64,000 nt of DNA from Laspinema olomoucense D3b. GTDB lineage: Bacteria; Cyanobacteriota; Cyanobacteriia; Cyanobacteriales; Laspinemataceae. Below, in pieces: positions 1 through 64,000 of this stretch (within the stretch, counting starts at the first letter, position 1; the number at the start of each line of letters is the position of its first letter). The position numbers were made by a program, and so were the translations under genes. Below the pieces are notes generated by a model. That model did no database searches, was not told the DNA's origin, and saw only the letters and a program-made list of their open reading frames with translations. Location of the stretch: contig NZ_JAMXFA010000001.1 in assembly GCF_025370785.1 (NCBI RefSeq), forward strand, positions 171,902 to 235,901, given 5' to 3'.

Positions 1-2
1 GG

Positions 3-2036
3 TTAGGCGGCGGACCTTTCTAGGGAAGCTAGGTTGAGATCGATTTCTTTGATGGTTAGGTTGGTTTTGATTTGAAGTTGTTCTAGGTAGTGGATGGGAT
101 CGTCGGGGTTGAAGATGGCCCCGTCGAAGAGAATGACGGGGTGGCGATCGCGGCCTAGGTCCATCATATTTAACCCCTGGGCGGCTTGGGAGAAGAGGTC
201 TAGGCGACGAACTCGATCAAGGACCTCAATCCAGTTGCGGGGGAAGGGGGTAATGCCCCATCGGGCCATTTGGGTGAGAATCCAGAGGGCTTCGGTGCGA
301 TCGGGACAGTTGGTTTTGTCGAAGAAGAATTGGTGATAACGGGCAATGGGTTCGGGTTTACCAATGCCTTTGTTATAGGCGTCGATGAAGCCCGGACGGG
401 TGTAGATGGGATCGGATCCGATGTACTTGGGACGACAGATGAGGTCTAAAACTTCCTCCCGATGACGCATATCGTCACAGTATTCGCAGGCTTCGAGAAG
501 GGCCTGGATCAGGGCGAGATGGGTGTTGGGGTGGGCTTTAGCCCAGTCTTCCCGCACTCCCAGGACTTTTTCGCAATGACCGGGCCAGATTTCTGGGTCG
601 GTGGCCATAACGAAGCCGATGCCTTCGTGGACGGCGCGGGAGTTCCAGGGTTCGCCGACACAGTAGCCATCGATGTTACCCGCTTTGAGGTTGGGGATCA
701 TTTGCGCGGGGGGGATCATCACTAGGTCCACATCGCGATCGGGGTCGATGTCCGCCGAGGCCAGCCAGTAGCGTAGGATCAGGTTGTGCATGGAGGTCGG
801 ATGCACGACCCCGAGGGTGATTCGTCGGTCGGAATCGCCAGCGATGAAGCCTTTGAGGTCGGCGAGGGTCCGGATGCCCTCGTCGTAGAAGTGACGATGG
901 AAGGTGATGGCGTTGCCGTTGCGCGAGAGGGTCATACCCGTGACCACGGGTAGGGGGGAATGGTCTTGACGACCGAGGGTCATGCCCAGGGGCATTCCGG
1001 CGGTCATTTGGGCAGCGTCGAGGCGTTGTTCTCGAATGCCCGACTCGATCGCGCCCCAACTGGGTTCGCGACTGAGGTTAACTTGGGTTAGGCCATGTTT
1101 TTGGAAGAACCCTAGTTCTTTCGCCACCACGAGGGGGGCACAGTCGGTGAGGGGGATGAAGCCGAGGTTGAGGTTGACTTTTTCTAAGCCTTCTAAGCCG
1201 TTTTCGTGGACTTGGATGAGTTGGGGTTGGGGTTGGGGTTGGCTTTGGCGTTTCTTGGCCCGTCGCTGTTGGTTGAGGAAATAGACGATCTCGTTGCGCA
1301 GACTGTAGTAGTGGGGATCTTTGACGGCGGAGACATGGGTGCGGGGACGGTCTATGGGAACATCGAGAATTTGTCCCACGTAGGAGCCCGGCCCGTTGGT
1401 GAGGAGAACCACGCGATCGCTCAGGAGGAGGGCTTCATCGACATCATGGGTGACCATGATACAGGTGACTTCGCTTTCCTCACAGATATGCATCAGTTGT
1501 TCTTGCAGTCCCCCTCGGGTGAGGGCATCTAGGGCCCCAAAAGGTTCATCCAGGAGGAGGAGTTTAGGGCGGATGGCTAGGGCCCTAGCGATCGCCACCC
1601 GTTGTTTCATACCCCCAGACAGGTGGGCGGGGCGTTTATGGGCCGCATGACGCAGGCCCACTAGGTCGATGTGATGTTCAATGATACCCCGTTGTTCTCC
1701 TTTGGGGCGATCGCCCATAGCGGATTGCACGGCTAGGGCGATGTTTTCCCGCACGGTGAGCCAGGGCAGGAGAGAATAGTTTTGAAAGACCACCATGCGA
1801 TCGGGTCCCGGTTCCGTGACCTGGCGACCTTCCAAGATAATGCCCCCTCGGGTGGGTTGATCCAGCCCTGCAATTAGGTTTAAGAGGGTTGATTTACCAC
1901 AGCCCGAATGACCCACTAAGGAGATAAATTCACCTTTACGAATCTTGAGTTCAATGTTACTCAGAGCAACATAAGTGCCTCCATTGGGGAGATTAAAGAC
2001 TCGTTCGATATGGTCAACTTCAGCAAAAATAGACAT
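3..2036 (-). CDS. nrtC: Nitrate/bicarbonate-type ABC transporter ATP-binding subunit (NrtC/CmpC-type) with a C-terminal NrtA-like solute-binding domain
   Basis: The N-terminus carries an ABC ATPase Walker A motif (GHSGCGKST), the LSGGMKQR signature and a Walker B motif (LLLLDEP). A QPQPQPQ linker encoded by the GGGGTT repeats at 1206-1250 follows. The C-terminal ~400 aa resemble the NrtA/CmpA periplasmic binding fold (compare GFIALTD and CVGEPW in the ORF at 3045-4343 with GFIPLTD and CVGEPW here). The gene order binding protein, permease, ATPase on one strand matches nrtABC. Distinguishing nrtC from cmpC needs homology or context. Confidence 0.75.
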   Translation of the reverse strand: MSIFAEVDHIERVFNLPNGGTYVALSNIELKIRKGEFISLVGHSGCGKSTLLNLIAGLDQPTRGGIILEGRQVTEPGPDRMVVFQNYSLLPWLTVRENIALAVQSAMGDRPKGEQRGIIEHHIDLVGLRHAAHKRPAHLSGGMKQRVAIARALAIRPKLLLLDEPFGALDALTRGGLQEQLMHICEESEVTCIMVTHDVDEALLLSDRVVLLTNGPGSYVGQILDVPIDRPRTHVSAVKDPHYYSLRNEIVYFLNQQRRAKKRQSQPQPQPQLIQVHENGLEGLEKVNLNLGFIPLTDCAPLVVAKELGFFQKHGLTQVNLSREPSWGAIESGIREQRLDAAQMTAGMPLGMTLGRQDHSPLPVVTGMTLSRNGNAITFHRHFYDEGIRTLADLKGFIAGDSDRRITLGVVHPTSMHNLILRYWLASADIDPDRDVDLVMIPPAQMIPNLKAGNIDGYCVGEPWNSRAVHEGIGFVMATDPEIWPGHCEKVLGVREDWAKAHPNTHLALIQALLEACEYCDDMRHREEVLDLICRPKYIGSDPIYTRPGFIDAYNKGIGKPEPIARYHQFFFDKTNCPDRTEALWILTQMARWGITPFPRNWIEVLDRVRRLDLFSQAAQGLNMMDLGRDRHPVILFDGAIFNPDDPIHYLEQLQIKTNLTIKEIDLNLASLERSAA

Positions 2037-2096
2037 GGACGTTAAGCAGGAGTAGAGGACAACAAAAGAAGAAAAGAAGACCCCCCATTACTGAGC

Positions 2097-2933
2097 CTAG
2101 TCTTCAGACACGACCAAACTCGCCAAGAAACTAATCAACTTATCCAGAAGTAGTCCCACAATTCCTACACAAATTACGGCCAGGATAATGTCACTCATGC
2201 GGGAACTATTCCAGGCATCCCAGATAAAGAAGCCAATCCCCACACCGCCAATCAACATTTCTGCTGCAATAATTGCTAGCCAAGATAGACCAATGCCAAT
2301 TTTTAGCCCGGTAAAGATATAGGGAACCGTTGCCGGAAAGAGGATTTTGAAGAAGTAGGTTTTGCGATCGAGTCGTAGCACTCGCGACACATTATTATAA
2401 TCTTGAGGAATTTGCAGCACTCCCTCCGTAGTATTGATAATAATCGGCCAAATTGCTGTAATAAAAATTACAAAAATCGCAGAAGGATTCGCCCGTTCAA
2501 AACCCGCCAGGGAAATCGGCAGCCAAGCCAACGGGGGAATGGTTCTCAGGATTTGAAAAATGGGGTCTAATGCCCGATACATCAATCGGTTTGTCCCCAC
2601 TAAAATTCCTAAAGAAACCCCTACAATGACCGCCAGGGAGAATCCTAATGCAACCCGTTGTAAACTGGTCAAAATTTGCCAAAATAGACCTTTGTCGATT
2701 CCACCATGATCAAAGAACGGGTTAATAATCAATTCCCAGGTTTCTGAGACCGTGCGAATCGGACCAGGCAGAGTCGAATCCGAAACCGATGTAAACGCCT
2801 GCCAAATGACTAGAAAAATCAGAATAGCAACCGTAGAAGGGATAAGCTCTTTCCCCTTCTTGAGAGCGGCTTTAAACCACTGTTGGGGTATAAATCGGAA
2901 CTTTTTGCGTCGGGGATAGGTTGGTGAAGTCAT
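2097..2933 (-). CDS. nrtB: ABC transporter permease (NrtB/CmpB-type)
   Basis: 278 aa multi-TM protein whose conserved loop (sequence IxxRxLDPxxQILRTIPPLAWLP) is typical of NrtB/SsuC/TauC-type permeases. It sits between the binding-protein and ATPase genes. Confidence 0.75.
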   Translation of the reverse strand: MTSPTYPRRKKFRFIPQQWFKAALKKGKELIPSTVAILIFLVIWQAFTSVSDSTLPGPIRTVSETWELIINPFFDHGGIDKGLFWQILTSLQRVALGFSLAVIVGVSLGILVGTNRLMYRALDPIFQILRTIPPLAWLPISLAGFERANPSAIFVIFITAIWPIIINTTEGVLQIPQDYNNVSRVLRLDRKTYFFKILFPATVPYIFTGLKIGIGLSWLAIIAAEMLIGGVGIGFFIWDAWNSSRMSDIILAVICVGIVGLLLDKLISFLASLVVSED

Positions 2934-2944
2934 GGTTTTTATGG

Positions 2945-3019
2945 GGGAGAAGGGAATAGGGAAGATGGGGGAGATGGGGAAGATGGGGAAGATGGGGAAG
3001 ATGGGGAAGATGGGGAAGT
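2945..3019. repeat. Tandem repeat (GGGGAAGAT)n, about 7 units, in the nrtA-nrtB intergenic spacer
   Basis: Direct reading gives ...gaagatgggggagatggggaagatggggaagatggggaagatggggaagatggggaagtg. It lies between the nrtA stop and the nrtB start, so it is transcribed as a C/U-rich tract within the polycistronic mRNA. Confidence 0.9.
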
Positions 3020-3044
3020 GGCGCGCCCTCTTGTGGGGCTGAAC

Positions 3045-4343
3045 CTAAATTCGGGTAATTTCTAAACTCTTGAGGTAATCTAGGGGTTTTTCTGGGTCAA
3101 AGACTTTGCCATCAAAGAAGGTTTCAGGTCCACGGGAAGAACTTTTAGGAATCATGCTTCCCTGACCAATAGCATCTGCCGCTTCTTGCCAGAGGTCGTC
3201 CCGATTGACTCGGTTCACCATGCCCTGAATATCTGCATCTGGTGGGAGATAACCCCACCGGATATTTTCCGTGAGGAACCAGAGTTCATGACTCTTGAAG
3301 GGATAGGAGGCATTATCCAGCCAATATTTCTGCATCAACTGCGGCTGTTCTTTCGGCTCACGGATGCCATCGTTGTAGATGCCCCGAGAGCGATCGATAA
3401 TGTCCTCAAAGGGGACATTAAACCAAGACCTGCGGGAGAGAATCTGACACATCTCCTCCACATTCTCCGGTTGGCTACACCAGATTTGTGCCTCTAGGGT
3501 TGCCATCAAAAGGGCCCGGGCCGCTTTGGGATTTTGGTCAACCCAATCTGCCCGCATTCCGAAAGACTTCTCGGGATGGTCTTGCCAGAGTTGCCCTGTG
3601 GTTAAGGCGTTGTAGCCAATCTCTTGGTTCACCAATTGTAGGGGCCAGGGTTCCCCGACACAGAAAGCATCCATGTTGCCAACCCGCATATTGGCTACCA
3701 TCTGCGGGGGTGGGACGACAATCGTTGAGATCTCTTTGTCTGGGTCAATGCCTCCCGCTGCTAGCCAGTAGCGAATCCAGCAGTCATGGGTTCCCCCGGG
3801 AAAGGTCATGGCGGCCCGTAAGTCTGCACCGGCGGCCCGTCGTTCAGCAAATCGTTCTTTGAGGGGGCTACTGTCCACTCCCACCTCTAAATCGAGGTAG
3901 TCCTTGGAGAGACAAATCCCCTGACCGTTCACATTCAGACGCGCCAAAATATACATCGGCACCGGACGTCCATCGGTGACAATTCCTTCCGATAATAGGT
4001 AAGGCATGGGGGTGAGAATGTGGGCACCATCAATGCCTCCGCCCTTAGAACCGAGGACTAAATTGTCACGGGTTGTTCCCCAGGAGGCTTGTTTTTCAAG
4101 GGAGACCTCTGTCATCCCATACTTAGTAAAAAAGCCTTTTTCCTTGGCAATAATTAGGGGGGCGGAGTCCGTTAGGGCAATAAATCCTAGTCGTACTGTT
4201 GGGGTTTCTGGGGCATCAGCGGGGTCAATTTCAACCTCAACTTGGGCTTGGTCATTATTCTGTCCGCAGCTATGCAGGAACAAAGTTCCCGCCGTTGCTG
4301 CAACGGCTGTAATCAGGAATTGGCGACGGTTAAATCGGGGCAT
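3045..4343 (-). CDS. nrtA: Nitrate/bicarbonate ABC transporter substrate-binding lipoprotein (NrtA/CmpA-type)
   Basis: 432 aa protein with an N-terminal twin-arginine signal (RRQFLITAVAATAG) and a lipobox Cys (LHSCG). It matches the NrtA/CmpA family and is the first gene of the minus-strand operon. Confidence 0.7.
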   Translation of the reverse strand: MPRFNRRQFLITAVAATAGTLFLHSCGQNNDQAQVEVEIDPADAPETPTVRLGFIALTDSAPLIIAKEKGFFTKYGMTEVSLEKQASWGTTRDNLVLGSKGGGIDGAHILTPMPYLLSEGIVTDGRPVPMYILARLNVNGQGICLSKDYLDLEVGVDSSPLKERFAERRAAGADLRAAMTFPGGTHDCWIRYWLAAGGIDPDKEISTIVVPPPQMVANMRVGNMDAFCVGEPWPLQLVNQEIGYNALTTGQLWQDHPEKSFGMRADWVDQNPKAARALLMATLEAQIWCSQPENVEEMCQILSRRSWFNVPFEDIIDRSRGIYNDGIREPKEQPQLMQKYWLDNASYPFKSHELWFLTENIRWGYLPPDADIQGMVNRVNRDDLWQEAADAIGQGSMIPKSSSRGPETFFDGKVFDPEKPLDYLKSLEITRI

Positions 4344-4465
4344 TTTTTAGTTAGGAATTAACAGTGGGGTTTGAGTATTTAATTGCGGGGGATAAGTGGT
4401 GAGAGAGAGCAGAGGGTTTGTTTGACGTTGTGCACACAAGTTAAGGAATATGACAAGGGGTTTAT

Positions 4466-4479
4466 GTATCGGAAATTAC
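4466..4479. promoter_or_regulatory. Candidate NtcA binding site (GTA-N8-TAC) upstream of nrtA
   Basis: The sequence gtatcggaaattac matches the palindromic NtcA consensus GTAN8TAC. It lies about 125 bp upstream of the nrtA start codon (4343, minus strand). A TAN3T-like -10 candidate sits about 22 bp further towards the gene. Confidence 0.5.
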
Positions 4480-4509
4480 AATTTTTAGACTTTTTTTTGA
4501 TTTATGCAT

Positions 4510-5028
4510 TTAAGTCATGCGTAACTTGCATCTGTGTGAAAAGGATGCATTAAATAGTAGAAAAAAAGTAGCCATTGATACGATTAGCCCAAGAGGGCGA
4601 CCACAAGGGGACATCTCTCCCCCCTCTTGCCTTCTGTGATGTCCTAACACATAAATTTCAGCCTCGGGAATATGACTCACCCGATGCAGTTGAGCAATCA
4701 GCGCTAACTCTAAAAATTCCGTCAAATCACTGATTAAATTATTTAAACAGCAGGATTTAAAAGGGGTTGGGGATGAATTTTGCTTTAAACTGGTTAACTA
4801 GAGTAAATCAGAAATTAGATGACTCAAGCGACGTCCCTGCCTCTCCACGGTTTGCAGCAGCAGGAGAATGTCCCACTGATTTGAGGGGGGTAATCGTAAA
4901 ATTATCTCTACCGTCGCTAACAGACTTGCTAGAGGCGATCGCAATTCATAGGCAGCATTTGCCGTAAACTTTTGCTGTTGCGGATACGACTGGGAAATTG
5001 GCTGCATATAGCAGTCCTGATACTCCAT
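4510..5028 (-). pseudogene. Decayed histidine kinase remnant (HisKA fragment with in-frame stop)
   Basis: ORF 4798-5028 encodes a phospho-acceptor-like H-box variant, AAYELRSPLASLLATVEIIL...RLSHLISDLL (Tyr in place of the usual His). It ends at a TAG at 4798-4800. ORF 4510-4725 continues in the same frame but lacks a recognisable HATPase domain. Both the N-terminal sensor and the C-terminal catalytic domain are absent. The 5' end abuts MITE copy A at 5021-5143. Confidence 0.5.
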
Positions 5029-5143
5029 TCGGTTGTTAAAGGTCTATAAAAACCCATACCCTCAAGGGTGGAGCCTCACAGGACCGAGCCTCTCCTGCGC
5101 GGGCTAAAAGCGAAAACCGACTTTTACCAACCGGATTTGGTAT
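5021..5143. repeat. MITE-like dispersed repeat, copy A
   Basis: Left end atactccattcggtt, core gtctataaaaaccc...ccctcaagggtgg, hairpin ctgcgcgggct, right end aaccggatttggtat. It shares all modules with the copies at 7765, 11273, 44806 and 46230. Confidence 0.75.
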
Positions 5144-5251
5144 GACGTGCCGTTGTGGAAGACGTCGGCGGCCCCTTTCTCGTTGGCGGCCCAGAAGGGG
5201 AGAGGGGACTGGGATGAGGTACAAATCATTTAGGATTGCTATCTATCTCCC

Positions 5252-6067
5252 CTATCTCGCTTGGCGGTCTCGATTGGCGGTCTCGATTGGCGGTCTCGAT
5301 TGGCGGTCTCGATTGGCGGTCTCCCCTATCTCGATTGGCGGTCTCCCCCCCGATTCCAAGGCGTCCAAGGCTTCTAATCCCATCAATTGCAATAGGGTTT
5401 CCCATTCTTCTTGATTAGATGGATCATCAAGAGGGAGTTGACTCAGGTCGGCTAAGCTGCTGAAGGCATCCATCCATAGTCCCGCTTCCGCATAAATTTG
5501 AGGATGACTGCTGGGGAAGGCAGTTTGTAACTGAGTTGCCAGATTACCGGAGAGGGGGAGGCGCTGAACTGTTCCACTCAGGGTTAAATTCTGGGACACA
5601 AAGGCCGGATTACAAATAATTGAAAATGACCAGCTATAGATTTTTTGAATTTCCAGGGGTTCTAGGTTGATAAAAAGGGGGAGTTGTAGGCGAATTATCC
5701 CGGGATTTCCGCTTAGGGCAAATCGCAGCTTATAAAGGACGAGATCACTCTCATTTGATAAGATAAATTCAGCATTTTGAGCCGAAGTTTCGGGGAGGTA
5801 AAAGAAGAAAGAGGGAAGTCCTTTTAGGGTTGAAATCTGATTCTGATTGGGGGGTAGTAATGCCCTGAATGAGGTATCCGTTGCGATCGCCTCGGGGTTA
5901 CAGCTATTCATTTCTGCCTCTGGGGGACTTTGAGTAACCCTTTGGGGGAAAATCCATCCACGCGATTCGGTGGCGATCGCTGGGGTGGCCAATTGAGAAG
6001 CCCCTAAGATTAAAAACGACACCAGATAAGTCACCCCGATCATTCTGCAAAGCGGTGTCTGCAACAT
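5252..6067 (-). CDS. Secreted hypothetical protein (possibly DUF928-like cyanobacterial family)
   Basis: 271 aa ORF with an N-terminal signal peptide (VSFLILGASQLATPAIA). It is Pro/Gln-rich with a conserved-looking IICNP segment. The C-terminal tail is encoded by the tandem 13-mer, so the true stop may lie earlier. Confidence 0.5.
   Translation of the reverse strand: MLQTPLCRMIGVTYLVSFLILGASQLATPAIATESRGWIFPQRVTQSPPEAEMNSCNPEAIATDTSFRALLPPNQNQISTLKGLPSFFFYLPETSAQNAEFILSNESDLVLYKLRFALSGNPGIIRLQLPLFINLEPLEIQKIYSWSFSIICNPAFVSQNLTLSGTVQRLPLSGNLATQLQTAFPSSHPQIYAEAGLWMDAFSSLADLSQLPLDDPSNQEEWETLLQLMGLEALDALESGGRPPIEIGETANRDRQSRPPIETANRDRQAR
5257..5352. repeat. Tandem 13-nt repeat (TTGGCGGTCTCGA)n, about 6 units
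   Basis: The tract reads ttggcggtctcgattggcggtctcgattggcggtctcgattggcggtctcgattggcggtctcccctatctcgattggcggtctccc. It overlaps the 3' end of the minus-strand ORF 5252-6067. Because 3 x 13 = 39 nt, it yields a 13-aa periodic C-terminal tail (ETANRDRQSRPPI). Confidence 0.9.
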
Positions 6068-6469
6068 AGTGGTTATGTAAGATAAAGCGGTACTACAACG
6101 GTAAATTGATTTATTTTAAGCCTTCAGTCGGATGACATGGAGCTGCCCCCCGGCTCAGACTATAACGGATTCTCGTTAAATTGGGAGTCCTCCTCTATAG
6201 TGTAGCAACATATAAGGTGGGGAGATTGAACCGTTTTTCGCTGAACCTTGTCAAAACTATAAGGAGTCCGTCATCCTTGTCGAAAGAGTAGATTTTTATC
6301 CATCTCCTTAATCCTTAAAATAGTGGAATTAACTTCTGCTTAAACAATTACGGTCTGCTAAGCGCTCATTATGCTGTCTCAATCTCCCCCCTCCATTCGC
6401 CAAGGGTCCCAGCAGCAGCGGGATAGTCCAATTCCCCATGACCCCCGATGCCGATGGCTGGGGAACTCC

Positions 6470-7726
6470 ATGAAAACCGGGCGGTTGTTCTTCTGCATGG
6501 CGATCGCGGTGGGATTATTCGGGTGTCCCAGTATTTTTAACCGAGAGGCGGAAGGTCAACCCGCCACCCCGGGTGGGTCCAGAGAACGACAACGGGGACC
6601 CAGTACCCCCAGCGTCGAGGTGGCAGTCGCCCGCACAGAGACCTTAGGCGAACCTCTAGTTTATAGCGGCAATACAGAACCCTTTCGAGAGGTTTCTGTG
6701 CGCGCCCAAACCGAAGGACGCTTACTGGATATGACCGTAGACCTAGGCGATCGCGTTGAGGAAGGAGAAATCCTCGCCCAACTCGATGGCACTCTCCTAG
6801 AAATCTCCCTTGGAGAAGCCGAAGCCGAATTAGCCGCACGGGAATCCGATGTGGTCCGCGCCCGCAATGAGGTCAGAAATGCCCAAATTCAGGTAGATCA
6901 AGCCCTGGTGGAACTCCAACAAGCTCAAAAAGATGCAGAACGGTTCCTCAATTTAGCCGCTGAAGGGGCCGTTTCTCGTCAACAGGGAGAACTCGCCCAA
7001 ACCGCAGCCGAAGTGGCAGCGCAAACCGTGCGATCGGCCCGAGAACAGATTCTGATTGAACAAGAATCGGTGCGTAGCGCTGAACAACTGGTGAAGGCCC
7101 AACGGTCGGTAGTGGCCCAAGCCCGGGAACGTCGGTCTTATGCCTTTATCCGGTCTCCCATTACCGGCGTTGTGCTCGATCGCCTGACGGAACCGGGAAA
7201 TCTAGTGCAACCGGGGGGGGATGTTTTAAAACTTGGCGATTTTAGTCAGGTTAAGGCGATCGTTCCCGTGGCGGAACTGGCCTTAGCTGAGATTCGCGTA
7301 GGACAAGCCGTTACCGTTAGTTTAGATGCCTTGGGCGGGGAAGTGCTTGAAGGTCGAGTTAGCCGCATTTCTCCTGTCTCGAATGTGGAAACGCGCCAAA
7401 TTCCGGTAGAGGTAACGATTCCTAACCCCGATGGTCGGATTGGGAGTGGGTTGCTTGCCAGGGTGACCTTTGACACCCAAACTACGGAACGAGTTGTTAT
7501 CCCAGAAAACGCTTTACAAGGGGAAGATAAAAACACCGTGTTTGTGCTTCAGGAGGGAGAGGGGACCCCCACAGTGGAAGCACGAACGGTCCAAATTGGG
7601 GAACGCCTGAATAATCAAGTGGAAATTCTCTCGGGACTTGGACCGGGCGAACGTTATGTGACCCGCAGCAGTCGCCCCCTGTCCAGCGGGGATGAGGTGC
7701 GCTTGAGTGCCTTGTCAGAATCATAA
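6470..7726 (+). CDS. Efflux RND transporter periplasmic adaptor (membrane fusion protein, HlyD family) lipoprotein
   Basis: Coiled-coil rich, with C-terminal beta-barrel motifs of HlyD/AcrA-type adaptors. The likely true start is at 6470 (MKTGRLFFCMAIAVGLFGC, with lipobox LFGC). The listed ORF start at 6371 is probably over-extended. It is followed by an RND pump gene. Confidence 0.8.
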   Translation: MKTGRLFFCMAIAVGLFGCPSIFNREAEGQPATPGGSRERQRGPSTPSVEVAVARTETLGEPLVYSGNTEPFREVSVRAQTEGRLLDMTVDLGDRVEEGEILAQLDGTLLEISLGEAEAELAARESDVVRARNEVRNAQIQVDQALVELQQAQKDAERFLNLAAEGAVSRQQGELAQTAAEVAAQTVRSAREQILIEQESVRSAEQLVKAQRSVVAQARERRSYAFIRSPITGVVLDRLTEPGNLVQPGGDVLKLGDFSQVKAIVPVAELALAEIRVGQAVTVSLDALGGEVLEGRVSRISPVSNVETRQIPVEVTIPNPDGRIGSGLLARVTFDTQTTERVVIPENALQGEDKNTVFVLQEGEGTPTVEARTVQIGERLNNQVEILSGLGPGERYVTRSSRPLSSGDEVRLSALSES

Positions 7727-7764
7727 TTGGGGCTTTGGTTTCCTCATAATGCTGGGGAATTGAG

Positions 7765-7917
7765 GCGGAATTTGGTTTTGAAAGTCTATAAAAACCCGCA
7801 AAAAACCCGCAGGCTGTTCGCGTAGCGTTCCGTAAGGAAAGCCCGGAGGCTACACAGACGAAGCCCGCCTACGCGGGCTAAGAAAGAAAACTGACTTTTT
7901 GCAACGGGATTGGGTAT
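7765..7917. repeat. MITE-like dispersed repeat, copy B (with internal insertion)
   Basis: Left end ggcggaatttggtttt, core gtctataaaaacccgcaaaaaacccgcagg, hairpin aagcccgcctacgcgggct, right end aacgggattgggtat. Confidence 0.7.
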
Positions 7918-8030
7918 GAGGCGATCGCCTGGAATTTGCTGCCATCAGGATTCATCCTACTTTTAAATCATCAATTGTCCGTGAATCCCTCCCCCACGGG
8001 CTAAATGTCCACCGTTAGAACCCGCAATAT

Positions 8031-11000
8031 ATGAATGGATTCAGCATCAGTGCAACCGCAATTCGCCAGCATATTGGCACCTTAGCCCTTACCACCACGG
8101 CGATCGTCCTGGGGGTATTCTTTCTCACTTCGATTCAAGTGGATCTGCTTCCCGCCATTACCTATCCTCGGATTGGACTGCGCCTGGATGCGCCGGGAAT
8201 CTCCCCTGAAGTGGCGATCGAAGAAATTACTAAACCCTTAGAAGAGGCCCTGAGTACCACCGAAGGGGTGGTGCAGGTTTATTCCCAAACCCGGGAAGGT
8301 CGAGTCAGTGTCGATTTATTCTTTGAGCCCGGAGGAAATGTGGATCTCGCCTTGAATGAGGCCACTGCTGCCTTTAACCGCGCCCAAGGACGTCTCCCGG
8401 AGGTGGTGGACTCCCCCCGATTATTTAAGGTAGACCCCTCTCAGTCTCCGGTTTATGAGTTTGCGTTACAGTCGGCGTCCCTACAAGATGTGGATTTGCG
8501 GGTCTTTGCCGATGAGGAGTTAGCCCGAGAGTTAGGGGTGGTGCCCGGTGTGGCAGCGGTGGATGTTTCTGGGGGAATCACCGAAGAGATTCAGGTTCGC
8601 ATTGATCCAGTGCGATTGCAATCATTCGGACTGGGGTTAACGCAGGTTTTAAATGAGTTGCGCGATCGCAATATTGATGTAGCTGGGGGTCGGTTATCCG
8701 GCGGGAGTGAAGAGCCCCTGACTCGCGCCCGGGGCCGATTTGAATCCGCTGAGGAAATTGCTAATCTTTCGTTTGAAATTCCCAATCAAGGCCGAGTCTA
8801 TCTCCGGGACTTTGCCGATATCATCGATGGCACTGCCGAACGGCTGGTGCGGGTCACCCTGAATGGCGAACCCGCCGTCAAAGTGAGCATTCAAAAACAA
8901 CCGGATGCCAATACGATTACGGCAGTAGAGGGGGTCAAACAACGACTAGAACAGTTGCGTCAGTCCGGGTTAATTCCCCCAGATATGGAAATTTATCCGA
9001 CTTTAGATGAGTCGGTTTTTATTAGAAATTCCATTTCTAATGTGGTGGTCTCCGGGTTGACTGGGGCGGGACTCGCGGCCCTGGCAGTGTTCCTGTTTTT
9101 AGGTTCGATTCGCCAAACGGTGATTATTGTCTTATCCATTCCCTTGGCCACCCTAAGTTCCATTGCCTTAATGCAAATGTTTGGTCTCTCCCTGAATGTG
9201 TTTAGTTTAGGGGGATTGGCCCTGGGGGTCGGGATTGTGGTAGACAATGCGATCGTCATGTTGGAAACCATTGCCGAAGGGGTGGGGATGACACCGGGGA
9301 AAAGTCAGCAAAATCAACGGCTGACCTCTTCCAAGGCGATCGCCCAAGCGGAAGCCAGCAGTCGGTCTATCGAGTCTGCCTTACTCGCCTCAACCACCAC
9401 TAACCTCGTCTCCGTCTTACCCTTCTTACTCATTGGTGGCCTATTTTCGCTCTTATTTAGCGAACTCATTTTAACCATTAGTTTTGCTGTTGCCTCCTCC
9501 TTACTGGTTGCCTTAACCGTGGTTCCGATGTTGACCTCGCGCTTATTAGCCATTCCCTATACCAGCGGATTAAGTCAATTTTTTCTACTCCGGGCATTTA
9601 ATGCCGGATTTAATGGATTTACTCGCCTTTATCAATGGATTTTAAAATGGGTTTTACGGCTGCGAGTGATAGTGATTGCCCTGGCTATCATCGTTTTAGG
9701 AAGCGGGAGTTTTTGGTTAGCTGGAGGACTTCCCCAGGAAATTTTACCGGAGATTAATACGGGCCAAGCTCGCTTATTTGCCCAGTTCCCTCCGAATACG
9801 ACATTGGCTCAAAACCTGAAAATTATGGCAAAGGTTGATGAGATTTTACTGGCTCAACCGGAAACTCTAAATGCCTTTACCACCGCTGGGGGCTTTCTTT
9901 TTGGTACCAGTGTCTCCCCGAATCCTCTGCGGGGTTCCAGTACCGTTACCTTGAAACCGGGTACAGATATTGACGCTTTTATTACCCGCGCCAGTGCGGA
10001 ATTTGAAAAGCTGAATCTGGTGGATGCTCGCCTGCGAATGAGTCCCGAAAGTGTCCGGGGGATTATTCTGACAAATTCCCCAGTTCGTGCTGAGTTGGAT
10101 GTTACGTTACAAGGTACGGATGTTCAGGCTTTGGAACAAGCGGGGAAAGAAGTTTTAGCGGCATTAGATGAACAAGCTACTTTAGCAAGTTTTCGTCCCG
10201 ATGCGGACTCTCAACAAACTGAATTACAAATTCGTCCAGATTGGGTGCGGGCCTCCGAATATGGGTTGTCGGTAAATGACATTGGGGCAGCGATTCAAAC
10301 GGCAATTCAAGGGGCAGTTCCCACTCAACTCCAACGGGGCGATCGCCTGGTTGATATTCGCGTTACCTTACCCGATAATATGGTCCAACGGGTCTCTCAG
10401 TTAGAACAATTACCCCTGTTAGTGGGCAATAATCGGTCAATTCGCTTGCAGGATATCGCCACGGTAGAACGCGGACAGGCACCGGGAGAAATTCAACGGA
10501 TTAATCAGCGTCAGGTGTTTATTATTGGCGGTTCTTTGACCGAAGGTGCAACCCTAGGACAAGCAAATGCCGAGATTGCTGAAGTCCTAGCAGGCATCGA
10601 TTTTCCTCCAGGGGTGAGTGTGGTTCCTTCTTCTTCGGCGCAAACCAATCAAGAGTTACAAGACTCTCTCAAGCTGTTAGGAGGATTAGCCTCCTTTCTA
10701 GTCTTTGTGGTGATGGCGGTCCAGTACAATTCCCTCATTGATCCATTAGTTATTATGCTAACGGTTCCCTTAGCATTAGCGGGGGGAATTGTCGGACTTT
10801 ATGTCACCGAAACCCCGGTGGGGGCAACGGTATTAGTCGGGGCGATTCTGTTAGTGGGGATTGTGGTAAATAATGCCATTCTTATGGTAGAGTTTGCCAA
10901 CCAAATATATAAAGAAGAAGGAATTAACCGACGGCAAGCTATCTTGAAAGCAGCCCCCCAACGCTTGCGACCGATTTTGATGACAACCATCACCACGGTG

Positions 11001-11273
11001 TTGGGAATGTTGCCTCTGGCGTTAGGCATGGGGGAAGGGGGGGAATTTTTACAACCCTTGGGGGTGGTGGTGTTCTCTGGGTTATCCTTAGCGACGGTTC
11101 TAACGTTGTTTATTATTCCCTGTTTTTATACCTTGCTTCATGACATCTTCGGGGGCCGACGTCCGCCTTTAAGTCCGGATCAACTGGAAACGGTGTTCCA
11201 GGAGTCTCCCGATTTGGACAATGTGCCATCTCCTTCTGGGGTGGACTGGCGCGGTCCTGAACCGGGGGTTTAA
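8031..11273 (+). CDS. RND efflux transporter permease (AcrB/AcrD/AcrF family)
   Basis: 1080 aa protein with 12 TM segments and two large periplasmic loops. It has the conserved AcrB-family motifs GxxVDxAIVMxE and VxNAILMVEF, and sits directly downstream of the adaptor gene. Confidence 0.9.
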   Translation: MNGFSISATAIRQHIGTLALTTTAIVLGVFFLTSIQVDLLPAITYPRIGLRLDAPGISPEVAIEEITKPLEEALSTTEGVVQVYSQTREGRVSVDLFFEPGGNVDLALNEATAAFNRAQGRLPEVVDSPRLFKVDPSQSPVYEFALQSASLQDVDLRVFADEELARELGVVPGVAAVDVSGGITEEIQVRIDPVRLQSFGLGLTQVLNELRDRNIDVAGGRLSGGSEEPLTRARGRFESAEEIANLSFEIPNQGRVYLRDFADIIDGTAERLVRVTLNGEPAVKVSIQKQPDANTITAVEGVKQRLEQLRQSGLIPPDMEIYPTLDESVFIRNSISNVVVSGLTGAGLAALAVFLFLGSIRQTVIIVLSIPLATLSSIALMQMFGLSLNVFSLGGLALGVGIVVDNAIVMLETIAEGVGMTPGKSQQNQRLTSSKAIAQAEASSRSIESALLASTTTNLVSVLPFLLIGGLFSLLFSELILTISFAVASSLLVALTVVPMLTSRLLAIPYTSGLSQFFLLRAFNAGFNGFTRLYQWILKWVLRLRVIVIALAIIVLGSGSFWLAGGLPQEILPEINTGQARLFAQFPPNTTLAQNLKIMAKVDEILLAQPETLNAFTTAGGFLFGTSVSPNPLRGSSTVTLKPGTDIDAFITRASAEFEKLNLVDARLRMSPESVRGIILTNSPVRAELDVTLQGTDVQALEQAGKEVLAALDEQATLASFRPDADSQQTELQIRPDWVRASEYGLSVNDIGAAIQTAIQGAVPTQLQRGDRLVDIRVTLPDNMVQRVSQLEQLPLLVGNNRSIRLQDIATVERGQAPGEIQRINQRQVFIIGGSLTEGATLGQANAEIAEVLAGIDFPPGVSVVPSSSAQTNQELQDSLKLLGGLASFLVFVVMAVQYNSLIDPLVIMLTVPLALAGGIVGLYVTETPVGATVLVGAILLVGIVVNNAILMVEFANQIYKEEGINRRQAILKAAPQRLRPILMTTITTVLGMLPLALGMGEGGEFLQPLGVVVFSGLSLATVLTLFIIPCFYTLLHDIFGGRRPPLSPDQLETVFQESPDLDNVPSPSGVDWRGPEPGV

Positions 11274-11351
11274 TACCAAATCCGGTACTGATAGTAAAAA
11301 CCCCCAGGCTCAAGCCTGGGGCTATACGGACAAAGCCTGCCTACGCAGGCT
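11273..11351. repeat. MITE-like dispersed repeat, partial copy C (left end, core and hairpin)
   Basis: The sequence ataccaaatccggtactgatagtaaaaacccccaggctcaagcctggggctatacggacaaagcctgcctacgcaggct has no recognisable right-hand terminal repeat. It begins at the stop of the RND gene. Confidence 0.6.
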
Positions 11352-11431
11352 AAAACCCCCTTTCCTCGTGACTGGGTTCTACCCAGTCACGCTCTCCATG
11401 AGGCTCTGCCTCCAGTCTCTCACAGAGGCGC

Positions 11432-12142
11432 TTAAGCCAAGTCAAACAATAGCACTTCTGCTTCTTCAGACCCTACTAGGGTAAGGGTTTCTGGCGCGGA
11501 ACAGGCGACCCCATCGCCAGTTTTCAAGGGGAGGTCATTGAGGGTCAGCGTACCCCGGGCGACTTGTACCCAAGCATGACGGTTGGGGGGAATGTCATAC
11601 ACCACGCGATCGCCTTTGTGCAGGATGGTGGCATACAGGTTCAAATCCTGATGAATGGTGACGGAACCCTCCCGACCATCTGAGGACCCGATTAACCGCA
11701 ATTGGCCGCGTTTTTCTGCCTCGGAATAGTGTTTTTGTTCATAGGAGGGGACTCGTCCTTGTTGGCCCGGTAACATCCAAATTTGCAGCAGATGCACGGA
11801 TTCGGTTCGGGAATGATTAAACTCACTATGTGCGACTCCGGTTCCCGCACTCATCCGTTGAACTTCCCCGGGAAGAATAACGGAAGTGTTTCCCATGCTA
11901 TCTTTATGTTCTAACGCCCCTTCTAGTATATAGGTGACGATTTCCATATCCCGGTGAGAATGGGTGGGAAAGCCACCTCCGCCACTCACCCAGTCCTGGT
12001 TAATCACCCGCAGCGCACGAAATCCCATGTACTGAGGGTCGTAATAGTTGGCAAAGGAAAAGCTATAGTTGGTTTTGAGCCAGCCATAATTGCCTTGTCC
12101 CCGTTCTTCTGCTTTGCGTAGGGTTAACATGGGTTCCTCCAA
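11432..12142 (-). CDS. Pirin family protein (cupin)
   Basis: 236 aa protein with the characteristic pirin N-terminal motifs (GFPTHSHRDMEIVTYILEG...HKDSMGN) and bicupin architecture. Confidence 0.85.
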   Translation of the reverse strand: MEEPMLTLRKAEERGQGNYGWLKTNYSFSFANYYDPQYMGFRALRVINQDWVSGGGGFPTHSHRDMEIVTYILEGALEHKDSMGNTSVILPGEVQRMSAGTGVAHSEFNHSRTESVHLLQIWMLPGQQGRVPSYEQKHYSEAEKRGQLRLIGSSDGREGSVTIHQDLNLYATILHKGDRVVYDIPPNRHAWVQVARGTLTLNDLPLKTGDGVACSAPETLTLVGSEEAEVLLFDLA

Positions 12143-12208
12143 TGCGATCGCGACAGGTTTTATGGAATTTAGATGCTTTAGTTATTACTTACTTTAGAAT
12201 GGGTAAAG

Positions 12209-12595
12209 TTGATTTGTAAAGTATGCACTTTTAAGTGGGTTAGTACCCAAAAAGTAACAATGGAAGCAAAAGCGGAAGGCAAAAAACAAGTGGGATGTCC
12301 GGTGGAAACCACTTTAGCGATTATTGGGGGACGATGGAAAGTCTTGATTTTGCAAGAGCTATTTTCGGGGGTAAAACGATTTGGAGAACTGCATCGGGCG
12401 TTAGATGGAATTACTCAAAAAATGCTGACTCAGCAATTGCGGGAACTAGAACGGGATGGGATGATTAACCGGATGGTTTATGCTCAGGTTCCGCCGAAAG
12501 TGGAGTATTCTTTAACAGAATTTGGGATGACTCTCAAACCGATTTTAGATACGATGCACGAGTGGGGGGTACGATTTGAGCAAGAACATCCCTGA
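12209..12595 (+). CDS. HxlR-family winged-helix transcriptional regulator
   Basis: Carries the HxlR signature CPVExTLxxIGGRWKxLIL...GxxRFxEL. An alternative start at 12260 (MEAKAEGKK) is possible. It is divergent from the pirin gene. Confidence 0.85.
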   Translation: MICKVCTFKWVSTQKVTMEAKAEGKKQVGCPVETTLAIIGGRWKVLILQELFSGVKRFGELHRALDGITQKMLTQQLRELERDGMINRMVYAQVPPKVEYSLTEFGMTLKPILDTMHEWGVRFEQEHP

Positions 12596-15058
12596 TTAAG
12601 CACAAACGACTCGATTTCGCCCGCCCGCTTTGGCGACATAGAGGGCTTCGTCGGCATTGGCAATCAGTTGAGCGGGAGTGGTTTCAGGAGTGGGAATCAG
12701 GGTAGCAACTCCTACACTCATGGTGATGTAAGGACTCACTGGGGATTTAGTATGGGGAATCTGTAAGGCAGCGACTTGAGTCCGAATTCGTTCGGCGAGT
12801 TCTAAGGCGTTTTTAAGGTCCGTATTGGGCAAAACAGCAGCAAATTCCTCTCCGCCATATCGGGCGATTAGTTCGATTTTGGGGTTGATACATTGACGCA
12901 GGGCTGCTGCCACTCGTTGGAGGCACTCATCACCGGCTTGATGTCCGTAGGTATCGTTATAGGGTTTGAAGTAGTCGATATCGCACAAAATGAGGGAGAG
13001 GGGATCTTGTGCCTCTCTTCGCCACTCGTGATTGAAAAATTCATCAAAACAACGGCGGTTGGCGACTTGAGTTAAGCCATCGAGAGAGGCAAGGCGGTGT
13101 AATTCTTGATTAGCGGCTTGCAATTGTTCAAAGAGGGTGGATTGTTGGATGGCGATCGCCACCTGGGTGGCTAATTGTTGAAGAAACTCCGTTTCCCAAT
13201 TCTGCCACTGCCTTGGACCTTGGCAGTGATGAGCAATCAGCAATCCCCAGAGTTGGTTGTTATTCCCGGAGGAATTTTCTACCCAGTCCTCCTCAGAGTG
13301 GGCTTGAAGATCTTCATTTAATAAAATGGGGACGACTAAATTGGCTTTAACTTGAAACTGGGTGAGTAAATTCCGATGACAGGGACTGATGGGTTCGGTA
13401 TAAATATCCGCAGTTGCTTTCAGCCGCCCTTTTTTATAGAGTTCGGCATGAGTTTCCCCAAAGCAAGGGTCGAGTATGGTGAGGTTGAGAATTTCTCGGA
13501 CTCCATTGCTACAGGATTCTACGACAATTTTGCCACTCCAATCTGGGTAAAAGCGATAAATAATCACGCGATCGGTATTTAAAAATTGTCGCACTTCGGC
13601 AACAGTGGTGTTGAGAATTTCTTGCAGATTGAGAGAAGAACGAATGCGATCGCGCATGGCAGACATGACTTGTTCCCGTTCTAGCTGCAATTGCAAGGCT
13701 TCTTGGGCCTCAACTCGGCTAGTAATATCCCGTAAAATGACGGTAAACAGTCGTTCTGAACCGACTTCTAATTTGGAAATCGAGGCTTCTGCGGGAAATT
13801 GACTGCCATCTTTGCGGCGTCCGAAGACTTGCGATCTCGTCCCCATTGTCCGGGATACTTCCGGGGTGTAGCGGAAATTTTCAATATACTGGCGATGCTT
13901 CTGACGCAGATTTTCCGGTAACAGCAGATCTAGGGGTTGTCCCATCACCTCGGCTGCACTATAACCAAAGATTTTCTCGGCCCCTTGGTTAAATAGCTGT
14001 ATCCGGTGAGTTTCGTCAATGGAAATAATCGCATCGTCGGCACTATCGAGAACCCCCGCCAAACGTGCTTGAGACAGGCGCAGGGCCGCCTCTGTATGTT
14101 GTCGTTCTAAAATTTCCCGTCGTAAGTGCTCATTGGCCTGTTGTAGTTCCGTTGTGCGTTCTTCGACTAATCCCTGCAATGCAGCGATCGCTGCATCGAT
14201 TTCAATCGGTGTACATCCTTGCAGTAAACTGGTTTGGGTGATAATTCCCTGTAACCCCTCCCCCTGATCGGCAACAATCAATCGTCGGACTCGATACTCG
14301 CGCATTAACCGATGAGCAGTCCATAGACAATCTGTCGGTTGCACCAGCAACAGGGGCGAACTCATGACATCGGCAGCAGTCAGTTTTCTCAGATTGAGTT
14401 CTAATGCCTGTAGCTGGAGGATATCCCGTTCTGTGACGATTCCGATGGGGATAGGTAGGGGCGGTAGTTCTGAGGTTCGCTTTGCGTCGTCCCTGGGGCG
14501 ATTCTGGGCGATCGCCACGCAACTGACCCGATGGATGTTCATTAAGGTGGCTAATTCAAACACCGATGCCGAGGGGGATGCTGTAATAACTTTGGGGTTC
14601 ATCACTTCAACGACTCGCCTCAAGCGCATCCAATCGGCGGGTTGGATAATTTCCCGAATACTTTGGTAAGTAATCGTCCCGAGTAATTTCTCATCAGGAT
14701 CCACGATGGGCAAATGGCGAATCTGTTTCTGACGCAACAAATCCAGGAGGTTGACGAGATTGGGAAGATGCTCCTCCTGTAGGATAAACGGCCTAGGGGT
14801 CATTAATGCAGAAATCGGTTGTTTACTAAACGCTTTGGTGAATGGCTCTATTTCGCGATCGCCACTCTGTGCCGTCAATTTCACCACATCCCGTTCCGTA
14901 AATATACCCAGTATTTTATCGGCTTCGACAATGATCGCGCAGCTCGATTTTATCTGGCTCATCAGCACGATCGCCGAGCTCACTGGAGTATCTGGCGTGA
15001 CGGTTAACGGATTGCGGTCAATGGCTAAATGTACAGAAAAGGCGGTACTTTCAAGCAT
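12596..15058 (-). CDS. Multidomain signalling protein CBS x4-PAS-GAF-GGDEF (diguanylate cyclase)
   Basis: The N-terminal ~300 aa hold four CBS-pair motifs. These are followed by a PAS domain (DDAIISIDETHRIQLFNQGAEKIFGY), a GAF-like region, and a C-terminal GGDEF domain with an intact GGEEF active-site motif (RYGGEEFAAVL). Confidence 0.85.
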   Translation of the reverse strand: MLESTAFSVHLAIDRNPLTVTPDTPVSSAIVLMSQIKSSCAIIVEADKILGIFTERDVVKLTAQSGDREIEPFTKAFSKQPISALMTPRPFILQEEHLPNLVNLLDLLRQKQIRHLPIVDPDEKLLGTITYQSIREIIQPADWMRLRRVVEVMNPKVITASPSASVFELATLMNIHRVSCVAIAQNRPRDDAKRTSELPPLPIPIGIVTERDILQLQALELNLRKLTAADVMSSPLLLVQPTDCLWTAHRLMREYRVRRLIVADQGEGLQGIITQTSLLQGCTPIEIDAAIAALQGLVEERTTELQQANEHLRREILERQHTEAALRLSQARLAGVLDSADDAIISIDETHRIQLFNQGAEKIFGYSAAEVMGQPLDLLLPENLRQKHRQYIENFRYTPEVSRTMGTRSQVFGRRKDGSQFPAEASISKLEVGSERLFTVILRDITSRVEAQEALQLQLEREQVMSAMRDRIRSSLNLQEILNTTVAEVRQFLNTDRVIIYRFYPDWSGKIVVESCSNGVREILNLTILDPCFGETHAELYKKGRLKATADIYTEPISPCHRNLLTQFQVKANLVVPILLNEDLQAHSEEDWVENSSGNNNQLWGLLIAHHCQGPRQWQNWETEFLQQLATQVAIAIQQSTLFEQLQAANQELHRLASLDGLTQVANRRCFDEFFNHEWRREAQDPLSLILCDIDYFKPYNDTYGHQAGDECLQRVAAALRQCINPKIELIARYGGEEFAAVLPNTDLKNALELAERIRTQVAALQIPHTKSPVSPYITMSVGVATLIPTPETTPAQLIANADEALYVAKAGGRNRVVCA

Positions 15059-15431
15059 AAATTAAAGGCATTTAATAATTCGGCGCAGTGTCTTCCTCAA
15101 TTGCAGGGTTTATCTTGACTTATCCTTGGTTGTTTGGGAAGGCTTACGAAAATTGAGGTCTAATCTCTTAATTCTCTAGTGATATTGTATTACTCCAGAG
15201 GTACCTTTCTGCCCTAGGGCTGTCCTATTGTTGCTTGTCCAATCCGAACTCTAGGTCTGTTTATAGAGTCTAGTCCCTGAAAGCTCAAGCGCTTGATAGG
15301 GTAAATTTCCCCCCGGATACTACTATCCCGGGTCGTTCATCCCACCCGGAAGAGCTCCAACTCTGGGATTTTCCTCGGGTGCAATCGGCGATCGCCTTCA
15401 TCTTAACCACCCGTCACGGGAGATACTATCG

Positions 15432-16364
15432 TTGGAGAGGTCTCAAATGCGTAAAGTTCCACCCTTATTCCTCGCTGCTGCCACTACAGTTCTAATTTTT
15501 TTAATGGCACTGGTGTCCGCCTCGGCACAGTGGCGTCCCGTTAAAACGGGCATTCTTTTTGGTATTAGTGGCATCGCCTTAGTTGAACACTCTCTTGATG
15601 AGATGGGATGTCCCCCAGCCACTTGTTTTGTCATCGTCCATGACAATAAAAAAGAGGGAGACGGTCGTATTGCTATTTTATCGGTTCAGGGACAAAATTC
15701 TTTAAATTATTTACCCCTCCAGTGGCCTGATGGCGAAGAATGGCCTATCGATTTAGAGGCGATCGCCCTTGTCCCAGGTACTGAAGACTCGGCTTTTATG
15801 GCAGTCACCAGTTTAGGTCGCGTCTATTATTTCACCCTCGATTCTACCGGAACGATTCAACTGCGCCAAATCTTTTCTCTTCCCAATTTGCCCGACAATA
15901 CTAATTTAGAAGGCTTTGATTTACACCTCATTGATGGAAAATTGCTAGGTGTTTGGGGTCATCGCGGTAGTCCCGATGATTCAGGGGTACTTTATTGGGG
16001 CTGGTTTGACTGGAACCGATACCAAATCTCGGGTCAAGGATCGGCAGTGATTACCGTTCCTTGGCCGCAGGAAGATGTTCGTCACATTAGTGATATAAAA
16101 ATTAGCAATGCTGGCATTCTCTATATCACTTCCTCTCGCGACCCCGGAGATGATGGGCCTTTTGATTCGGCAGTTTATGCTGCTGGACTGTTCTCAATGA
16201 AGGGCGATCAGGTGGAATTTCGTCCGGCTTCTTCTCTGGTTCCTCTCTATCGGGTTAATGGTCATAAAATAGAAGCCTTAGAATTTTTACCTGGCCTTTC
16301 GGGAGGCCAAATTTTAGGGGCTGATGATGAAAATCAAGGGTCATCTATTTATCTCAAGCGCTAA
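15432..16364 (+). CDS. Secreted hypothetical protein (possibly beta-propeller-like)
   Basis: A signal peptide follows a likely start at 15447 (MRKVPPLFLAAATTVLIFLMALVSASA). There is no recognisable catalytic motif. Repeated Gly/Asp-rich strands suggest a propeller fold. Confidence 0.5.
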   Translation: MERSQMRKVPPLFLAAATTVLIFLMALVSASAQWRPVKTGILFGISGIALVEHSLDEMGCPPATCFVIVHDNKKEGDGRIAILSVQGQNSLNYLPLQWPDGEEWPIDLEAIALVPGTEDSAFMAVTSLGRVYYFTLDSTGTIQLRQIFSLPNLPDNTNLEGFDLHLIDGKLLGVWGHRGSPDDSGVLYWGWFDWNRYQISGQGSAVITVPWPQEDVRHISDIKISNAGILYITSSRDPGDDGPFDSAVYAAGLFSMKGDQVEFRPASSLVPLYRVNGHKIEALEFLPGLSGGQILGADDENQGSSIYLKR

Positions 16365-16452
16365 GGCGGTTTAGGGGTGAGGATTGGGGATTTACCAGAT
16401 TTTTATGCTAAAATAAGTACAGGGATAAGATGAAATCCACCCCTGAACTATT

Positions 16453-16911
16453 ATGGCTATCACTCTGAACAAAGAACAGTTGCTCCACGAGATAGCACTC
16501 ATCGATCGCCGTCAAAAAAGTACCGTATTTTCTCCGGGAATCATTGGGAAAATTTTGGGAACTCCCCAATCTTGGAGAAGCCTCAAAAAAGACGAACTCA
16601 TCCAAGTTTTAGAGGCTTGGCATCATCTGTTAGAGTCCTGCCCTAAAACCAGTCATTGGGAAACCGTGGAGAGGGGCGATCGCCGGGTCTCTTTACTCGC
16701 TGACGGACAACCCTGGGTAGACTATTTTGGCTTCCCCTCTCTCAAGAGTGCGGAAACATTTTTAGAGCAAGTTTTACCCCATTGTGACTGGGCGATCGTG
16801 CGCAAAAGTGGAAAGCGCGTTAATGCCAGTTTTGAATGCAAAGTCTGGGGATTAACTCAGGATTACTTTGCGGCGATCGCCCCTCAACGGTTAGAAGTTT
16901 GTGCCCGATGA
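16453..16911 (+). CDS. Hypothetical protein
   Basis: 152 aa ORF with coding-like composition. No recognisable domain. Confidence 0.4.
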   Translation: MAITLNKEQLLHEIALIDRRQKSTVFSPGIIGKILGTPQSWRSLKKDELIQVLEAWHHLLESCPKTSHWETVERGDRRVSLLADGQPWVDYFGFPSLKSAETFLEQVLPHCDWAIVRKSGKRVNASFECKVWGLTQDYFAAIAPQRLEVCAR

Positions 16912-17147
16912 AGCATCAGGGTTTGAGTTGAAAATCTCCGTCTGATCACATCCGGTTCCCTCCTCTATGTCTTGGGGAGGGCGATCGGTTTCTACAACCT
17001 GACTTAAGGGGGTTGGGGTGAACAAACTGGTATTTTGCAAGAGAACGACAGCAAGTCGGGATGGTGAACTTAAGAAAAGGACGGAAATCGTTACTACCGA
17101 CTTAAGAAAAAACTGAAATTTAGGTGTTATTAGTTGTAATCGGGATA

Positions 17148-19370
17148 ATGAAATATAAGACAAAAACACAACCCAATCTTGCTAAAGATGCACCATTAGC
17201 AGCCCGGATGCGACCCCGGGTTTTGGAGGAATTTATAGGACAAGACCATATTTTAGGAGAGGGCCGGTTGTTGCGTCGGGCAATTCAGGCGGATCAACTC
17301 TCCTCTTTGATTTTTTATGGTCCTCCAGGGACCGGAAAAACGACCTTAGCGCGGGTAATTGCCAATAGTACCCAAGCCCAATTTATTGCTATTAATGCCG
17401 TGCTTTCTGGGGTGAAAGAGATTCGAGAGGCGATCGCCACTGCCCAACACCATCGCCAGGAATCGGCTCAACAGACGATTTTATTTGTAGATGAAGTGCA
17501 TCGGTTTAATAAATCCCAACAGGATGCGCTTTTACCTTGGGTAGAAAATGGTACAGTTATTCTGATTGGGGCAACCACAGAAAACCCCTATTTTGAAGTG
17601 AATAAAGCCTTAGTCAGCCGATCGCGAATTTTTCAACTGACTCCGCTGACTCCCACGGATTTACAGCACATTTGTGAGCAAACCTTAACGGATAGCGATC
17701 GCGGATATGGACATCTCAAGGTCCATCTGGATGCCGAGGCAAGGGCTCATCTCGTTGATGTTGCCAATGGCGACGCGCGATCGCTCTTAAATGCCTTAGA
17801 ATTAGCCGTGGAAACCACTCCCCCCGATGACACCAGCACAATTCACATCACCTTGCAGGTGGCGGAAGAATCCATCCAGAAACGGGCGGTTTTATATGAC
17901 AAGGAAGGGGATGCTCACTTTGATACCATCAGTGCTTTTATTAAAAGTTTACGCGGTTCCGACCCGGATGCAGCCCTGTACTGGTTAGCTAAAATGGTCT
18001 ATGCTGGGGAAGATCCGCGCTTTATCTTCCGGCGGATGTTGATTTTAGCCAGTGAGGATATTGGACTGGCGGATCCCTATGCCGTGGTAATTGTCAATGC
18101 TTGTGCAGAAAGCTTCGATCGCGTGGGAATGCCTGAAGGACGGTATCATTTAGCCCAAGCTGCATTATACTTAGCCACGGCTGCTAAATCTAACAGTATT
18201 ATGGGCTTTTTTGATGCCTTAGCAACCTTGGAAAAGGAACGGGAGGCAGAGGTTCCCAGCCATTTAAAGGATGCCAACCGGGATAAAAAGGGGTTCGGAC
18301 ATGGTGCGGGATATTTGTATCCTCACGCCTATCGAGATCATTGGGTGGAACAACAATATTTACCCCAAAGTTTGCAGGGACAGGTATTTTATCAACCGTC
18401 TAATCAGGGAAAAGAGGCCGAAATTGCCACCCAGGTAGCGCGACGGCGGGAAGCGCAGTTGGCGGCAATGGTGGAAGGGGTGGGGGTGGCCCCGGCAGAA
18501 GTTCTCACTTATGGTCCTACCGATCGCACTGCCGATCGCTGGTTGCAGCGCACTTTAGGACAAGTCGGTGATCGCCTCGGAGAGGTGCGCGATCGCCTGT
18601 TCGAGATGGCGCAAACCCAGCGGCATCATCTGATTTTGGATTTGAACGCCCAAAGTGGGTTACTCACTTGGGAGGCAGTCCGACGAGTCCCAGAAGGGGG
18701 AGTGTATGCGATCGCCCGTCAGGGGTCAGAAGTGAGGGCTTTAATGGAACAATCAGCGTCCCTGCCAGAATTAATGCGTCCGAGGGTGATGGCATCCTCT
18801 TTATCTCAAATCCGGCAAACCCTGGACAAACAAGCCACTGGAGTCAAATTTGACAGAATTCTGGGCAGAAATGCCTTGGTTCGGGAAGCAGATAAAATGG
18901 CGATCGCCGGGAGTTTAGCGTCTCTGCTGTCAGAGTCGGGATGGTTAGTGTTAGGGGAAACCCTGCCGCGTTATACTCAGCGCTTGTATCGGTTGTTAGG
19001 AGAGAAAGGACTCTCGGGGAATTTAGGCGATCGCCTGATGGCAGCAGAAGAGGCGATTTATCAAGACTCTACAGATCCGCTGGTGAATTGGGATGGGGAG
19101 GATTTGCAACAGTGTTTAGAATCCGTGGGGTTTCGGGTAAAGTTGCAAATCGAGCGATCGCACCAGGAATTACAGATCACCTCCGCTATGCTCGATCGCT
19201 GGTTTACTCCCTCGAAATCGGAAAAACCCAGCTATGGGGACAGATTGGCACAGAGTCTCTCGCTGACGGAGGTTCAGGCAGTAGCGGAGGCATTCCAACG
19301 CCATCTCCTCCATCAAACAGTGCAATGGGAAAGTGCGATCGTCTTCATCTGTGCAACCCTGGAGTTTTAG
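17148..19370 (+). CDS. rarA: Replication-associated recombination protein A (RarA/MgsA AAA+ ATPase) fused to a ~300 aa C-terminal domain of unknown function
   Basis: The N-terminal ~440 aa match RarA: Walker [10 protein letters not shown], Walker [13 protein letters not shown], sensor regions and the MgsA C-terminal helical domain ([30 protein letters not shown]). Ordinary RarA ends there. This ORF continues for ~300 aa more, including a Rossmann-like start [18 protein letters not shown]. The likely start is at 17148 (MKYKTKTQ). Confidence 0.8.
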
Positions 19371-19503
19371 CAGGCACGAAACCGATTCTTTGGCATTTTC
19401 CCCCTTGTAGCGATGCCCTAATGCGTCGTTGCTCTCCTGTGGTTCTTTCGGACTTAATTTAGGGTTAGGTTGACGATTCAAGGAAAACTAACACGCGCAA
19501 TAG

Positions 19504-21009
19504 TTACCCGATCCGACTCTTTGGGTTCACTTTAGCCAACAGGGTTTGGGACCGCCAGAATAATGCTCTGCCGAGCCTTTTAAAGAAGAGAGTTCCATGC
19601 TTTTTGAGCCAATAAATGCCCCAAGGGCTGAAGGCGAGTTGGACTGCATAAGCTAACTGAGATTGCCTCAATTTTTGAGCGTTTAGAAAGGTCGAAATCG
19701 CTTGGAGGTCTTCTAGGTCCTGTGGGGTTTTGCGTGCTTGCTTGAGCGCAATTACCGTGTCTAGGGAAGCAAATTTTAAACCGGCGTAGTAGAAGTAATG
19801 TTCTGGATTGAAAATGATATCGTCTTTTTGTAGTCCATTGGCGGGAAGTTGGGAGTTGTGACTGGAGGCGATCGCTAGTTGAGTAATCTGATCAAATCCT
19901 TTGTGCAGAACATCTAACTGATCGCAATCTCGGATTCCGTATGCTGCAAGTACAGCGCGATCGCTCAAACAAACCCACTCCGAATCAATCTGATTTTCTT
20001 CTAACTCTTGGCGATACTTGCTTAATTGCTCGTGAAAGCGGGAAGAGGGATTCAATTGAGTCCTATTTAAAAACCTGATACTGTTTTCGTTTAACAACAG
20101 TTCAGCCAATTCTAGGGTCTGCTCATGGGTTTGGGTGAGGTACACCGACTCAGTTTTGTAATCCCATAAGGCATTGAGCTTCTGTTTTGCTGCGATCGCC
20201 TCCTCTAACGTTTCCGATTCAAACACATAAACTCGGGTAATTCCTGAACGCGGGGGTTTCTTTTTTTGTGACCCAGTGATGAGAGCCAAATGATGCTTGA
20301 AATGAGCCATTCCTGACTTCCATAAAAAAACATCTTTTTGATAATAAATTCGGCCCTGGGCCTTCAAAATATCTTCAACTTCTTGAGATTTGCCCAGGAA
20401 TGAAGGTTCTATAATAACCAAATAAGTATTGGGCTTTAACCGACAATATTCTAAAGCCATTGCATCGGAAAATATTCCCTTAAATCCTCGGTCTTCAAAG
20501 TGGCGATAATCCAGGGGTATCGGAGGATTATTTTCGTCAATTTCTGTGGTTAATAAGGCTGCTATCTCGCAATTATATAACAGGCAAGCCACTGTGCGAT
20601 GCCCGCCATCCACCAGATAATCATTCACCATAGGGACCAAACCATTTATGGTATCAAACCCGGACTCTTTAATCGAATCTAAAACCCGGTTAAACTCTTC
20701 AATAAATGCGGTTTTTCCTTCTTTACCTGATCCATCTGGTTCTTTATATCCATTCATGGTCTTAACATTGTTACAGTAGAGTTTCAAGGCCCAATCGGAC
20801 TCTATGCCCAACTCGCGATATTTAGCATAGATATACTTAGCCATTAAATCAAACCGGTAATAATTAATGAGTTCTTTGGGGTCAACGATGGCTACGATAT
20901 TTTCATCGTGAATTTTAGTATGTCTAAGTGCCAGTATAGTCAGCTTCTGAGTGACTTCTGGGCCGACAATTTTTTGGGACTTGGGCGAAAGAGAATAAGA
21001 GCGCTTCAT
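19504..21009 (-). CDS. Hypothetical protein with ParB/Srx-like N-terminal domain (DGGHR motif), last gene of the EPS locus
   Basis: The likely start is MKRSYSL at 21009. The segment GLVPMVNDYLVDGGHRTVACLL matches the ParB N-terminal / sulfiredoxin-fold nucleotide-binding motif (GLLxPIxV...Y.LIxGxRRxxAxxL). The remaining ~330 aa have no recognisable domain. It is co-directional with, and immediately downstream of, wzx. Confidence 0.5.
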   Translation of the reverse strand: MKRSYSLSPKSQKIVGPEVTQKLTILALRHTKIHDENIVAIVDPKELINYYRFDLMAKYIYAKYRELGIESDWALKLYCNNVKTMNGYKEPDGSGKEGKTAFIEEFNRVLDSIKESGFDTINGLVPMVNDYLVDGGHRTVACLLYNCEIAALLTTEIDENNPPIPLDYRHFEDRGFKGIFSDAMALEYCRLKPNTYLVIIEPSFLGKSQEVEDILKAQGRIYYQKDVFLWKSGMAHFKHHLALITGSQKKKPPRSGITRVYVFESETLEEAIAAKQKLNALWDYKTESVYLTQTHEQTLELAELLLNENSIRFLNRTQLNPSSRFHEQLSKYRQELEENQIDSEWVCLSDRAVLAAYGIRDCDQLDVLHKGFDQITQLAIASSHNSQLPANGLQKDDIIFNPEHYFYYAGLKFASLDTVIALKQARKTPQDLEDLQAISTFLNAQKLRQSQLAYAVQLAFSPWGIYWLKKHGTLFFKRLGRALFWRSQTLLAKVNPKSRIG

Positions 21010-21028
21010 CGTTCTATATGGGTAAGGA

Positions 21029-22300
21029 TTATTTGAGGGCAACGGATAGGGAATCTTTTTTAAAGACTTTGGCGATCGCCCAGATTCCAAAGATTGGTAA
21101 AACCACCAACTGAGACAAAAGAACACCTGCCGCTACCGCCAGGATTCCCCAACGGACGCAAATCAATAACGTCAGACCAAAAATGCAGGTATAAATCAGA
21201 TTAAAGTAAAGGGTAATTTTAGTTTTTCCGACGGTATTGAGGAGGTCATTGGTAAAGATAGAAAAAGAAAAAGGCAGGACCGACAGGCAAATCAAAATTA
21301 AGATGGGAATTCCTTCTGTCCATTTTTCCCCAAATACCAATGGGACGTAAAATGGTGCTAAACCGGCCTGCAATGCAATAAATGGGATGATAATCGAAAA
21401 GGTCTTTTTCAGGCTGCTGAAATATCTAACTTTTAGCTGCTGGATATCATGCTTAACTTGACACAAGTAGGGAAACAAGGCAGTGGTGAAGGCATTAATC
21501 ACATTGCGACTAATTCCAAATCCGGCATTAAAAGCAAAATAATATAAGCCCAAGGCATCCATTCCCAACCCCCGGCCAATAATTAAGTAATCGATATTAT
21601 TCCGGACCTGCTGTAATAAACTTACCCCCAGTAAGTTTCCGCCAAAATGAACAATTTCTTTCCATCGATGTAGGCTGAAGGCTTGCGGGGGCCGCCAGGG
21701 GTGATATCGCCAAAGAACGATAATCCAGATGGGAGTCGTTAGAATCATGGGCCAAACTACGGCCCAGACTCCCATACCTAATAGGGCTAATATGACAGTG
21801 ATGGCGTTGGCAACCAGGGATTGTAAGACCTGACATAAGGCGGTAACTTTGAGGCGATTTTCTCGTTGAATTAATGCGCCATTAATCAGGTAAAAAGGCA
21901 TCATCAAGTAAATTAAAGCTGAGGCACAAATTGGCCAAACCAGTTCGGGGCTTCCGTAAAATACGCTAATCGGAAACGCTAACATGAGTAGTAGAACAAA
22001 AATGCCAAAGCATAACATCCAGTTCAGCCAATAAGAGGTATTGCTAATTACCAAGAGTTCCCCCTCTTCTGCCTGAATGATTTTCGCCCCGATTCCCTTT
22101 CTCAGGGTGAATACATTGGCGAATTCAACAACCGTAAAAATCACGGCGGTCAGTCCGTACTCGGTGGCAGTAAAGGTACGGGCCAGGGTGACCGTGGTCG
22201 CTAATCGAAAGATGCGATTAAATAATTCTGCACCCCCCATCCAGCCAACATTTTGAATAAATTGGCCGGAAAAGATCTGCTTGATTTTCTGAGTTAACAT
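21029..22300 (-). CDS. wzx: Polysaccharide flippase (Wzx / MOP-family oligosaccharide translocase)
   Basis: 423 aa protein with about 12 TM segments and the polysacc_synt-type N-terminus (FIQNVGWMGGAELFNRIFRLATTVTLARTF). It is embedded in the glycosyltransferase cluster. Confidence 0.75.
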   Translation of the reverse strand: MLTQKIKQIFSGQFIQNVGWMGGAELFNRIFRLATTVTLARTFTATEYGLTAVIFTVVEFANVFTLRKGIGAKIIQAEEGELLVISNTSYWLNWMLCFGIFVLLLMLAFPISVFYGSPELVWPICASALIYLMMPFYLINGALIQRENRLKVTALCQVLQSLVANAITVILALLGMGVWAVVWPMILTTPIWIIVLWRYHPWRPPQAFSLHRWKEIVHFGGNLLGVSLLQQVRNNIDYLIIGRGLGMDALGLYYFAFNAGFGISRNVINAFTTALFPYLCQVKHDIQQLKVRYFSSLKKTFSIIIPFIALQAGLAPFYVPLVFGEKWTEGIPILILICLSVLPFSFSIFTNDLLNTVGKTKITLYFNLIYTCIFGLTLLICVRWGILAVAAGVLLSQLVVLPIFGIWAIAKVFKKDSLSVALK

Positions 22301-22371
22301 AACAACATTAATTCCCTGGGTACGCTTTGACTGAGTTGGCAGCTAGAAAATCATCTCATTTTAATGCCGAT

Positions 22372-23373
22372 TCATGAAGGTTTATTCCCAGGCTGTAACC
22401 GGGGATCTGGGATAGAGAGGCTTTTTCGGATGGAGTGAAACAGATAATTAGCCAGGGGTTTAGGCAAGAGTTTTTTAATCAATAATTTGACCAATATTTT
22501 TTGGAAAGTCCGATCGCCAATAATCAGGCTGGGTTGCAAGGCGATCGCAGCTTTCACGTGTTTTTGGGCTTTCACCATCGCATCCCTATCTTGACTGCGT
22601 TGTAAGTAAAGTTCAGCACAATATTTATGAAAATTGGTGAAAGTCAGCGTTTTGAGATGTTGCAATTCTGGCGGTGCAGCTTTATAAGCTTTCTCCATAG
22701 CAATTAACGCTTCTCGTTCCATCACTTCAACCTTAGATGACATCGATCCAGGCATCCGCCGATAAAAAATTTGGCATTTTTTAACAACCACAAAAGGCCA
22801 TTTAGCGGCCAATCTGAGCCAATAGTCCCAATCGGCACAACCCGCACAGGTTTGGTCAAATTCACCCACCGATGCGATAGCTTCTCGCCGCATTAAGGTA
22901 TTAGATCCACTATGAATAAAATCCTGAACTAATAAATTTTTATAAACGTTTCCCGTCCATTGATATTCCAAGGAAGGAAGAAAGGTGGGAGGGGTCTGGC
23001 TATCAGTTATATCCATAAAACAAGTCCAACTATAAGCAACTCCTGCCTCTGGATGCTCCTGGAGGGCAGTATATTGTTTCTCTAACTTATCTAATGTCCA
23101 TAAATCATCCGCATCCAGAAACGCAATCAATTCTCCTTTTGCTAGGAAAATTCCCCGATTACGGGCAACACAAACTCCGCCGTTAGGATAGCTGATTACC
23201 CGGACCCGGGAATCAGAAATGCTCTCCACGACGGTTTGAGTATTATCCTGAGATCCATCATTAATGACTAACAGTTCAAAGTCTGTAAATGTTTGCTTTA
23301 AAACTGAATCAATTGTCTCTAAAATCGTGGCTTCGGCATTGTAGGCGGGGATAATTACAGAAATTTTAGGCAT
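22372..23373 (-). CDS. Glycosyltransferase family 2
   Basis: N-terminal GT-A signature ISVIIPAYNAE...LLVINDGSQD...DADD. Confidence 0.9.
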   Translation of the reverse strand: MPKISVIIPAYNAEATILETIDSVLKQTFTDFELLVINDGSQDNTQTVVESISDSRVRVISYPNGGVCVARNRGIFLAKGELIAFLDADDLWTLDKLEKQYTALQEHPEAGVAYSWTCFMDITDSQTPPTFLPSLEYQWTGNVYKNLLVQDFIHSGSNTLMRREAIASVGEFDQTCAGCADWDYWLRLAAKWPFVVVKKCQIFYRRMPGSMSSKVEVMEREALIAMEKAYKAAPPELQHLKTLTFTNFHKYCAELYLQRSQDRDAMVKAQKHVKAAIALQPSLIIGDRTFQKILVKLLIKKLLPKPLANYLFHSIRKSLSIPDPRLQPGNKPS

Positions 23374-23499
23374 CAGTTAACCTCTCAATCGATAGAATAG
23401 GGACTTGGAATCTGGCTCCCCTTCTCTTCGGGGAAAAGGGGCAAAGGGGATGAGGGCTGCTAAACGGTCGGATGCACCGCCGTGTAGAGAAAGTTTCCC

Positions 23500-24927
23500 T
23501 CAGAACAAGAGAGAAGATTGCTCCGGTTGTCCGACTTTGATTTCTGGAACAGCCGGGGGGCTTACAACATTGGGTAGAAGAGCCTCTCGGAGTTGCTTGC
23601 CAATGACTTCCGGTGAAAAACAACGCTCTACGCGACGGCGAGCGCGATCGCCTAACTCTCGACTCCATGCGGGATCATCTAACAACCGTCCCAGGGCGAT
23701 CGCCAATGCCGCAGCATCCCCGCGAGGCACAATTATGCCGCCGGAGTCTTCCCCTCCTTCCAAAATATCCGCAATCCCTGACGCATCCGCAGCAACGAGG
23801 GGAAGGCTACAAGCCATTGCCTCAATGGGAGCAACAGGAAAGCCTTCTTGACGGGAGGGGAAGGCATAAATATTCGCGGCAGACAGGTATCGTTGAATCA
23901 CTGTGCGATCGCAGACAAACTGGTTTAACCACTGGATTCCCCGCAGTGACATCCCTTCAATCCGTTCCTGAAAAACGTCTGCCTCTGTACCCGTACCGAC
24001 GATCAGCAGGCGTAAATCCCGATCCGGGCGATCGCTACAGATTTGTTGCCACGCCTCTAACAAAATATCTAATCCTTTGTCTTGTATGTCTATTCGTCCA
24101 TGCCAGACGACTACCTCAGCATTCACCGGAATCCCCAAGCTATTTCGCGCTGCCGTTTGATCTTGGCGTTGCCATGCGGCGACATTTAAAGGGTTAAAAA
24201 TTCGGGCAATTTTGGATGCAGAAATGCCATACTGATGACGAATCCGCGCCGCTTCCGTTTGGCTGGCAACAATCACACCGGCACAGCTATGTAACGCCAG
24301 ATATCGTCCCGGAACTTCTATCAAACTCTTCGTGCGATCGCTCCCCTGGAAGGTGGCATAAGTCGGCAACCCCATCCACTTTCCTAACAACACCGAACTA
24401 TCAAACCGGGCATACTCATACTCTTGGCATAAAATAGCTTGACAATTCTCCTTGCGTAATTCTTTCGCCAGCAAATCCAGGGGGGTAGATAGATAACTGC
24501 CTCCGCTTTGTACCAAATTTTTCAAAACGCTCACGAAGGACTTCCGCACAGAATTGCTATCCTGAAAATTTTTAAAGGTTTCCCCCTCTTGAACCCCATA
24601 GCCTCGCAACAATTTTAAGCGGATCCGGCGATAAACATTATAAATCGGCCAAGGGGGTAAGACACAGATTTGAGTCCCGGTGGGCTGGTGAATAAAGCGA
24701 CAGGGTTTCTCAACTTGAGCGGAAATACAAAATAAGATAGTTCGGACTCCCACCCGGTTCAGGGCATCCACATAACCAAACATCCAACTTCCGACAAATT
24801 CTTGACAAAAGGTTTCTAAAGAAATATTGAGACTGTGTAAAAAGTCATCAATTAAGTCGGCGTAAGGAAGTAAGGCGATCGTAGGCTTTCCATGAGATTC
24901 TAAGGGTTCGGAGGATGGTATATTCAC
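23500..24927 (-). CDS. Glycosyltransferase family 1 (GT4-like, GT-B fold)
   Basis: C-terminal GT1 motifs (FPSRQEGFPVAPIEAMACSLPLVAADASG, an E-x7-E region). Confidence 0.8.
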   Translation of the reverse strand: MNIPSSEPLESHGKPTIALLPYADLIDDFLHSLNISLETFCQEFVGSWMFGYVDALNRVGVRTILFCISAQVEKPCRFIHQPTGTQICVLPPWPIYNVYRRIRLKLLRGYGVQEGETFKNFQDSNSVRKSFVSVLKNLVQSGGSYLSTPLDLLAKELRKENCQAILCQEYEYARFDSSVLLGKWMGLPTYATFQGSDRTKSLIEVPGRYLALHSCAGVIVASQTEAARIRHQYGISASKIARIFNPLNVAAWQRQDQTAARNSLGIPVNAEVVVWHGRIDIQDKGLDILLEAWQQICSDRPDRDLRLLIVGTGTEADVFQERIEGMSLRGIQWLNQFVCDRTVIQRYLSAANIYAFPSRQEGFPVAPIEAMACSLPLVAADASGIADILEGGEDSGGIIVPRGDAAALAIALGRLLDDPAWSRELGDRARRRVERCFSPEVIGKQLREALLPNVVSPPAVPEIKVGQPEQSSLLF

Positions 24928-24995
24928 GATGGTTAGTTGAGTTTATTTTCTAATGGCTTGAGGCTTATTACCCAGGAGGAGTAATCATTGAGGGT

Positions 24996-26129
24996 TTAGG
25001 AGCCGCAAACCCTGCAAGCCGTCGGTTCCCCTAAAGGAGGGGCTAACGGACGACGCGGGGTTCCCCCACCCCCGATGCTACTGGGGGAATTATTTTTTAC
25101 GATCGCCAGGGCTTGAAATAACTGATTTACATCATCGAAGAAATCCCCGGAAGTGCCGCCAAATGTATATCCATAGGTCGCCAGAAATTCTTCTTTAACA
25201 CCGTTTTCGATGGCGATATTATGGGTATCAATCGCCGTATCGTCTACAATATAACCTCCATAATCTTGAAGGGCCTCGAACAATTTTTTCCCCGGAATAG
25301 TTTTTAGTCCCAGACTTTCTGCGGTAACATCTGGGGGAATGGCAAGCAATGCACCCATGACTAAATCGGGATTGGAACCCCCATACCGGGAACGGCTATC
25401 GGGATTAAAAGCATAAGCATCAGCCCGAATCGCAGGCCATCGATAGCCCGGGGGATTATTATAGAGATATTTATGAGCGTAAATTAATAACTTTAAGGCA
25501 TGGCGAAGGGGAGGCGCTTCGGGTAGCAGTTCTCCCAGGCGAATGGTCCCGCCAATGCTTGATAATCCGGACCCCCCTTGTCCTCCAGTGATTCCCGGTC
25601 CATAAATATCCTCTTGGCCCGGGGTTGGATGTCCGAATACTGGGCCCCCGGCTTCGCACCGAGTGAGAGGATTCATTTGAATCAATGTTCGCCCATCTGG
25701 GGCTAAAAAGGCAGCAGCATTATTGGGGGTTTTGGTGGGGGTCGCGTCGGATAGAATTAAATTGTGCGGAACGTGAATTTCTCCGAGTAATTCTCCTCCC
25801 AGTTCGCAACGCCCCGGCCCCCAATTTAGGGGAAGATACCAAGGAACAACGGGGTCGCTATCGGTGGTGACAATGTAGTAGTTCACTTCGGCTGAAACCC
25901 AGGGTGATGGACCAATTTCCGCTGGAATATATTCCGCTTGGGACCCAATTGGCCGATTCCAAATGCTATCGCAGGAAAAGGGCCATTGATGTTTATTTCG
26001 GGGCCTACCGGGACCGCAGGCGTTACTATAGCCGTTACTATTTGCAAACAGGAGAGTTAGGCTCGTCACAGTTGCCCCCAGCAGCATGATTAATAAATAA
26101 ATAATTTGCCTTTTTTGGTTCATCCCCAC
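24996..26129 (-). CDS. Secreted/anchored hypothetical protein, Gly-rich, within the EPS locus
   Basis: An N-terminal hydrophobic anchor (IIYLLIMLLGATVTSLTLLFA) is followed by Gly-rich segments (GPGITGGQGGSGLSSIGG) and a GGGGTPRRP tail. No catalytic motif is recognised. It lies between the GT2 and GT1 genes on the same strand. Confidence 0.5.
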   Translation of the reverse strand: MGMNQKRQIIYLLIMLLGATVTSLTLLFANSNGYSNACGPGRPRNKHQWPFSCDSIWNRPIGSQAEYIPAEIGPSPWVSAEVNYYIVTTDSDPVVPWYLPLNWGPGRCELGGELLGEIHVPHNLILSDATPTKTPNNAAAFLAPDGRTLIQMNPLTRCEAGGPVFGHPTPGQEDIYGPGITGGQGGSGLSSIGGTIRLGELLPEAPPLRHALKLLIYAHKYLYNNPPGYRWPAIRADAYAFNPDSRSRYGGSNPDLVMGALLAIPPDVTAESLGLKTIPGKKLFEALQDYGGYIVDDTAIDTHNIAIENGVKEEFLATYGYTFGGTSGDFFDDVNQLFQALAIVKNNSPSSIGGGGTPRRPLAPPLGEPTACRVCGS

Positions 26130-26380
26130 TTTTCGGAATCTTGTGATTAATTAAGATTAATATTTTCCATAATTGCAGTTTTGAGGAGTTCTTAGCTAAC
26201 TTTTTTCTTTTTTGGGACCATCTCCTGAAAGGCCCGAAGACCTGACATCACCCCCCTGCCCTCCTCCCCAAGACACAGGGGAGGGGGGTGAACTATTCTA
26301 AATTGAGATGCTCCCACTTTTTTCAGCATTTCCTAAAAAAATAACCGCAGGATTGAAAAGCATAAAAAACTGATTTGTGG

Positions 26381-27346
26381 TTAGTTTAATTGTAGCTTGA
26401 CGCGACGGCGCAGGGTATGAAAGAAGCGCAAAAATTTGTTGTAGTTTTCTGGTCCTAGTCCGGCCATTAAGGCGATCGCAATCCGCAGACGCAGATACTC
26501 TCGCTCCCAACGCACTTTAGGGTCGTGGGTAACCGCTTGAGTGGCAAAATCCAGGGCTTTTTTGTAATCTTTTTGAACGCTTTGTAAGGGTTTCCAGGCC
26601 AAACAAAGATGGGTTCGGGCATAGCTGCATCCCTTAAGATGTTGGTAACGGCTAGGGGCCGCAGCAAAGGCTTTTTCAATCACCAGGCTATAACTTTGTT
26701 CCATTGCGGCCCAATTTCGGGAAGCACTCTGGGAATGTTGCCGGTAATAAACTAGGGGTTCGGATATGGCTTTAAAAGGATAGTGTAAGGCAATTCGCAA
26801 CCACATATCCCAGTCTTCTACAAATGAGCGTAAATTAACATCGAATACGCCACAGGTTTCAAAACACTGGCGACGCACCATTGCCCCACTGCCACTCTCC
26901 ACAATATTCTGAAGGATTAGATGCTCCCAAACATTGCCTTCCTGGGAATTTTTAAACAGTCTTCCCGTGGGGATGCCATGTTCATTGATGAGTGCTACCC
27001 AGCTATAAACTAACCCCACATCTGGATTATTATCAAGACATTCTACCTGTTTTTGGAGTTTAGTAGGATGCCATAAATCATCCGCATCTAAAAAAGCTAA
27101 GTATTCTCCCGTTGCCGCTTCAATTCCGGTATTTCTGGCTCCGGACAAGCCTTTATTAACTTGAGAAATCAGTTTAATCCGAGGGTCAGTTTGTTGAGAA
27201 ACCCATGCTTCCGTGTGGTCGGTACTGCCATCATTAATGATAATTGCCTCAAAATCGGAGTAGGTTTGAGCCAGCAGACTCTGGAGGGTTTCCGGCAGAT
27301 AGGTCATGGAATTATAAGCGGGAATAATCACTGATACTTTAGGCAT
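26381..27346 (-). CDS. Glycosyltransferase family 2
   Basis: GT-A signature VSVIIPAYNS...AIIINDGSTD...DADD. Confidence 0.9.
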   Translation of the reverse strand: MPKVSVIIPAYNSMTYLPETLQSLLAQTYSDFEAIIINDGSTDHTEAWVSQQTDPRIKLISQVNKGLSGARNTGIEAATGEYLAFLDADDLWHPTKLQKQVECLDNNPDVGLVYSWVALINEHGIPTGRLFKNSQEGNVWEHLILQNIVESGSGAMVRRQCFETCGVFDVNLRSFVEDWDMWLRIALHYPFKAISEPLVYYRQHSQSASRNWAAMEQSYSLVIEKAFAAAPSRYQHLKGCSYARTHLCLAWKPLQSVQKDYKKALDFATQAVTHDPKVRWEREYLRLRIAIALMAGLGPENYNKFLRFFHTLRRRVKLQLN

Positions 27347-27358
27347 GAAAATAGTCTC

Positions 27359-28846
27359 CTAGGAAAAATAAACGGGATGAGGCTTGGGGGAAAGAGTCGG
27401 ACTAGGAACTAAGGAATTTGGCGATCGCTTCTCGTCCCAATCCCAACCGGCAATGGCAACCATAGTCCACCAGTATAAAAATAGGCTGGTATGAGTCCAG
27501 ATATTCTCGGTGATCATTCCCACCGGAATCGAGAGCCAAATTGCTAACAAAGTGAAGCAAAAATTGCGCTGAGCCGTCCCCGCAGGAGCAGCTCGAATGA
27601 GCCAAATGAGGCGGGCGATTGTGCTCAGCAACAACAACAAAAAGAAGACAAACCCCACCACTCCGCCTTCCACAAGAGCGCGAACGTAATCGTTATGAGG
27701 CTCCAGACCATTGGCACTAATATATTTGTTGGTCCCGAGCCCAAATCCCAATAAAGGATAATCCTGCCATTGTTTAATTAAATAAGTCCATTGGGCTAAA
27801 CGCCAATTGAAGCTATTCCCATCTCCTTGGGCGAGGAGAATTGCCCGCCACAGCTCCATATCTGGATTTCCGAGGGGGGTTTCTCCCAGGGAACCCAGGC
27901 GTTCCTGGCCAAATTCGGTACTCCCAAATAAAGCAATAATTAATCCAAAGCCCACGATTCCACCCAGCAAACTCGGCAGACTCAATTTTGGGGCAATTAA
28001 GGCCAAAATTAAAGTAGCCAGCATCATTAAGCCGAATAGAGACTTGGTATTCACGAACAAAAACGCGATCACCGCCAGGGCGATCGCCCAGGGCCATCTA
28101 GGGTTAGACTCCTGCTGTTTCCAATAGGTTAATCCCAGGAATAGCACCAGGAAGGTGGTAAAGGTATTGGGATGACCTAGGGTCCCATTAATTCGAGAAC
28201 CGGCTTCAAAGGGCAGACCATCAGTATTACCGGATCCATATACCAACATCGGAGGAAGGACGGAAGGGGGTAAGGCGAGTTGTAATATAGCCACAAAAGC
28301 AGGTATAACTAAGCCTAGAAACAGACAAGCGATCGCCTGTTGGGGAGTCACCCGGCCCTTAAGCTGCATCACTAACAAGTAAATCATCACCCAGGAAAAA
28401 AGCCGCACCCATTCCCGAATCGCTGAGGGTAAAAATGAGCCATCGAATCCCAAACCGCCCAGAGGGAGGAGGATGACCCATAGCCCTTGGATCACCAACC
28501 ATGCCAGAAGGAACCACCAGAAACCATCCACCTGTAAGGGTTGGTGAATCAGTAGCCGGACCAGGACATAAAGTAACGTCAGGGCAATCATGGCAAGTGC
28601 CCAGAGTGCGGGCATTTGTTGTGCGGAAAATACATCCAGGGAGGTCCGCACAATCAATAAACCCAGAATGGATACCTCGAAATAGGTAAAAAAGCAATAC
28701 AGGCCCCCGGCAGCAACAAAGGGTAAAGCCAGTAAAATGGGTTGAATGATGCCGATCGCCGTCCCCATTGCTCCAAGGACTACCCCCACCAGGGTTCCGA
28801 AAACCGTTAGATACAAACCAATCGGGGGGAATTTAGGACTTGCCAT
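27359..28846 (-). CDS. wzy: O-antigen ligase / Wzy-type polysaccharide polymerase family membrane protein
   Basis: 495 aa polytopic membrane protein with the Wzy_C-type conserved loop (GLEPHNDYVRALVEGG). Confidence 0.7.
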   Translation of the reverse strand: MASPKFPPIGLYLTVFGTLVGVVLGAMGTAIGIIQPILLALPFVAAGGLYCFFTYFEVSILGLLIVRTSLDVFSAQQMPALWALAMIALTLLYVLVRLLIHQPLQVDGFWWFLLAWLVIQGLWVILLPLGGLGFDGSFLPSAIREWVRLFSWVMIYLLVMQLKGRVTPQQAIACLFLGLVIPAFVAILQLALPPSVLPPMLVYGSGNTDGLPFEAGSRINGTLGHPNTFTTFLVLFLGLTYWKQQESNPRWPWAIALAVIAFLFVNTKSLFGLMMLATLILALIAPKLSLPSLLGGIVGFGLIIALFGSTEFGQERLGSLGETPLGNPDMELWRAILLAQGDGNSFNWRLAQWTYLIKQWQDYPLLGFGLGTNKYISANGLEPHNDYVRALVEGGVVGFVFFLLLLLSTIARLIWLIRAAPAGTAQRNFCFTLLAIWLSIPVGMITENIWTHTSLFLYWWTMVAIAGWDWDEKRSPNSLVPSPTLSPKPHPVYFS

Positions 28847-31085
28847 TTTTTAACCCTTTGGAGACAATTGCGGGGGTCTCTGGTTTCCAGGAGGTGAGAT
28901 GGAGTTCCTTCGGGGCCTGATTTTTCACGGGGTAAGTGGGGCTTACAGATTGGGCAACCGCCTTTTGATAGGATTTTTCGGTTTTCGCACTCATCTGATC
29001 GATGGCAAATCCCAACAGGGGGATCCCATTGGTTTGTAAATAGGCGATGGATTTGACTAAGAGTGATTTTTGGGTAAATTCGGGTCGGACGATCGCCACC
29101 AATCCCTGACTATGTTGACTCAAAGCATGGGCATCGGCGCAGTCAATTAACGGCGGTGTATCTACAATTACCACGTCATACAGGGAGGCGGCTTCTAGCA
29201 ACAGGGCTTGCATCCCCGGAGATTCTAAAAACCCTGCCGGACGCGCTTTCTGAAGCCCACAACTCAGGACCCACAGATTTTCAATCACTGTGGGTTGGAC
29301 TATTTCTACTAAGCTTATGGCATGGGTGAGAGCATCGGTGAGCCCCGGTTGGGCTGCCACTCCACAAAGTTGGTGCTGACTCGGTTGATGGAGGTCCGCA
29401 TCGATAATTAAAGTTCGCCGAGACAGCATGGCAGAAACTGCCCCTAAGTGGGCCGCTACTACCGATTTTCCTTCCCCAGCAACGGTGCTGCTGACGACTA
29501 TCGGGCGTAGGTTATTTTGGGTCCGAAACTCTAAGGTTTTCAGGAGGAGGCGGTAGGGCTCCACTAACTTGGGGTTGTCTAAAAACTGGTCCGGGTTCGT
29601 TAGGGCGATCGCCTCCGGTGAGATGTCGGGCAGAATGCCCAACAGGGGGAGATTTAGCAGTCCTTCGACTTCCCAGCTTTCGTTCACCCGGGGGTCAATC
29701 AGTTCTAGCAGCAGCATCACGGAGATTCCCAGGACGGTTCCAGCGGCGATCGCGAGGACTAAAATAACTTTCTTTTGAGGAGCACTGGGCAAAAGCGGGA
29801 TCGTTCCTTTTTCCATGATCCGCAGGTTGCTCACCAGTTGCGCTTCTGCCATCCGCGCTTCTGCCAGCTTGTTTTGTAAAAATTTTAAAGACTCGATCGC
29901 CTCGTCTCGCTCTCGCATCAGGGCCGAAAGTTGTTGTTCTTTGATGGGAAGGCGATCCAGTTCCATTTGCAGGCCGATCCGCTGCGATCGCAACCCCTGT
30001 AGCCTTTTTTCCAGTCCCCCTCGGTCCGTTTCAGCCATGATTAATTGGCCGGTGATCTCTTGGCTGAGGGGGTCGTTGGATTCTGTGGCGACTGCCCCCG
30101 GGCTGCCTTGAGCATTGGGAATTTTTGCTTTCTGGGTTTCGTACTGCGCTCGCACTTTGTCCTGTTCTTGCCGCAGCAATTGTACCGCTGGATGTTGCTC
30201 TGTAAATCGAGCGCCTGTCTGAATCAGTTCCGCTTCAATTTCACTGAGGCGATCGCGTAACTTTTGCAGACTTTCATCTTGTCCAATTCTTCCTTGGGCA
30301 TAAGCCTGGGGAATATTCTCAAAGCTTCCGATTTCCTGGATACTTTCCAGTCGTTTTTGTGCTTCTTCCAGTTCAGCAACTGCCACACTTTCTTGCTCTT
30401 GAATGCTCCCAATCGTATCCAGCAGACTTTTGGTCTGTGCCTCCACTGCCACTAAACCACTCTCTTCGCGATACTGGTTTAAGGCCATCTCTGCCGCTTC
30501 TGCGATCGCCCGCTGTTCTGGAAGCGCTGACTCTAAAAAGTCTCGAATCGCTTTGGCCTCTACTTGAATCGCTTCCCGGCTTTTTTCAACCGTAATCTCT
30601 AATAAACTATTAACCAGATTCATCGCGATTTCCGGGTCCTCATCTTGATAGCTGAGTTCCAGGATATTCGTTGCTGGAATTAGTTTAATTTTTAAGCCTT
30701 TTTTAAATAGGGTTAAGGGGGGTAACGCTTCGACATTTTCCAGATTATGTTCTAATTTGACCCGCTCTAGGGCAGCCGTAAGCAATCCCGGAGATTTAAT
30801 CAGTTCCGATTGAGTGGCTAGGGGGCTTGATCCTCCAGGAGTATGACTGGAAAGCTGGGAAAGGTTACGGCCTAGTTCGGAAAGACTCACCTGTTTTTCA
30901 TCTAAAATCAAGCGTCCTTTGACTTCATAAACCGGGGGGGTCAACACTAAATAAGCGATCGCCACGGCGATCGCCGACACCAAGGTTGCTAATGCCGGTA
31001 CACTCCGTCGCCGCAAAACTGACAGTAACATTGTAAGGCTTTTGTCCATGACACCCAAATTTACCGAGTCATTATTTCCAGTCAT
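28833..31085 (-). CDS. wzc: Polysaccharide co-polymerase / BY-kinase (Wzc, GumC-like chain-length determinant with C-terminal tyrosine kinase domain)
   Basis: An N-terminal TM segment is followed by a long coiled-coil periplasmic region and a second TM. The C-terminal P-loop ATPase has Walker A (STVAGEGKS) and Walker B (LIIDAD). The gene overlaps wzy by 14 bp. Confidence 0.8.
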   Translation of the reverse strand: MTGNNDSVNLGVMDKSLTMLLSVLRRRSVPALATLVSAIAVAIAYLVLTPPVYEVKGRLILDEKQVSLSELGRNLSQLSSHTPGGSSPLATQSELIKSPGLLTAALERVKLEHNLENVEALPPLTLFKKGLKIKLIPATNILELSYQDEDPEIAMNLVNSLLEITVEKSREAIQVEAKAIRDFLESALPEQRAIAEAAEMALNQYREESGLVAVEAQTKSLLDTIGSIQEQESVAVAELEEAQKRLESIQEIGSFENIPQAYAQGRIGQDESLQKLRDRLSEIEAELIQTGARFTEQHPAVQLLRQEQDKVRAQYETQKAKIPNAQGSPGAVATESNDPLSQEITGQLIMAETDRGGLEKRLQGLRSQRIGLQMELDRLPIKEQQLSALMRERDEAIESLKFLQNKLAEARMAEAQLVSNLRIMEKGTIPLLPSAPQKKVILVLAIAAGTVLGISVMLLLELIDPRVNESWEVEGLLNLPLLGILPDISPEAIALTNPDQFLDNPKLVEPYRLLLKTLEFRTQNNLRPIVVSSTVAGEGKSVVAAHLGAVSAMLSRRTLIIDADLHQPSQHQLCGVAAQPGLTDALTHAISLVEIVQPTVIENLWVLSCGLQKARPAGFLESPGMQALLLEAASLYDVVIVDTPPLIDCADAHALSQHSQGLVAIVRPEFTQKSLLVKSIAYLQTNGIPLLGFAIDQMSAKTEKSYQKAVAQSVSPTYPVKNQAPKELHLTSWKPETPAIVSKGLKNGKS

Positions 31086-31646
31086 TCTATCGAGTCATTA
31101 TAATTATTTCCCTCGACCTTGCTGTCGAGCTGGGCACTCTGTGACTCTATCTGCTTTACCTATCCATCTAATCATTAAACACTCTATTGACTGCTAGTAT
31201 TTGACCCCGGACACCGGCCCCTCCTGTAGTGAGCAAACCTGATCCAGAAAACTCACGCCAAGGCTTAAACAAATCATCGGGCAAAAACTAAGTTTACCTC
31301 AAAATAGACCCGGTTCATTTGAGGACTGAATTCTCCTCATTATAAGCTTTATGTTTTGTTTTTTTAGTTCTTTATTAAAAATTCATACAGTGAGTCTAAT
31401 CTCCTGACCTAGGGGTACTCAACCCTGGGACATAATCAGGGTTTACCGATGGTGTTCCCTCCCCGGGGCGTTTGACCCTAGATTGTCGGGTTTTTTCCGT
31501 CCCTGGGCCAATCCACCCTTATAAAAAGGCCCAATTTTTATAGACTTTACCTACAATATCCGTGATTGAGGGTTATGGAGGGGCAATCCTCTGGCTGTAC
31601 CCCATGAGCTTGCCAAAGGGTTACCCCTGCTTCCAGTCTCCGGGGG

Positions 31647-33032
31647 TCAGTCCGGATATGATACAAGCACTCCCTCTTCACGACGGGTAGACAGGGGAGG
31701 CACTTCGGCGGTTACGTTCGTTAAAGGCAGCTCCCTGAGCAGCTCAACTCCATTCCATTTGGGCTTCTGAGCCAGTTGCTCTGTTCCGTTTGCGACCGGC
31801 ACTCTCTTTAACGGCTCCATTGTTCTGAGTTTCTTGCTAATCTTCGCATACAGGGATAAATTCTCGAAGCCAATCCGATCCCAGCTATGGTTCTGTTTAA
31901 CGTAGTCATGCGCCCGCGAAGCCATTTCGGTGAGTTGTTCCCGTTGGGAGAGGGCCTGATTGAGCCTTTGGATGCAGGATTCCAGATCGCCCGCTTCAAA
32001 CAGTAATCCCCGGTCCTCTCCAATCAGTTGCCGATGGGGGGGGATGTTACTCGCTAGGACGGGAATTTTTTCCCGCATGGCTTCTAGCATCACCAGGGGC
32101 AAGCCTTCCACATCGGAGGGGAGTACAAACAGTCCGGCACCGCGAACAATCTGAGCTACAGACTCACCGTGAATTTCCCCGGTAAAGGTAATCTGGGGAT
32201 TTCCCTGGCTAATTTGGACTAACTCCTCCCGAAAGCCAGGGGTATCGCTGACTCCCCCGGCTAAGACGAGCTTCCATCCCGGGGGTTGCAGTTTGGTAAA
32301 GGCTTTGAGGAGGAGATCCGGACGCTTTTCCGGAACCAACCGGCCTAGGAACAAAATGTAACGCTGGGGTTCTAAGCCCAAGGTGGTCAAATAGGGTAAG
32401 GTGGGGTCAGATTCGTGATAGGTGGCCGGAGCCGTGGGAATGTAGCTGGTTTCGATGCCATAGGTTTTCCAAAAGTAAGTTTGCAGTTCTTTGGAAACCA
32501 CCACGATTTCATCAGCAAAACTGACGGCGGCTCTTTCCCCGCGATAGATAATCTCACTAGAAAGTTTGCCCCACTTCCTGCGCTGCCAGTCCAGTCCGTG
32601 ACAGGTGACTACAACTTTTGCCGATCGGGTCAGTTTGGGCAGCCAGCAAAAGATGGCAGGGCCGAGGGCGTGAAAATGCACTACATCATAAGTGTTCAGG
32701 ATGGAGGCGATCGCCCCCAATCCAGAAGCAAAGAAGGCATCCACTCCTTTTAAGGGAATGGAAGGCAAGGAGATCACGCGCACTCCCTTATAGTGATAGG
32801 TTTCAAAGTTAGAACCTTGGGTATAGCTCTGGCGAGCGAACAAATCTACTGTATGACCTTGCTCAACCATTCCCGGATACATTTCTTCGCAGTAACGCTC
32901 AATGCCACCTTGAAGAGCTGGTAAACCTTTGGCACCAACAACAGCTATTTTCATGGGTTTCAATCGTTGAGGAGTAAATGAAGTGAGTTGGAGGCTGAAA
33001 AATTTTGCGTAAATTGCACCGAGCTTTAGCAC
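31647..33032 (-). CDS. Glycosyltransferase family 1
   Basis: GT-B fold with C-terminal motifs (LPSDVEGLPLVMLEAMREKIPVLASN). Confidence 0.8.
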   Translation of the reverse strand: MLKLGAIYAKFFSLQLTSFTPQRLKPMKIAVVGAKGLPALQGGIERYCEEMYPGMVEQGHTVDLFARQSYTQGSNFETYHYKGVRVISLPSIPLKGVDAFFASGLGAIASILNTYDVVHFHALGPAIFCWLPKLTRSAKVVVTCHGLDWQRRKWGKLSSEIIYRGERAAVSFADEIVVVSKELQTYFWKTYGIETSYIPTAPATYHESDPTLPYLTTLGLEPQRYILFLGRLVPEKRPDLLLKAFTKLQPPGWKLVLAGGVSDTPGFREELVQISQGNPQITFTGEIHGESVAQIVRGAGLFVLPSDVEGLPLVMLEAMREKIPVLASNIPPHRQLIGEDRGLLFEAGDLESCIQRLNQALSQREQLTEMASRAHDYVKQNHSWDRIGFENLSLYAKISKKLRTMEPLKRVPVANGTEQLAQKPKWNGVELLRELPLTNVTAEVPPLSTRREEGVLVSYPD

Positions 33033-33101
33033 TGAAATAAAATGCAGTGCTAATCCCTTAGAATTACGCTGACAATTGCCGTTTGGGAGTTGGTTTTGAT
33101 A

Positions 33102-34328
33102 TCAACTGGGGTAGGGGGAAGAGATGGCGATCGCCTTGCGGTACTGCCAACGGTGCAGCATTTGGCGATAGACTTCCTGGACTATACTGGGTGCGCTATA
33201 GGGTTGAACGGTTCGTACACAAGCTTCTGAAGAATACAGGTCCGGATTCGCCAGGACTCGCCGCAAGGCATCGGCGATCGCCTCTGCTGTTCTTTCTTTG
33301 CAGACTACCCCACTATCGGGTGAGAGCAGTTTAGGAGTTTCACCACAGTCTGTTGTCACCACAGGAGTGCCGCAGGCAAGGGCTTCGAGAACGGTGACGG
33401 GTAAGCCTTCATAAACACTACTGAGCAAAAAGGCACTGGCTGCGCGATACAGTTGAGCCAATCGGTCCGAGTTGACAGCACCGAGGAGGGTAACGCGATC
33501 GCCCAAGTTCAACGCTTGGATCTCACGTCGCACCTGTTCCTCTAACTCTCCGGCTCCAGCAATTAGCAAATGGACTTGGGGATCAGCCAAGGCGGCGATC
33601 GCCTGAATCCCTAATACCGGGTCTTTTTGCGGATGCAATCGTCCCGCAAATAATAGGAATCGCACCGTTTCGGGTAACCCCAGCTCTTGAGCCAGTTCCC
33701 GGCGTTTGATTTCCCGTTCTTCCCGCTTATCGGGATAGAAACTCTCGGGATCAAATCCATTTTTTAAGAAAGCCACCCTTGGCGCTAATTCCGGATAGGC
33801 TTCCCGATAATGCTGCGCGGACTCGCTATTACAGGAATACACCTGCTCGAATTGGCTAATCAGTAACTTTTCTAACGCAAAATATACTTTCGGAAACTGT
33901 TGCCATAGAATCGCTTTCCCCCCCAAGTTGCGATCCATTTGCTTGCGAATATCGTTGTGAATAAAAAGGGTTTTATCTCCCGCCCAATTTAGACTGGCTA
34001 AAGTGGGTTCTATTCTATGAAAGTGCATAAAATCTGAGGCAAAATTATGCCGCATTAAGGAGGCTCCGTAGGCAATAGTCGTCGGAATCAACTTCCGGAC
34101 ATTATCCTCGCCTACTGCAATCACCGGCATGAATTGAATCGCTTTTCCGGCATATTCCGTCCATTTCCATACCCCCAAGGCAGATCCCGGCGCTCCGGTC
34201 CCTACTACCCTTACCACAAATTCATCGGGAGCATATTTAATAAAAGAACGAATAACCGTCTGAATACCACCAATACTGCTATCCCACGGATTAAATTGAT
34301 AAAAAATTGTCAGAACTGGCTTGCTCAT
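33102..34328 (-). CDS. Glycosyltransferase family 1 (GT4-like)
   Basis: GT-B fold motifs (LSSVYEGLPVTVLEALACGTPVVTTDCGE). It is the first gene of the same-strand EPS cluster. Confidence 0.8.
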   Translation of the reverse strand: MSKPVLTIFYQFNPWDSSIGGIQTVIRSFIKYAPDEFVVRVVGTGAPGSALGVWKWTEYAGKAIQFMPVIAVGEDNVRKLIPTTIAYGASLMRHNFASDFMHFHRIEPTLASLNWAGDKTLFIHNDIRKQMDRNLGGKAILWQQFPKVYFALEKLLISQFEQVYSCNSESAQHYREAYPELAPRVAFLKNGFDPESFYPDKREEREIKRRELAQELGLPETVRFLLFAGRLHPQKDPVLGIQAIAALADPQVHLLIAGAGELEEQVRREIQALNLGDRVTLLGAVNSDRLAQLYRAASAFLLSSVYEGLPVTVLEALACGTPVVTTDCGETPKLLSPDSGVVCKERTAEAIADALRRVLANPDLYSSEACVRTVQPYSAPSIVQEVYRQMLHRWQYRKAIAISSPYPS

Positions 34329-36475
34329 GCCTTAGTCGAAACTCCCTCCTTTTTGGAATGCTGTAACTCATAGGATGATTACCCTCAGTTACCTGAAGAT
34401 CTCGGTTCACTGTTTCCCTAGATCAATCTAGGGGTTGACAAGCATCATCCCTAAATGGTCAATCCCTTGAGGCATTCCCAGAAAATTCTGGAGAATCATC
34501 GCCTCAGGATGTACCACCCTAAGTGTTTATGACAGATTCCCTTTAACAGGAGAAAGCCCTTATTTCCCCCTCTCTCCTCGGTCCCTACGCGAGGAAAAAA
34601 AATTTGTTCAACTATTAAGCTTGATGAACACTAATCGCCGTTGTCTTTTCTGAGAACACAAGGAGCGTCATTTTTGGATTCAACAGCATTCACTGTAATA
34701 ACACCTAAAGATAACTCGCCCCATATTTGTCACGTACTTTACAACCCTATCCGACTTACCAAGGAAACTTTATCAACAGTTCTTAAATTTTTGATAAAGT
34801 TTGCTCGTCTTGACATCTCTGGATGAATTCCGACACTTAAAGTGTAAACCTGAATTCTTTCCCTACCCTAGGACAGCTCCAATATCAATCTGACATTCAG
34901 AAACTGTACGCCCTAAAGTTGTTGAAACTCAAGCATTTTTGCCAAACTCACTTTCTAGGCCATCCGCCCCAGGCCAAGGCCCTTGCTCGGAAACCCTGTG
35001 GTAGGCAACCTACCTGGGAGTTACTCTTCCCTTATCTATTTTACGATCACCGGAGTTAGGCCCTTTATCCCTTCACTCTTCTGGGTCAAGCACTGCCCTT
35101 TAAAATTGTGCTTAATCCCTGCTGCTTCCCCGATATGGGGCGTTAGCTTTTATAAGAATCTGCGATAACTTTAACAGCAAGTAAAGAAAAAGTAAAGGGG
35201 GTAAAACACGCTTTGCTTCTCAGAGCAGTTATATTGGGTGAAAACCTTTACCCCCAAGGGTTTCAGCTCTCACCCTTATGAAAAAACCTACATCAATTTT
35301 CCATCCCAGGAGATGTGGGAGCCACTGGAACGCTATCCCGGTTGATGAGCGGTCTGATTTTCCTCCTAGAGTATATCATTTTGATACAAAAAGCAGATAT
35401 ACCGACCAGCCCTGTATTAGTTCTACACAGGTTGAAAGGCTAAAAATGTGGGTACAAATGGTAGGCCACCCTCCCTATATCGGGTTAGGATAGGCTGTTG
35501 ATGGGTCGGGTCCGGAATTTAGGATCAAGTTGACGGTTGGGGAGGCGGGGAAATGGGAACCAAGCATCGGAGGAGCGATCGCCTATAGTCATTGAAAAAA
35601 GCCGGGGATGCAGGGGAATTGCTTTGGTTATTAATTTCTGGATTGTTTTATTGACATCGGTGCGATCGCCTACATATTACAAGCCTTTGTAAGCATAATA
35701 CACCTCTTGCAAAAAAAAGGATTGATCTCCCTTTCCCCCCCTTATTAAGGGAGGCTTTAAAGAATTTTGCAAGAGGTCGATTGATACCCCGATGCTAAAC
35801 TTTGAGGCTGGAGGCGATAATATTTCCCGGGAGAAATCGTGGTAAAATATGGATCAAACATCTTTAAGAGTTCCTGTTCGATATCATCTACTGGGGAAGA
35901 GATAGGCCCGGAAGAGGAGCAAGGGAACAATTGAAAGACAGATAATGGGCGTAGTCTGATCAGTGGGTAAAAGTGGAGTCCGACTCTCCCAGGGAGGCGA
36001 TCGCTTCTCGGGTAATTAAGGGATTGGAACCAGTGGCCCAAAAATTAGTAAGTAACAAATCTGCACAAACATTTGCCGAAAAAAGGAAGAGAACACTCGG
36101 ATATTTGCTTGCTCATTTTGGGTTAAAATAACTTTGTCATACGGGTATCCCGGACTTTCAAGTCCTGTCAAGCCTCTCAAGAAATAGAAAAGGGTACGGG
36201 CTCTCGGTCAGGACCGATGGCCCCCCAAGGCGGAGGGAGTCAGTTTGAGGGGTGTACTGACTTGCATCCTATCTTGCTCCCGGGTCTAGGTTACTAACAC
36301 GGCTCATTGTGAGCCAGATTTATGCCCTCGTTAAGGGGGATTCGGGGTTGCTTGGGGAAAGGAGGAACGGAGGTCAGAGGATGCCTGCTTCTATATTTTG
36401 GTAGAGGTGCTTTGGGGGTTCCTGGGACTACGATCGAAACTGCAGAAAAATATAAATACACAGGAATAAGGAGTT

Positions 36476-38041
36476 ATGAAATTCGTATCGGATCCACCGA
36501 GTGCGGTTAAAATCGAGAAAATGAAAACCCGATTACGATCGCAACATCCCCTGCTACGGTCTAAAGGGATCGATCGCACCCGCTTTGAGCTGGATGATGG
36601 GAAATCAGGCGATCGCGAGTTTTCCTTTTTGGTCATTGGGGATAGCGGATCCGGACGCCACATCAAAAACAACCCGCAACGCCAACTCGCCAAACAAATG
36701 CTCCAACACCAGGACAACTGCCGATTTATTCTGCATACCGGCGATGTCATTTATCTGGTAGGTTCTAGCGAATATTACACCCAAAACTTCATCGAACCCT
36801 ATCGGGAATTTATCATGGGTGGAGAACATCCCCATCGCATTCCCTACAACAAAATGGTGTTCAAACTGCCGATTCTCCCCGTCCCGGGTAACCACGATTA
36901 CTATGACATCCACCTGTTGTACGGGGCACTCGCCCAAGCTGCCCAACCCCTGCGCCATCTCTTACGGGGGCACTTCAATCTCGATGTAGGATGGCATGGT
37001 TCTGAGCAAGGGAAAGCATACGCCCGAGCCTTTCTCGACTACCTCAAGGACATTCCCGAGTTCCAACTCGGCGCTCATTTCGATCGCTATTACACTGCCC
37101 AGACGGACACCGGACGCTGTTTACGCTATCAACCCCGAAAGTTTACCCGATTACCGAATCGCTATTATACCTTTCGCTATGGTGGCATCGACTTTTTTGC
37201 CCTAGACTCTAATACCTTTAATGAACCACCCCCCCTTCCCGACACCAAAGAAGGGCACCAATACCGGCGCTGGCTGGAAAAACGTCGGGATGAGTTGGAA
37301 CGTCAGGAGGTCGAACTTACCGAGAGATCCAAAGAATTCAACCCCGATAATCCCCATCATGCCGAGCAACTCGATGAGCTTGAAACTAAGTTAGAGCAGC
37401 TCGAAGAAATGCAACTGGATATTGAGAAACAACTGCAATCCGATGAAAACACCGTAACCGATATTGAACAACTGGATTGGTTCAAACAACGACTGATTCA
37501 CTCTTGGAATACCCCGGAAGTCCGGGGACGAATCGTATATTTCCACCATCCCCCCTATGTGACTGAGGCAACGAAGTGGGATCAAGGTCAGACCCTTGCC
37601 ATTCGCCGTCAACTCCGGTGGGTTTTAGATCAGGTGGCGCAGGAGGTGGGCGACCAAACCCAAGGGCGGCCCCTTTTGGACCTGGTTCTCACGGGTCACG
37701 CCCACTGTCTGGAGTATTTACAAACCGGAGATACCGGACACGCGGACTCCCATATCCATTGGATTGTCTGTGGCGGTAGCGGATATAGTTTGCGCCGTCA
37801 GCGAGAAGAGGGTCCGGACTTAAAGGAGATATTTCCTGAAAGTGAGGAGGAGCGCCTGGTGGCCCGCTCGAAATTGTTTGTCGGGCGCAAAGGTCGGGGT
37901 TTTGATAAGCAGCGCCCCTACTCCTTTTTGCGCGTTGATGTCCTCGATGGGTCTCCCCCCAAGTTGCGGATACAACCCCTGATTTCCGAACGAACTCACC
38001 ATAAATGGCACGATCGCCAGGGGGAAGCGTTTGTAATTTAA
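36476..38041 (+). CDS. Metallophosphoesterase (calcineurin-like phosphoesterase) with coiled-coil insertion
   Basis: The metallophosphatase motifs occur in canonical order: GDSGSG (GDxG), GDVIY (GDxxY), GNHDYYD (GNHD), GHAHC (GHxH). A Glu/Gln-rich coiled-coil segment (RRWLEKRRDELERQEVELTERSKEF...LEQLEEMQLDIEKQLQ) is inserted between the motif blocks. A good RBS (aggag) precedes the ATG. Confidence 0.8.
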   Translation: MKFVSDPPSAVKIEKMKTRLRSQHPLLRSKGIDRTRFELDDGKSGDREFSFLVIGDSGSGRHIKNNPQRQLAKQMLQHQDNCRFILHTGDVIYLVGSSEYYTQNFIEPYREFIMGGEHPHRIPYNKMVFKLPILPVPGNHDYYDIHLLYGALAQAAQPLRHLLRGHFNLDVGWHGSEQGKAYARAFLDYLKDIPEFQLGAHFDRYYTAQTDTGRCLRYQPRKFTRLPNRYYTFRYGGIDFFALDSNTFNEPPPLPDTKEGHQYRRWLEKRRDELERQEVELTERSKEFNPDNPHHAEQLDELETKLEQLEEMQLDIEKQLQSDENTVTDIEQLDWFKQRLIHSWNTPEVRGRIVYFHHPPYVTEATKWDQGQTLAIRRQLRWVLDQVAQEVGDQTQGRPLLDLVLTGHAHCLEYLQTGDTGHADSHIHWIVCGGSGYSLRRQREEGPDLKEIFPESEEERLVARSKLFVGRKGRGFDKQRPYSFLRVDVLDGSPPKLRIQPLISERTHHKWHDRQGEAFVI

Positions 38042-38946
38042 GTCCCTCCCCCGGTTTTGCGATACAGGAACCCGGCTTTTTCCACTTGTCCCCGGTTGAC
38101 TGCTTCATCCAGCAGGATGGTTGTTGCTTCTATATTGAGATTCAGAGCAACGGCAACCTCGGGCACTGTGATGGTTTCCCAGTGGGTGAGATATGCGATC
38201 GCATCGGTGATTGAGCGCTGAGGTTCGAGATCCGGCGCAATGTGGGTGATGGCCTCTCTTAGAACCGAATAGGGCCGATATCCCATCATCAGCAGCGATC
38301 GCCCCGAGTTCGGGCGCAGCATGATGCTGGGAAACCGCGCGATCCCGCAATAGCGCATTTCTTTGAGATCCTGGCGGAATGCCTCCATAGAATCGGGATG
38401 GTCCAAATCCCTCTCAAAGCGATCGCCATCAAAGCCGAGTTCCGGGTTCAATTCCGCCCCCAGTTCCAGCAGAACCTCCCTTTGGGCAATATTGCGGCCC
38501 TCCAACATCACCGCCTCGCGCAGTCGCCGCAAATAGGACTCTCCAATATCGGGGCCTTGTTGTGAGGCAGCTTTCACGGCAATACAGGCGGGATAAGAAG
38601 AGGTAGGAGGGTTTTTCACCCAGATTCCTTCGTTAATGGGCATTCCCGTGAGATGTCGCACCTGAATCCAAACTGGACCCATCTGCACGGGTCGGGAAAT
38701 ATCGTTGAGGGGGTCGCTAAACTGCTCCCAATCCCGAAGGAGTCCCCCCATTGAATAGCGATAGACCAGGCGATCGCCAAACTCGTAGCGCAAGCGTCGC
38801 CACTGGGGTTCTACCGCCCAACTCCAGGAACAGAGGGGGTCGGTATAGTAGATGATTTCAAGAGGTGCCCCAGGAGGCGAGTTTTGGCCCAGGGTTTGGG
38901 GGTCCGGTGATTTCTCCAAGGAGGCGATCGGGGGATAAGTTTGCAT
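38038..38946 (-). CDS. DsbA-like thioredoxin-fold protein (FrnE/2-hydroxychromene-2-carboxylate isomerase-like) with C-terminal HTH-like tail
   Basis: The LEIIYYTDPLCSWSWAVEP N-terminus matches the DsbA-like start of the thioredoxin domain, with CxxS/W in place of CxxC. The ~80 aa C-terminal extension resembles a winged helix. Confidence 0.6.
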   Translation of the reverse strand: MQTYPPIASLEKSPDPQTLGQNSPPGAPLEIIYYTDPLCSWSWAVEPQWRRLRYEFGDRLVYRYSMGGLLRDWEQFSDPLNDISRPVQMGPVWIQVRHLTGMPINEGIWVKNPPTSSYPACIAVKAASQQGPDIGESYLRRLREAVMLEGRNIAQREVLLELGAELNPELGFDGDRFERDLDHPDSMEAFRQDLKEMRYCGIARFPSIMLRPNSGRSLLMMGYRPYSVLREAITHIAPDLEPQRSITDAIAYLTHWETITVPEVAVALNLNIEATTILLDEAVNRGQVEKAGFLYRKTGGGT

Positions 38947-39244
38947 GATTAATGACCTTTATTATAAATAGGGGTGGAAGAGAGGATGGCGATCGGGATT
39001 TTGATAATTTTTAAACCAGGCGATCGCCCGGTTAGCTTATGTTGTCTTGAACCTGACACCATGATAATTCCCCTTTCTTCCGGGGAAAGGGGAATTTCAT
39101 CTCGCTTGGGGTTAAGCCTTCCGGGTGGGATAAGATTCAACGGCGATCGCAGCGATCGCCTTGAATCCCGACTCCCCCCAGTTAATGAGCCCGCGCTTTT
39201 CTGGCTTCGTCCGTAGAACCCGACCCTTCAGGGTGCCGATTTTC

Positions 39245-40225
39245 TTATATCATCGGCGATTTCGGACTACTCAGCTCAGTTTGCGGGTAGGAAGACCACT
39301 GATTCGGCCCTGGAGGAGTAGCCGATTTCACCTCCGCAGAACGCTTCATACTCAGCTCTTGTTCCTTTTTGAATACCTGTTCTTCCGTCAGATTCGTCCC
39401 TTCACTCGTCTGATTGCGGGTCATCCCTTCCGTCTTGATGACATAATCGAGAGGATCCTCTACATACACCCAATTTTCCCCAGCAGGCCAAGTCCCTTGA
39501 CCTTCATTCCAAGGTCCGCGAGCGCTGGTTCCATTGGACATATTAAAGTACAAATGACTGTAGCGCGGGTCAGCTTGTAGCACTCCCGGCGGGAAATTCG
39601 GTTCGATGGTTTCCAGGGCAGCGGCAAACATTTTGTAGTGAGAAACTTCCCGCGTCATTAAGAAGCGCAGAGTGTCTTTTACATCCGGATCATCGGTAAA
39701 TTGCAGCAAATATTCATACACAATTTTCGCACGAGACTCGGCGGCGAGATCTGAGCGCAAATCAACGGTCAAATCCCCATTGGCATTGACGTAGGTTCCT
39801 GACCAAGGCACACCTTGACTATTAGTGACCGTTGGACCACCGCCAGATACTGCTAATAGTTGCGGTCCCGTCATCGCAATTTGATGGATGAGTTCTTCCT
39901 GGCCCGCTTTTTTTCCACTCAGAAACTGCATAATCTCGCTGTTTTCTGCGGCGTTCTTGAGATCCCCATTGATGCCATCTAACAACATGGTAATCAATGC
40001 ACCAACGATTTCCAAATGGCTAAATTCTTCCGTAGCCACATCCATCAACAGGTCGTATTTTTCCGGGTAGGCTTGCCGCGCTCCAAACGCCTGGACAAAA
40101 TACTGCATGGCTGCCTTCAGTTCTCCGTTAGGACCGCCAAACTGTTCTAGCAGTAAGGTTGCAAAGCGGGGATCGGGCTTGGACACACGGGCATTAAATT
40201 GTAATTCTTTGACGTGATAAAACAT
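39245..40225 (-). CDS. Manganese catalase (ferritin-like, non-haem catalase)
   Basis: N-terminal signature MFYHVKELQFNARVSKPDPRFATLLLEQFGGPNGELKAAMQYFVQAF...EEFSHLEIVG matches the Mn-catalase family. Confidence 0.9.
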   Translation of the reverse strand: MFYHVKELQFNARVSKPDPRFATLLLEQFGGPNGELKAAMQYFVQAFGARQAYPEKYDLLMDVATEEFSHLEIVGALITMLLDGINGDLKNAAENSEIMQFLSGKKAGQEELIHQIAMTGPQLLAVSGGGPTVTNSQGVPWSGTYVNANGDLTVDLRSDLAAESRAKIVYEYLLQFTDDPDVKDTLRFLMTREVSHYKMFAAALETIEPNFPPGVLQADPRYSHLYFNMSNGTSARGPWNEGQGTWPAGENWVYVEDPLDYVIKTEGMTRNQTSEGTNLTEEQVFKKEQELSMKRSAEVKSATPPGPNQWSSYPQTELSSPKSPMI

Positions 40226-41514
40226 TTGATTTCCTTGGGATAAAATTCTACTTCTTTAGGAGGAGGGCAATTTTTGATTGGACCTTATGATTTAATGAAA
40301 AAATAACCCGCAGGTTAAGTTTTTAGGTCAATCCTCCTCACCTAAATAACCAGGTTAGCGACTGAGCTATCCTTCAGTTTCTACCCCAGGGATGAACCTG
40401 ATTCATAAATTGTCTACTGGATCTACTCCAATCCAAATCTTTTGCCGTTAACTCACCATTATCTAATTAAGCCCATGAAGTTAGTTTCGACTCAAGGCTT
40501 AGGCATCCCATCGGTATCCCCAGATACGGGCGAGGAAGGGAATTCCCCTTCTCTTTCGGTTTGATGCTCTAAAAAAGAGGAATTGCGCAACAGAATTCCA
40601 TCTACAGAGGGAGGAGATTAATTGAAAATTAGAGTATCCTAAGCCTGATGAAAAGGTTACAGAATCTTAATTGAGATTAAGGTGTAGATAACCTTTGAAT
40701 TAACCTGTCTGAGAGATTGTTGGAAGGGGTCAACTCAGAGTAAACAGCAGGGTGAATGATTTCGGTGTAATGGCTCTTTAAACCAAAATAAAGCCTGGTT
40801 TCTCTTTTGCCTGGGTCCGGGGGTTCATCCGCAAAAGCTCCACCTTTGAGGGGGATGGGTTTTAGGAAAACTCAGGGAGGATAAAAGGGAACCCGCACCG
40901 CGAGAGGGGCCTGAAGGGGTGGAAAATTCCTGGGGAGGCGGCTACTCTTGGGCCCTCTAAGCCAAATGACTCCGGCCCCGAGCCTAGTCAGCAGTGGATC
41001 CTAGACTCTGGCTTTCCGGGCGATCGCAAATCTGTTTCAATCCGGCAAAGCCACCCCAAACATGAGAAAATATAATCCTAGGTCTATAGAATAACCACAA
41101 CCCGCTTGAGTTGGCCTGTCCCTGAGTTCTCTAGGGGTTCTAATCCCGAGTCCAAATAAACCGGACAAATAGGGCAACAACAGGATTCAGTCCTTTTGAA
41201 AACACCGGAGGCGATCGCCCTTCCGGCTTTCCCAGGATTGCTGCCAAATCGTCTGATGGCAGGTACAATCGGTACAGTATCCATTCCCAGGAGCCAGACA
41301 CTCCCATCGGAGAGTCTTTTTTGTAGTCATTGTTAATCCGGAGCAACAAAGAAGCGTGTTTAATTCAGAAGCCGACCCCAAATCAGCATTCCTCAAAGGA
41401 TTTGCCCTCAAGGGTCAGCCCTGGAAAATAGGTCTCCTGTTGCCGGTTTTAACAATCTCAAATTCCCGACTCTGCGCTATTACTTATCCTCATTCCCTAT
41501 CTTAAATATCTTTC

Positions 41515-42198
41515 ATGCAGACCGAAGCCTTTAGTGAGCTTTTCCCGCTATTTAGTGCCGCCAATCCAGAAACCCTGGAATGGCTTTTGTCCGTTGCGGT
41601 TGAGCACGAATATCCCTCAGGCAGAGCAGTCTTAATGGAAGATGCCTGGGGCAATGCCGTTTACTTTATCGTCACGGGTTGGGTCAAAGTCCGACGCCTA
41701 TATGGAGACAATGTAGTAACTCTGGCGATTCTCGGGCGAGGTGACTTCTTTGGGGAAATGGCAATTCTTGATGAATCACCCCGTTCCACTGATGTGATCG
41801 CCCTCTCAACCGTACAACTCCTGAGCGTTTCTGCCCAGCGGTTTATCCAAACCCTGTTTAAAGACGCTCAACTCCATCATCGGATGCTCCAACTCATGGT
41901 GCGACGACTCCGACAAACAAATCTACGCTTTCAACTGCGGAACCGTCCCCCAGCGGTCAAACTTGCCAATACCTTAGTTTCTCTGGCGGAAAACTATGGA
42001 CAATCTACCGAAAAAGGGACAGAAATCTACAATATTCCCTATAAAGACTTAGCAGATGTCACCGATATTGGCGTCGAAGAAGCCAGCAAAATCATGGAAA
42101 AATTGAACGCCAAAGGCTGGATTAAAATTGATGAAGCTGCTGAATCTCTTTATTTGGTCAATCTCAAACAGTTGACTCACTTAGCGGGCCACGTTTGA
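41515..42198 (+). CDS. Crp/Fnr-family transcriptional regulator (cNMP-binding domain + HTH)
   Basis: Carries the cNMP-binding beta-roll motif (GDFFGEMAIL), a central dimerisation helix and a C-terminal HTH. It is not NtcA-like in detail. It is preceded by a 1.3 kb ORF-free region. Confidence 0.8.
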   Translation: MQTEAFSELFPLFSAANPETLEWLLSVAVEHEYPSGRAVLMEDAWGNAVYFIVTGWVKVRRLYGDNVVTLAILGRGDFFGEMAILDESPRSTDVIALSTVQLLSVSAQRFIQTLFKDAQLHHRMLQLMVRRLRQTNLRFQLRNRPPAVKLANTLVSLAENYGQSTEKGTEIYNIPYKDLADVTDIGVEEASKIMEKLNAKGWIKIDEAAESLYLVNLKQLTHLAGHV

Positions 42199-42372
42199 GC
42201 CATCTTCAGCGACAATATCCAAGGTTAGGGGCATTCTAAACCGCAGGGAAGGGGATTAAGGCGATCGCGCCTGAAGCACTCACCGCCATACCATCAAACG
42301 TGGCGAATCGACAGTCTAAAATACTGCCCCTAACCGAGTCTAGATTAGCCGATAACCTAACAAAAAATACCC

Positions 42373-44166
42373 ATGACTGAAGCAACGACAATTCCACCGA
42401 GTACCATGCCTCGAATTGCCCCCGATGTTTACTATCAGGTGGCCATGTATGAGCCAGAATCTCATCTGTTTGACGTGATGTTAAAAGTGCGGGGATGGCG
42501 GGCATCGGTCCTGGATTTGAAAATGCCCGTTTGGACTCCTGGTTCCTATTTAGTCCGGGAGTATGCCAAACATCTCCAGGAATTCTCTGCTGAAGACGCC
42601 AACGAAATCGCCCTACCTTGGCGTAAAGTGAGCAAAAATCACTGGCAAATCGAAACCCCAGGACTCTCTGAAATTATCGTTCGCTATCGCATCTATGCCA
42701 ACGAACTTTCGGTCCGAACTAATCACTTAGATAGCACTCATGGCTATTTTAACGGGGCCGCCCTCTTCTTCTATATCCCCGGCTTTGAAAAAAGCCCGAT
42801 TTCCCTTCAAATTATCCCCCCAAAACCGGAATGGCGGGTTACCACTTCACTCCCTTCCAAATCGGGACGTCCCCACACTTTTACCGCCCCGGATTTCGAT
42901 ACGTTGGTGGATAGCCCCTTTGAAATTGGTACGCACCAATCCTATTATTTTGAAGTGGAACATAAACCCCATGAATTAGCTATTTGGGGCCAAGGAAATA
43001 TCCAAGCTGAACGGCTGATTTCTGATATTGAAAAAATCATTGAAACTGAAAGTCGGCTATTCGGAGGGTTACCTTACGATCGCTACTTATTTATTCTCCA
43101 TCTCTCCTCCCAAGGCTATGGCGGATTGGAACATAAAAATAGCTGTTCTTTGAACTATCCCCGCTTTGGATTTAGAAATTCCGAAAAATACAACCGCTTC
43201 ATTCAATTAGTCGCCCACGAGTTCTTCCACTTGTGGAATGTCAAGCGCATTCGTCCCAAACCCCTAGAAGTGTTTAACTATGAAGGGGAAACCTACACGA
43301 ATTCTCTATGGTTTTGTGAAGGAACCACCAGTTATTATGATATCGTGCTGCCTCTGTGGGCGGGCATTTATGATGCAAAAATTGCCTTACAAGGGTTGAG
43401 TAAAGATATTACCCGCTTACAAACCCTTCCGGGACGTCGTTATCAACCCCTGAGTGAATCGAGTTGGGATGCTTGGATTAAACTGTATCGCCGAGATGCC
43501 AATAGCGATAATTCCCAAATTTCCTATTATTTGAAAGGAGAATTAGTCTCCCTGTTGTTAGATTTGCGAATTCGGGCAAACTCCGGCAACGCGCGATCGC
43601 TGGATCAGGTGATGCAGCAAATGTGGCAGCGGTTTGGACCCCAAGAAATTGGCTTTACCGATGAGGAACTCAAAGAGATTATTGAATCCGTTGCCGAAGA
43701 AGATTTAACGGACTTCTTTAACGACTACATCCACGGGACTGCCGAATTACCTCTGGATGAGTATCTGCAACCCTTTGGGTTAAAAGTGCAACCCGTGGAA
43801 AATAATGATGCAGCACCGTTTTTGGGCTTGACAGTTAAGACAGAAAATGGTAAAGCGGCGATTAAATTTGTAGAAATGGGTTCACCCGCGCAACGGGCGG
43901 GAATCGATGCCGATGATGAGTTACTGGCGATCGATGGAATGCGCGTTACTGCCGAAGATTTGGGCGATCGCCTGAAAGACTATCAAACCGGGTCCAAAAT
44001 CCAAATTACGGTTTTCCATCAAGAACAATTACGAACGGTTGAGACGGTTCTCGCCCAACCCCGTCCCACCACTTACAATATCGTTCCCATTCAGAATCCT
44101 ACCGCGACTCAACAGAATAATCTCAAAGGCTGGTTAGGGAGTTCGGTGAGTCAACTTAAAGGGTAA
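42373..44166 (+). CDS. M61 family glycyl aminopeptidase with C-terminal PDZ domain
   Basis: Has the HEXXH zinc motif in M61 context (VAHEFFHLWN). The C-terminal PDZ-like segment is GLTVKTENGKAAIKFVEMGSPAQRAGIDADDELLAIDG. Confidence 0.85.
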   Translation: MTEATTIPPSTMPRIAPDVYYQVAMYEPESHLFDVMLKVRGWRASVLDLKMPVWTPGSYLVREYAKHLQEFSAEDANEIALPWRKVSKNHWQIETPGLSEIIVRYRIYANELSVRTNHLDSTHGYFNGAALFFYIPGFEKSPISLQIIPPKPEWRVTTSLPSKSGRPHTFTAPDFDTLVDSPFEIGTHQSYYFEVEHKPHELAIWGQGNIQAERLISDIEKIIETESRLFGGLPYDRYLFILHLSSQGYGGLEHKNSCSLNYPRFGFRNSEKYNRFIQLVAHEFFHLWNVKRIRPKPLEVFNYEGETYTNSLWFCEGTTSYYDIVLPLWAGIYDAKIALQGLSKDITRLQTLPGRRYQPLSESSWDAWIKLYRRDANSDNSQISYYLKGELVSLLLDLRIRANSGNARSLDQVMQQMWQRFGPQEIGFTDEELKEIIESVAEEDLTDFFNDYIHGTAELPLDEYLQPFGLKVQPVENNDAAPFLGLTVKTENGKAAIKFVEMGSPAQRAGIDADDELLAIDGMRVTAEDLGDRLKDYQTGSKIQITVFHQEQLRTVETVLAQPRPTTYNIVPIQNPTATQQNNLKGWLGSSVSQLKG

Positions 44167-44310
44167 ATAGGCGGAAGAGGAAGAGACGCCTGAAGGCGTC
44201 TCTTCCTCTTCTGGCAACCCATTCCCTAAGATAACCTTACGATAGAAGCCCAACCCGGCGATCGCATGATAAGGTTTGGCCACAACTTCCCATATTTTGA
44301 GGAAAAAACA

Positions 44311-44796
44311 ATGGCAATCCAACCCCCACCCCCACCCTCCATCACCCCGCGTCAGATGAACCTGTTACGAGTTGTAACTGCAATGGCATGGGCAGATGGA
44401 GAACTCGGGGCAGAAGAAGTCGAGATCATGCTCGATCGCTTTAGTCGCTTATTTTCCGTCAGTCCCCAACAACAAGACAAACTCAAAGAAGAACTGCGGG
44501 ACTATATGATGCAAAACATCCCGCTGGAAGAATTAATCCCTAAACTCGCCACCCAACCCGAACGGGAACTGGTTCTGCAAATCGGCTATGAAGTCATCGC
44601 CTCCAGTTCCCGAACCCCCGATGAGCCTAATATTAATGCCGAAGAAGCTCAAGCCTACAAAAAACTCGTTTCCCTCCTGAATTTGCCCGAGGATGTAGTC
44701 CCGCGCATCGAAGCCGAAGCTGAAAAAAGTTTACAAAATGAGGAAGGAATCATCGAGAAACTTGCATCCCACCTTCACGCCTTTTTAAATCAATAA
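44311..44796 (+). CDS. TerB-like (tellurite-resistance TerB / DjlA N-terminal-like) domain protein
   Basis: The TerB-like helical signature is AMAWADGELGAEEVEIMLDRF. The likely start is MAIQPPP at 44311. Confidence 0.55.
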   Translation: MAIQPPPPPSITPRQMNLLRVVTAMAWADGELGAEEVEIMLDRFSRLFSVSPQQQDKLKEELRDYMMQNIPLEELIPKLATQPERELVLQIGYEVIASSSRTPDEPNINAEEAQAYKKLVSLLNLPEDVVPRIEAEAEKSLQNEEGIIEKLASHLHAFLNQ

Positions 44797-44805
44797 TACC
44801 AAATC

Positions 44806-44917
44806 CGGTTGTTAAAAGTCGATTTTCTCTTCAGCCCGCGCAGGCGGGCTTCGTCTGTGTAGACCCACCATGCATGGGTGCGGGTTTTTATGGATCTATT
44901 ACAACCGGATTCCGTAT
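44806..44917. repeat. MITE-like dispersed repeat, copy D (core inverted relative to A/B/E)
   Basis: Left end ataccaaatccggtt, hairpin cagcccgcgcaggcgggcttcgtctgtgtagaccc, core gggtgcgggtttttatgga, right end aaccggattccgtat. It lies between convergent genes. Confidence 0.75.
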
Positions 44918-44957
44918 AATATTCGGTTAGGCAATCATTCATTGCCTGATTCCCAAA

Positions 44958-44994
44958 ATAAAAAAAGGGTACGGCATTGCCCTACCCTTTTCGA
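44958..44994. terminator. Bidirectional rho-independent terminator between convergent genes
   Basis: The sequence aaaaaaaaaGGGTAcGGCAttGCCcTACCCttttcg is a GC-rich hairpin flanked by an A-run upstream and a T-run downstream. It lies between the plus-strand TerB-like gene and the minus-strand nadA. Confidence 0.65.
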
Positions 44995-45121
44995 TTGAAA
45001 CTAGCAAAAACCAACACCCTCCAAAGAGGGCTATACGGATGACCTAACGACTTGCTGTCGTTAGGTGTTCATCTAAACAATCGCCGCCTACCTGAGCTTG
45101 AAACAGCGGGATTTACTATGA

Positions 45122-46096
45122 TTATGCGCTCATTTCTAGCATTCGTTGCATCGGGCGCAATGCTGCCTTGCGCGTTTCCTCCGGTAAGGTAATCTCCGGG
45201 GCGCGATTTTTCATAGCCAAATATAATTTTTCTAAGGTATTCAGCCTCATGTGAGGGCATTCATTACAAGCACAACTATTCAGGGGTGGCGCGGGAATAA
45301 ACTGTTTATCTCCCGCCTGTTTTTGCATTTGATGAATGATTCCCGGTTCCGTAGCCACGATAAACACCTGGCTGGCACTATTTTGAGCATAGTTTAACAG
45401 CGCACTGGTTGACCCAATATAATTAGCATGGCGCAACACCGTCGGTTCACATTCGGGATGAGCAATGATTTCAGCTTCAGGATGTTGAATTTTGAGCTGA
45501 ACAATTTTCTTTTCTGAAAAAGTTTCATGCACCATGCAACTGCCTTGCCACAACACCATATCCCGGCCCGTTTGCTCCATCACATACCGACCTAAATTGC
45601 GATCGGGGGCAAAAATAATCGGCTGATTTTCGGGGATTTGCCGCACCAGTTTGACTGCATTAGAACTGGTGCAGATAATGTCGCTCATGGCTTTAATGGC
45701 CGCCGAGCAGTTAATGTAAGAGATGACAATATGATTCGGATGAGCGGCTTTAAATTCCCCAAAGGCATCGGGAGGACAACTATCGGCCAGGGAACAACCG
45801 GCATCCAAGTCTGGAAGCAAAACCAGTTTATTCGGATTCAGGATTTTAGCCGTTTCTGCCATGAAGTGAACTCCGGCAAAGACGATGACATCGGCGTTGG
45901 TATTGGCAGCTTTTCGGGCCAGTTCGAGAGAGTCACCGATATAGTCAGCAATATCCTGAATGTCGGGTTCTTGATAGTAGTGGGCGAGGAGCACTGCATT
46001 GAGTTCCTGTTTCAAGGATTCAATGGCTGCAAATAAATCGTCTGGAATCGCGGAGGTTTGGGCAGAATTGCGCGGTGATAAAGTCGCAGTAAACAC
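45122..46096 (-). CDS. nadA: Quinolinate synthase NadA
   Basis: 324 aa protein with NadA family motifs ([28 protein letters not shown], three conserved Cys for the 4Fe-4S cluster). Confidence 0.9.
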
Positions 46097-46229
46097 AATT
46101 TTCAGGGGGTGAACTTGCAGTTCTTTAGGGTGTTATTCCTAATTATAGTATTTTTTACCAAAAAGAGGAGATCTGGGGGTGGCGATCGCCCAGAGGCGAC
46201 TTTCCCGAACCCAGGGAGGATGGAGGATA

Positions 46230-46351
46230 ATACGGAATTCGGTTCTCAAAGTCTATAAAAACCCGCACCCTCAAGGGTGGGTCTACACAGACAAAGCCCG
46301 CCTGCGCGGGCTCAAGAGTATTGTTAGGGCTGTCACAACCGGATGCAGTAT
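46230..46351. repeat. MITE-like dispersed repeat, copy E
   Basis: Left end atacggaattcggtt, core gtctataaaaacccgcaccctcaagggtgggtctacacagac, hairpin aaagcccgcctgcgcgggct, right end aaccggatgcagtat. Confidence 0.75.
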
Positions 46352-46445
46352 CGGACCCGAACCTTCCCCTCAAAGGAAAGGGAGAATCAGGAAATTTTTG
46401 AGGGCTGGAGAAGACCCGGGATGGCTCCAGGACTTAGAGGGCCGC

Positions 46446-47240
46446 CTAATCTTCCAGGGAAATCTTTTCCATCCCCAGTTCCCGACTGCCGGTTCGGGCC
46501 CAACGTGCAGTCGCTTCGTTGCCCTTAAATTCATAATCCAACACGGCGAGGTTAGAGCTAGTCCCCCAGCCAACAACGAGCCAATCATCAACGCGCAAAC
46601 CGATTCCGCGATAGGTTTGGTCATCGACGTTCCAGGTGACTTGATAGGTATCGCGGGATTGGGTAATGGTTAATTCTCCACTGAAGGCAGAATCCTCTTC
46701 TCCAGGGTCGGTACTGCTAATTTGATAGGACCCGGCTAACTCTCCCGATCGCCCTCCTGTAGCTAGTTCTGTGCCGACTTCACCCTCGGCGCTACTGAGA
46801 GTCCATTTCCCATCTAAAGTACCATCGTCCTGAATTCTATACAGGGCCACGCCATAAATCTCCTCATCCAGTCCGGCCCCTACCAGCAACCGCCCCTCTT
46901 CATAGAACCCCAACCCGGAATAATTGCCTTCGGAGGTTTCCCAAGAGACTTGATAGAGGTTGTCCGTATTCCCGATCGCGGTAATATCGAGGCTGCCGGT
47001 GTAAGCTTGTCCCCTGGGAGTTTTACCCTCCGTAATCCCCCAGACTCCTTCGAGGCGATCGGGGGCGGACTGTCGCCTCCAGAAAAATGCGGTTTGATGG
47101 GATTCTACTTCCTGAATAACAGGCTGTGCGATCGCCCCGATGGTGGGGGATGCAGCCCCGGCCAACACCATCAGAACACTCAAGAAATAACGGGCTGTAT
47201 TGCCATAGGTCACGATCAGGTTTCTCCTCAGTTGAGTCAT
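46446..47240 (-). CDS. Secreted hypothetical protein with two tandem ~100 aa repeat modules
   Basis: The likely start at 47240 (MTQLRR) gives a signal peptide (FLSVLMVLAGAASPTIGAIAQ). There are two internal homologous modules (YQVSWETSEGNYSGLGFYEEGRLLVG and YQVTWNVDDQTYRGIGLRVDDWLVVGWG). Confidence 0.5.
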   Translation of the reverse strand: MTQLRRNLIVTYGNTARYFLSVLMVLAGAASPTIGAIAQPVIQEVESHQTAFFWRRQSAPDRLEGVWGITEGKTPRGQAYTGSLDITAIGNTDNLYQVSWETSEGNYSGLGFYEEGRLLVGAGLDEEIYGVALYRIQDDGTLDGKWTLSSAEGEVGTELATGGRSGELAGSYQISSTDPGEEDSAFSGELTITQSRDTYQVTWNVDDQTYRGIGLRVDDWLVVGWGTSSNLAVLDYEFKGNEATARWARTGSRELGMEKISLED

Positions 47241-47658
47241 GTAAAGCCTTGAGATTAGCCGAAACAGGGGCTTGCCGTGCAACTCCCCTGCCCCGATGAA
47301 GGGAGATGACCCGGTTGTAGTCAAGAGGGTTTCGTGGGGGGCGGAGTCTCTGAAAAAATAACCGGGGCAGGTAAAGGCTCTCCCAAACCTCCCTAATTCC
47401 CACCCTGTAAAGGTTTTGGCTCATGGGGCCGGGGTTAACCTATACCTTAAGAGGTATTTTTGGAAAAAAAGTCCAAAAACCCTTGACATCTTCTTTTCAA
47501 ACGGTAACAATGAATACAGAAAGTAAATCGTTCATCCCTCACAACAAGCCAGTTCATCTCTAAACGGCATGAACCGGGCAAGGGACGGAAGTAGGGAGTC
47601 ACTCCCGAAGGAACGCGCCTCATCCTACAAACAAGACTCTATTTAGGAGGCGAAAAAC

Positions 47659-47982
47659 ATGAAACTTTCATATCGTGGCACCACTTACGAATATACTCCC
47701 GCAGAAGTTGAGGTTACCGAAGGCGAACTCGCCGGTAAATATCGCGGGTTAGATTGGAAATTCTGCAATCAGAAGAAAGCGCCGGTCCAACAAGCGACCG
47801 TGGAACTGAAGTATCGGGGAGTTGCGTTGACCACTGGTGAACCGCAGTCCGCAAAAACCTCGGCACCGGAACAAGCTCGTCGTCTGATGATGGATCGGCA
47901 AGTTCAAGGGGCAAAACGCCAGCGGTCCATGTTGAGCCGTTTGACTGCTGAACTCAAGAGCATTCCTGTTCTCGCCCATTAA
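47659..47982 (+). CDS. DUF4278 domain protein (cyanobacterial small protein)
   Basis: Has the characteristic MKLSYRGTTYEY...KYRG start of DUF4278. Confidence 0.7.
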   Translation: MKLSYRGTTYEYTPAEVEVTEGELAGKYRGLDWKFCNQKKAPVQQATVELKYRGVALTTGEPQSAKTSAPEQARRLMMDRQVQGAKRQRSMLSRLTAELKSIPVLAH

Positions 47983-48156
47983 GGGAAAGTGATTCCATAC
48001 CTAGCCTTGTCCGCTAGAGGCTAGGTACAAATTCTCAACAACTTAACTAATTTCAATATCTCCCGTCTGGGGGGTATTTTTTTTAGGGGCTTTTACAGGG
48101 CGAAGGATGAAAACTAGAGCATGGGTACAGTAACGGGAAGACCCTAAAAATGAGTA

Positions 48157-48171
48157 ATACCAAATCCGGTT
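48157..48171. repeat. Solo terminal-repeat remnant of the MITE-like family
   Basis: An exact ataccaaatccggtt occurs here without the adjacent core. Confidence 0.4.
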
Positions 48172-48378
48172 TCTCTTCTGGCTACTGAGCGGGAATCCTA
48201 GAGCAGAGGAAGGGTTATTTATATGTCAAAATTAAGTACAGATCAGCAGTCGGTTAAGCTTTGGTCAGTGGTTCAAGCTCATCACCCTGGATTAATCGCC
48301 GATCGCCGGGAAAAAATATCTAGACCCGTCTGTGAGCGATCGCCCATCGCCTGTCCTGTTTTTAGAACCTAGCCCTCG

Positions 48379-50127
48379 TTGATTATGACCCAATTTGACG
48401 AATTGCAACCCCCGCAAGGGTTAACCCCACCTCCATCGCCCCCGGAAAGTTCACCTCCGGCGAGACCGATTGCCCCGGTGTGGTCCTGGGTCAACCACTT
48501 ACTGGGGGCGGGTTCTGACTTTGAAAGAGGGAACCGTCTGTATGAACAAAAAAATTATGCCGGGGCAGTGGCGTTTTATGACAAAGCGATTCAAAAAAAG
48601 CCCACTATGCATCGGGCATTACTGAAACGCGGCACGGCCCTGATGAATTTACATCGCTATGAAGAGGCGATCGCCGGTTATGATGGGGCGATTCAAGTCA
48701 ACCCCGATGACTATTGGGGCTGGACCTTCCGAGGGCGGTGTTTATTTCACTTAAACCGATATCAGGAAGCCTTGGCATCCTTTGATCAAAGCATTCAAAT
48801 TAATAGCAATCAATATGAAGCCTGGTATTTCCGGGGGCGATCGCTTTTAGAACTCCAACAATACAAAGCCGCCGTTACTGCCTTTAATAAAGTTATCAAA
48901 CTCAAACCCAAACTCTCTAGCGGATGGTATTACCGAGCTCTTACCTTCCTAGCCCTCGATCGCCCAGAACTTGCCTTAACATCCTTGGAACAAGCCGTCA
49001 CCCTGGACCCCCAAAACCCAGCGGCTTGGTTCAATCAAGGGGTCGCCCTCGACCTCCTGCAACGCTACGCCGAAGCCGTCAGCGCTTACGATCGCACCCT
49101 ACAACTGGTCCCGGAAAATGCCGCATCCTGGTTTAATCGCGGGGTCACTTTAGAAAAGTTGCAACGCTATACCGATGCCGTCGCCTCCTTTGATCGGGTG
49201 ATTCAATTCGCCCCCAGCAATCCCTTAGTTTGGTTTTATAAAGGTCGCGCCCTCAAACATCAATGGGTAGAAGCGGCGATCGGCTGTTTTGATAAAGCCA
49301 TTGAATTACATCCCAACTGGCCCGAAGCTTGGATGAATCGCGGCATTGCCCTCTCCGATGGGGGTCAGTATGAAGTCGCCTTAAGCTCCTTTGACCAAGC
49401 TACTAAAATTAATCCTAATTTATCCACCGCTTGGTTAGGTCGCGGTATGGCTTTGTACGGGCTAGGCCGCTATAAAGATGCGATTCAAGCCCTGAGCAAT
49501 GCCATTCAAATTCAGCCGAATTTTCCCGAAGCTTGGTATCACAGAGGTCTGGCTTTAGAGCAACTTCAAAAATATGAAGAAGCCCTGACTGCTTATGAAA
49601 AAGTTGTACAAGTTACCCAAGAACCGATGTTTCTTTATCGGTCCTGGGTGAAGCGGTCCGAAGTGTTGGAAAAACTGGAACGCTATCCAGAAGCTCTCGA
49701 TGCTTTTGCGAAAGTGCTGGAAGTTAAACCCAACGATGCTCAAGCCTGGATGAAACGGGGGGATTTACTCTCGTTAGCGCAACGGTATATTGATGCAATT
49801 GTGGCTTATGACCAGGCGATCGCCATCTGGCCTAACCATTATGAACCCTGGATGAAACGAGGGCGGGTTCTGAGTAAAATTGGTCAATATCTCCAGGCGA
49901 TCGGGGCTTATGATACGGTGATCCAAATGAAACCCACCCATTCTCCGGCTTGGTTGCGACGCGGAGAATGCTTGGAGAAATTGCACCGCTATCCCGAAGC
50001 AGCGCGATCCTACGGTGTGGCCCTCGAAGTTGACCCCGCCTGTACCGAGGCGATCGAAAAGCGCAACCGCCTCCATGAAAAACTCGCACAAGAGCCGGTT
50101 TTTCCTAATGAAACCGATTTAATTTAG
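48379..50127 (+). CDS. Tetratricopeptide (TPR) repeat protein
   Basis: About 14 tandem 34-aa TPR units (W..G.AL..L.RY.EA...YD.AI...P motifs) follow a Pro-rich N-terminus. Confidence 0.85.
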   Translation: MIMTQFDELQPPQGLTPPPSPPESSPPARPIAPVWSWVNHLLGAGSDFERGNRLYEQKNYAGAVAFYDKAIQKKPTMHRALLKRGTALMNLHRYEEAIAGYDGAIQVNPDDYWGWTFRGRCLFHLNRYQEALASFDQSIQINSNQYEAWYFRGRSLLELQQYKAAVTAFNKVIKLKPKLSSGWYYRALTFLALDRPELALTSLEQAVTLDPQNPAAWFNQGVALDLLQRYAEAVSAYDRTLQLVPENAASWFNRGVTLEKLQRYTDAVASFDRVIQFAPSNPLVWFYKGRALKHQWVEAAIGCFDKAIELHPNWPEAWMNRGIALSDGGQYEVALSSFDQATKINPNLSTAWLGRGMALYGLGRYKDAIQALSNAIQIQPNFPEAWYHRGLALEQLQKYEEALTAYEKVVQVTQEPMFLYRSWVKRSEVLEKLERYPEALDAFAKVLEVKPNDAQAWMKRGDLLSLAQRYIDAIVAYDQAIAIWPNHYEPWMKRGRVLSKIGQYLQAIGAYDTVIQMKPTHSPAWLRRGECLEKLHRYPEAARSYGVALEVDPACTEAIEKRNRLHEKLAQEPVFPNETDLI

Positions 50128-50169
50128 AGGGAAAAATCAGTTGGTTTTCCTCCTATTCAGGGTGCAGCA

Positions 50170-50604
50170 ATGTTAAAAAAAATCACAGTAGCAACAGCAG
50201 TCGGATTGATTCAACTGGGGATATTCCCTCCTATTGCCTTTAGTGCTAATCCAGAGCATCTCTTGCAGTTACAAAGGGGTAATGAATGTCGAAATTGTGA
50301 CCTCAGTGGGTTCGATCTCACCGGGTTAGATTTACGGGGAGCGGATTTAATGGGTGCAAATTTGCGAAATGCTATTCTTAGCAAAGCCAATCTTATGGCT
50401 GCCAATTTAACCGCCGCTGATCTTCAAAATGCCATTTTGATTGAAACGAATTTGTTTAGTAGTAATCTCAGTTATGCCAATCTCAGCGGGGCGAATTTGC
50501 AAGATGCGATTTTAGTTAGCGCTAATATCAAGGGCACCGACTTTACAGGTGCGCTTCTTCAGGGCAGCAGTGGCGTCCAAGTCGGGCGTCAAGGCTTAGA
50601 ATAA
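50170..50604 (+). CDS. Pentapeptide-repeat protein with signal peptide
   Basis: A signal peptide (ITVATAVGLIQLGIFPPIAFSA) is followed by A(D/N)LxG/A(N/D)LxxA pentapeptide repeats. Confidence 0.85.
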   Translation: MLKKITVATAVGLIQLGIFPPIAFSANPEHLLQLQRGNECRNCDLSGFDLTGLDLRGADLMGANLRNAILSKANLMAANLTAADLQNAILIETNLFSSNLSYANLSGANLQDAILVSANIKGTDFTGALLQGSSGVQVGRQGLE

Positions 50605-50949
50605 ACGCGTCAGGGGACTAGGTTATTGGGACAAAATTACATCAAGTACATCAAGGGGACAAGAAACGAGGTTGCTTTCCAACATCTCTAAGCCGGTGCA
50701 AGAAATGAGGGCGAGAGGGCCGGTACAATTTTTGCTCCAAAGGACAATAAACCGGGTTTCATCCCCCTGATGGATTGGGAATTGGCCGTATCTTATCAAC
50801 AAACCCGTTTTCTGATCTTTACCGGAACGACGCTCCCCAACGCAAATTTAGGGTTGTTTAATTTAATCGTTAAACCGAGGTGATCACCCGCGCTAACCCT
50901 GGCTAAATCTCCCGGATTTAAGTCCTAAAAATTACTCAAATCGTGCCAA

Positions 50950-51948
50950 TTGACTATGCGATTATCTTATATTCAGTCCGGTTTATGGTTGCTGATGCTG
51001 GCTGCGGTGCAGTTCGCTTTGTTTCCCCTTTTCGTCGGGATGATGTTTCAGGAAAAATTCATCTTGGGGGCGATTGAATGGGGCGGATTGCTTCCCCAAA
51101 CCCCGGGGAATTGGCAGTTAATTTTCTGGATACAGGCCCTTGTCTGCGTAGCGGGTATCCCGATGCTGGCCAAATTTTATTATCCCCAAATGGGAGAAGA
51201 TATCAAGAAGATATTCGCGGGAGAAAATCCCAAGGTATTAAAGATTGCCATGCTGAGTGGATTTTCCCTGTTTGTGGCGTGGGAGGCGATCGCAATCGGC
51301 TGTTGGCTAATTCCGGCTGGGGTAGTGGTGGGATTTTTCTTGATTTACCCCATTTTAACAACCCTCGGGGCTTGGAAATTTTGGGGATATCGTCCCCATC
51401 AAACCCGGATTACGGCGATGACAATTGTCACGATTGGCAGTTTATTCGCCTTAAAAGTTCCGGCTATTTTTGCCGCTACTGCGATCCAAGGTTTCTTGGG
51501 AATTTTGGCGGCAATTGTTGGGGGGATTGCTTTTTCCAGTTATTTGCTGTTGACTTATCGAGGGACACGATCGCTTCATCCACTCCCCTTTAGTGCGATC
51601 GCTTTGGGAACCCTGCTGGGATTCGCTTCCCTGAGTTTAATCCTCCCGTTACCGGGTATCGCGATCTCGATGCCACTGTGGGAGTTACCCCGTCTGATGG
51701 TGGGGAGTCTCATCTTAGGGATTTTAGCCTTGGTGGGTTATGCGTTCACCGCTTATGGAATTTTACTCGCTGGGGTGACTCGGGGAGCGACGGCGATCGC
51801 CTGTGTCCCAGCATTGTTTGTTCTATTTGGCTCCATCCTGATTCAGGATTTCTTGGATCTCAAACAAATCTTTGCTTTAGTGATTGTCATTTTAGGCTTA
51901 TTAGTATTAATTACTGAACCGATGGTTCGGCAAGATTGGTATGATTAA
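50950..51948 (+). CDS. Integral membrane protein of unknown function (about 9-10 TM)
   Basis: 332 aa and highly hydrophobic throughout. It lies 97 bp upstream of codA on the same strand. Confidence 0.6.
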   Translation: MTMRLSYIQSGLWLLMLAAVQFALFPLFVGMMFQEKFILGAIEWGGLLPQTPGNWQLIFWIQALVCVAGIPMLAKFYYPQMGEDIKKIFAGENPKVLKIAMLSGFSLFVAWEAIAIGCWLIPAGVVVGFFLIYPILTTLGAWKFWGYRPHQTRITAMTIVTIGSLFALKVPAIFAATAIQGFLGILAAIVGGIAFSSYLLLTYRGTRSLHPLPFSAIALGTLLGFASLSLILPLPGIAISMPLWELPRLMVGSLILGILALVGYAFTAYGILLAGVTRGATAIACVPALFVLFGSILIQDFLDLKQIFALVIVILGLLVLITEPMVRQDWYD

Positions 51949-52045
51949 TCCTGGGGCATTTAGGGAGCAAGGATTTGTCGGCGGGAGAATGCTCACCGGA
52001 GTTAACGCATCATTAGAGAAAAATTAGCCAATCCAGGGATAAAAC

Positions 52046-53338
52046 ATGGTAGAGGTCGATCGCTTAATCTTGCGGGACTGTCGCTTACTGACGGGGGAAC
52101 GGGTAGATATTCAGGTGGAACAGGGGAGAGTCGCGGCGATCGCCCCCCACCTGTCCGGGGAGGCTCCTCGGGAACTGAATGTTCAGGGCAACTTAGTGAG
52201 TCCCCCCTTTGTGGAATCTCACATTCATTTAGATTCCGCCTTAACTGCCGGAGAACCCCGGTTCAATCAAAGCGGCACGTTATTTGAGGGGATTCAAATT
52301 TGGGGGGAACGCAAGCCCAAATTGACCCGGGAGGATGTCAAGCAACGGGCGATCGCAACCTTGAAACAATTGGCATCCCAGGGGGTGTTATTCGTTCGCA
52401 CCCATGTGGATGTGAGTACCCCGGACCTCACAGCGTTACAGGCTATGTTAGAAGTGAGAGAAAATTTCCAAGATTTTCTCACGTTGCAAGTGGTAGCGTT
52501 CCCCCAAGATGGCATTTATGGAGCGGTCCAGACCGAAGAATTGCTGGAAGAAGCATTAAAACAGGGTGCGGATGTGGTGGGTGGGATTCCCCACTATGAA
52601 TTGACCCGGGAGGATGGGGTGCGATCGGTTCATCGCATCTTTGAACTGGCGGAACAATATGACCGCTTGATTGATATTCACTGCGATGAAATCGATGATG
52701 ACCAATCGCGCTTTCTGGAAGTGGTGGCCGCTTGTGCGATTCGCAGTGGTCTGGGTGAGCGAGTTACTGCCTCTCATACGACGGCTTTTGGGTCTTATAA
52801 TAATGCTTATGCCCATAAATTGATGGGATTTTTGCGGCGATCGCAGATTAACTTTGTGGCTAATCCCTTAATTAATATTACCCTCCAAGGACGCACCGAT
52901 ACCTATCCTAAACGGCGCGGTATCACCCGAGTCAAAGAGTTATGGGAAAACGGTTTAAATGTCTCTTTAGGACAGGATTGTATTCAGGACCCCTGGTACA
53001 GTTTGGGAACTGGAAATATGCTCGATGTGGCTTATATGGCGCTTCATGTTTGTCAGATGACTGGGTTGGATGAAATCAATGCCTGTTATGATATGGTGAC
53101 AACTCACGGCGCAAAAACGCTCCAAATTGAACAGGATTATGGTATAGAGGTTGGCAAAGCGGCTAATTTAATCATTTGGGAAGCAGAAAATAAATTTGAG
53201 GTTTTGCGCCGTCGTCCTCCGGTGAGATATGTGATAGCACGAGGCAGATTACTGGCGCAAACTCAACCTTCACTCACCACCTGGGAACTAGAGAACTGGG
53301 GGGGAAGGAATTTAGTTGTAGAGCAATCCAACTGTTAA
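52046..53338 (+). CDS. codA: Cytosine deaminase (amidohydrolase superfamily, CodA-type)
   Basis: Motif-for-motif similarity to enterobacterial CodA as I recall it: PPFVEsHIHLD, NQSGTLFEGI, VRTHVDVS, DRLIDIHCDEIDD, TASHTTA, INFVANPL, YPKRRGITRVKEL, DPWY, NLII. It has the same length class of about 430 aa. Confidence 0.85.
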   Translation: MVEVDRLILRDCRLLTGERVDIQVEQGRVAAIAPHLSGEAPRELNVQGNLVSPPFVESHIHLDSALTAGEPRFNQSGTLFEGIQIWGERKPKLTREDVKQRAIATLKQLASQGVLFVRTHVDVSTPDLTALQAMLEVRENFQDFLTLQVVAFPQDGIYGAVQTEELLEEALKQGADVVGGIPHYELTREDGVRSVHRIFELAEQYDRLIDIHCDEIDDDQSRFLEVVAACAIRSGLGERVTASHTTAFGSYNNAYAHKLMGFLRRSQINFVANPLINITLQGRTDTYPKRRGITRVKELWENGLNVSLGQDCIQDPWYSLGTGNMLDVAYMALHVCQMTGLDEINACYDMVTTHGAKTLQIEQDYGIEVGKAANLIIWEAENKFEVLRRRPPVRYVIARGRLLAQTQPSLTTWELENWGGRNLVVEQSNC

Positions 53339-53466
53339 AATTTCCCGCTTAGGAGGCCCGAAAGGGTTCAAGTCTGGGGGGTGGGTGCTTGAAGAGTAAA
53401 TTTTTTCCCAGATTCACGAAGGAATACGGGAGAGGAAAGAGGATGCTGGAAGCATCATGATAGGAA

Positions 53467-55569
53467 TTAAGCTAGAGGTGGGGTTTCTTCAAGATCCGCG
53501 ATCGCCCGCAGGATATTTTGATAATCTAAATTCGATAAATAATATTCTAACTGTTCCGCTACTTCCCGGTTTTCGGGTTCGAGTTGAGCAATTAAATATT
53601 TAATCTCCCTGGCATCAGCACTGTAGATAGCCTGAGTCATCTGCACAATCCATTCACCCGTGAGATGGGAGTGAGCAAACCGTTCCTTTTTAGCTGTTTT
53701 AATGGCTTCTAAAATAGTATAATAATCAAAATTTTCCAGGCATTCTCGAATAATTTGTTCCAGTTCGCCACATTCGGAGGGAATTGCTGAAACCAGGCGA
53801 TTGAGTCGTTCATCATCAAGGGCTAAAGTCGCGTATTCCAGATCACAAATCAGGGAAGTAGATAAATTTTTTAAATTTTTCCATTGGTTTTCCCTTGAGC
53901 GCACCTGGTCACTTAAAATAGAGGTCATTTCTTCGTAAATGTAGGAAACACCCAAGTGCTTAGACATTTTTTCAAAAACTAGGGATTCTTGAATGGGTTT
54001 AAGCAGAAAATCATCGTATCCAGCGGATAAAATAGCCCCTTTCTCTTCCTCAAAAACACTGGCCGTCACCGCGATAATGGTGGGGGGTAACCCTGTACAA
54101 GTGGCTTTAATTTGTTGGGTGGCTTCGCATCCATCCAGAACAGGCATTCGCACATCCATCCAGATTAAATGGGGTTCAAAACTGCGGGAAATTTCCAGGG
54201 CTTCTTGACCATTTATGGCTTCTCTAACCTCAAATCCTACCCCTGAGAGCATGGTGGTGAGTAGTTGCCGATTAGTGGCTTCGTCATCAGCCACCAAAAT
54301 CCGATAGGGGGGTTGGTTGGGGGCGATCGCCACAACTCGCGGGGTCGAGGTTTGCCCTCCACAGTAGTCGGTTGATCCCACAGGCTTAATGGCAATTTGA
54401 AATTTAAAAGTTGTACCCACATTGGGTTCAGAACTCACCGTAATTTCGCCCCCTAAAAGACGCACATATTTACGGCAGATCACTAACCCAAGTCCCGTCC
54501 CTTCTGCCGCTGCCATGCCGGTTTCAGTCTGTACGAAAGGCTGGAATAGCTTGCTGAGCTCCTCGGGACTAATCCCTCTGCCGGTATCGGTTATTTCAAA
54601 ACTTAAAAAGGTTTTTTCCGGGTCCCTGATGGCATTCACGCGCAGTTTAACTCCTCCCGATGGGGTGAATTTAATGGCATTGCTCAAAAGGTTGATTAAA
54701 ATTTGCCGCAGTTTGAGGCGATCGCTCTCAATGGCGACGGGGACCCGATTTTCTAGGATAATGTCCAGCTTCAACCCTTTTTCTCGCAGTTTGAGGCGAA
54801 ACATTTCTTCGAGTTCGATTAACATATCTTTTAAGATAAATTCCGTCGCATTAATCCCAATTTGATCCGCTTCAATTTTAGATAAATCTAAAATGTCATT
54901 AATTAAATTGAGGAGATGTTCACCACTGCGATGAATGATGCCTAAATTATTTTGTTGTTCGAGAGTTAGGTTAGAACTATGGGTCATCAACTGGGTGAAC
55001 CCCAGAATCGCATTCAGAGGAGTCCGCAACTCATGGCTCATGTTAGCCAAAAAGCTACTTTTCGCTCGATTGGCCGCATTTGCTAACTCTATAGCCTGTT
55101 GCAGGGCTTCTTCCGTGCGTCGCCGCACCCCGATTTCTGTCTCAAGTTCCTGATTTTTTTCTTCTAGCTTTTTCTTGAGCTTTTTATTGGTTAACTGGGC
55201 TTCAACTCTGGCCAATATTTCCTCGGAGTGAAACGGTTTAGTAATATAATCATTAGCCCCATATTTAAACGCTTGCAATAAATTTCCAACATCATTACTA
55301 GCGGTTAAGAAAATAATGGGTATTTCGCTGAATCTGGGATCGTCCTTTAAAATTTTACAGACTTCTAGCCCGCTCATTTCCGGCATCATTAAATCCAGAA
55401 GGATTAGATCCGGCTGGGCTGTTTCTACCCGAGATAAAGCTTGTTGACCACTAGCCGCAAAGGTGGTTTCATAGCCTGCTATTTCTAATATTTCTCCAAT
55501 GACTTGGAGATTTTGTCGGACGTCATCTACGACTAAAATTAAACAATCTTCGGGTTTAAATAGCAACAT
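53467..55569 (-). CDS. Hybrid sensor histidine kinase/response regulator (REC-HisKA-HATPase-REC plus uncharacterised C-terminal domain)
   Basis: N-terminal receiver (LILVVDDV...LILLDLMMP). HisKA H-box ANMSHELRTPLNAI. HATPase N/G boxes (LINLLSNAIKFT, TGRGI, GTGLGL). Second receiver (ILVADDEATNRQ...WMDVRMP). About 170 aa of tail has an internal DYxxILxAI duplication. Confidence 0.85.
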   Translation of the reverse strand: MLLFKPEDCLILVVDDVRQNLQVIGEILEIAGYETTFAASGQQALSRVETAQPDLILLDLMMPEMSGLEVCKILKDDPRFSEIPIIFLTASNDVGNLLQAFKYGANDYITKPFHSEEILARVEAQLTNKKLKKKLEEKNQELETEIGVRRRTEEALQQAIELANAANRAKSSFLANMSHELRTPLNAILGFTQLMTHSSNLTLEQQNNLGIIHRSGEHLLNLINDILDLSKIEADQIGINATEFILKDMLIELEEMFRLKLREKGLKLDIILENRVPVAIESDRLKLRQILINLLSNAIKFTPSGGVKLRVNAIRDPEKTFLSFEITDTGRGISPEELSKLFQPFVQTETGMAAAEGTGLGLVICRKYVRLLGGEITVSSEPNVGTTFKFQIAIKPVGSTDYCGGQTSTPRVVAIAPNQPPYRILVADDEATNRQLLTTMLSGVGFEVREAINGQEALEISRSFEPHLIWMDVRMPVLDGCEATQQIKATCTGLPPTIIAVTASVFEEEKGAILSAGYDDFLLKPIQESLVFEKMSKHLGVSYIYEEMTSILSDQVRSRENQWKNLKNLSTSLICDLEYATLALDDERLNRLVSAIPSECGELEQIIRECLENFDYYTILEAIKTAKKERFAHSHLTGEWIVQMTQAIYSADAREIKYLIAQLEPENREVAEQLEYYLSNLDYQNILRAIADLEETPPLA

Positions 55570-55821
55570 ACAAGTTTAGAGTTGACGGGTAAGAATTAAA
55601 CAGCGGCACAAGACCCTCATCCAATCGGTGCCATATCTATCGAAGAAAGTTACACAGAACTTTGCCCCTGAAGTCCCTTAAACAAGCGGAGTTCTGGTTT
55701 AGGTAGGACAAGGGGCTCGATGAGGTCTGGGTTGGGAGGACTAGAACTGGGGACGCTTGGGGAACTGCTTCCCTGGAGAAGATTTTCTCAACCCGAACCC
55801 TTCGCCTCAGTGAAGATTGAG

Positions 55822-58800
55822 TCATAATAACGAGCGTCTAACCTCGGGGAAATTTTCCAGGGTTTTAGGCAGGCGTTCCCAGTCAAAGGCGGCTATCTGG
55901 CTTTGGAGAGTCGTCGCATAGGCTAAGAGTGCCTGACACTGATATTCTAACGCCCAAGCGTGCAAGCGATCGCTAAAGTTTCTTAAGTCGCGCCGTTTCA
56001 TGGTTTGAGACAACATGGGCCAAGTTGTTTCTTCTTCCTGACGCAGTTGCTCAAGTAATGCCGGTAATTTTCCTAACACTTCCACACTAACCGGATTTTC
56101 ATTGTCCAAACGGGACTCAATCGGGGAACAAACCGTCAGGGTTTTCTCTCCTTCTTCCCGGGGTAAAATACTTTTTAACAGGGAAACCAGTTGCGATCGC
56201 CTCAGCGGTTTGCGCAGAAAACCCTCGCATAGCGATTTGACGAGGGCTTCATCACTCGATCGCGAAGAAGCGGTGAGGACCACAATCGGAATACTCTGGG
56301 TTTCTGGGTTGTTCTTGAGAAATTGGGCAACTTCAATGCCGTTGAGTTCAGGCATCCACAAATCCAATAAAATCAGATCAGGTTGGGAGGCGATCGCCTG
56401 TTCAATGGCTTCCCGGCCATCCCGCGCAAACAGCAGTTGGTGCTTTGTTTTGCCAAAATAGCCCGCAATTAAGTCCAAATTTGAGGGGACATCATCCACG
56501 ATTAAAATCGTTCCGGGTTGGAACTGCTCTAAATTTTCATCCACAGGTGCAGACTCTATGTTGCCAATTTCGGTCCTGGCAATTTCTACATCAGGAAAGA
56601 CAAAAGTAAAGGTACTTCCGTGATGGAGTTCACTTTTTAAATGTATTGTTCCTCCCAGCATTTCTGTGAGTCGTTTGGTAATGGCTAACCCCAACCCTGT
56701 GCCGCCATATTTCCGAGTTGTTTTACCATCGTTTTGGATAAACGCCTCAAAAATCTGCTCTTGGCGATGGGATGGTATCCCGATCCCGGTATCAGACACG
56801 GCCAACTCTAAACATACATGGAACGGCTCGCTAGTCCTGGATAAATTAGCATTCACATGAATCGTTACGGACCCCATTTCCGTGAATTTCAGGGCATTAC
56901 CCACCACATTAAATAGGATTTGCCGCAAGCGGACTTCATCAAATACAATCCCCTCGGGGACCGTCTCACTAATATTAATAAATATCCCTAGACCCTTGGC
57001 TTCTGCCTTCTGGGAAAAAATTTGCTGAATATCCCCCACTAAAGGGCGAATTAATACAGGTTCATAGTTCAATTCTAGCTTCCCTGACTCAATTTTAGAC
57101 AGATCCAGAATATCGTTAATTAAAGCCAGTAAGGTTTGTCCACTTGTAGCAATGGTCTGAAGATAAGACTGCTGTTGTGGCTCATTCATCATCCCTTTGA
57201 GTAGTTCGCAAAATCCTAAAATAGCATTCATTGGAGTCCGAATTTCATGGCTCATATTAGCCAAAAACTCGCTTTTTGCTTGGTTGGCCGCTTCTGCTTT
57301 CTCCTTGGCCTGTTGCAGTTCCTCTTCGATCTGCTTGAGCTCCGTGATATCCATTTCAATTCCATCCCAAATGGTGCGTCCATCCTGCATCCGGCGCGGC
57401 ACTGAACGCAGTTGAGACCACTGAATTTTACCGTCCTGGTTGTACTTCCTCATCTGCATTTGGAAGGGAGACACATTTTTAAAAGATTCTTCCGTAAGCT
57501 GGGCATTCAACGGTTGATCTTCGGGGAAAACTCGGCTGTGCAATAAGCTGGAGTCCGCGATAATGGCTTCCGGGTCTATGCCAATTAACCGCTTAATTCC
57601 GGCGCTGATGTAAGTAAAATGATACCGGCCATCGGGTTCGCGGACCAACTGATAAATCAGCCCTTTATCAAGATTGTCCCCGAGGGTTCGGAGAATTCTT
57701 TCGCGCTCTTGGAGGGCGAATTCCGCTTGTTTGCGATCGGTAATATCCTCGACAATATAGGAAAATCTCGGGTGAGCGCTCATGATTCCGAAAATGGGAC
57801 AAACGCTGGCCGAGAGCCATTTTTCACCTCCAGGTGTTAGATGGTTGTACTCAAATTTTACGGGCTTTCCTGTGCGTTCGGCTGTACGGTAGTGACTCAA
57901 CCACATCTCCAGAGCCACTTTGGAAACACCCATCTCGGTGGCGAAGTGATTTTTCATGGCTTCGGTGGTTGTGCCAAAAAATTGGGCACTCGCTAAATTG
58001 TCAGCCAAATGCAGAATATCCTCGGGATAGAGTTCGATAATTCCCATCAGCATCGAGGCACTGTTAAAAAAGCTGCGGAGGGTAGATTCGCTCTCCTGTA
58101 CTGCTTCTTCCGCCTGTTTGCGATCGGTGATATCTTCGGCAATTCCGACAAAGCGGTAGGACTCCCCAGAGGGATTCTGGATGGGAAAGGACCGCGCTCG
58201 AACCCAGCGAATTTCTCCCTGGGGTTGCACGATGCGGTAGATTTCCTCAAAATCAGTTCCTTCGCTAATTTGGCGCATTAACCTTCTTTGGATATGCTCA
58301 CGCTCCTCTGGATGAACCGATTGTAACCAGTCCCGAGGATTTTGATATAAGCTCTGGCAAGTCCTACCCCAAATTTCTTCATAAGCGGGACTGATATAAA
58401 TCATCTCACCGGATTGAGAGAGGATAAAGAAAACTTCTTGAATATTTTCAGCGAGTTGTCGGAATTTTTCTTCGCTTTCCCGTAATTCCTGTTCGGCCAA
58501 TTTAGCCTGGGTGATGTCTTGGACTGTGCCAAAAAGTTCGACTCTTTCTCCCGATTCATTGAAAATGGGCTGCCCTTTACCGAGGATATAGCGGACAGTC
58601 CCATCGGGTAAAAGAACCCGAAATTCATGTTCCTGGGGGAACTCTTGGGCAAGCAATTCGTTAAAATTACCGGGAAATTTGGGTAAATCTTGGGGGTGAA
58701 TTCGCTCTAAAAAGTCGCGATAAGTGGGTTCGATGAATGGGGATTCAAATCCGAAAATCCGAAAAGCTTCTTCCGAACCTAGGAGCTTTTTCGTGAGCAG

Positions 58801-61800
58801 GTTAAACGACCAGTTACCGAAATGAGCGATGCGTTGGGCTTCGAGTAAAGCATTTTGGCTATGGCGGAGTTTTTCTTCCACTAATTTGCGATCGCTAACA
58901 TCTAAAATAATGCCATGCCAGACTATATCCCCATTTTCTCGTTGCTCGGGTTGCGAGTTTCCTTGCACCCATTTCAGTTGTCCCGAAGGTGTAATCACTC
59001 GCCATTCATATTTAAACACTTTTAAGGTTTCGAGGGAGGATTGAATTGCTTCAAAATATCCCGCCTTATCTTCCGGATGAATCGACTTAATAATAGCCGC
59101 TTCAACATTTTCAAAAACCTGCTTTAAGGGAATTTCTAAAATTTCTTCAATGGCCTGATTAATGTATTCAAATTCCAGGGACCCATCGGGGTGTTGAACC
59201 AGAGAATAAATGTTACCCGGTACAGCCCTTGCCAGGTTTTGGAGGCGATTTAAAGTAATTTTTAAGATTTCTTCAGACTGCTTGCGATCGGTCATATCAA
59301 TGGACATTCCGATCATGCGATTGGAAGTTCCGGTGGCATCGGTGACCACCTTAGCATGGTCCTGAATCCACCGCCATCCCCGAGAAGTGGGGGGAAAACT
59401 AATTCGATATTCTGTTTTAAACCCTCCGCTTTGGCAAATTGCTGCTTTATTTAAACATTGCAATTCTTCTCGATCTTCAGGATGAACCAAGGCGAGGTAT
59501 TCTTCATAGGACATCACTTGAGGAACTGAATCACTACTTGTAGCTGAGAAGACGATCTGATTGGTGGTGAGGTTTCGTTCCCAAGCAATGGTATTGGAAA
59601 CTTCTAAAGCTAACCGTAATCGCGATTCACTGTCTCGGAAAGCCGCCTGAGCTTCTTGGCTTTGCTGATAGAGATTTGCTTGATGAATCGCGATGCCCAA
59701 GGGTTCCACGACTCGACGAGCCAGTTCGATTTCTTCCTTCTGCCAAGGGAGGTATTTTGGACTCCATAAACTCAGGGAACCCCAGATCGTGCCGTTCACG
59801 GCGAGGGGAACTAATAGCCAAGCCCCTTGGCGATCGCGGGCCACTTCTTCATTAATCGGGTCGTCAATGGTATTGGTATCCACCACCACCACTTGCAGTT
59901 GTTTGAGTTGTGCTGCAAACGGATTGCCTTCATCGGGGATATCTTCAGCGACTTCTTCCGGTAATTCCGACTCTGGATTATAGGAATATAAATGAGTCCA
60001 GACCCCCTGTTCCGGGAGATAACGCACGATAGAAGCGCGCTCAAAATCCACCAGTTTGGCAATCCCGGTGGTGGCGGTGGAGAAGATGGTACTTAAATCC
60101 AGGGATTGATGGATCGCTTGAATCACCTGGTTTAAGAGGTGTTCCTGCTGGGTTTTTCGTGCTAGGGCCTGTTCAGCTTGTTTGCGGGTGGTGATGTCAG
60201 TCACCATTGCCAAACTCCCCATATACTCTCCCCCTTCATTAAAAATGGGCGCTGCTGAGAGCAGGGTCCAAAGGGGTGAGCCATTTTTGCCGTAAAACAG
60301 GAAGTCATGCTGTTCGAGGATTCCTTGTTTACGCTGTTCTAATTTTTCTCGGGCCTCTTGTTTTCCGCCTTCATCCATAAAATCAAGGAGGGATTTTCCT
60401 AGCATTTCTTCCGGGGTATATCCGAGGAGCTCAGCCATTTTGGGGTTGACAAAATTCGTACAGTCTTGGGCATCAATGCTCCAAATTCCCTCATTGGCGG
60501 TTTCCACAATCCGGCGATATTGTTCTTCACTCTGTTTGAGGGCTGCTTCTGTTTGTTTGCGATCGGTAATATCAACGGTGACTTGAGTGACAAACCAGCA
60601 ATTCTCATGGGGTGCAAACCGGGAGGTATATCGGGTAGATAAGTAGCGAATACTACCGCATTTGTGCTGGAATCGATACTCAAAACTGCTGGTTTTTTCT
60701 TGAAGAATCTGCCCAAATAAAGGTAAAATAACGTTTTCTAGATCCTCGGGGACGATTCGACCCATCCAAATGGATTTATCTTGCAAAAAGTCTTGGGGGG
60801 TATAGCCGAAGACGGTTTCACACCCGGCAGATAAATAATCAATATCCCAGTCTTGATTATTTAAGATTTTAGTTCGCACGATCGCGGCGATCGAACTATT
60901 GAGAATATCATTTAACTTTTGTTCAGAGGCGGCGAGTGCAAGTTCCAGCGCTTTGCGAGAGGTGATGTCTTCCCCAAACCCGATGAAGCGATCGGGCTTC
61001 CCCGCTTCATCCTTCAGAAGGTTAATTTGAGCAAAAATCCAGCGAATTTCCCCATCGGGTCGCCGAATCCGATATTCTCTTTGCAGCGGCTTTCCAGTAA
61101 ATTGTTCAGCGACAGAGGCTTCCACCAAAGCACGGTCTTCTGGATAAATTGCTTCCATCCAGGAATTATAATCTTGATACAAACTTTCACGGCTTCGTCC
61201 CCAGATTTCTTCATAAGCCGGACTAATATAAATGAATTCTCCCGTAGTTGCCGATCGCACGAAAAACATCTGTCCAATCGTCTGGACAATCTCCCGAAAT
61301 CGTTCTTCACTTTTCCTTAGGGCTATCTCAATCGCTTTGCGTTCACCAATATCTTTCAGCATAGAAAGAATAACTGGCTCTCCATCCAGTTGGATGACTT
61401 CACAAGAAACCAGGGAAATTTTAATCTCTCCAGATTTCGCCCGCCAGTGCAATTCCTGATTTTTAACTACCCCGGTTTCCTTCAGTTGTTGCCGGATGAT
61501 ATCAGCTTCCTCGGGCTTAACAATTAGATTGATGTCTTTCGTGGAACGATTGATAATTTCGTCATATTGATAGCCCGATAATTCTAAAAAAGCATTATTA
61601 ACATCCAGGAAGTGTCTACTTTGGACATGGGTAATCATAATCATATCGGGACTATGACGAAAAATGGTGGCATATCGGGCTTCAGACTCCCGCAAATTGC
61701 TCTGGAGACGCGCAAAAGCTTCCCGCAATTGTGCCGACATTTGATTGAACGATCGCGCCATCCCTGCTAGTTCTTGAATGGGTAAATTTTCATCCAGATT

Positions 61801-62991
61801 TCGCTCTAAATCCCCATGTGCTAAGGCGGCAGCAGTTTGGCTGAGAATCACCAGGGGACGGACAATGCCCTGAGTCAACCAGGTCCCGAGGGCCACTGCC
61901 ACCATGACCCCTAAGACTCCTAACCCCATGCTCTGTTTAAAGGATTCCTGCAACGGTCCCATTAAATCCACTTCCGGGACCACCGTTACAATCTGCCAAT
62001 TCAGCCCATTTTCTGTATTTTTATAGGGCAGGCTATGAGCAAAATAACCTTGACCTCGCTGCCTAAAATGCCACTTGTGGAGAGAATTTTTTTGACTTTC
62101 TTTCGGAAAATTTGAAAGAAAAAAATCACTGCTAGAGCGCACCAAAGGATGAGAACTTTCCTTCGCCCATTTCCGATGAATACCTCCCGGATGACTTTTA
62201 ATAAGAGGGGATTCCCCGGTGGAACTCGCAATTAATTTTCCATCGGGTTCTATGATGAAAATAACCCCCGACTCTCCTAATTTAATTTCTTGTAAAAACT
62301 GATTAACATGGCTCAGGGGTAAATTAATCCCAAAAACTCCCGCCACGGTTTGAGTAATCGGGTCCCTAATTGGCCAACTCGCATTAATCGCTAACTCTTG
62401 GTTATCCCATCGTTGAAAGGTAGGAGTCCAGATAGGCCCTTGTTGCTGTTTAGCAGCGAGATACCAGGGACGTTCTCGAACATTCCAATCCGATGGCAGA
62501 ATTTTGGTGTCTTTCGGCTCTAGGCTAGGTTGTCCGTTAGAATCAATTCTGTATTGATTAAGAGTCTGACCCTGGCGATGATTAATCACCCCCAAAGTCC
62601 TCTCACCATCAATATTACTGGCAATTCTGAAATCCCCTTGTTCATTCGCATAGAGAATATAGGGAATCTGATTGAAGCTGAAAATTTCCCAAATTAACTG
62701 GCGTTCTATTTCATCTAAATTCTGCGGGTCTAGGCGGTCAAATTCAACAGCCTTAATATTACTGCGGTTAATCTGTTCGGCTAGAGAGATATAGTTATCC
62801 AGGTACAAATCCACCCGGGCCCCGGCTTTTGCCATTAACTGGTGGGCAATCAGACTGAGCGCCTGATCACTGCGATGCAAAAAAAGGGAATTGGTCAGTC
62901 CTACGGTAAAGACTAACAGCAGGACAAGCGGTACATTTAAGAGGACTTGCAGGGGAATTCTTAATTGATATCTTGAAAAGATAGCTCCCAT
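55822..62991 (-). CDS. Giant multi-sensor hybrid histidine kinase: 2389 aa, periplasmic Cache-like sensor, HAMP, about 10 PAS/PAC plus GAF, HisKA-HATPase-REC, C-terminal tail
   Basis: A TM segment is followed by a ~300 aa extracytoplasmic region, a second TM and HAMP. A long array of PAS/PAC units (recurring PAYEEIWG, DITDRKQAE, ITERKQAE-type PAC ends) is followed by a GAF. H-box ANMSHEIRTPMNAI. HATPase (FNVVGNALKFT, DTGIGI, GGTGLGL). Receiver (ILIVDDVPSN...LILLDLWMP). Confidence 0.9.
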   Translation of the reverse strand: MGAIFSRYQLRIPLQVLLNVPLVLLLVFTVGLTNSLFLHRSDQALSLIAHQLMAKAGARVDLYLDNYISLAEQINRSNIKAVEFDRLDPQNLDEIERQLIWEIFSFNQIPYILYANEQGDFRIASNIDGERTLGVINHRQGQTLNQYRIDSNGQPSLEPKDTKILPSDWNVRERPWYLAAKQQQGPIWTPTFQRWDNQELAINASWPIRDPITQTVAGVFGINLPLSHVNQFLQEIKLGESGVIFIIEPDGKLIASSTGESPLIKSHPGGIHRKWAKESSHPLVRSSSDFFLSNFPKESQKNSLHKWHFRQRGQGYFAHSLPYKNTENGLNWQIVTVVPEVDLMGPLQESFKQSMGLGVLGVMVAVALGTWLTQGIVRPLVILSQTAAALAHGDLERNLDENLPIQELAGMARSFNQMSAQLREAFARLQSNLRESEARYATIFRHSPDMIMITHVQSRHFLDVNNAFLELSGYQYDEIINRSTKDINLIVKPEEADIIRQQLKETGVVKNQELHWRAKSGEIKISLVSCEVIQLDGEPVILSMLKDIGERKAIEIALRKSEERFREIVQTIGQMFFVRSATTGEFIYISPAYEEIWGRSRESLYQDYNSWMEAIYPEDRALVEASVAEQFTGKPLQREYRIRRPDGEIRWIFAQINLLKDEAGKPDRFIGFGEDITSRKALELALAASEQKLNDILNSSIAAIVRTKILNNQDWDIDYLSAGCETVFGYTPQDFLQDKSIWMGRIVPEDLENVILPLFGQILQEKTSSFEYRFQHKCGSIRYLSTRYTSRFAPHENCWFVTQVTVDITDRKQTEAALKQSEEQYRRIVETANEGIWSIDAQDCTNFVNPKMAELLGYTPEEMLGKSLLDFMDEGGKQEAREKLEQRKQGILEQHDFLFYGKNGSPLWTLLSAAPIFNEGGEYMGSLAMVTDITTRKQAEQALARKTQQEHLLNQVIQAIHQSLDLSTIFSTATTGIAKLVDFERASIVRYLPEQGVWTHLYSYNPESELPEEVAEDIPDEGNPFAAQLKQLQVVVVDTNTIDDPINEEVARDRQGAWLLVPLAVNGTIWGSLSLWSPKYLPWQKEEIELARRVVEPLGIAIHQANLYQQSQEAQAAFRDSESRLRLALEVSNTIAWERNLTTNQIVFSATSSDSVPQVMSYEEYLALVHPEDREELQCLNKAAICQSGGFKTEYRISFPPTSRGWRWIQDHAKVVTDATGTSNRMIGMSIDMTDRKQSEEILKITLNRLQNLARAVPGNIYSLVQHPDGSLEFEYINQAIEEILEIPLKQVFENVEAAIIKSIHPEDKAGYFEAIQSSLETLKVFKYEWRVITPSGQLKWVQGNSQPEQRENGDIVWHGIILDVSDRKLVEEKLRHSQNALLEAQRIAHFGNWSFNLLTKKLLGSEEAFRIFGFESPFIEPTYRDFLERIHPQDLPKFPGNFNELLAQEFPQEHEFRVLLPDGTVRYILGKGQPIFNESGERVELFGTVQDITQAKLAEQELRESEEKFRQLAENIQEVFFILSQSGEMIYISPAYEEIWGRTCQSLYQNPRDWLQSVHPEEREHIQRRLMRQISEGTDFEEIYRIVQPQGEIRWVRARSFPIQNPSGESYRFVGIAEDITDRKQAEEAVQESESTLRSFFNSASMLMGIIELYPEDILHLADNLASAQFFGTTTEAMKNHFATEMGVSKVALEMWLSHYRTAERTGKPVKFEYNHLTPGGEKWLSASVCPIFGIMSAHPRFSYIVEDITDRKQAEFALQERERILRTLGDNLDKGLIYQLVREPDGRYHFTYISAGIKRLIGIDPEAIIADSSLLHSRVFPEDQPLNAQLTEESFKNVSPFQMQMRKYNQDGKIQWSQLRSVPRRMQDGRTIWDGIEMDITELKQIEEELQQAKEKAEAANQAKSEFLANMSHEIRTPMNAILGFCELLKGMMNEPQQQSYLQTIATSGQTLLALINDILDLSKIESGKLELNYEPVLIRPLVGDIQQIFSQKAEAKGLGIFINISETVPEGIVFDEVRLRQILFNVVGNALKFTEMGSVTIHVNANLSRTSEPFHVCLELAVSDTGIGIPSHRQEQIFEAFIQNDGKTTRKYGGTGLGLAITKRLTEMLGGTIHLKSELHHGSTFTFVFPDVEIARTEIGNIESAPVDENLEQFQPGTILIVDDVPSNLDLIAGYFGKTKHQLLFARDGREAIEQAIASQPDLILLDLWMPELNGIEVAQFLKNNPETQSIPIVVLTASSRSSDEALVKSLCEGFLRKPLRRSQLVSLLKSILPREEGEKTLTVCSPIESRLDNENPVSVEVLGKLPALLEQLRQEEETTWPMLSQTMKRRDLRNFSDRLHAWALEYQCQALLAYATTLQSQIAAFDWERLPKTLENFPEVRRSLL

Positions 62992-63716
62992 AGCCAGTTA
63001 GAGAACACTAAAGAACTCAAGAAGAAACATGAACGGAGAAAATTTGCTCACCTGGTCAACCCACCGGGTTAATTTTTTTAGTCCTCAAGAAATCATCCCT
63101 GATTAAGCAGGGATTGGGCCCTTGATGAGCTTCACAGTTGCCCTACTGCACTGAAGCTGTCTAAATCCCTTTCCCCTGAACTGTTCATCGGCATGATCTT
63201 AGGATTCAATATGAACCCGTAGGTGGTTGATTTTTCTCTCACCCCCCTAGAAATCATGATTCCGATTCTACTTCTGTCATTTAGTTTACCCGATTTTTAT
63301 TCGTAATAGTCTAAAATCGCCTAAGATAGTTAATAACTACATGGAGATAGGAGTCTAAAAGTGCCTAAAGAGCAGGATAAGGATACCCAAACTCAGAGCG
63401 TTCCGGATAGCACGAACCCGGGCAGCCAAATTACTAAATTAGCCCCGGGCCCTCAGGGTCGTCCGATCGCCGCAAATAATAACCCCACGAAGGAATCGGA
63501 GTTAATGGGTTATCTGGATTAGGCTATGAAAAATGCTCATCAATTGGTGAGTCAATGGGCATCATTCACCCTTTCACCGTGAGGATCGAGCAGGTCACGA
63601 CGCCTATATTCCCGCCCTTGTGGGGGTGGGAACGGGGGCGTTCTTCCGGTTTTTCTGGGATTGGGTATCCCGACTATCCGATGGATGGAGGTGCAGTCTC
63701 TTTAACCGGCTTGAGT

Positions 63717-64000
63717 TCAAGCTTTAAAGGGTTTAATGGCAAAATCTCTTAGGGTCACTGTATAGCTAGAACGCGCCTGGGCGATCGCAAACTCAATGAT
63801 CACCTCACAAGCGACTGCCACGGTAAGCATGACTAAATTTCTCGCCAAGGGATAATCACAAATATCATCGAGAACTGGGGAAGGAATCCGATACACTTCG
63901 TTCCAAATGATTTCTGCATAATCTGTCGCGAGTCCTACATGAAGACAGGGAATTGCCTGAGTGGCACAGCAATCCGCTACCGCTTTTCGAGACCCACTAT
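63717..64000 (-). CDS. Partial CDS running off the window end (hypothetical, C-terminal 93 aa)
   Basis: An open minus-strand frame from the window edge to the TGA at 63717-63719 (...LDDICDYPLARNLVMLTVAVACEVIIEFAIAQARSSYTVTLRDFAIKPFKA). No start is in the window, so it is absent from the ORF track. Confidence 0.3.
   Translation of the reverse strand, partial: SGSRKAVADCCATQAIPCLHVGLATDYAEIIWNEVYRIPSPVLDDICDYPLARNLVMLTVAVACEVIIEFAIAQARSSYTVTLRDFAIKPFKA

Follow-up and report, generated by a model that had tools for sequence, protein, structure and literature searches.

The window analysed here, a stretch of 64,000 nucleotides of Laspinema olomoucense D3b, a filamentous cyanobacterium, contains a short repeat at several places, and the question is whether this repeat is a transposable element, a hairpin sequence that moves by itself, a CRISPR repeat or a regulatory element of the host. 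It is a bounded non-coding unit of about 120 bp which starts with TAC, stops with GTA and has terminal inverted repeats of 24 nt each. One end is TACGGAATCCGGTTGTCAAAGGTC and the opposite end, read inward, is TACCAAATCCGGTTGTTAAAAGTC. The ends are thus asymmetric, with TACGGAATCC on one side and TACCAAATCC on the other; the TACGG-type end is named here IRR-like and the TACCAAATCC-type end IRL-like. An earlier reading of the window (hereafter the first-pass annotation) had given ATAC...GTAT as termini: the ends are real, but one base of the target duplication had been included on each side. Between the ends, the cargo consists of two GC-rich hairpins linked by the spacer (C)TAYACRGACRA. Most copies measure 116-124 bp, variants reach 140-173 bp, and no ORF of 100 aa or more was found inside the copies. 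In an alignment of 58 copies the mean column identity is 82%, and the helix formed by the end repeats has standard pairs in 87% of the cells. An inverted repeat (I9) was detected inside copy D.

The six loci listed by the first-pass annotation all exist, and the matches to the end, to hairpin 2 and to the core are far above expectation in the window: 10 matches vs. 2.25 expected for the 15-mer end ATACCAAATCCGGTT (with up to 3 mismatches; none of 100 shuffles reaches 10), 5 vs. 0.01 for the hairpin-2 19-mer and 4 vs. 0.03 for the core 20-mer. That list was not complete, since relics G and H, recovered by nhmmer, had been missed. The window total is eight loci: copies A to E, which are bounded or truncated, the solo end F and the two relics, which have no ends (Table 1). 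The copy bounds had been placed at the correct loci and are refined here by the duplications; the start at 44806 formerly given for copy D cut 10 nt of the end repeat. In other genomes, a scan with the 21-mer end gave at least 113 loci, most of them in genomes of Laspinema, Oscillatoria and Phormidium. The copies are found in both orientations and are intergenic throughout, as had been noticed before: none lies within an ORF.

Table 1. Loci of the repeat in the window, with their flanks and neighbouring genes.
Feature	Position	Strand	Description	Flanks or duplication	Neighbouring genes	nhmmer E
Copy A	5021..5142	+	122 bp, full length	tga at 5018-5020 and 5143-5145	between NMT1-like gene and DUF928 gene	3e-31
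Copy B	7764..7916	+	153 bp, long-loop subfamily	tga at 7761-7763 and 7917-7919	between membrane-fusion gene and RND pump gene, both + strand	1e-22
Copy C	11274 to about 11355	+	truncated, without right end	TAA at 11271-11273, left only	left TAA is the stop codon of RND pump ORF 8031-11273	8e-17
Relic G	39184..39251	-	two-hairpin cargo without terminal repeats		begins at stop codon of Mn-catalase-like ORF 39245-40225 (-)	3e-8
Relic H	40790..40870	-	strongly decayed cargo and part of right arm			1e-5
Copy D	44797..44916	-	120 bp, full length, reversed orientation	taa at 44794-44796 and 44917-44919	taa at 44794-44796 is the stop codon of TerB-like ORF 44266-44796	2e-34
Copy E	46231..46350	+	120 bp, full length, right subterminal region decayed	taa / tcg	between nadA and gene upstream of nadA	2e-27
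F	48158..48171	+	solo IRL-type end TACCAAATCCGGTT	taa on left		

The copies differ in the state of their ends and hairpins. Copy A is 84% identical to the family consensus; its left TACGG-type end is decayed to TACTCC and its right end is of the TACCAAATCC type. Copy B has GG, by mutation, in place of the TA at its left terminus, and its hairpin-1 loop holds a 24-nt insert, GTTCGCGTAGCGTTCCGTAAGGAA, plus a short local duplication. The internal insertion previously assigned to this copy is real; it is, however, a subfamily trait, the 24-nt long loop being present in 7 further copies in relatives. Copy C is indeed the copy without right end, and both of its hairpins have compensatory variants (CCCCAGGC..GCCTGGGG and AGCCTGCC..GCAGGCT). 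Copy E is 78.5% identical to the consensus and is missing from the shorter homologous spacer of Oscillatoria sp. S11.Bin022 (L115). The gene beside relic G was identified via the annotation of L115 and L118.

Target duplication had been set beforehand as a check on mobility, the TNA duplications themselves having gone unnoticed. Identical 3-bp flanks border 78 of the 98 full copies (window plus relatives), for a chance rate of 1/64, and all 78 are TNA: TAA (21), TTA (20), TGA (19) and TCA (18). In the window, copies A, B and D have perfect duplications. The only clean empty site found is that of copy D in L115, whose NadA is 96% identical to the NadA of the window. The filled site of the window is AACCGAATA-TTA-[copy D]-TTA-TTGATTT and the empty site is AACCGGATA-TTA-TTGATTC, i.e., it reads AACCGGATATTATTGATTC. 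The duplication is of 3 bp because this empty site requires that TTA be counted once, which excludes a 2-bp TA duplication; the TA model predicts ...TTATATTA..., absent from the empty site. The copy D site is occupied in L001, L119 and L120, as it is in the window, but vacant in L115, thus the repeat is not merely conserved by synteny. Insertion takes place at a TNA trinucleotide, of which one copy is found on each side of the element. Two stop codons, TAA and TGA, match this target, so that some copies lie exactly on a stop codon and regenerate it. The element is a MITE, as the first-pass annotation had proposed for a bounded, dispersed, non-coding unit with terminal inverted repeats: it is short and non-coding, it has terminal repeats and a target duplication, it is dispersed, it shows presence/absence, and its ends are common to an insertion sequence.

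IS630/Tc1-mariner elements canonically duplicate TA and not TNA. A cognate transposase of the IS630 type or of the IS200/IS605 type had been envisaged; the former was found, with matching ends, and the latter is unsupported. TAC..AATCC ends together with TNA duplications were found on elements of about 1.16 kb whose transposase genes are intact (taa/taa in L124, tca/tca in L125, tga/tga in L127 and taa/taa in L211, which belongs to Laspinema sp. D2d). With the NCBIfam model NF033545 "IS630 family transposase", for which the cut-off is 100, the conceptual transposase reaches 195 bits, and it also matches Pfam HTH_33 and DDE_3; Laspinema proteins of this type are named "IS630 family transposase" by NCBI. 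In L127 and L211 the TACCAAATCC end is upstream of the transposase gene and TACGGAATCC is at the other end, i.e., the asymmetry is that of the MITE. The right end of L211 matches the TACGG-type end of the MITE at 21/24 positions, and the left end of L127 matches the other end at 20/24 positions. The sole unusual feature of the element is that an IS630-family clade duplicates 3 bp (TNA).

L. olomoucense itself has an annotated, intact transposase of 354 aa that belongs to the same 90% cluster. The only copy of the insertion sequence seen in this species, L210, has a diverged left end (12/24 positions match the MITE), which leaves current mobility in L. olomoucense unproven. Neither the window nor the sampled Laspinema and Oscillatoria loci, which amount to about 0.8 Mb, contain a transposase of this clade. 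Apart from the terminal 24 nt or so, the interior of the MITE is unrelated to the insertion sequence, and a simple deletion derivative is rejected on this basis. It must be noticed that, among full-length insertion sequences from metagenome contigs, 29/30 are bordered by TNA on each side, with the same middle base in only 13/30; this mismatch putatively comes from chimeric assembly or from recombination of multicopy elements.

The observed structure, duplication, single empty site and matching transposon ends make it highly probable that the repeats are a MITE with TNA duplication which, coding nothing, would be moved in trans by an IS630-family transposase with the same asymmetric ends, the hairpins being a REP-like passenger sequence with interchangeable stem and loop variants. 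The transposase would be supplied by such insertion sequences in Laspinema, including L. olomoucense.

Four other explanations were weighed against trans-mobilisation by an IS630-family transposase. A 3-bp TNA duplication is a hallmark of PIF/Harbinger and of some IS5-family subgroups, and the repeat shares it with PIF/Harbinger-Tourist elements and IS5 subgroups, which speaks for a Tourist-like MITE of IS5 or PIF-Harbinger type. This origin is extremely improbable: the transposase here is IS630 (HTH_33 plus DDE_3), the ends correspond to those of IS630-family elements that have TNA duplications of their own, all autonomous elements found with such ends belong to the IS630 family, and no IS5-type element with these ends occurs among the inverted end pairs 0.3-3.5 kb apart in the 113 loci listed. 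The mobile unit could also be the hairpin module (a repetitive extragenic palindrome, REP or REPIN-like, moved by a REP-associated tyrosine transposase, RAYT, or one of the "very small mobile repeats" of Nostoc), the terminal repeats being a favoured landing context. GTRTAG precedes hairpin 1 on the reverse strand, as in GTAG-tagged REPs (PMC3733652), and both stem alleles of hairpin 1 are found with a short loop as well as with the 24-nt long loop. Moreover, different cargoes are found in the same terminal-repeat frame (L030 4188-4314 and L072 3692-3833, both with GTAG...CTAC doublets), and position 45004-45052 holds a hairpin module that has no terminal repeats, at a site which in L115 is taken up by hairpin doublets arrayed in tandem. 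In Anabaena variabilis, GTAG-15 dimers are nested within long palindromes (Di Nocera et al. 2013, PMC3733652). The repeat resembles cyanobacterial GTAG-tagged REPs (GC-rich stem-loops, adjacent (G/A)TAG tag, loops that are either short or long, complementary variants of the stem), and the hairpin pair inside a longer inverted repeat recalls the GTAG-15 dimers. However, the palindrome here is formed by the two ends of a transposon, which has target duplications and a partner in the IS630 family, and the commonest tag is ATAG and not GTAG (next to hairpin 1: GTATAG in the consensus and copy C, GTGTAG in copies B, D and E, GTGAGG in copy A). The duplications and the empty site delimit the entire 120-bp unit and not the hairpins, and ends and cargo are inherited together in most copies. 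A REP/REPIN is expected to have neither terminal repeats nor target duplication, and the element has both. Movement of the hairpin module is thus improbable for the repeat as a whole; it may hold for the origin of the cargo, leaving the movement of the 120-bp element unchanged.

Hairpin 2 matches the Rfam family RF01356 (CRISPR-DR28) at 22/24 consensus positions, the 24-nt consensus GGCAAaGCCCGCCUGCGCGGGCuA corresponding in essence to hairpin 2 together with the 5' flank. The scores are 31.9-32.4 bits for the window copies, below the gathering threshold of 35, and 36.4-37.3 bits for 22 copies in relatives, above it. In spite of this match, it is hardly conceivable that the hairpins are orphan CRISPR repeats: the copies are single, 1.4-30 kb apart and embedded in a MITE with terminal repeats and duplications, no repeat-spacer array exists in the window, and no cas gene was found among 10 proteins scanned beside copies. 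It is more likely that RF01356 describes this cyanobacterial repeat; unlike the family as named, the repeat has here no array and no spacers and is part of a dispersed MITE. The label "previously unannotated" of the first-pass annotation stands insofar as no MITE of this sequence was found in the accessible literature, but hairpin 2 was already in Rfam. The last explanation is that selection maintains the repeat at gene ends as a conserved regulatory element of the host (terminator or RNA-stability hairpin), a role that had also been suggested before. When the element is read from its TACCAAATCC end, TTTTTAT comes after hairpin 1, which then resembles an intrinsic terminator; a pattern scan gives copies D and E as terminator-like, the folding z-scores are -2.9 to -5.3, and the stems are preserved through compensatory changes. 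An incoming gene meets copies A, C, D and E in the terminating orientation, and copy B, located within the pump operon, has the non-terminating one. Nevertheless, among 74 main-family copies the gene 3' ends abut the terminator-facing side in 23 cases vs. 27 for the other side, i.e., the orientation relative to neighbour genes is random and a selected terminator role has no family-wide support. The empty site of L115, the nadA-terB gap of just 50 bp in L117 and the TNA duplications, which point to insertion events, also make selective maintenance very unlikely, and effects on neighbour genes are treated as incidental.

As a MITE linked to IS630-family elements, the repeat can be compared with RUP of Streptococcus pneumoniae, which is linked to IS630 (IS630-Spn1), of about 100-150 bp, intergenic, multicopy and non-coding, with a stable fold. 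The two have all these traits in common, as well as terminal repeats shared with an IS630-family insertion sequence. They differ by the duplication (3-bp TNA vs. 2-bp TA for RUP) and by unrelated sequences; moreover, the interior of the Laspinema element is not derived from the parent and carries REP-like hairpins. RUP is listed as a MITE (PMC3184786). Among cyanobacteria, Nezha, MaeMITEa-h of Microcystis and the Anabaena MITEs are alike in phylum, size class, terminal repeats, direct repeats and empty/filled sites (PMC3184786, PMC2779907), the Microcystis MITEs being likened by description. The direct repeat of Nezha is of 10 bp, CATTATCTAC in the cited copy (PMC6042816). Nezha is linked to ISNpu3 and differs from the present element, with its 3 bp, in transposition chemistry and target.

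A broader proposal, tentative and on balance doubtful, is that a large IS630 subclade (common in cyanobacteria, and in soil metagenomes at 34-45% protein identity) integrates at TNA and duplicates these 3 bp where the family canonically duplicates TA, and that its conserved end pair (TACCAAATCC, and TACGGAATCC in some members) would serve as a reusable frame for unrelated cargoes, one of them the REP-like hairpin recorded in Rfam as a CRISPR repeat. If this is true, and unrecorded in ISfinder and the literature, it would mean that the stagger of target cleavage has changed within the IS630/Tc1-mariner superfamily and has converged on the PIF/Harbinger target.

The first-pass annotation had also read the density of copies as recent or ongoing mobilisation. 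Identity to the consensus is 78-88% for the copies in the window, and D, E and F all occur in L001, L119 and L120, with zero substitutions vs. L001 (98.6% identical overall); on these comparisons, recent activity at the window loci is not supported. The solo end F is old, since a decayed and tandemly duplicated homologue occupies the same site in L115.

Across the six loci of the first-pass annotation, reading of the sequence shows shared ends, an A-rich core and two GC hairpins. Within the window there are 10 matches to the 15-nt end at up to 3 mismatches (2.25 expected), 5 to the hairpin-2 motif (0.01 expected) and 4 to the core motif (0.03 expected). The five aligned copies have the same layout, i.e., end repeat, TATAAAAACCC, hairpin 1, spacer CTAYACRGACRA, hairpin 2 (AGCCCGCCTGCGCGGGCT), A-rich stretch and second end repeat. 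They are recovered by nhmmer at about E=1e-17 to 2e-34 with a profile of 58 related copies, which adds two end-less relics (G and H) absent from the first list. A putative seventh copy at 35231-35273 (60% match) is unsupported by nhmmer. The repeats have no Rfam match at gathering thresholds in the whole window, where the sole match is a glutamine riboswitch. Copy D has no BLASTN match among 72,556 plasmids. It must be noted that relic G contains, in its decayed TATAA(A) core, the stop codon of a Mn-catalase-like ORF (39245-39251); its insertion may have supplied the end of this gene.

A scan with the 21-nt end (one genome per species) gives at least 113 loci, almost all in Laspinema, Oscillatoria sp. 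HE19RPO, Oscillatoria sp. S11.Bin022, Phormidium pseudopriestleyi and related metagenome-assembled genomes. Among the matches listed, inverted end pairs are mostly 119-123 bp apart and the flanks follow the regular pattern tNa-TAC...GTA-tNa; thus the ATAC...GTAT termini proposed earlier take in one duplicated base per side. Identical 3-bp flanks are found in 78 of the 98 full copies listed; all 78 are TNA, the four possible middle bases being equally common. In the window the duplication is perfect at A, B and D. At copy E one flank is decayed, and at C and F the left TAA remains.

Coordinates, ends and flanks of the repeats, sites and related elements (window positions unless a locus of another genome, L, is named)
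Feature	Position (strand)	Sequence, or left end upstream of transposase gene	Right end read inward	Flanks
Copy A	5021-5142 (+)
Copy B	7764-7916 (+)
Copy C	11274-11355 (+)
Copy D	44797-44916 (-)
Copy E	46231-46350 (+)
F, solo end	48158-48171 (+)
G, relic without ends	39184-39251 (-)
H, relic without ends	40790-40870 (-)
Convergent nadA/terB junction, window		AACCGAATA-TTA-(copy D)-TTA-TTGATTT		TTA/TTA
nadA/terB junction, L115 (Oscillatoria sp. S11.Bin022; NadA 96% identical)		AACCGGATA-TTA-TTGATTC
MITE copy in L034	5694-5817
Unrelated 163-bp segment	31476-31646			tga/tca
End-less two-hairpin module	45004-45052	CCTAACGAC..GTCGTTAGG - TCATCCGTATAG - CCCTC..GAGGG - T-run
Tandem hairpin units, L115	~10990-11480
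Insertion sequence L124 (metagenome contig, ENA ERZ21270259)		TACTAAATCC	TACTAAATCC	taa/taa
Insertion sequence L125 (Coleofasciculus)		TACTAAATCC	TACCAAATCC	tca/tca
Insertion sequence L127 (metagenome)		TACCAAATCC	TACGGAATCC	tga/tga
Insertion sequence L211 (Laspinema sp. D2d)		TACCAAATCCGAGGTTCAAACATC	TACGGAATCCGGGATTCAAAGGTC	taa/taa
Nested ~55-nt repeat in L123, another very small inserted repeat	3585-3640 and 3895-3950 (approximate)	AGCGATGCAGCGCGGTCTTGGGGGTTT.CCCACTCGCTATTGCATCAAGACA
Glutamine riboswitch (RF01739, 52.9 bits)	47527-47619
Tandem array, 13-bp units	5255-5348	TCTCGATTGGCGG
Tandem array, 9-bp units	2941-3018	GGGAAGATG
Region of ~2 kb	34328-36391

The nadA/terB junction of L115 is a textbook empty site, and a junction-spanning BLAST match confirms that it lacks copy D. 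The sequence TTATATTA, predicted by a 2-bp TA duplication, is not seen there. In another related locus (L117) this junction is merely 50 bp long. Conversely, downstream of its counterpart of site F, L115 has a full copy flanked by tta on both sides; the window has none there. In two further loci (L034 and L092) a MITE copy lies between 'gtttga' and 'tcagtccgg', where the window has the 163-bp segment; this segment has no obvious terminal repeats, its flanks are not a direct repeat, and it could be a replacement, another type of insert or the mark of a recombination hotspot. The copy D site in L115 is the only clean case of the automated empty-site search, the rest being swamped by flanking repeats. 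The earlier suggestion of recent activity is not borne out at these loci: copies D, E and F are all present in three related loci (L001, L119 and L120) with zero substitutions vs. L001, and identity to the consensus is 78-88% for the window copies, at the old end of the family range (78-98%). The NadA of the window and that of Laspinema olomoucense are 100% identical, and the sister assembly GCA_025370815.1 has 98.6% identity over 15 kb.

Parentage in IS5/PIF was initially suspected because of the TNA duplication, and was dropped when elements of the IS630 family proved to share both the ends and the duplication. A partnerless end at the contig edge of L096 runs into an ORF start (MPKKAHLV...), the relatives of which lead to a decayed Moorena element (L123) with HTH_33 and DDE_3 between TACCAAGTCC... 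and ...GGATTTAGTA. Its reconstructed protein scores 195 bits against NCBIfam NF033545 'IS630 family transposase' (cut-off 100). Relatives with an intact transposase gene (356 aa) give 1362 matches, and in long contigs these elements measure ~1.16 kb. The left/right asymmetry of the MITE ends is common to the L127 and L211 elements: the L211 right end matches the TACGG-type end of the MITE at 21 of 24 positions, and the L127 left end matches the other one at 20 of 24. L. olomoucense itself has an annotated member of the same 90% protein cluster (354 aa), and in the element of this member (L210) the ORF is intact and the left end diverged. Further in than ~24 nt, MITE and insertion sequence are unrelated. 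Small elements with subterminal sequence of the insertion sequence exist (L038, L067 and L077), as do elements with the same end frame and quite different cargo (L030, L072 and the 117-bp family of S07.Bin090). The decayed Moorena copy is itself interrupted twice by one nested repeat of ~55 nt.

In the 113 listed loci no parent element is found, since inverted end pairs 0.3-3.5 kb apart enclose only ordinary genes or two separate MITEs; an all-against-all ORF comparison of these loci gives no multicopy transposase. In the sampled loci, tblastn with four clade transposases gives fragments only (L096 and L121). Full-length elements of the clade (L124, L125, L127, L211 and metagenome L130-L208) have TAC/TAT...GTA ends. 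TNA lies on both sides of 29 of the 30 from metagenome contigs, a set that takes in soil-metagenome relatives at 34-45% protein identity (e.g., L157, L186, L194 and L195); thus the 3-bp TNA target seems a clade-wide property of these IS630-family elements. The middle base agrees in just 13 of the 30, a shortfall that would come from chimeric assembly or from recombination of multicopy elements.

As judged from sequence, the whole is very probably explained by a non-coding MITE inserted at TNA sites and mobilised in trans by an IS630-family transposase. The earlier reading of the family as a MITE holds in every respect that sequence can test. A 2-bp TA duplication is a classical feature of IS630/Tc1-mariner elements. 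The partner transposon belongs to the IS630 family, but this duplication, the one classical feature tested, is not that of the MITE. The 3-bp duplication also sets the MITE apart from Nezha, whose direct repeat is 10 bp long (PMC6042816). Many MITEs are already well known from cyanobacteria (PMC2779907, PMC3184786), thus the element is of a kind already known; in itself it is a selfish repeat of the ordinary sort. What may surprise a transposon specialist is the duplication of TNA by an IS630 clade; the novelty of this is uncertain, and the literature searched gave nothing relevant on IS630 with a TNA or 3-bp duplication.

A role as transcription terminator, raised as a possibility in the first-pass annotation, is not supported. 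In the direction from the TACCAAATCC end, hairpin 1 and the TTTTTAT after it resemble an intrinsic terminator, and the whole unit folds stably. The orientation happens to be compatible with termination in the window, where copy A faces DUF928, C a pirin-like gene, D terB and E the gene upstream of nadA; copy B, within the pump operon, has the opposite orientation. The bias expected of a selected terminator is absent across the family (23 vs. 27 among the matches listed). Insertion into stop codons (copies C and D in the window) concerns 6 of the 98 copies listed vs. 3.1% of nearby TNA sites; this enrichment is not significant and is too weak to claim a preference for stop codons as target. Given the unbiased orientation and the lack of significant stop-codon enrichment, effects on transcripts are taken as possible side-effects of the MITE, not as the reason for its existence.

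In the 58-copy alignment, standard pairs make up 93.5% of hairpin 1 and 96.3% of hairpin 2 (pair counts). Two adjacent pairs of hairpin 1 switch together from CG to GC in 13-15 copies, and one pair of hairpin 2 switches from CG to UA in 6 copies, with 5 U-G intermediates. The stems are thus maintained; the switches are too few to distinguish the DNA from the RNA level. The insert of copy B is a long-loop variant of hairpin 1 (24 nt), found in 8 copies and on both stem alleles; in other copies it is the loop of hairpin 2 that carries inserts, of 25-45 nt. Read on the reverse strand, hairpin 2' is followed by TYGTCYGTRTAG, hairpin 1' and a T-run, an arrangement that resembles GTAG-tagged cyanobacterial REPs with alternative loops; in Anabaena variabilis REP dimers are nested in long palindromes (PMC3733652 for both). 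An end-less two-hairpin module lies just downstream of nadA in the window. At the homologous site L115 has about seven tandem units of ~78 bp, i.e., GTAG/CTAC-tagged hairpin doublets, which a CRISPR finder could mistake for an array.

Over the 24 consensus positions of Rfam CRISPR-DR28 (RF01356), hairpin 2 and its 5' flank agree at 22. The window copies score 31.9-32.4 bits, below the 35-bit threshold, and 22 dispersed copies in relatives (L008, L052, L003, L075, L063 and others) score 36.4-37.3 bits, above the gathering threshold. The CRISPR label misdescribes these copies because they are single and embedded in a MITE; RF01356 probably describes this cyanobacterial repeat, not a true CRISPR repeat. 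An explicit MITE model would prevent this mis-annotation. Also of practical relevance, Laspinema and Oscillatoria genomes assembled from short reads are broken up by the 120-bp elements, and copies sit on or beside stop codons. With 78 perfect duplications, one empty site and parents with intact transposase genes, this IS630 clade is a clean, well-sampled case of TNA and not TA, thus the target-site stagger of its transposase is directly testable. One transposon end pair with interchangeable REP-like hairpin cargo bears on the kinship of cyanobacterial REPs, very small repeats and MITEs.

The window is rich in GCGATCGC. The ~2-kb region has ORFs of 46-94 aa only (none ≥100 aa) and no Rfam match. 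The riboswitch lies upstream of a DUF4278 ORF (47659-47982) and is conserved in L115. Two short tandem arrays are perfect: the DUF928 ORF carries that of 13-bp units (5.3 copies) at its 3' end, ~110 bp away from copy A, and the spacer between ORFs 2097-2933 and 3045-4343 carries that of 9-bp units (6.7 copies).

Follow-up and report, generated by a model that had tools for sequence, protein, structure and literature searches.

The last gene of an exopolysaccharide (EPS) cluster in Laspinema olomoucense raises the question of what a protein with a ParB/sulfiredoxin (Srx)-like motif could contribute to polysaccharide biosynthesis. Within the window (the whole stretch of 64,000 nucleotides that was analyzed), the target gene (19504..21009, minus strand, stop codon at 19504-19506) encodes a protein of 501 amino acids (WP_261234128.1). 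It is located directly downstream of the gene for a Wzx-type flippase (21029..22300, minus strand; PF13440, E 1.9e-55, and PF01943), with a gap of 19 nt between the TAA stop codon of wzx and the ATG of the target. Upstream of wzx, a co-directional EPS cluster (22372..34328, minus strand) encodes two GT4 glycosyltransferases (33102-34328 and 31647-33032), a Wzc-like PCP (28833-31085), Wzy (27359-28846), a GT2 (26381-27346), an unknown protein of 377 amino acids (24996-26129), another GT4 (23500-24927) and another GT2 (22372-23373), in that order, so that wzx and the target complete a cluster of ten genes of the Wzx/Wzy type. Because wzx lies upstream on the same strand and the downstream neighbor is a convergent rarA/mgsA-like gene, the target is the terminal gene of the cluster, as the earlier note had stated. 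This arrangement is also found in four orthologous Oscillatoriales loci.

The start codon is the ATG at 21009, which gives the same N-terminus as in orthologs that are 81-87% identical; a GTG at 21126, which would lengthen the protein, was rejected because it overlaps wzx by 98 nt and the N-termini of the orthologs do not support it. The reading frame is intact in five genomes and under purifying selection throughout. With dN/dS values of 0.22-0.33 in comparison with four orthologs, and below 0.6 for each domain, the gene is evidently functional, judging from its substitution pattern.

The large, unnamed family to which the protein belongs comprises at least 3,658 clusters at 50% identity (E ≤ 1e-3; 1,600 clusters at E ≤ 1e-30), with full-length HMM matches beyond the genus at E-values as low as 1e-125, and is spread among Cyanobacteria, Bacillota, Proteobacteria, Bacteroidota, Chlamydiae and DPANN archaea; its hosts include Tenacibaculum, Vibrio fujianensis, Campylobacter concisus and Arcobacter. 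The synteny with polysaccharide genes in other genomes on which the earlier note had staked its proposal is borne out: all six annotated contexts of homologs are glycan loci, and 79 of 83 genome loci, from more than ten phyla, contain GT, flippase, PGT or ABC-2 neighbors or a fused family protein (counted at 560 amino acids or longer). The kinds of loci represented are O-antigen, capsule, EPS and flagellin-glycosylation clusters. The fusion proteins that were sampled bear GT2, GT10, FkbM, Methyltransf_24, sulfotransferase and TPR domains, of which the FkbM methyltransferase domain is the commonest partner (42 of 191 representatives). The sulfotransferases of some relatives are separate neighboring or fused domains, which speaks against a sulfotransferase function of the module itself, and no sulfotransferase gene is present in the window cluster or its flanks.

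No meaningful match to the protein or its relatives was obtained from Pfam, NCBIfam, PADLOC or PHROGs, and even at E ≤ 1 neither the window protein nor a set of 38 relatives matched Pfam; HMMER searches of PDB sequences gave chance matches only, whether the query was the protein itself, a profile of the full family or a profile of one of its domains. The named relatives are all "hypothetical", and the UniProt name of the window protein ("ParB/Sulfiredoxin domain-containing") is presumably drawn from a signature other than PF02195. Having no match to PF02195 at E ≤ 1, the family lies outside the PF02195-based survey of the fold published in 2025, the supplements of which contain no GT or FkbM fusions. 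Literature searches on ParB/sulfiredoxin with polysaccharide or glycosyltransferase, on NDK-like domains with NTase and O-antigen, and on Laspinema EPS found nothing on the family.

The most familiar proteins of the ParB/Srx fold are DNA partition proteins and ParB-like nucleases (matches to 5k5d, 8qa8 and 1vz0), and the gene product could in principle be a partition protein, nuclease or DNA-modification accessory encoded beside the EPS operon by chance, or else a functionless, decaying remnant. The canonical ParB CTPase clamps (Spo0J, KorB and PadC; PF02195), however, possess a helix-turn-helix (HTH), a dimerization domain, ParA/parS and a DNA context, whereas the domains of the window protein past its N-terminal domain are similar to nucleoside diphosphate kinase (NDK) and nucleotidyltransferase (NTase), with neither an HTH nor a C-terminal dimerization domain. 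There is no parS or mobile-element context and no ParA-type partition gene in the neighborhood, the sole ParA-like match being the kinase domain of Wzc. By tblastn, phages gave no match and plasmids only three, all "hypothetical", and no defense-system model of PADLOC was matched. The glycan context across phyla and the physical fusions to glycosyltransferases and methyltransferases argue further against a role in DNA metabolism, as do the intact frame and the purifying selection against decay; this extremely improbable explanation is effectively refuted already.

According to the predicted structure (full model, pLDDT 88.8, pTM 0.89), the family is built of three domains, all encoded on the minus strand. 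The N-terminal domain (20434..20907, approximately residues 35-192), which carries the putative nucleotide site called site A here, consists of a ParB/Srx-like core (beta-alpha with strand-GxxR-helix) that is superimposable on solved members of the fold, and a family-specific helical insertion. The middle domain (20044..20433, approximately residues 193-322) has an NDK-like alpha/beta fold, and the C-terminal domain (19666..20043, approximately residues 323-448) has a small Pol-beta-type NTase-like fold, that of the minimal NTase domain. The fold and the genomic context described in the earlier note stand, but its architecture was incomplete, as the remaining ~330 residues that it considered unassignable belong largely to the NDK-like and NTase-like domains. 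The match to the ParB/Srx fold is at the level of fold only, not by Pfam ParBc, NCBIfam or PDB sequence.

The protein ends in a W/F/L-rich helical tail with a net charge of +11 (19507..19665, minus strand, residues 449-501; helices predicted at 451-499, pLDDT 66-83), a putative membrane- or partner-binding segment. Comparable basic tails are present in all stand-alone relatives without an N-terminal hydrophobic segment. The amphipathic moment of the C-terminal tails is no higher than that of shuffled controls, so that the suggestion of membrane binding derives from charge and composition only. About one fifth of the stand-alone type I relatives have N-terminal signal-like or anchor-like segments; should these proteins be exported, it would be difficult for them to maintain a reaction that depends on NTP. 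Hydrophobic N-terminal segments are present in members from Chlamydiae and Babeliales.

Sequence conservation points to two separable sites in the family: site A, the ParB/Srx pocket, and site B, formed by an NDK-like His and the DxD of the NTase-like domain. The window protein contains GLVPMVNDYLVDGGHRTVACLL, in which DGGHR (20596..20610, minus strand, residues 134-138) is the equivalent of Box II or the P-motif (GxxR) with its conserved Arg. Because G135 (99%), H137 (100%) and R138 (99%) are invariant or nearly so among 189 representatives, the match to the ParB/Srx signature, for which the earlier note had allowed coincidence, is not due to chance; hhalign also aligned DGGHR with the GGCHR of Srx (E 0.026; the Srx sequence was confirmed against PDB 1yzs) and with the GERR of Spo0J. 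A helix end and loop resembling Box I or the C-motif (LDSIKESGF, 20656..20682, minus strand, residues 110-118; S112 at least 85-90% and G117 94% conserved) was aligned weakly with ESVLQHGIL, the ParB Box I of Spo0J (E 0.25). The residues of site A (R52, D54, K58, Y78, H81, E90, K96, G135, H137, R138 and D182) are 95-100% conserved across all 189 representatives, although H81 (95% elsewhere) has been lost in the clade of the window protein, which has N at this position. Site A is predicted to be a nucleotide-phosphate pocket of the ParB/Srx type, made up of SIK..GF, DGxHR and D182 together with R52, K58, Y78 and K96.

Proteins of the ParB/Srx fold bind ATP, CTP or GTP via the GxxR arginine, and three of them, SerK, SbnI and Srx, are ATP/ADP-dependent phosphotransferases (PMC12704722, PMC5120207). 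Sulfiredoxin (6ky4, 1yzs) differs from the family in being a single-domain enzyme with peroxiredoxin as its substrate, and the catalytic Cys of its GGCHR is replaced by Gly136 in the window protein (G, A, S, E or L in the family), which excludes sulfinic-acid reductase chemistry. SerK (Thermococcus kodakarensis TK0378, 5x0b) and SbnI (5ujd) are free serine kinases without detectable sequence similarity to the family. They act on a free amino acid, in cysteine or siderophore metabolism, whereas the context of the family is glycan biosynthesis, and they lack the NDK-like domain, the NTase-like domain, the basic tail, and the insertion that carries the family-invariant R52, K58, Y78 and K96.

Site B, the NDK-like Tyr/Arg/His/Asp set plus the NTase DxD, is approximately 97-99% conserved in the 165 members with His at position 290, and all of it is variable in the 22 members with Tyr at this position, including the window protein. 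In type I members, D364 and D366 are each 97% conserved, and the conserved H/D/Y/R were aligned with NDK by hhalign at E 0.08-0.15, which is not significant alone; there is no similarity of the family to NDK at the level of HMMER. The window protein has A242, N279, Y290 and Q293 at the NDK-like catalytic positions, and so has neither the catalytic His of the NxxHGSD motif nor the Tyr and Arg that bind phosphate. Replacement of the His by Tyr, and of its Tyr/Arg/Asp partners by A/N/Q, excludes NDK-type phospho-His chemistry for this copy. The G-x-R...D-x-D motif of its NTase-like domain is degenerate (YGIRDCDQLDVLH, G358-I-R-D-C-D-Q364-L-D366, with Gln in place of the first Asp of the family), lacking the full set of metal-binding carboxylates of hG[GS]...DxD, and no sequence-level match was found to small Pol-beta-type nucleotidyltransferases (TM1012/2ewr, MenT, CitX). 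The replacements in site B (Y242A, R279N, H290Y, D293Q and D364Q), and K430Q in addition, are at positions that are at least 85% conserved in the family and 89-100% conserved in type I.

By its full-length HMM match, intact site A, Tyr at 290, variable residues at 242, 279, 293, 364 and 366, and glycan locus, the window protein fits type II, the "A-only" subgroup. Type II orthologs also occur in Bacillaceae such as Virgibacillus and Salipaludibacillus. Only its ParB/Srx-like pocket appears intact, and it is evidently an A-only variant maintained by purifying selection. No further family member able to provide site B is encoded within the window.

Having lost site B, the window protein could be a pseudoenzyme, that is, a nucleotide-gated regulator or scaffold in which a ParB-like NTP switch is attached to NDK-like and NTase-like shells that bind partners such as Wzx, Wzy, Wzc or a glycosyltransferase; it would tune the assembly or export of EPS without chemically altering the glycan. 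Such a role would agree with the six replacements and the change of H81 to N, with the position of the gene directly after that of the flippase, and with the C-terminal domain, which despite its broken DxD is under the strongest constraint of any domain (dN/dS 0.11-0.17 among close orthologs), as a binding surface would be; NTP switching is also the classical role of ParB-fold proteins (PMC12704722). Clamp-forming ParBs, however, have the dimerization or HTH modules that are missing here, and all putative catalytic acidic and basic residues of site A save H81 have been kept in the window protein, as they have been across phyla. The module is also found amid the catalytic domains of multi-enzyme polypeptides, and in two loci (L075 and L056) a paralog with site A dead and site B intact adjoins one with site A intact and site B dead, which looks like the division of two activities. 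A purely regulatory function is doubtful.

The best explanation, with a probability of roughly 40%, is that the target protein is a cytoplasmic accessory enzyme of the Wzx/Wzy-dependent exopolysaccharide pathway that uses site A for NTP-dependent phosphotransfer; by analogy with characterized members of the fold, a nucleotide-dependent modification of the phosphotransfer type is most likely what the lipid-linked repeat unit undergoes. Probably tethered to the membrane through the basic tail at its C-terminus, the enzyme would bind an NTP (ATP or CTP) at site A and, before Wzx flips the undecaprenyl-PP-linked repeat unit, attach a phosphoryl or phosphate-containing group to one of the sugars of this unit, while the non-catalytic NDK-like and NTase-like domains may serve as an acceptor-binding or structural scaffold. 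The reaction would resemble the phosphorylation of hydroxyl or sulfinate groups by SerK, SbnI and sulfiredoxin. Against this explanation, the locus showed neither a kinase-specific signature nor a gene for a phosphate-utilizing partner.

Alternatively, the pocket might bind a pre-activated donor (CDP-alcohol or NDP-sugar), from which a phospho-alcohol, in the manner of LicD or TagF, or a sugar would be added by what would then be a new transferase family of neither the GT-A nor the GT-B type. LicD/FKRP phosphotransferases are users of the Pol-beta-type NTase fold in glycan pathways, and the C-terminal domain is predicted to share this fold, but the NTase DxD needed by LicD-type chemistry is precisely what the window copy lacks. 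Bona fide GT2 and GT10 transferase modules can take the place of the module and are also fused to it, yet it matched no CAZy-type glycosyltransferase in sequence or fold. CTP, a cytidine nucleotide, is accepted by ParB-fold pockets (PMC12704722), but genes for the biosynthesis of a CDP-alcohol or special NDP-sugar (cytidylyltransferase, alcohol-phosphate dehydrogenase) are neither present in the window cluster nor recurrent among neighbors of the family, and transfer from such a donor is unlikely.

A broader proposal, put forward tentatively, is that the whole family consists of unrecognized two-active-site glycan modifiers, in which ParB/Srx phosphotransfer and a composite NDK phospho-His/NTase site would together install phosphate-containing decorations on the surface polysaccharides of bacteria and archaea, for example methyl-phosphate-type caps in conjunction with the often-fused FkbM methyltransferases. 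The Laspinema protein would then be a natural "half-site" version, limited to the step that depends on ParB/Srx and acting on the repeat unit of a Wzx/Wzy pathway. A possible functional analog of the family at large is the O-antigen chain terminator WbdD of E. coli O9a, a kinase and methyltransferase with a protein-kinase-like kinase domain and a C-terminal membrane-binding helix. The two are unrelated in fold, but WbdD joins a kinase to a methyltransferase and the commonest fusion partner of the family is the SAM-dependent FkbM methyltransferase; ABC-2 (Wzm/Wzt) loci, furthermore, often house type I members. The window protein, in contrast to WbdD, has no methyltransferase partner and belongs to a Wzx/Wzy locus instead of an ABC-transporter locus.

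If site A is catalytic, the target protein would be the first ParB/Srx-fold enzyme in polysaccharide biosynthesis, and thousands of "hypothetical proteins" would gain a name and a hypothesis; as a family missed by the PF02195-based census, they would widen the functional range of the fold. Variants that occur naturally with site A alone, site B alone or both, together with the many fusions, are separation-of-function material at hand, and hint at the source of unexplained non-carbohydrate substituents (phosphate, methyl phosphate) on surface glycans. A single origin of the Tyr-290 subgroup was tested with a rough NJ tree, in which this subgroup falls into several groups.

The gene at 19504-21009 (minus strand) starts with the ATG at 21009 and encodes a 501-residue protein with the same N-terminus as orthologues at 81-87% identity; an alternative GTG start at 21126 would run into the preceding gene, which encodes a Wzx-type flippase (21029-22300, minus strand; PF13440, E 1.9e-55). 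The earlier note had placed it after wzx, in the same orientation, as the terminal gene of an EPS operon, and the map of ORFs and Pfam matches bears this out, with 19 nt between the TAA stop of wzx and the ATG. Upstream of wzx on the same strand lie, in order, genes for a GT2, a GT4, an unknown 377-aa ORF, a GT2, Wzy, a Wzc-like PCP/tyrosine-kinase protein and two GT4 enzymes, and the 3' neighbour is a convergent rarA/mgsA-like gene; the gene under study is thus the last of a ten-gene Wzx/Wzy-type EPS cluster. No priming phosphoglycosyltransferase of the Bac_transf or WecA type is present in the cluster (19504-34328, minus strand), so the gene for the initiating enzyme must lie outside it or be one that escaped recognition.

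The protein has the same sequence as WP_261234128.1 from Laspinema olomoucense, labelled "hypothetical" by NCBI and "ParB/Sulfiredoxin domain-containing protein" by UniProt, so that the fold label was already known. Searches with Pfam, NCBIfam, PADLOC and PHROG models gave no match to it, 38 relatives likewise had no Pfam match, and a PDB sequence search with it returned no match. An AlphaFold2 model built from 38 homologues is confident (pLDDT 88.8, pTM 0.89) and predicts three globular domains followed by a helical tail. In an independent Foldseek comparison the whole model matches nucleoside diphosphate kinases (NDKs) first (prob 0.97-1.0), with no ParB/Srx protein among the best 60 matches, and residues 1-193 were therefore modelled alone (pLDDT 86.8). 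Matches to this N domain include SbnI, Atu1540 and the free serine kinase within the top 11, with Spo0J lower; in this model-based comparison, so clear an enrichment of the ParB/Srx fold in a set of 48,164 chains cannot be put down to chance. The DGGHR motif lies at 20596-20610, as reported previously, and hhalign pairs DGaHRvAAcL with GGCHRYAAYQ of Srx (E 0.026) and GERRFRAAKL of Spo0J, and LDSIK..GF with Spo0J Box I, the reference sequences having been checked against the PDB. Structure matches and motif alignments together support the fold call made from sequence, but the remaining ~330 residues, previously considered unassignable, comprise an NDK-like domain and a Pol-beta nucleotidyltransferase (NTase)-like domain.

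An exhaustive profile search recovered 3,658 clusters (50% identity) at E<=1e-3, and 1,600 family clusters at E<=1e-30. A scan of species-representative genomes found members in Cyanobacteria, Desulfobacterota, Verrucomicrobiota, Bacillota, Bacteroidota, Campylobacterota, Gamma- and Alphaproteobacteria, Chlamydiae, Dependentiae, Omnitrophota, CPR, and Pace- and Woesearchaeota. No function, family model or paper for the family was found in literature or databases; the 2025 census of the ParB-CTPase fold took PF02195 at its gathering threshold as entry, so that the family fell outside, and the supplements to that census contain neither GT nor FkbM fusions.

The family is associated with glycan biosynthesis. 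All six contexts with precomputed Pfam annotation, among them an eps operon of Virgibacillus and an island for flagellin glycosylation, are glycan loci. When neighbouring genes were clustered over 87 loci, with cluster labels checked on the annotated contexts, the neighbours were GT2-like (40 loci), GT4-like (26), epimerases (26), DegT aminotransferases (17), Bac_transf (15), Wzx (10), GT10-like (9), and FkbM and Methyltransf_24 methyltransferases (8+5 and 7). At 79 of the 83 loci where a family gene was called, either a neighbouring gene encodes a GT, flippase, PGT or ABC-2 protein or the family protein itself is 560 aa or longer; this supports synteny of homologues with polysaccharide genes. 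With dN/dS against four orthologues at 0.22-0.33 overall (0.11-0.17 in the C domain), the gene is not decaying. A DNA-related or non-functional protein is effectively excluded.

Among 191 representatives, 68 are at least 560 aa long and 42 carry an FkbM methyltransferase domain; other fused modules are GT2, GT10, Methyltransf_24, sulfotransferase and TPR, and the longest polypeptide reaches 4,050 aa. The giant polypeptides (1,600-4,050 aa; P0057, P0062, P0063, P0084, P0104 and P0152; loci L016-L018, L024 and L030), mostly from Desulfobacterota and Bacteroidota-type MAGs, combine FkbM, the family module, GT10, Methyltransf_24, several GT2 domains, TPR repeats and sometimes a sulfotransferase, and they look like single-chain glycan assembly lines. 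Sulfation by the family module itself is unlikely, because sulfotransferase domains are separate in relatives, either beside the module or fused to it, and none was found in the EPS cluster. Across the family, the frequent methyltransferase fusions bring to mind WbdD, a kinase-methyltransferase terminator of unrelated fold.

Across 189 representatives, the near-invariant residues fall into two groups: site A, within the N domain (R52, D54, K58, Y78, H81, E90, K96, G135, H137, R138, D182), and site B, formed by Y242, R279, H290 and D293 of the NDK-like domain and D364 and D366 of the NTase-like G-x-R-x3-D-x-D motif. A weak (E 0.08-0.15) but collinear profile alignment with NDK sets H290 on the catalytic histidine (HIND versus HGSD), Y242 on Y51 and R279 on R104. 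Residue 290 splits the family sharply: in the 165 type I members, defined by His-290, the Y/R/D/D/D partners are kept at 97-99%; in the 22 type II members, defined by Tyr-290, all five vary. Site A is intact in both types alike, and is selectively retained. The long fusions are without exception type I, and FkbM, MT24, GT10 and Wzm/Wzt are frequent in their loci. Type II takes in the target's Oscillatoriales orthologues, from Wzx loci, and proteins of Bacillaceae whose eps operons contain Bac_transf, PglD-like, DegT, GT4 and MsbA-like genes. The target, the only family member found in the window, is type II (A242, N279, Y290, Q293, Q364, D366) and also has H81N in site A.

Loci L075 (7251-8603, plus strand; 9783-11072, minus strand) and L056 (5234-6580 and 7860-9263, both plus strand) each encode two paralogues separated by one GT4-like gene, one with site A destroyed (e.g., DESHT or YSHL replacing DGxHR) and site B intact, the other reversed. 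These complementary defects are strong comparative evidence that A and B are separable functions, both needed in the same pathway; the pairs look like subfunctionalisation, possibly into a heterodimer.

In the ParB/Srx fold, the GxxR arginine and Box I contact NTP phosphates and base, and SerK, SbnI and Srx transfer phosphoryl groups through this pocket (PMC12704722, PMC5120207). The reading preferred here, at a probability of roughly 0.4, is that site A of the target takes up ATP or CTP and that, on the cytoplasmic side, a phosphate or phosphate-containing group would be added to the lipid-linked repeat unit ahead of its export by Wzx, with the NDK-like and NTase-like domains serving as acceptor-binding scaffold. 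In its working the protein would be most like ParB/Srx-fold phosphotransferases, but it has no match to PF02195 of ParB, no Srx cysteine and no sequence relationship to SerK or SbnI. It also lacks the NDK catalytic histidine and has an incomplete DxD of the Pol-beta-type NTases, and so belongs to none of these named families. An NTP-gated pseudoenzyme or scaffold, retaining the site A pocket, is a less probable alternative, and a transferase using a CDP- or NDP-activated donor is slightly less probable still. Phosphotransfer at site A would mean that glycan biosynthesis had recruited a nucleotide-dependent ParB/Srx-fold protein with a new three-domain architecture. The chemistry is hypothetical; the family itself, which has many members in a wide range of taxa and no annotation, offers natural separation-of-function variants.

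Stand-alone relatives take two forms, one with an N-terminal hydrophobic segment and no tail, the other, which includes the target, with no segment and a strongly basic (+7 to +16), hydrophobic-rich tail of 35-70 residues. Among stand-alone type I members, about one in five are of the signal- or anchor-like form (P0018, P0024, P0044, P0066 and others; loci L004, L005, L027, L029 and L074-L076), mainly from Chlamydiae, Babeliales/Dependentiae and unassigned MAGs. That relatives have one or the other suggests tethering; the tails have a helical hydrophobic moment no higher than that of shuffled controls, so that we only infer membrane binding. Export of the signal- or anchor-bearing members, if true, would make a nucleotide-dependent reaction puzzling.

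Within the EPS cluster, the 377-aa ORF (24996-26129, minus strand) has no Pfam match, and its orthologues in L008 and L010 have a signal-like hydrophobic start and are Gly/Pro-rich; the product, of unknown family, may be secreted and process EPS. The first GT4 gene is preceded by ~2.1 kb (34329-36475) in which neither strand has an ORF above 119 aa; this stretch may be a long leader or regulatory region of the EPS operon. G+C content is 0.41-0.44 over the target, wzx and GT2 genes (20001-23000) versus roughly 0.47-0.50 in most of the window, a contrast that would fit with the distal part of the cluster having been acquired laterally. A CBS-PAS-GAF-GGDEF diguanylate cyclase (12596-15058, minus strand), ~4.5 kb from the cluster end, is a candidate for feeding c-di-GMP signals into EPS production. 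The convergent RarA/MgsA AAA+ gene (17124-19370, plus strand) encodes 748 aa, of which the last ~308 (18444-19367), past MgsA_C, have no Pfam match, and in four related loci from Oscillatoriales this long form is likewise conserved beside the target gene.

Follow-up and report, generated by a model that had tools for sequence, protein, structure and literature searches.

A long gene-free stretch at a Laspinema EPS locus probably combines a decayed polysaccharide-gene block with a ~350-nt conserved region beside GT4

Results

The stretch 34329-36475 is a divergent spacer between a GT4 glycosyltransferase gene on the - strand and a metallophosphoesterase gene on the + strand. It lies in a 64-kb window, by which we mean the whole stretch of DNA that was analyzed (64,000 nucleotides from Laspinema olomoucense D3b). 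As the original prediction had stated, it is free of genes: the largest ORF lying wholly inside it on either strand is 94 aa long, and each reading frame contains 30-38 stops. It is also the longest gene gap of the window, but the surrounding genes are less tightly packed than had been claimed, with four further gaps of 1289, 1054, 908, and 822 nt. The GC content of 45.0% is indeed lower than that of the window (48.2%) and of coding DNA (48.7%), but it is ordinary for non-coding DNA here (46.1% in the other intergenic DNA of the window), so the AT shift is what non-coding DNA here normally shows and no sign of foreign origin. Neither tRNA or tmRNA genes nor tandem repeats were found in the region. 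With its GC below that of the flanking genes and one MITE-like element inside, the stretch could be taken for horizontally acquired DNA or for the remnant of a large mobile element; this is hardly credible, because its GC equals that of the other intergenic DNA in the window, all of its parts have syntenic homologues in Laspinema relatives, its three HIP1 sites are as in the host genome, and no transposase or integrase remnant was detected by blastx or Pfam.

Comparison with seven Laspinema/Oscillatoria relatives split the stretch into the following parts:

34329-34604, - strand: predicted 5′ leader of the GT4-led EPS transcription unit, ~276 nt (from conservation and fold; presumed start)
34605-34675, - strand: putative promoter-proximal block, conserved, with a -10-like hexamer nATAnT (from conservation)
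~34676-35518, no strand: fast-evolving, indel-ridden spacer with no detectable gene (low identity, varied deletions)
35519-36130, - strand: GT2-a pseudogene relic, family-2 glycosyltransferase, codon ~125 to stop, the 3′ two-thirds (tblastn/blastx and alignment)
35701-35780, no strand: MITE-like hairpin, 80 nt, inside the GT2-a relic (terminal inverted repeats, fold, absence in relatives)
36131-36144, no strand: junction of a ~3.9 kb deletion, relative to the L002-type arrangement
36145-36376, no strand: remnant of the ancestral divergent upstream region (common to L002 only)
36377-36475, + strand: metallophosphoesterase upstream region (promoter and 5′ UTR), ~100 nt, with a TATATT box (from conservation)

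The identity of the relic was established with tblastn and blastx, which revealed intact GT2-a orthologues in two of the relatives, L002 (5224-6156, 310 aa) and L117 (1862-2800, 312 aa). The intact proteins match PF00535 at about 1e-38. The L117 protein aligned with the relic in three collinear segments (tblastn, joint E = 4e-37) and blastx of the relic against the L002 protein gave E = 7e-23. The synteny is also the same, as the intact gene in both relatives sits on the same strand between the GT4 leader/spacer and the remainder of the module. Nucleotide alignment showed that ~370 nt were lost at the 5′ end of the relic and that the rest carries a 37-nt deletion, an 80-nt insertion, an in-frame TGA, and further indels of +3, -1, and -18. 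The 94-aa ORF (35757-36041), the longest of the stretch, falls inside the relic and is 59% identical to residues 197-254 of the L117 protein (E = 9e-19), and Pfam gave no match for it. Starting at codon ~125, the relic is without the N-terminal GT-A catalytic domain, which is expected of a 3′ fragment and, judging from the sequence, confirms its loss of function. The idea that the stretch might hold the relic of a deleted gene was right for about 1 kb of it.

The deletion that truncated GT2-a has its end points at 36130 (~ L002 5803) and 36145 (= L002 9674), and it took the 5′ part of this gene together with GT2-b, a Wzx-type flippase gene, and GT2-c. According to Pfam, the module in L002 consists of GT2/GT2/Wzx plus a third GT2. 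That of L117 is GT2/GT2/Wzx; L117, whose GT4 is 93% identical to that of the window, has its Wzx, GT2, and GT2 genes intact. In L077, L005, L006, and L118 the relic is absent and the junctions differ. The alternative, that L002 and L117 gained the GT2/Wzx module by insertion, is hard to reconcile with a window copy that is truncated and frameshifted. A second, diverged GT2 and Wzx pair, with aa identities of 66% and 61%, is found at the far end of the window's cluster and may have helped the lineage to tolerate the loss of the module. The original prediction had named a gene in relatives together with a pseudogene detectable by BLASTX as what would speak against a regulatory reading; both are found, and this reading fails for the distal half of the stretch.

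Inside the relic we found the predicted inverted repeat, CCTCTTGCAAAA at 35703-35714 and TTTTGCAAGAGG at 35765-35776, exactly as described. Its arms extend to 18 nt with 89% complementarity and a perfect 12-13-nt core, and they belong to an 80-nt element that has terminal inverted repeats (ACCTCTTGCAAAA / TTTTGCAAGAGGT), a C/G-rich core, and no coding capacity, and whose RNA fold reaches -42.2 kcal/mol (z = -5.15). The element is inserted centrally in AAT/ATT. It has no counterpart at the orthologous site in L002, L003, and L117, and is present in the near-identical strains L122 and L123. A target-site duplication was sought and none was seen (empty site CAAT/ATTG, filled site TAAT-(80 nt)-ATTG); the element thus behaves as a MITE or a palindromic element, and its membership of a transposase-defined family is putative. 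The 64-kb window contains one copy, L002 has a sister copy with the same ends but a bigger core (18315-18442), and the same terminal repeats flank 116-163-nt elements in the Nostoc loci L042 and L071. A full-text literature search for the terminal repeat sequence returned no relevant paper, only irrelevant primer matches. The inverted repeat is a small mobile-type insertion that relatives lack at this site; it is no regulatory hairpin of the EPS operon.

Next to the relic on the GT4 side lies a ~0.85 kb spacer, whose identity to relatives (52-77%) is at or below third-codon-position identity. Overlapping deletions with different end points have removed parts of it (34697-35019 in L077, 34676-34894 in L117), the near-identical strain L123 has a 16-nt and a 14-nt indel within it, and an AT-rich palindrome (34762-34805) is dispensable in relatives. 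Blastx of the spacer against all ORFs of 121 related loci detected no protein-coding gene; its matches were only short ORFs in the relatives' own aligned intergenic DNA. Pfam on the six-frame translations of 34650-35530 found nothing either, and with both searches empty a decayed gene within this interval was rejected. On these comparisons, the spacer is a segment that was already non-coding in the intact arrangement and that evolves at approximately the neutral rate, and it could be an older relic that has decayed past detection.

On the other side of the deletion junction, blastn aligned the window (36145-40472) with L002 (9674-13967) at 85.6% identity. The segment 36145-36376 contains the single - strand TTGACA (36171-36166), which is kept in L002; a promoter function of this segment is one that we only infer. 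The metallophosphoesterase upstream region (36377-36475) aligns in all eight relatives compared, and the homology begins at 36371-36383 in six of them. The TTGACA-type -35 boxes of the original prediction do exist (+ strand 34435, 34810, and 35651; - strand 36166-36171), but three of the four face away from the EPS genes, which are on the - strand, and they are mostly not conserved. Promoter-like hexamer pairs numbered 4 vs 3.8 ± 2.4 in shuffles and are not above chance. A consensus scan for terminators found no - strand site, and none after any candidate for a small RNA or small gene.

If - strand transcription began at the ancestral promoter near 36170 and continued across the relic and the spacer into GT4, the whole 2.1 kb would be one long EPS leader or 5′ UTR. 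The segment 36145-36376 with its TTGACA is kept and in L002 stands ahead of the longer operon's first gene, and the missing terminator-like site on the - strand would allow such a transcript. We nevertheless regard this long leader as improbable: ~1.5 kb of it is at or below the neutral level, and that DNA is deleted, with varied ends, in L077, L117, L005, L006, and L118, all of which keep the GT4 unit. In the window the -10 position downstream of the 36171-36166 box is also poor. Read-through, should it happen, would be incidental rather than selected for.

We found no evidence for the small RNA that had been suggested. An Rfam 15 scan of 34000-36800 at the gathering threshold gave no family match, c-di-GMP riboswitches included, and the relaxed scan gave a sole chance-level match, to Hrs13 (E = 0.22, 18.7 bits vs a 52-bit threshold); the orthologous leaders of eight related loci matched no family. 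A free-standing small RNA or small protein might still be proposed for a region that is long, partly conserved, and non-coding, that contains TTGACA-16-CATATT on the + strand at 35651-35678, and that has a 23-codon ORF within the leader. This is very unlikely, since, besides the empty Rfam scan, the 35651-35678 site falls within the pseudogene and has no conserved counterpart in L002, the ORF is broken in L006 and L002, and no terminator-like site follows any candidate. A leader peptide was rejected on the same breaks in the ORF. Long + strand ORFs that cover the leader in relatives were also set aside as by-products of nucleotide conservation, as the window has stops there.

About four-fifths of 34329-36475 thus appears to be decaying DNA, and the ~350 nt adjoining the start codon of GT4 seem to be the only part of the stretch under selection. 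The leader is 76.5-90% identical to those of six relatives, vs 52-77% for the adjacent spacer in the four of these that were also compared there (Fisher p from 3e-5 to 1e-15), and its identity exceeds the third-codon-position identity of the flanking genes (0.555-0.82). Across the region, the near-identical strain L123 shows 14 substitutions and 2 indels, and none of them falls inside 34329-34700. Independent deletions in L117 and L077 end at 34675 and 34696, respectively, and spare the promoter-proximal block. Within this block, the -10-like hexamer at 34616-34611 reads AATAGT in the window, GATAAT in L118, and GATAGT in L005, and the homology in the alignment with L118 starts at this hexamer, from which we infer a start site at ~34604. 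A consensus promoter scan found no - strand promoter near GT4. The ~350 nt are probably the GT4 promoter together with a structured 5′ leader of ~276 nt. The claim of a promoter or leader of the EPS operon therefore stands for the ~350 nt by the GT4 start, which are conserved above neutral and have a stable sense-strand fold, and falls for the distal half.

The leader seems to be confined to close relatives. Ahead of GT4 orthologues with 69% identity or below no such leader could be detected, and nhmmer, run with and without filters on more distant GT4 loci, found it in the Laspinema clade only. The orthologous GT4 genes of Nostocales also have a conserved upstream block, of 200-420 nt, which is unrelated. 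A reverse search with a profile of this Nostocales upstream region gave no match in the window.

The predicted fold of the leader on the sense strand has -96.6 kcal/mol (z = -3.39; 0/200 shuffles as good), vs z = -2.44 on the antisense strand, and the consensus folds give -81 kcal/mol for sense vs -55 for antisense. In the predicted structure, a 5′-terminal hairpin (34602-34568, -) is followed by a closing helix, in which a pyrimidine tract (34559-34548) pairs with a purine-rich, SD-like tract (AGGAGGGAGUUU, 34350-34339) and which encloses a branched domain of ~200 nt. This helix was found in 6/7 orthologues folded independently as single sequences; its changes are one-sided only, with no double compensatory change. 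The covariation of the whole leader is modest (9 doubly changed pairs vs 3.9 in shuffles, among seven closely related sequences) and the RNAalifold covariation term is slightly unfavorable. For a genuine Shine-Dalgarno sequence the SD-like tract is distant from the AUG, at 17-25 nt. AGGG/GGA-type motifs occur 10 times in the leader vs 3.9 expected (2.6-fold). These models suggest an RNA structure and a regulatory role for the leader.

Is it possible that the conserved 350-nt block acts as DNA only, as a promoter with operators? An 18-bp palindrome within it (CCCTAGATCAATCTAGGG, 34416-34433) has no mismatch, and 7/7 sequences retain its outer arms; moreover, most predicted leader pairs are invariant or changed on one side, and the unfavorable RNAalifold term points the same way. 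On balance we find this explanation possible but doubtful. The conservation is unbroken over ~290 nt as far as the start codon, a length well beyond that of usual operator clusters, and the sense strand folds better than the antisense. Most of the one-sided changes exchange G-C or A-U for G-U or the reverse, and this preserves pairing on the sense strand only, and in L005 the loop of the 5′ hairpin is inverted with the stem retained.

Two known types of element were looked for and rejected. The ops element GGCGGTAG is absent from the - strand of 34329-36475 at up to 1 mismatch, and with ops missing on the sense strand a JUMPStart/ops (RfaH-type) leader was dismissed. The J-Box of SigJ is GGGaAtacT (PMC6495340): three G, then aAtacT, whose A and T are invariant. 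A SigJ promoter was rejected, as the candidate GGGAATCTG at ~34538-34530 (-) is without the final T and L002 has only GG.

Discussion

The stretch is probably a composite, mostly a decayed block of lost polysaccharide genes plus a constrained block of ~350 nt proximal to GT4; that is, ordinary gene decay and one clade-restricted leader. The pseudogene, the deletion, the insertion polymorphism, and the conservation contrast can be read directly from the aligned sequences. In the ancestor, the Laspinema EPS cluster would have run upstream of GT4 with GT2, GT2, and Wzx, nearly to the metallophosphoesterase gene. A deletion of ~3.9 kb in the lineage of the window would then have taken most of this GT2/GT2/Wzx module and left the 3′ two-thirds of one GT2, and this remnant would have gained frameshifts, a stop codon, and the 80-nt MITE-like hairpin. 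The promoter of the GT4-led unit would lie in the ~350-nt block with its -10-like box at 34616-34611. The 5′ hairpin of the leader may protect the transcript, and the long-range helix may hold the SD-like tract to the pyrimidine tract, which would give post-transcriptional control of the first EPS gene.

Long structured leaders of EPS operons include the CsrA-bound pgaA leader, c-di-GMP riboswitches upstream of EPS genes, and JUMPStart/ops. The predicted GT4 leader resembles them in being several hundred nt long, conserved, and stably folded before the first polysaccharide gene, with a ribosome-binding region predicted to be base-paired and many AGGG/GGA motifs, but it differs in having no Rfam match and no ops and in being restricted to the Laspinema/Oscillatoria clade. 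It is conceivable, although rather unlikely, that the leader (34329-34604, -) is a new Laspinema-clade cis-regulatory RNA that switches the EPS operon at the level of translation or stability. In it, the pairing of 34559-34548 with the SD-like tract would open and close in response to a ligand, a protein (through the AGGG/GGA motifs), or an sRNA. Long leaders may perhaps be a general, unrecognized control point of the cyanobacterial EPS locus. Little is known about the control of EPS operons in filamentous cyanobacteria. The ~350-nt block is a candidate control element before the first glycosyltransferase gene.

Decayed glycosyltransferase genes occur in variable O-antigen, capsule, and EPS clusters, and here likewise a truncated, frameshifted GT2 lies at the edge of a Wzx/Wzy-type cluster. 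As in other variable polysaccharide clusters, close relatives differ in having the module intact, as a relic, or cleanly deleted, and the GT2-a relic has nothing unusual compared with other deletion scars. Very close Laspinema strains seem to gain and lose glycosyltransferase and flippase modules rapidly, probably altering the exopolysaccharide. For annotation, most of what might pass for a very long regulatory leader consists of a pseudogene, the scar of a deletion, and a small mobile hairpin; it should be recorded as such, and promoters or sRNAs should not be sought across its whole length.

Cyanobacterial MITEs such as Nezha and Elhai's small dispersed repeats are small, hairpin-forming dispersed repeats. 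The 80-nt element differs from bacterial MITEs in its lack of a visible target-site duplication and its single copy in 64 kb. It is like them in being non-coding, in its 13-18-nt terminal inverted repeats and strong hairpin, in its presence/absence polymorphism, and in the related copies found elsewhere in relatives.

Setting and composition of the gene-free stretch

The stretch at 34329-36475 lies between two genes that point away from each other and is therefore a divergent intergenic region:

33102-34328, minus strand, GT4 glycosyltransferase gene (Pfam Glycos_transf_1, 6e-39)
36476-38041, plus strand, metallophosphoesterase gene

The finding is real and mostly ordinary. The longest ORF wholly inside the stretch is 94 aa and each frame carries 30-38 stops, bearing out the original observation that there is nothing longer. 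The lower GC content that had been claimed was also seen (45.0%, versus 48.2% for the window and 48.7% for coding DNA), yet the AT shift merely reflects the non-coding level of this genome, other intergenic stretches having 46.1%. The stretch is a composite of a deletion scar and a GT2 pseudogene with a MITE-like insertion, a neutral spacer, and two short conserved upstream regions, one at each end. No other gap in the window is as long, though some reach 0.8-1.3 kb. Similar relics or RNAs may hide in the remaining long ORF-free gaps at 40226-41514 (1.29 kb), 4344-5251 (0.91 kb) and 50128-50949 (0.82 kb). A glutamine riboswitch (RF01739, 52.9 bits vs a gathering score of 35) was detected at 47527-47619 (+) within the long ORF-free gap 47325-48378, and the same riboswitch occurs at 20898-20990 of L077, a related locus from Oscillatoria sp. 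HE19RPO.

TTGACA boxes had been proposed as -35 elements of the EPS genes, but the three on the plus strand (34435, 34810 and 35651) face away from these minus-strand genes; the minus strand has one (36166-36171), and promoter-like hexamer pairs within 34329-36475 showed no excess over chance. The “ten-gene EPS operon” contains internal gaps of 561 nt (31086-31646) and 251 nt (26130-26380), so the cluster is probably split into two or more transcription units. Two of its genes, 24996-26129 and the last one, 19504-21126, gave no Pfam domain.

Relatives used for comparison

The window carries 96 HIP1 sites (GCGATCGC), which mark it as cyanobacterial. An identical metallophosphoesterase protein is present in two NCBI assemblies (GCA_025370715.1 and GCA_025370815.1), and its identity to Laspinema and Oscillatoria genomes is 88-93%. 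Syntenic loci containing GT4 were L002 (Laspinema sp. D2d), L005, L006, L077, L117 and L118; L003, which has the relic described below and no GT4 match, was used for the metallophosphoesterase side only. A single CRISPR-DR28 match, at 35.7 bits vs a gathering score of 35, was seen in L077 at 18545-18568 (-).

The distal half is a gene-loss scar

In L002, four extra minus-strand genes, identified by Pfam, separate the GT4 unit from the metallophosphoesterase gene:

GT2-a, 310 aa, minus strand
GT2-b, 344 aa, minus strand
Wzx-type flippase, 422 aa, minus strand
GT2-c, 329 aa, minus strand

L117, whose GT4 is the closest to that of the window (93% aa), has Wzx, GT2 and GT2 at the same place. Positions 36130-35519 (-) of the window share homology with the segment of GT2-a that runs from codon ~125 up to its stop. 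Base-level alignment showed that the first ~370 nt, coding for the catalytic domain, are gone, and that the remainder carries a 37-nt deletion, an 80-nt insertion, an in-frame TGA, and indels of +3, -1 and -18. A single reading frame of the relic accounts for the 94-aa ORF, which has 59% identity to residues 197-254 of the L117 protein (E = 9e-19). Beyond 36130 the homology jumps: 36145-36475 aligns to L002 9674-10000, directly upstream of the metallophosphoesterase gene, so that ~3.9 kb of L002 is missing in the window, with the junction at 36131-36144.

The suggestion that a deleted gene or a mobile element had left a remnant here is right for the distal half. The possibility that the relatives instead gained the module was ruled out by the truncated, frameshifted GT2-a copy, which shows that the window lost it. 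The relic is wholly absent from L077, L005, L006 and L118, with differing junctions, and is retained in L003, where it has decayed in a different way. The opposite end of the cluster (21029-23373, -) still holds a diverged pair, a GT2 (333 aa) that is 66% identical in aa to L002 GT2-c and a Wzx-type flippase (423 aa) that is 61% identical to L002 Wzx. This module may have moved or may be a paralogue, and its presence may have allowed the loss to be tolerated.

The inverted repeat was found exactly where first noted, and it folds far more stably than shuffles (z = -5.15). The 80 nt at 35701-35780 have no counterpart at the orthologous site of L002, L003 and L117 (empty site CAAT/ATTG), and comparison with these empty sites revealed no target-site duplication. 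A sister element at L002 18315-18442 has the same two ends and a bigger G/C-palindromic core, and two Nostoc loci contain 116-163-nt elements bounded by the terminal repeats of the hairpin. The repeat resembles a MITE or palindromic dispersed repeat in its behavior and is probably a small mobile-type insertion, for which no family assignment was obtained. The element lies within a dead gene; it is no regulatory hairpin of the EPS operon. L003 has, at ~6400-6600, a tandem nested arrangement of small G/C-palindromic repeats (CCCCCTTAAGAAGGGGG ... GGAGGAATAAATGTT), which also occur inside the larger sister copy in L002; this suggests that these genomes contain a family of nested mini-repeats.

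Spacer and conserved flanks

The counterpart of ~34676-35518 in L002 and L117 is a ~1.2 kb non-coding spacer between GT2-a and GT4. Its identity to relatives (52-77%) is at or below the third-codon-position identity of the flanking genes; L077 lacks 34697-35019, L117 lacks 34676-34894, and two indels within it, of 16 nt and 14 nt, distinguish the near-identical strain L123. A blastx comparison with every ORF of the related loci detected no protein-coding gene, its sole matches being short ORFs in the intergenic DNA of the relatives that aligns here, and Pfam gave no match in six-frame translations. The spacer evolves at a roughly neutral pace. At the other end, 36377-36475 is conserved in all relatives compared and presumably represents the promoter and 5' UTR of the metallophosphoesterase gene.

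The proximal ~350 nt, the only part for which a leader or promoter reading is plausible, are constrained. Identity over 34329-34696 is 85-86% in L005, L077 and L006 and 76% in L002; GT4 third-codon identity is 0.80, 0.82, 0.73 and 0.555 in L005, L077, L006 and L002. None of the 16 differences in L123 falls in this block. Two independent spacer deletions end at 34675 and 34696, and homology to L118 begins at a -10-like hexamer (nATAnT, 34616-34611, -); from these limits we infer that transcription starts near 34604, which would give a leader of ~276 nt (34329-34604, -). The predicted leader is 76.5-90% identical in six relatives, and 77-89% vs 52-77% for the adjoining spacer in the four in which both were compared (Fisher p 3e-5 to 1e-15). 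It was undetectable upstream of GT4 orthologues of ≤69% identity. In other cyanobacteria (metagenome loci L080-L116, and L121) the GT4 upstream region is usually long and ORF-free, typically 0.6-0.9 kb and at most 2.4 kb (L121). Eleven Nostocales-type loci have their own conserved 200-420-nt block there, with no sequence relation to the Laspinema leader and no Rfam family match.

Predicted fold of the leader

Several results speak for a folded RNA. The sense strand of the leader folds at -96.6 kcal/mol (z = -3.39; antisense z = -2.44), and consensus folding gave -81 kcal/mol for sense vs -55 for antisense. Independent folds of 6/7 orthologues share a layout, in which a 5'-terminal hairpin is followed by a predicted long-range helix that closes a branched domain and pairs a pyrimidine tract (34559-34548) with a purine-rich SD-like tract (34350-34339), 17-25 nt away from the AUG. 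In the seven-sequence alignment, a sample of few and closely related sequences, 91.8% of cells were paired and double-change pairs numbered 9 vs 3.9 ± 1.6 in shuffles; the RNAalifold covariation term was not favourable and the closing helix showed one-sided changes only. Rfam has no family for the leader, the ops element is absent from its sense strand, and no conserved J-Box was found in the orthologue alignment. A leader peptide was rejected, as the 23-codon ORF is not conserved. We regard the leader as a candidate cis-regulatory element, unclassified and restricted to this clade, with a mechanism that we infer.

In L005 at ~8500-8550 (window 34568-34602) the 5' hairpin loop is inverted from GCGTAGGGACC to GGGTCCTACGC with the stem intact, a DNA-level flip inside an inverted repeat; the preserved stem also speaks for a folded RNA. 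AGGG occurs 10 times on the sense strand of 34329-34607 (-) vs 3.85 ± 1.45 in dinucleotide shuffles, mostly as U/A-AGGG-A/U; this enrichment could be a protein-binding motif or a mere reflection of G-rich stems.
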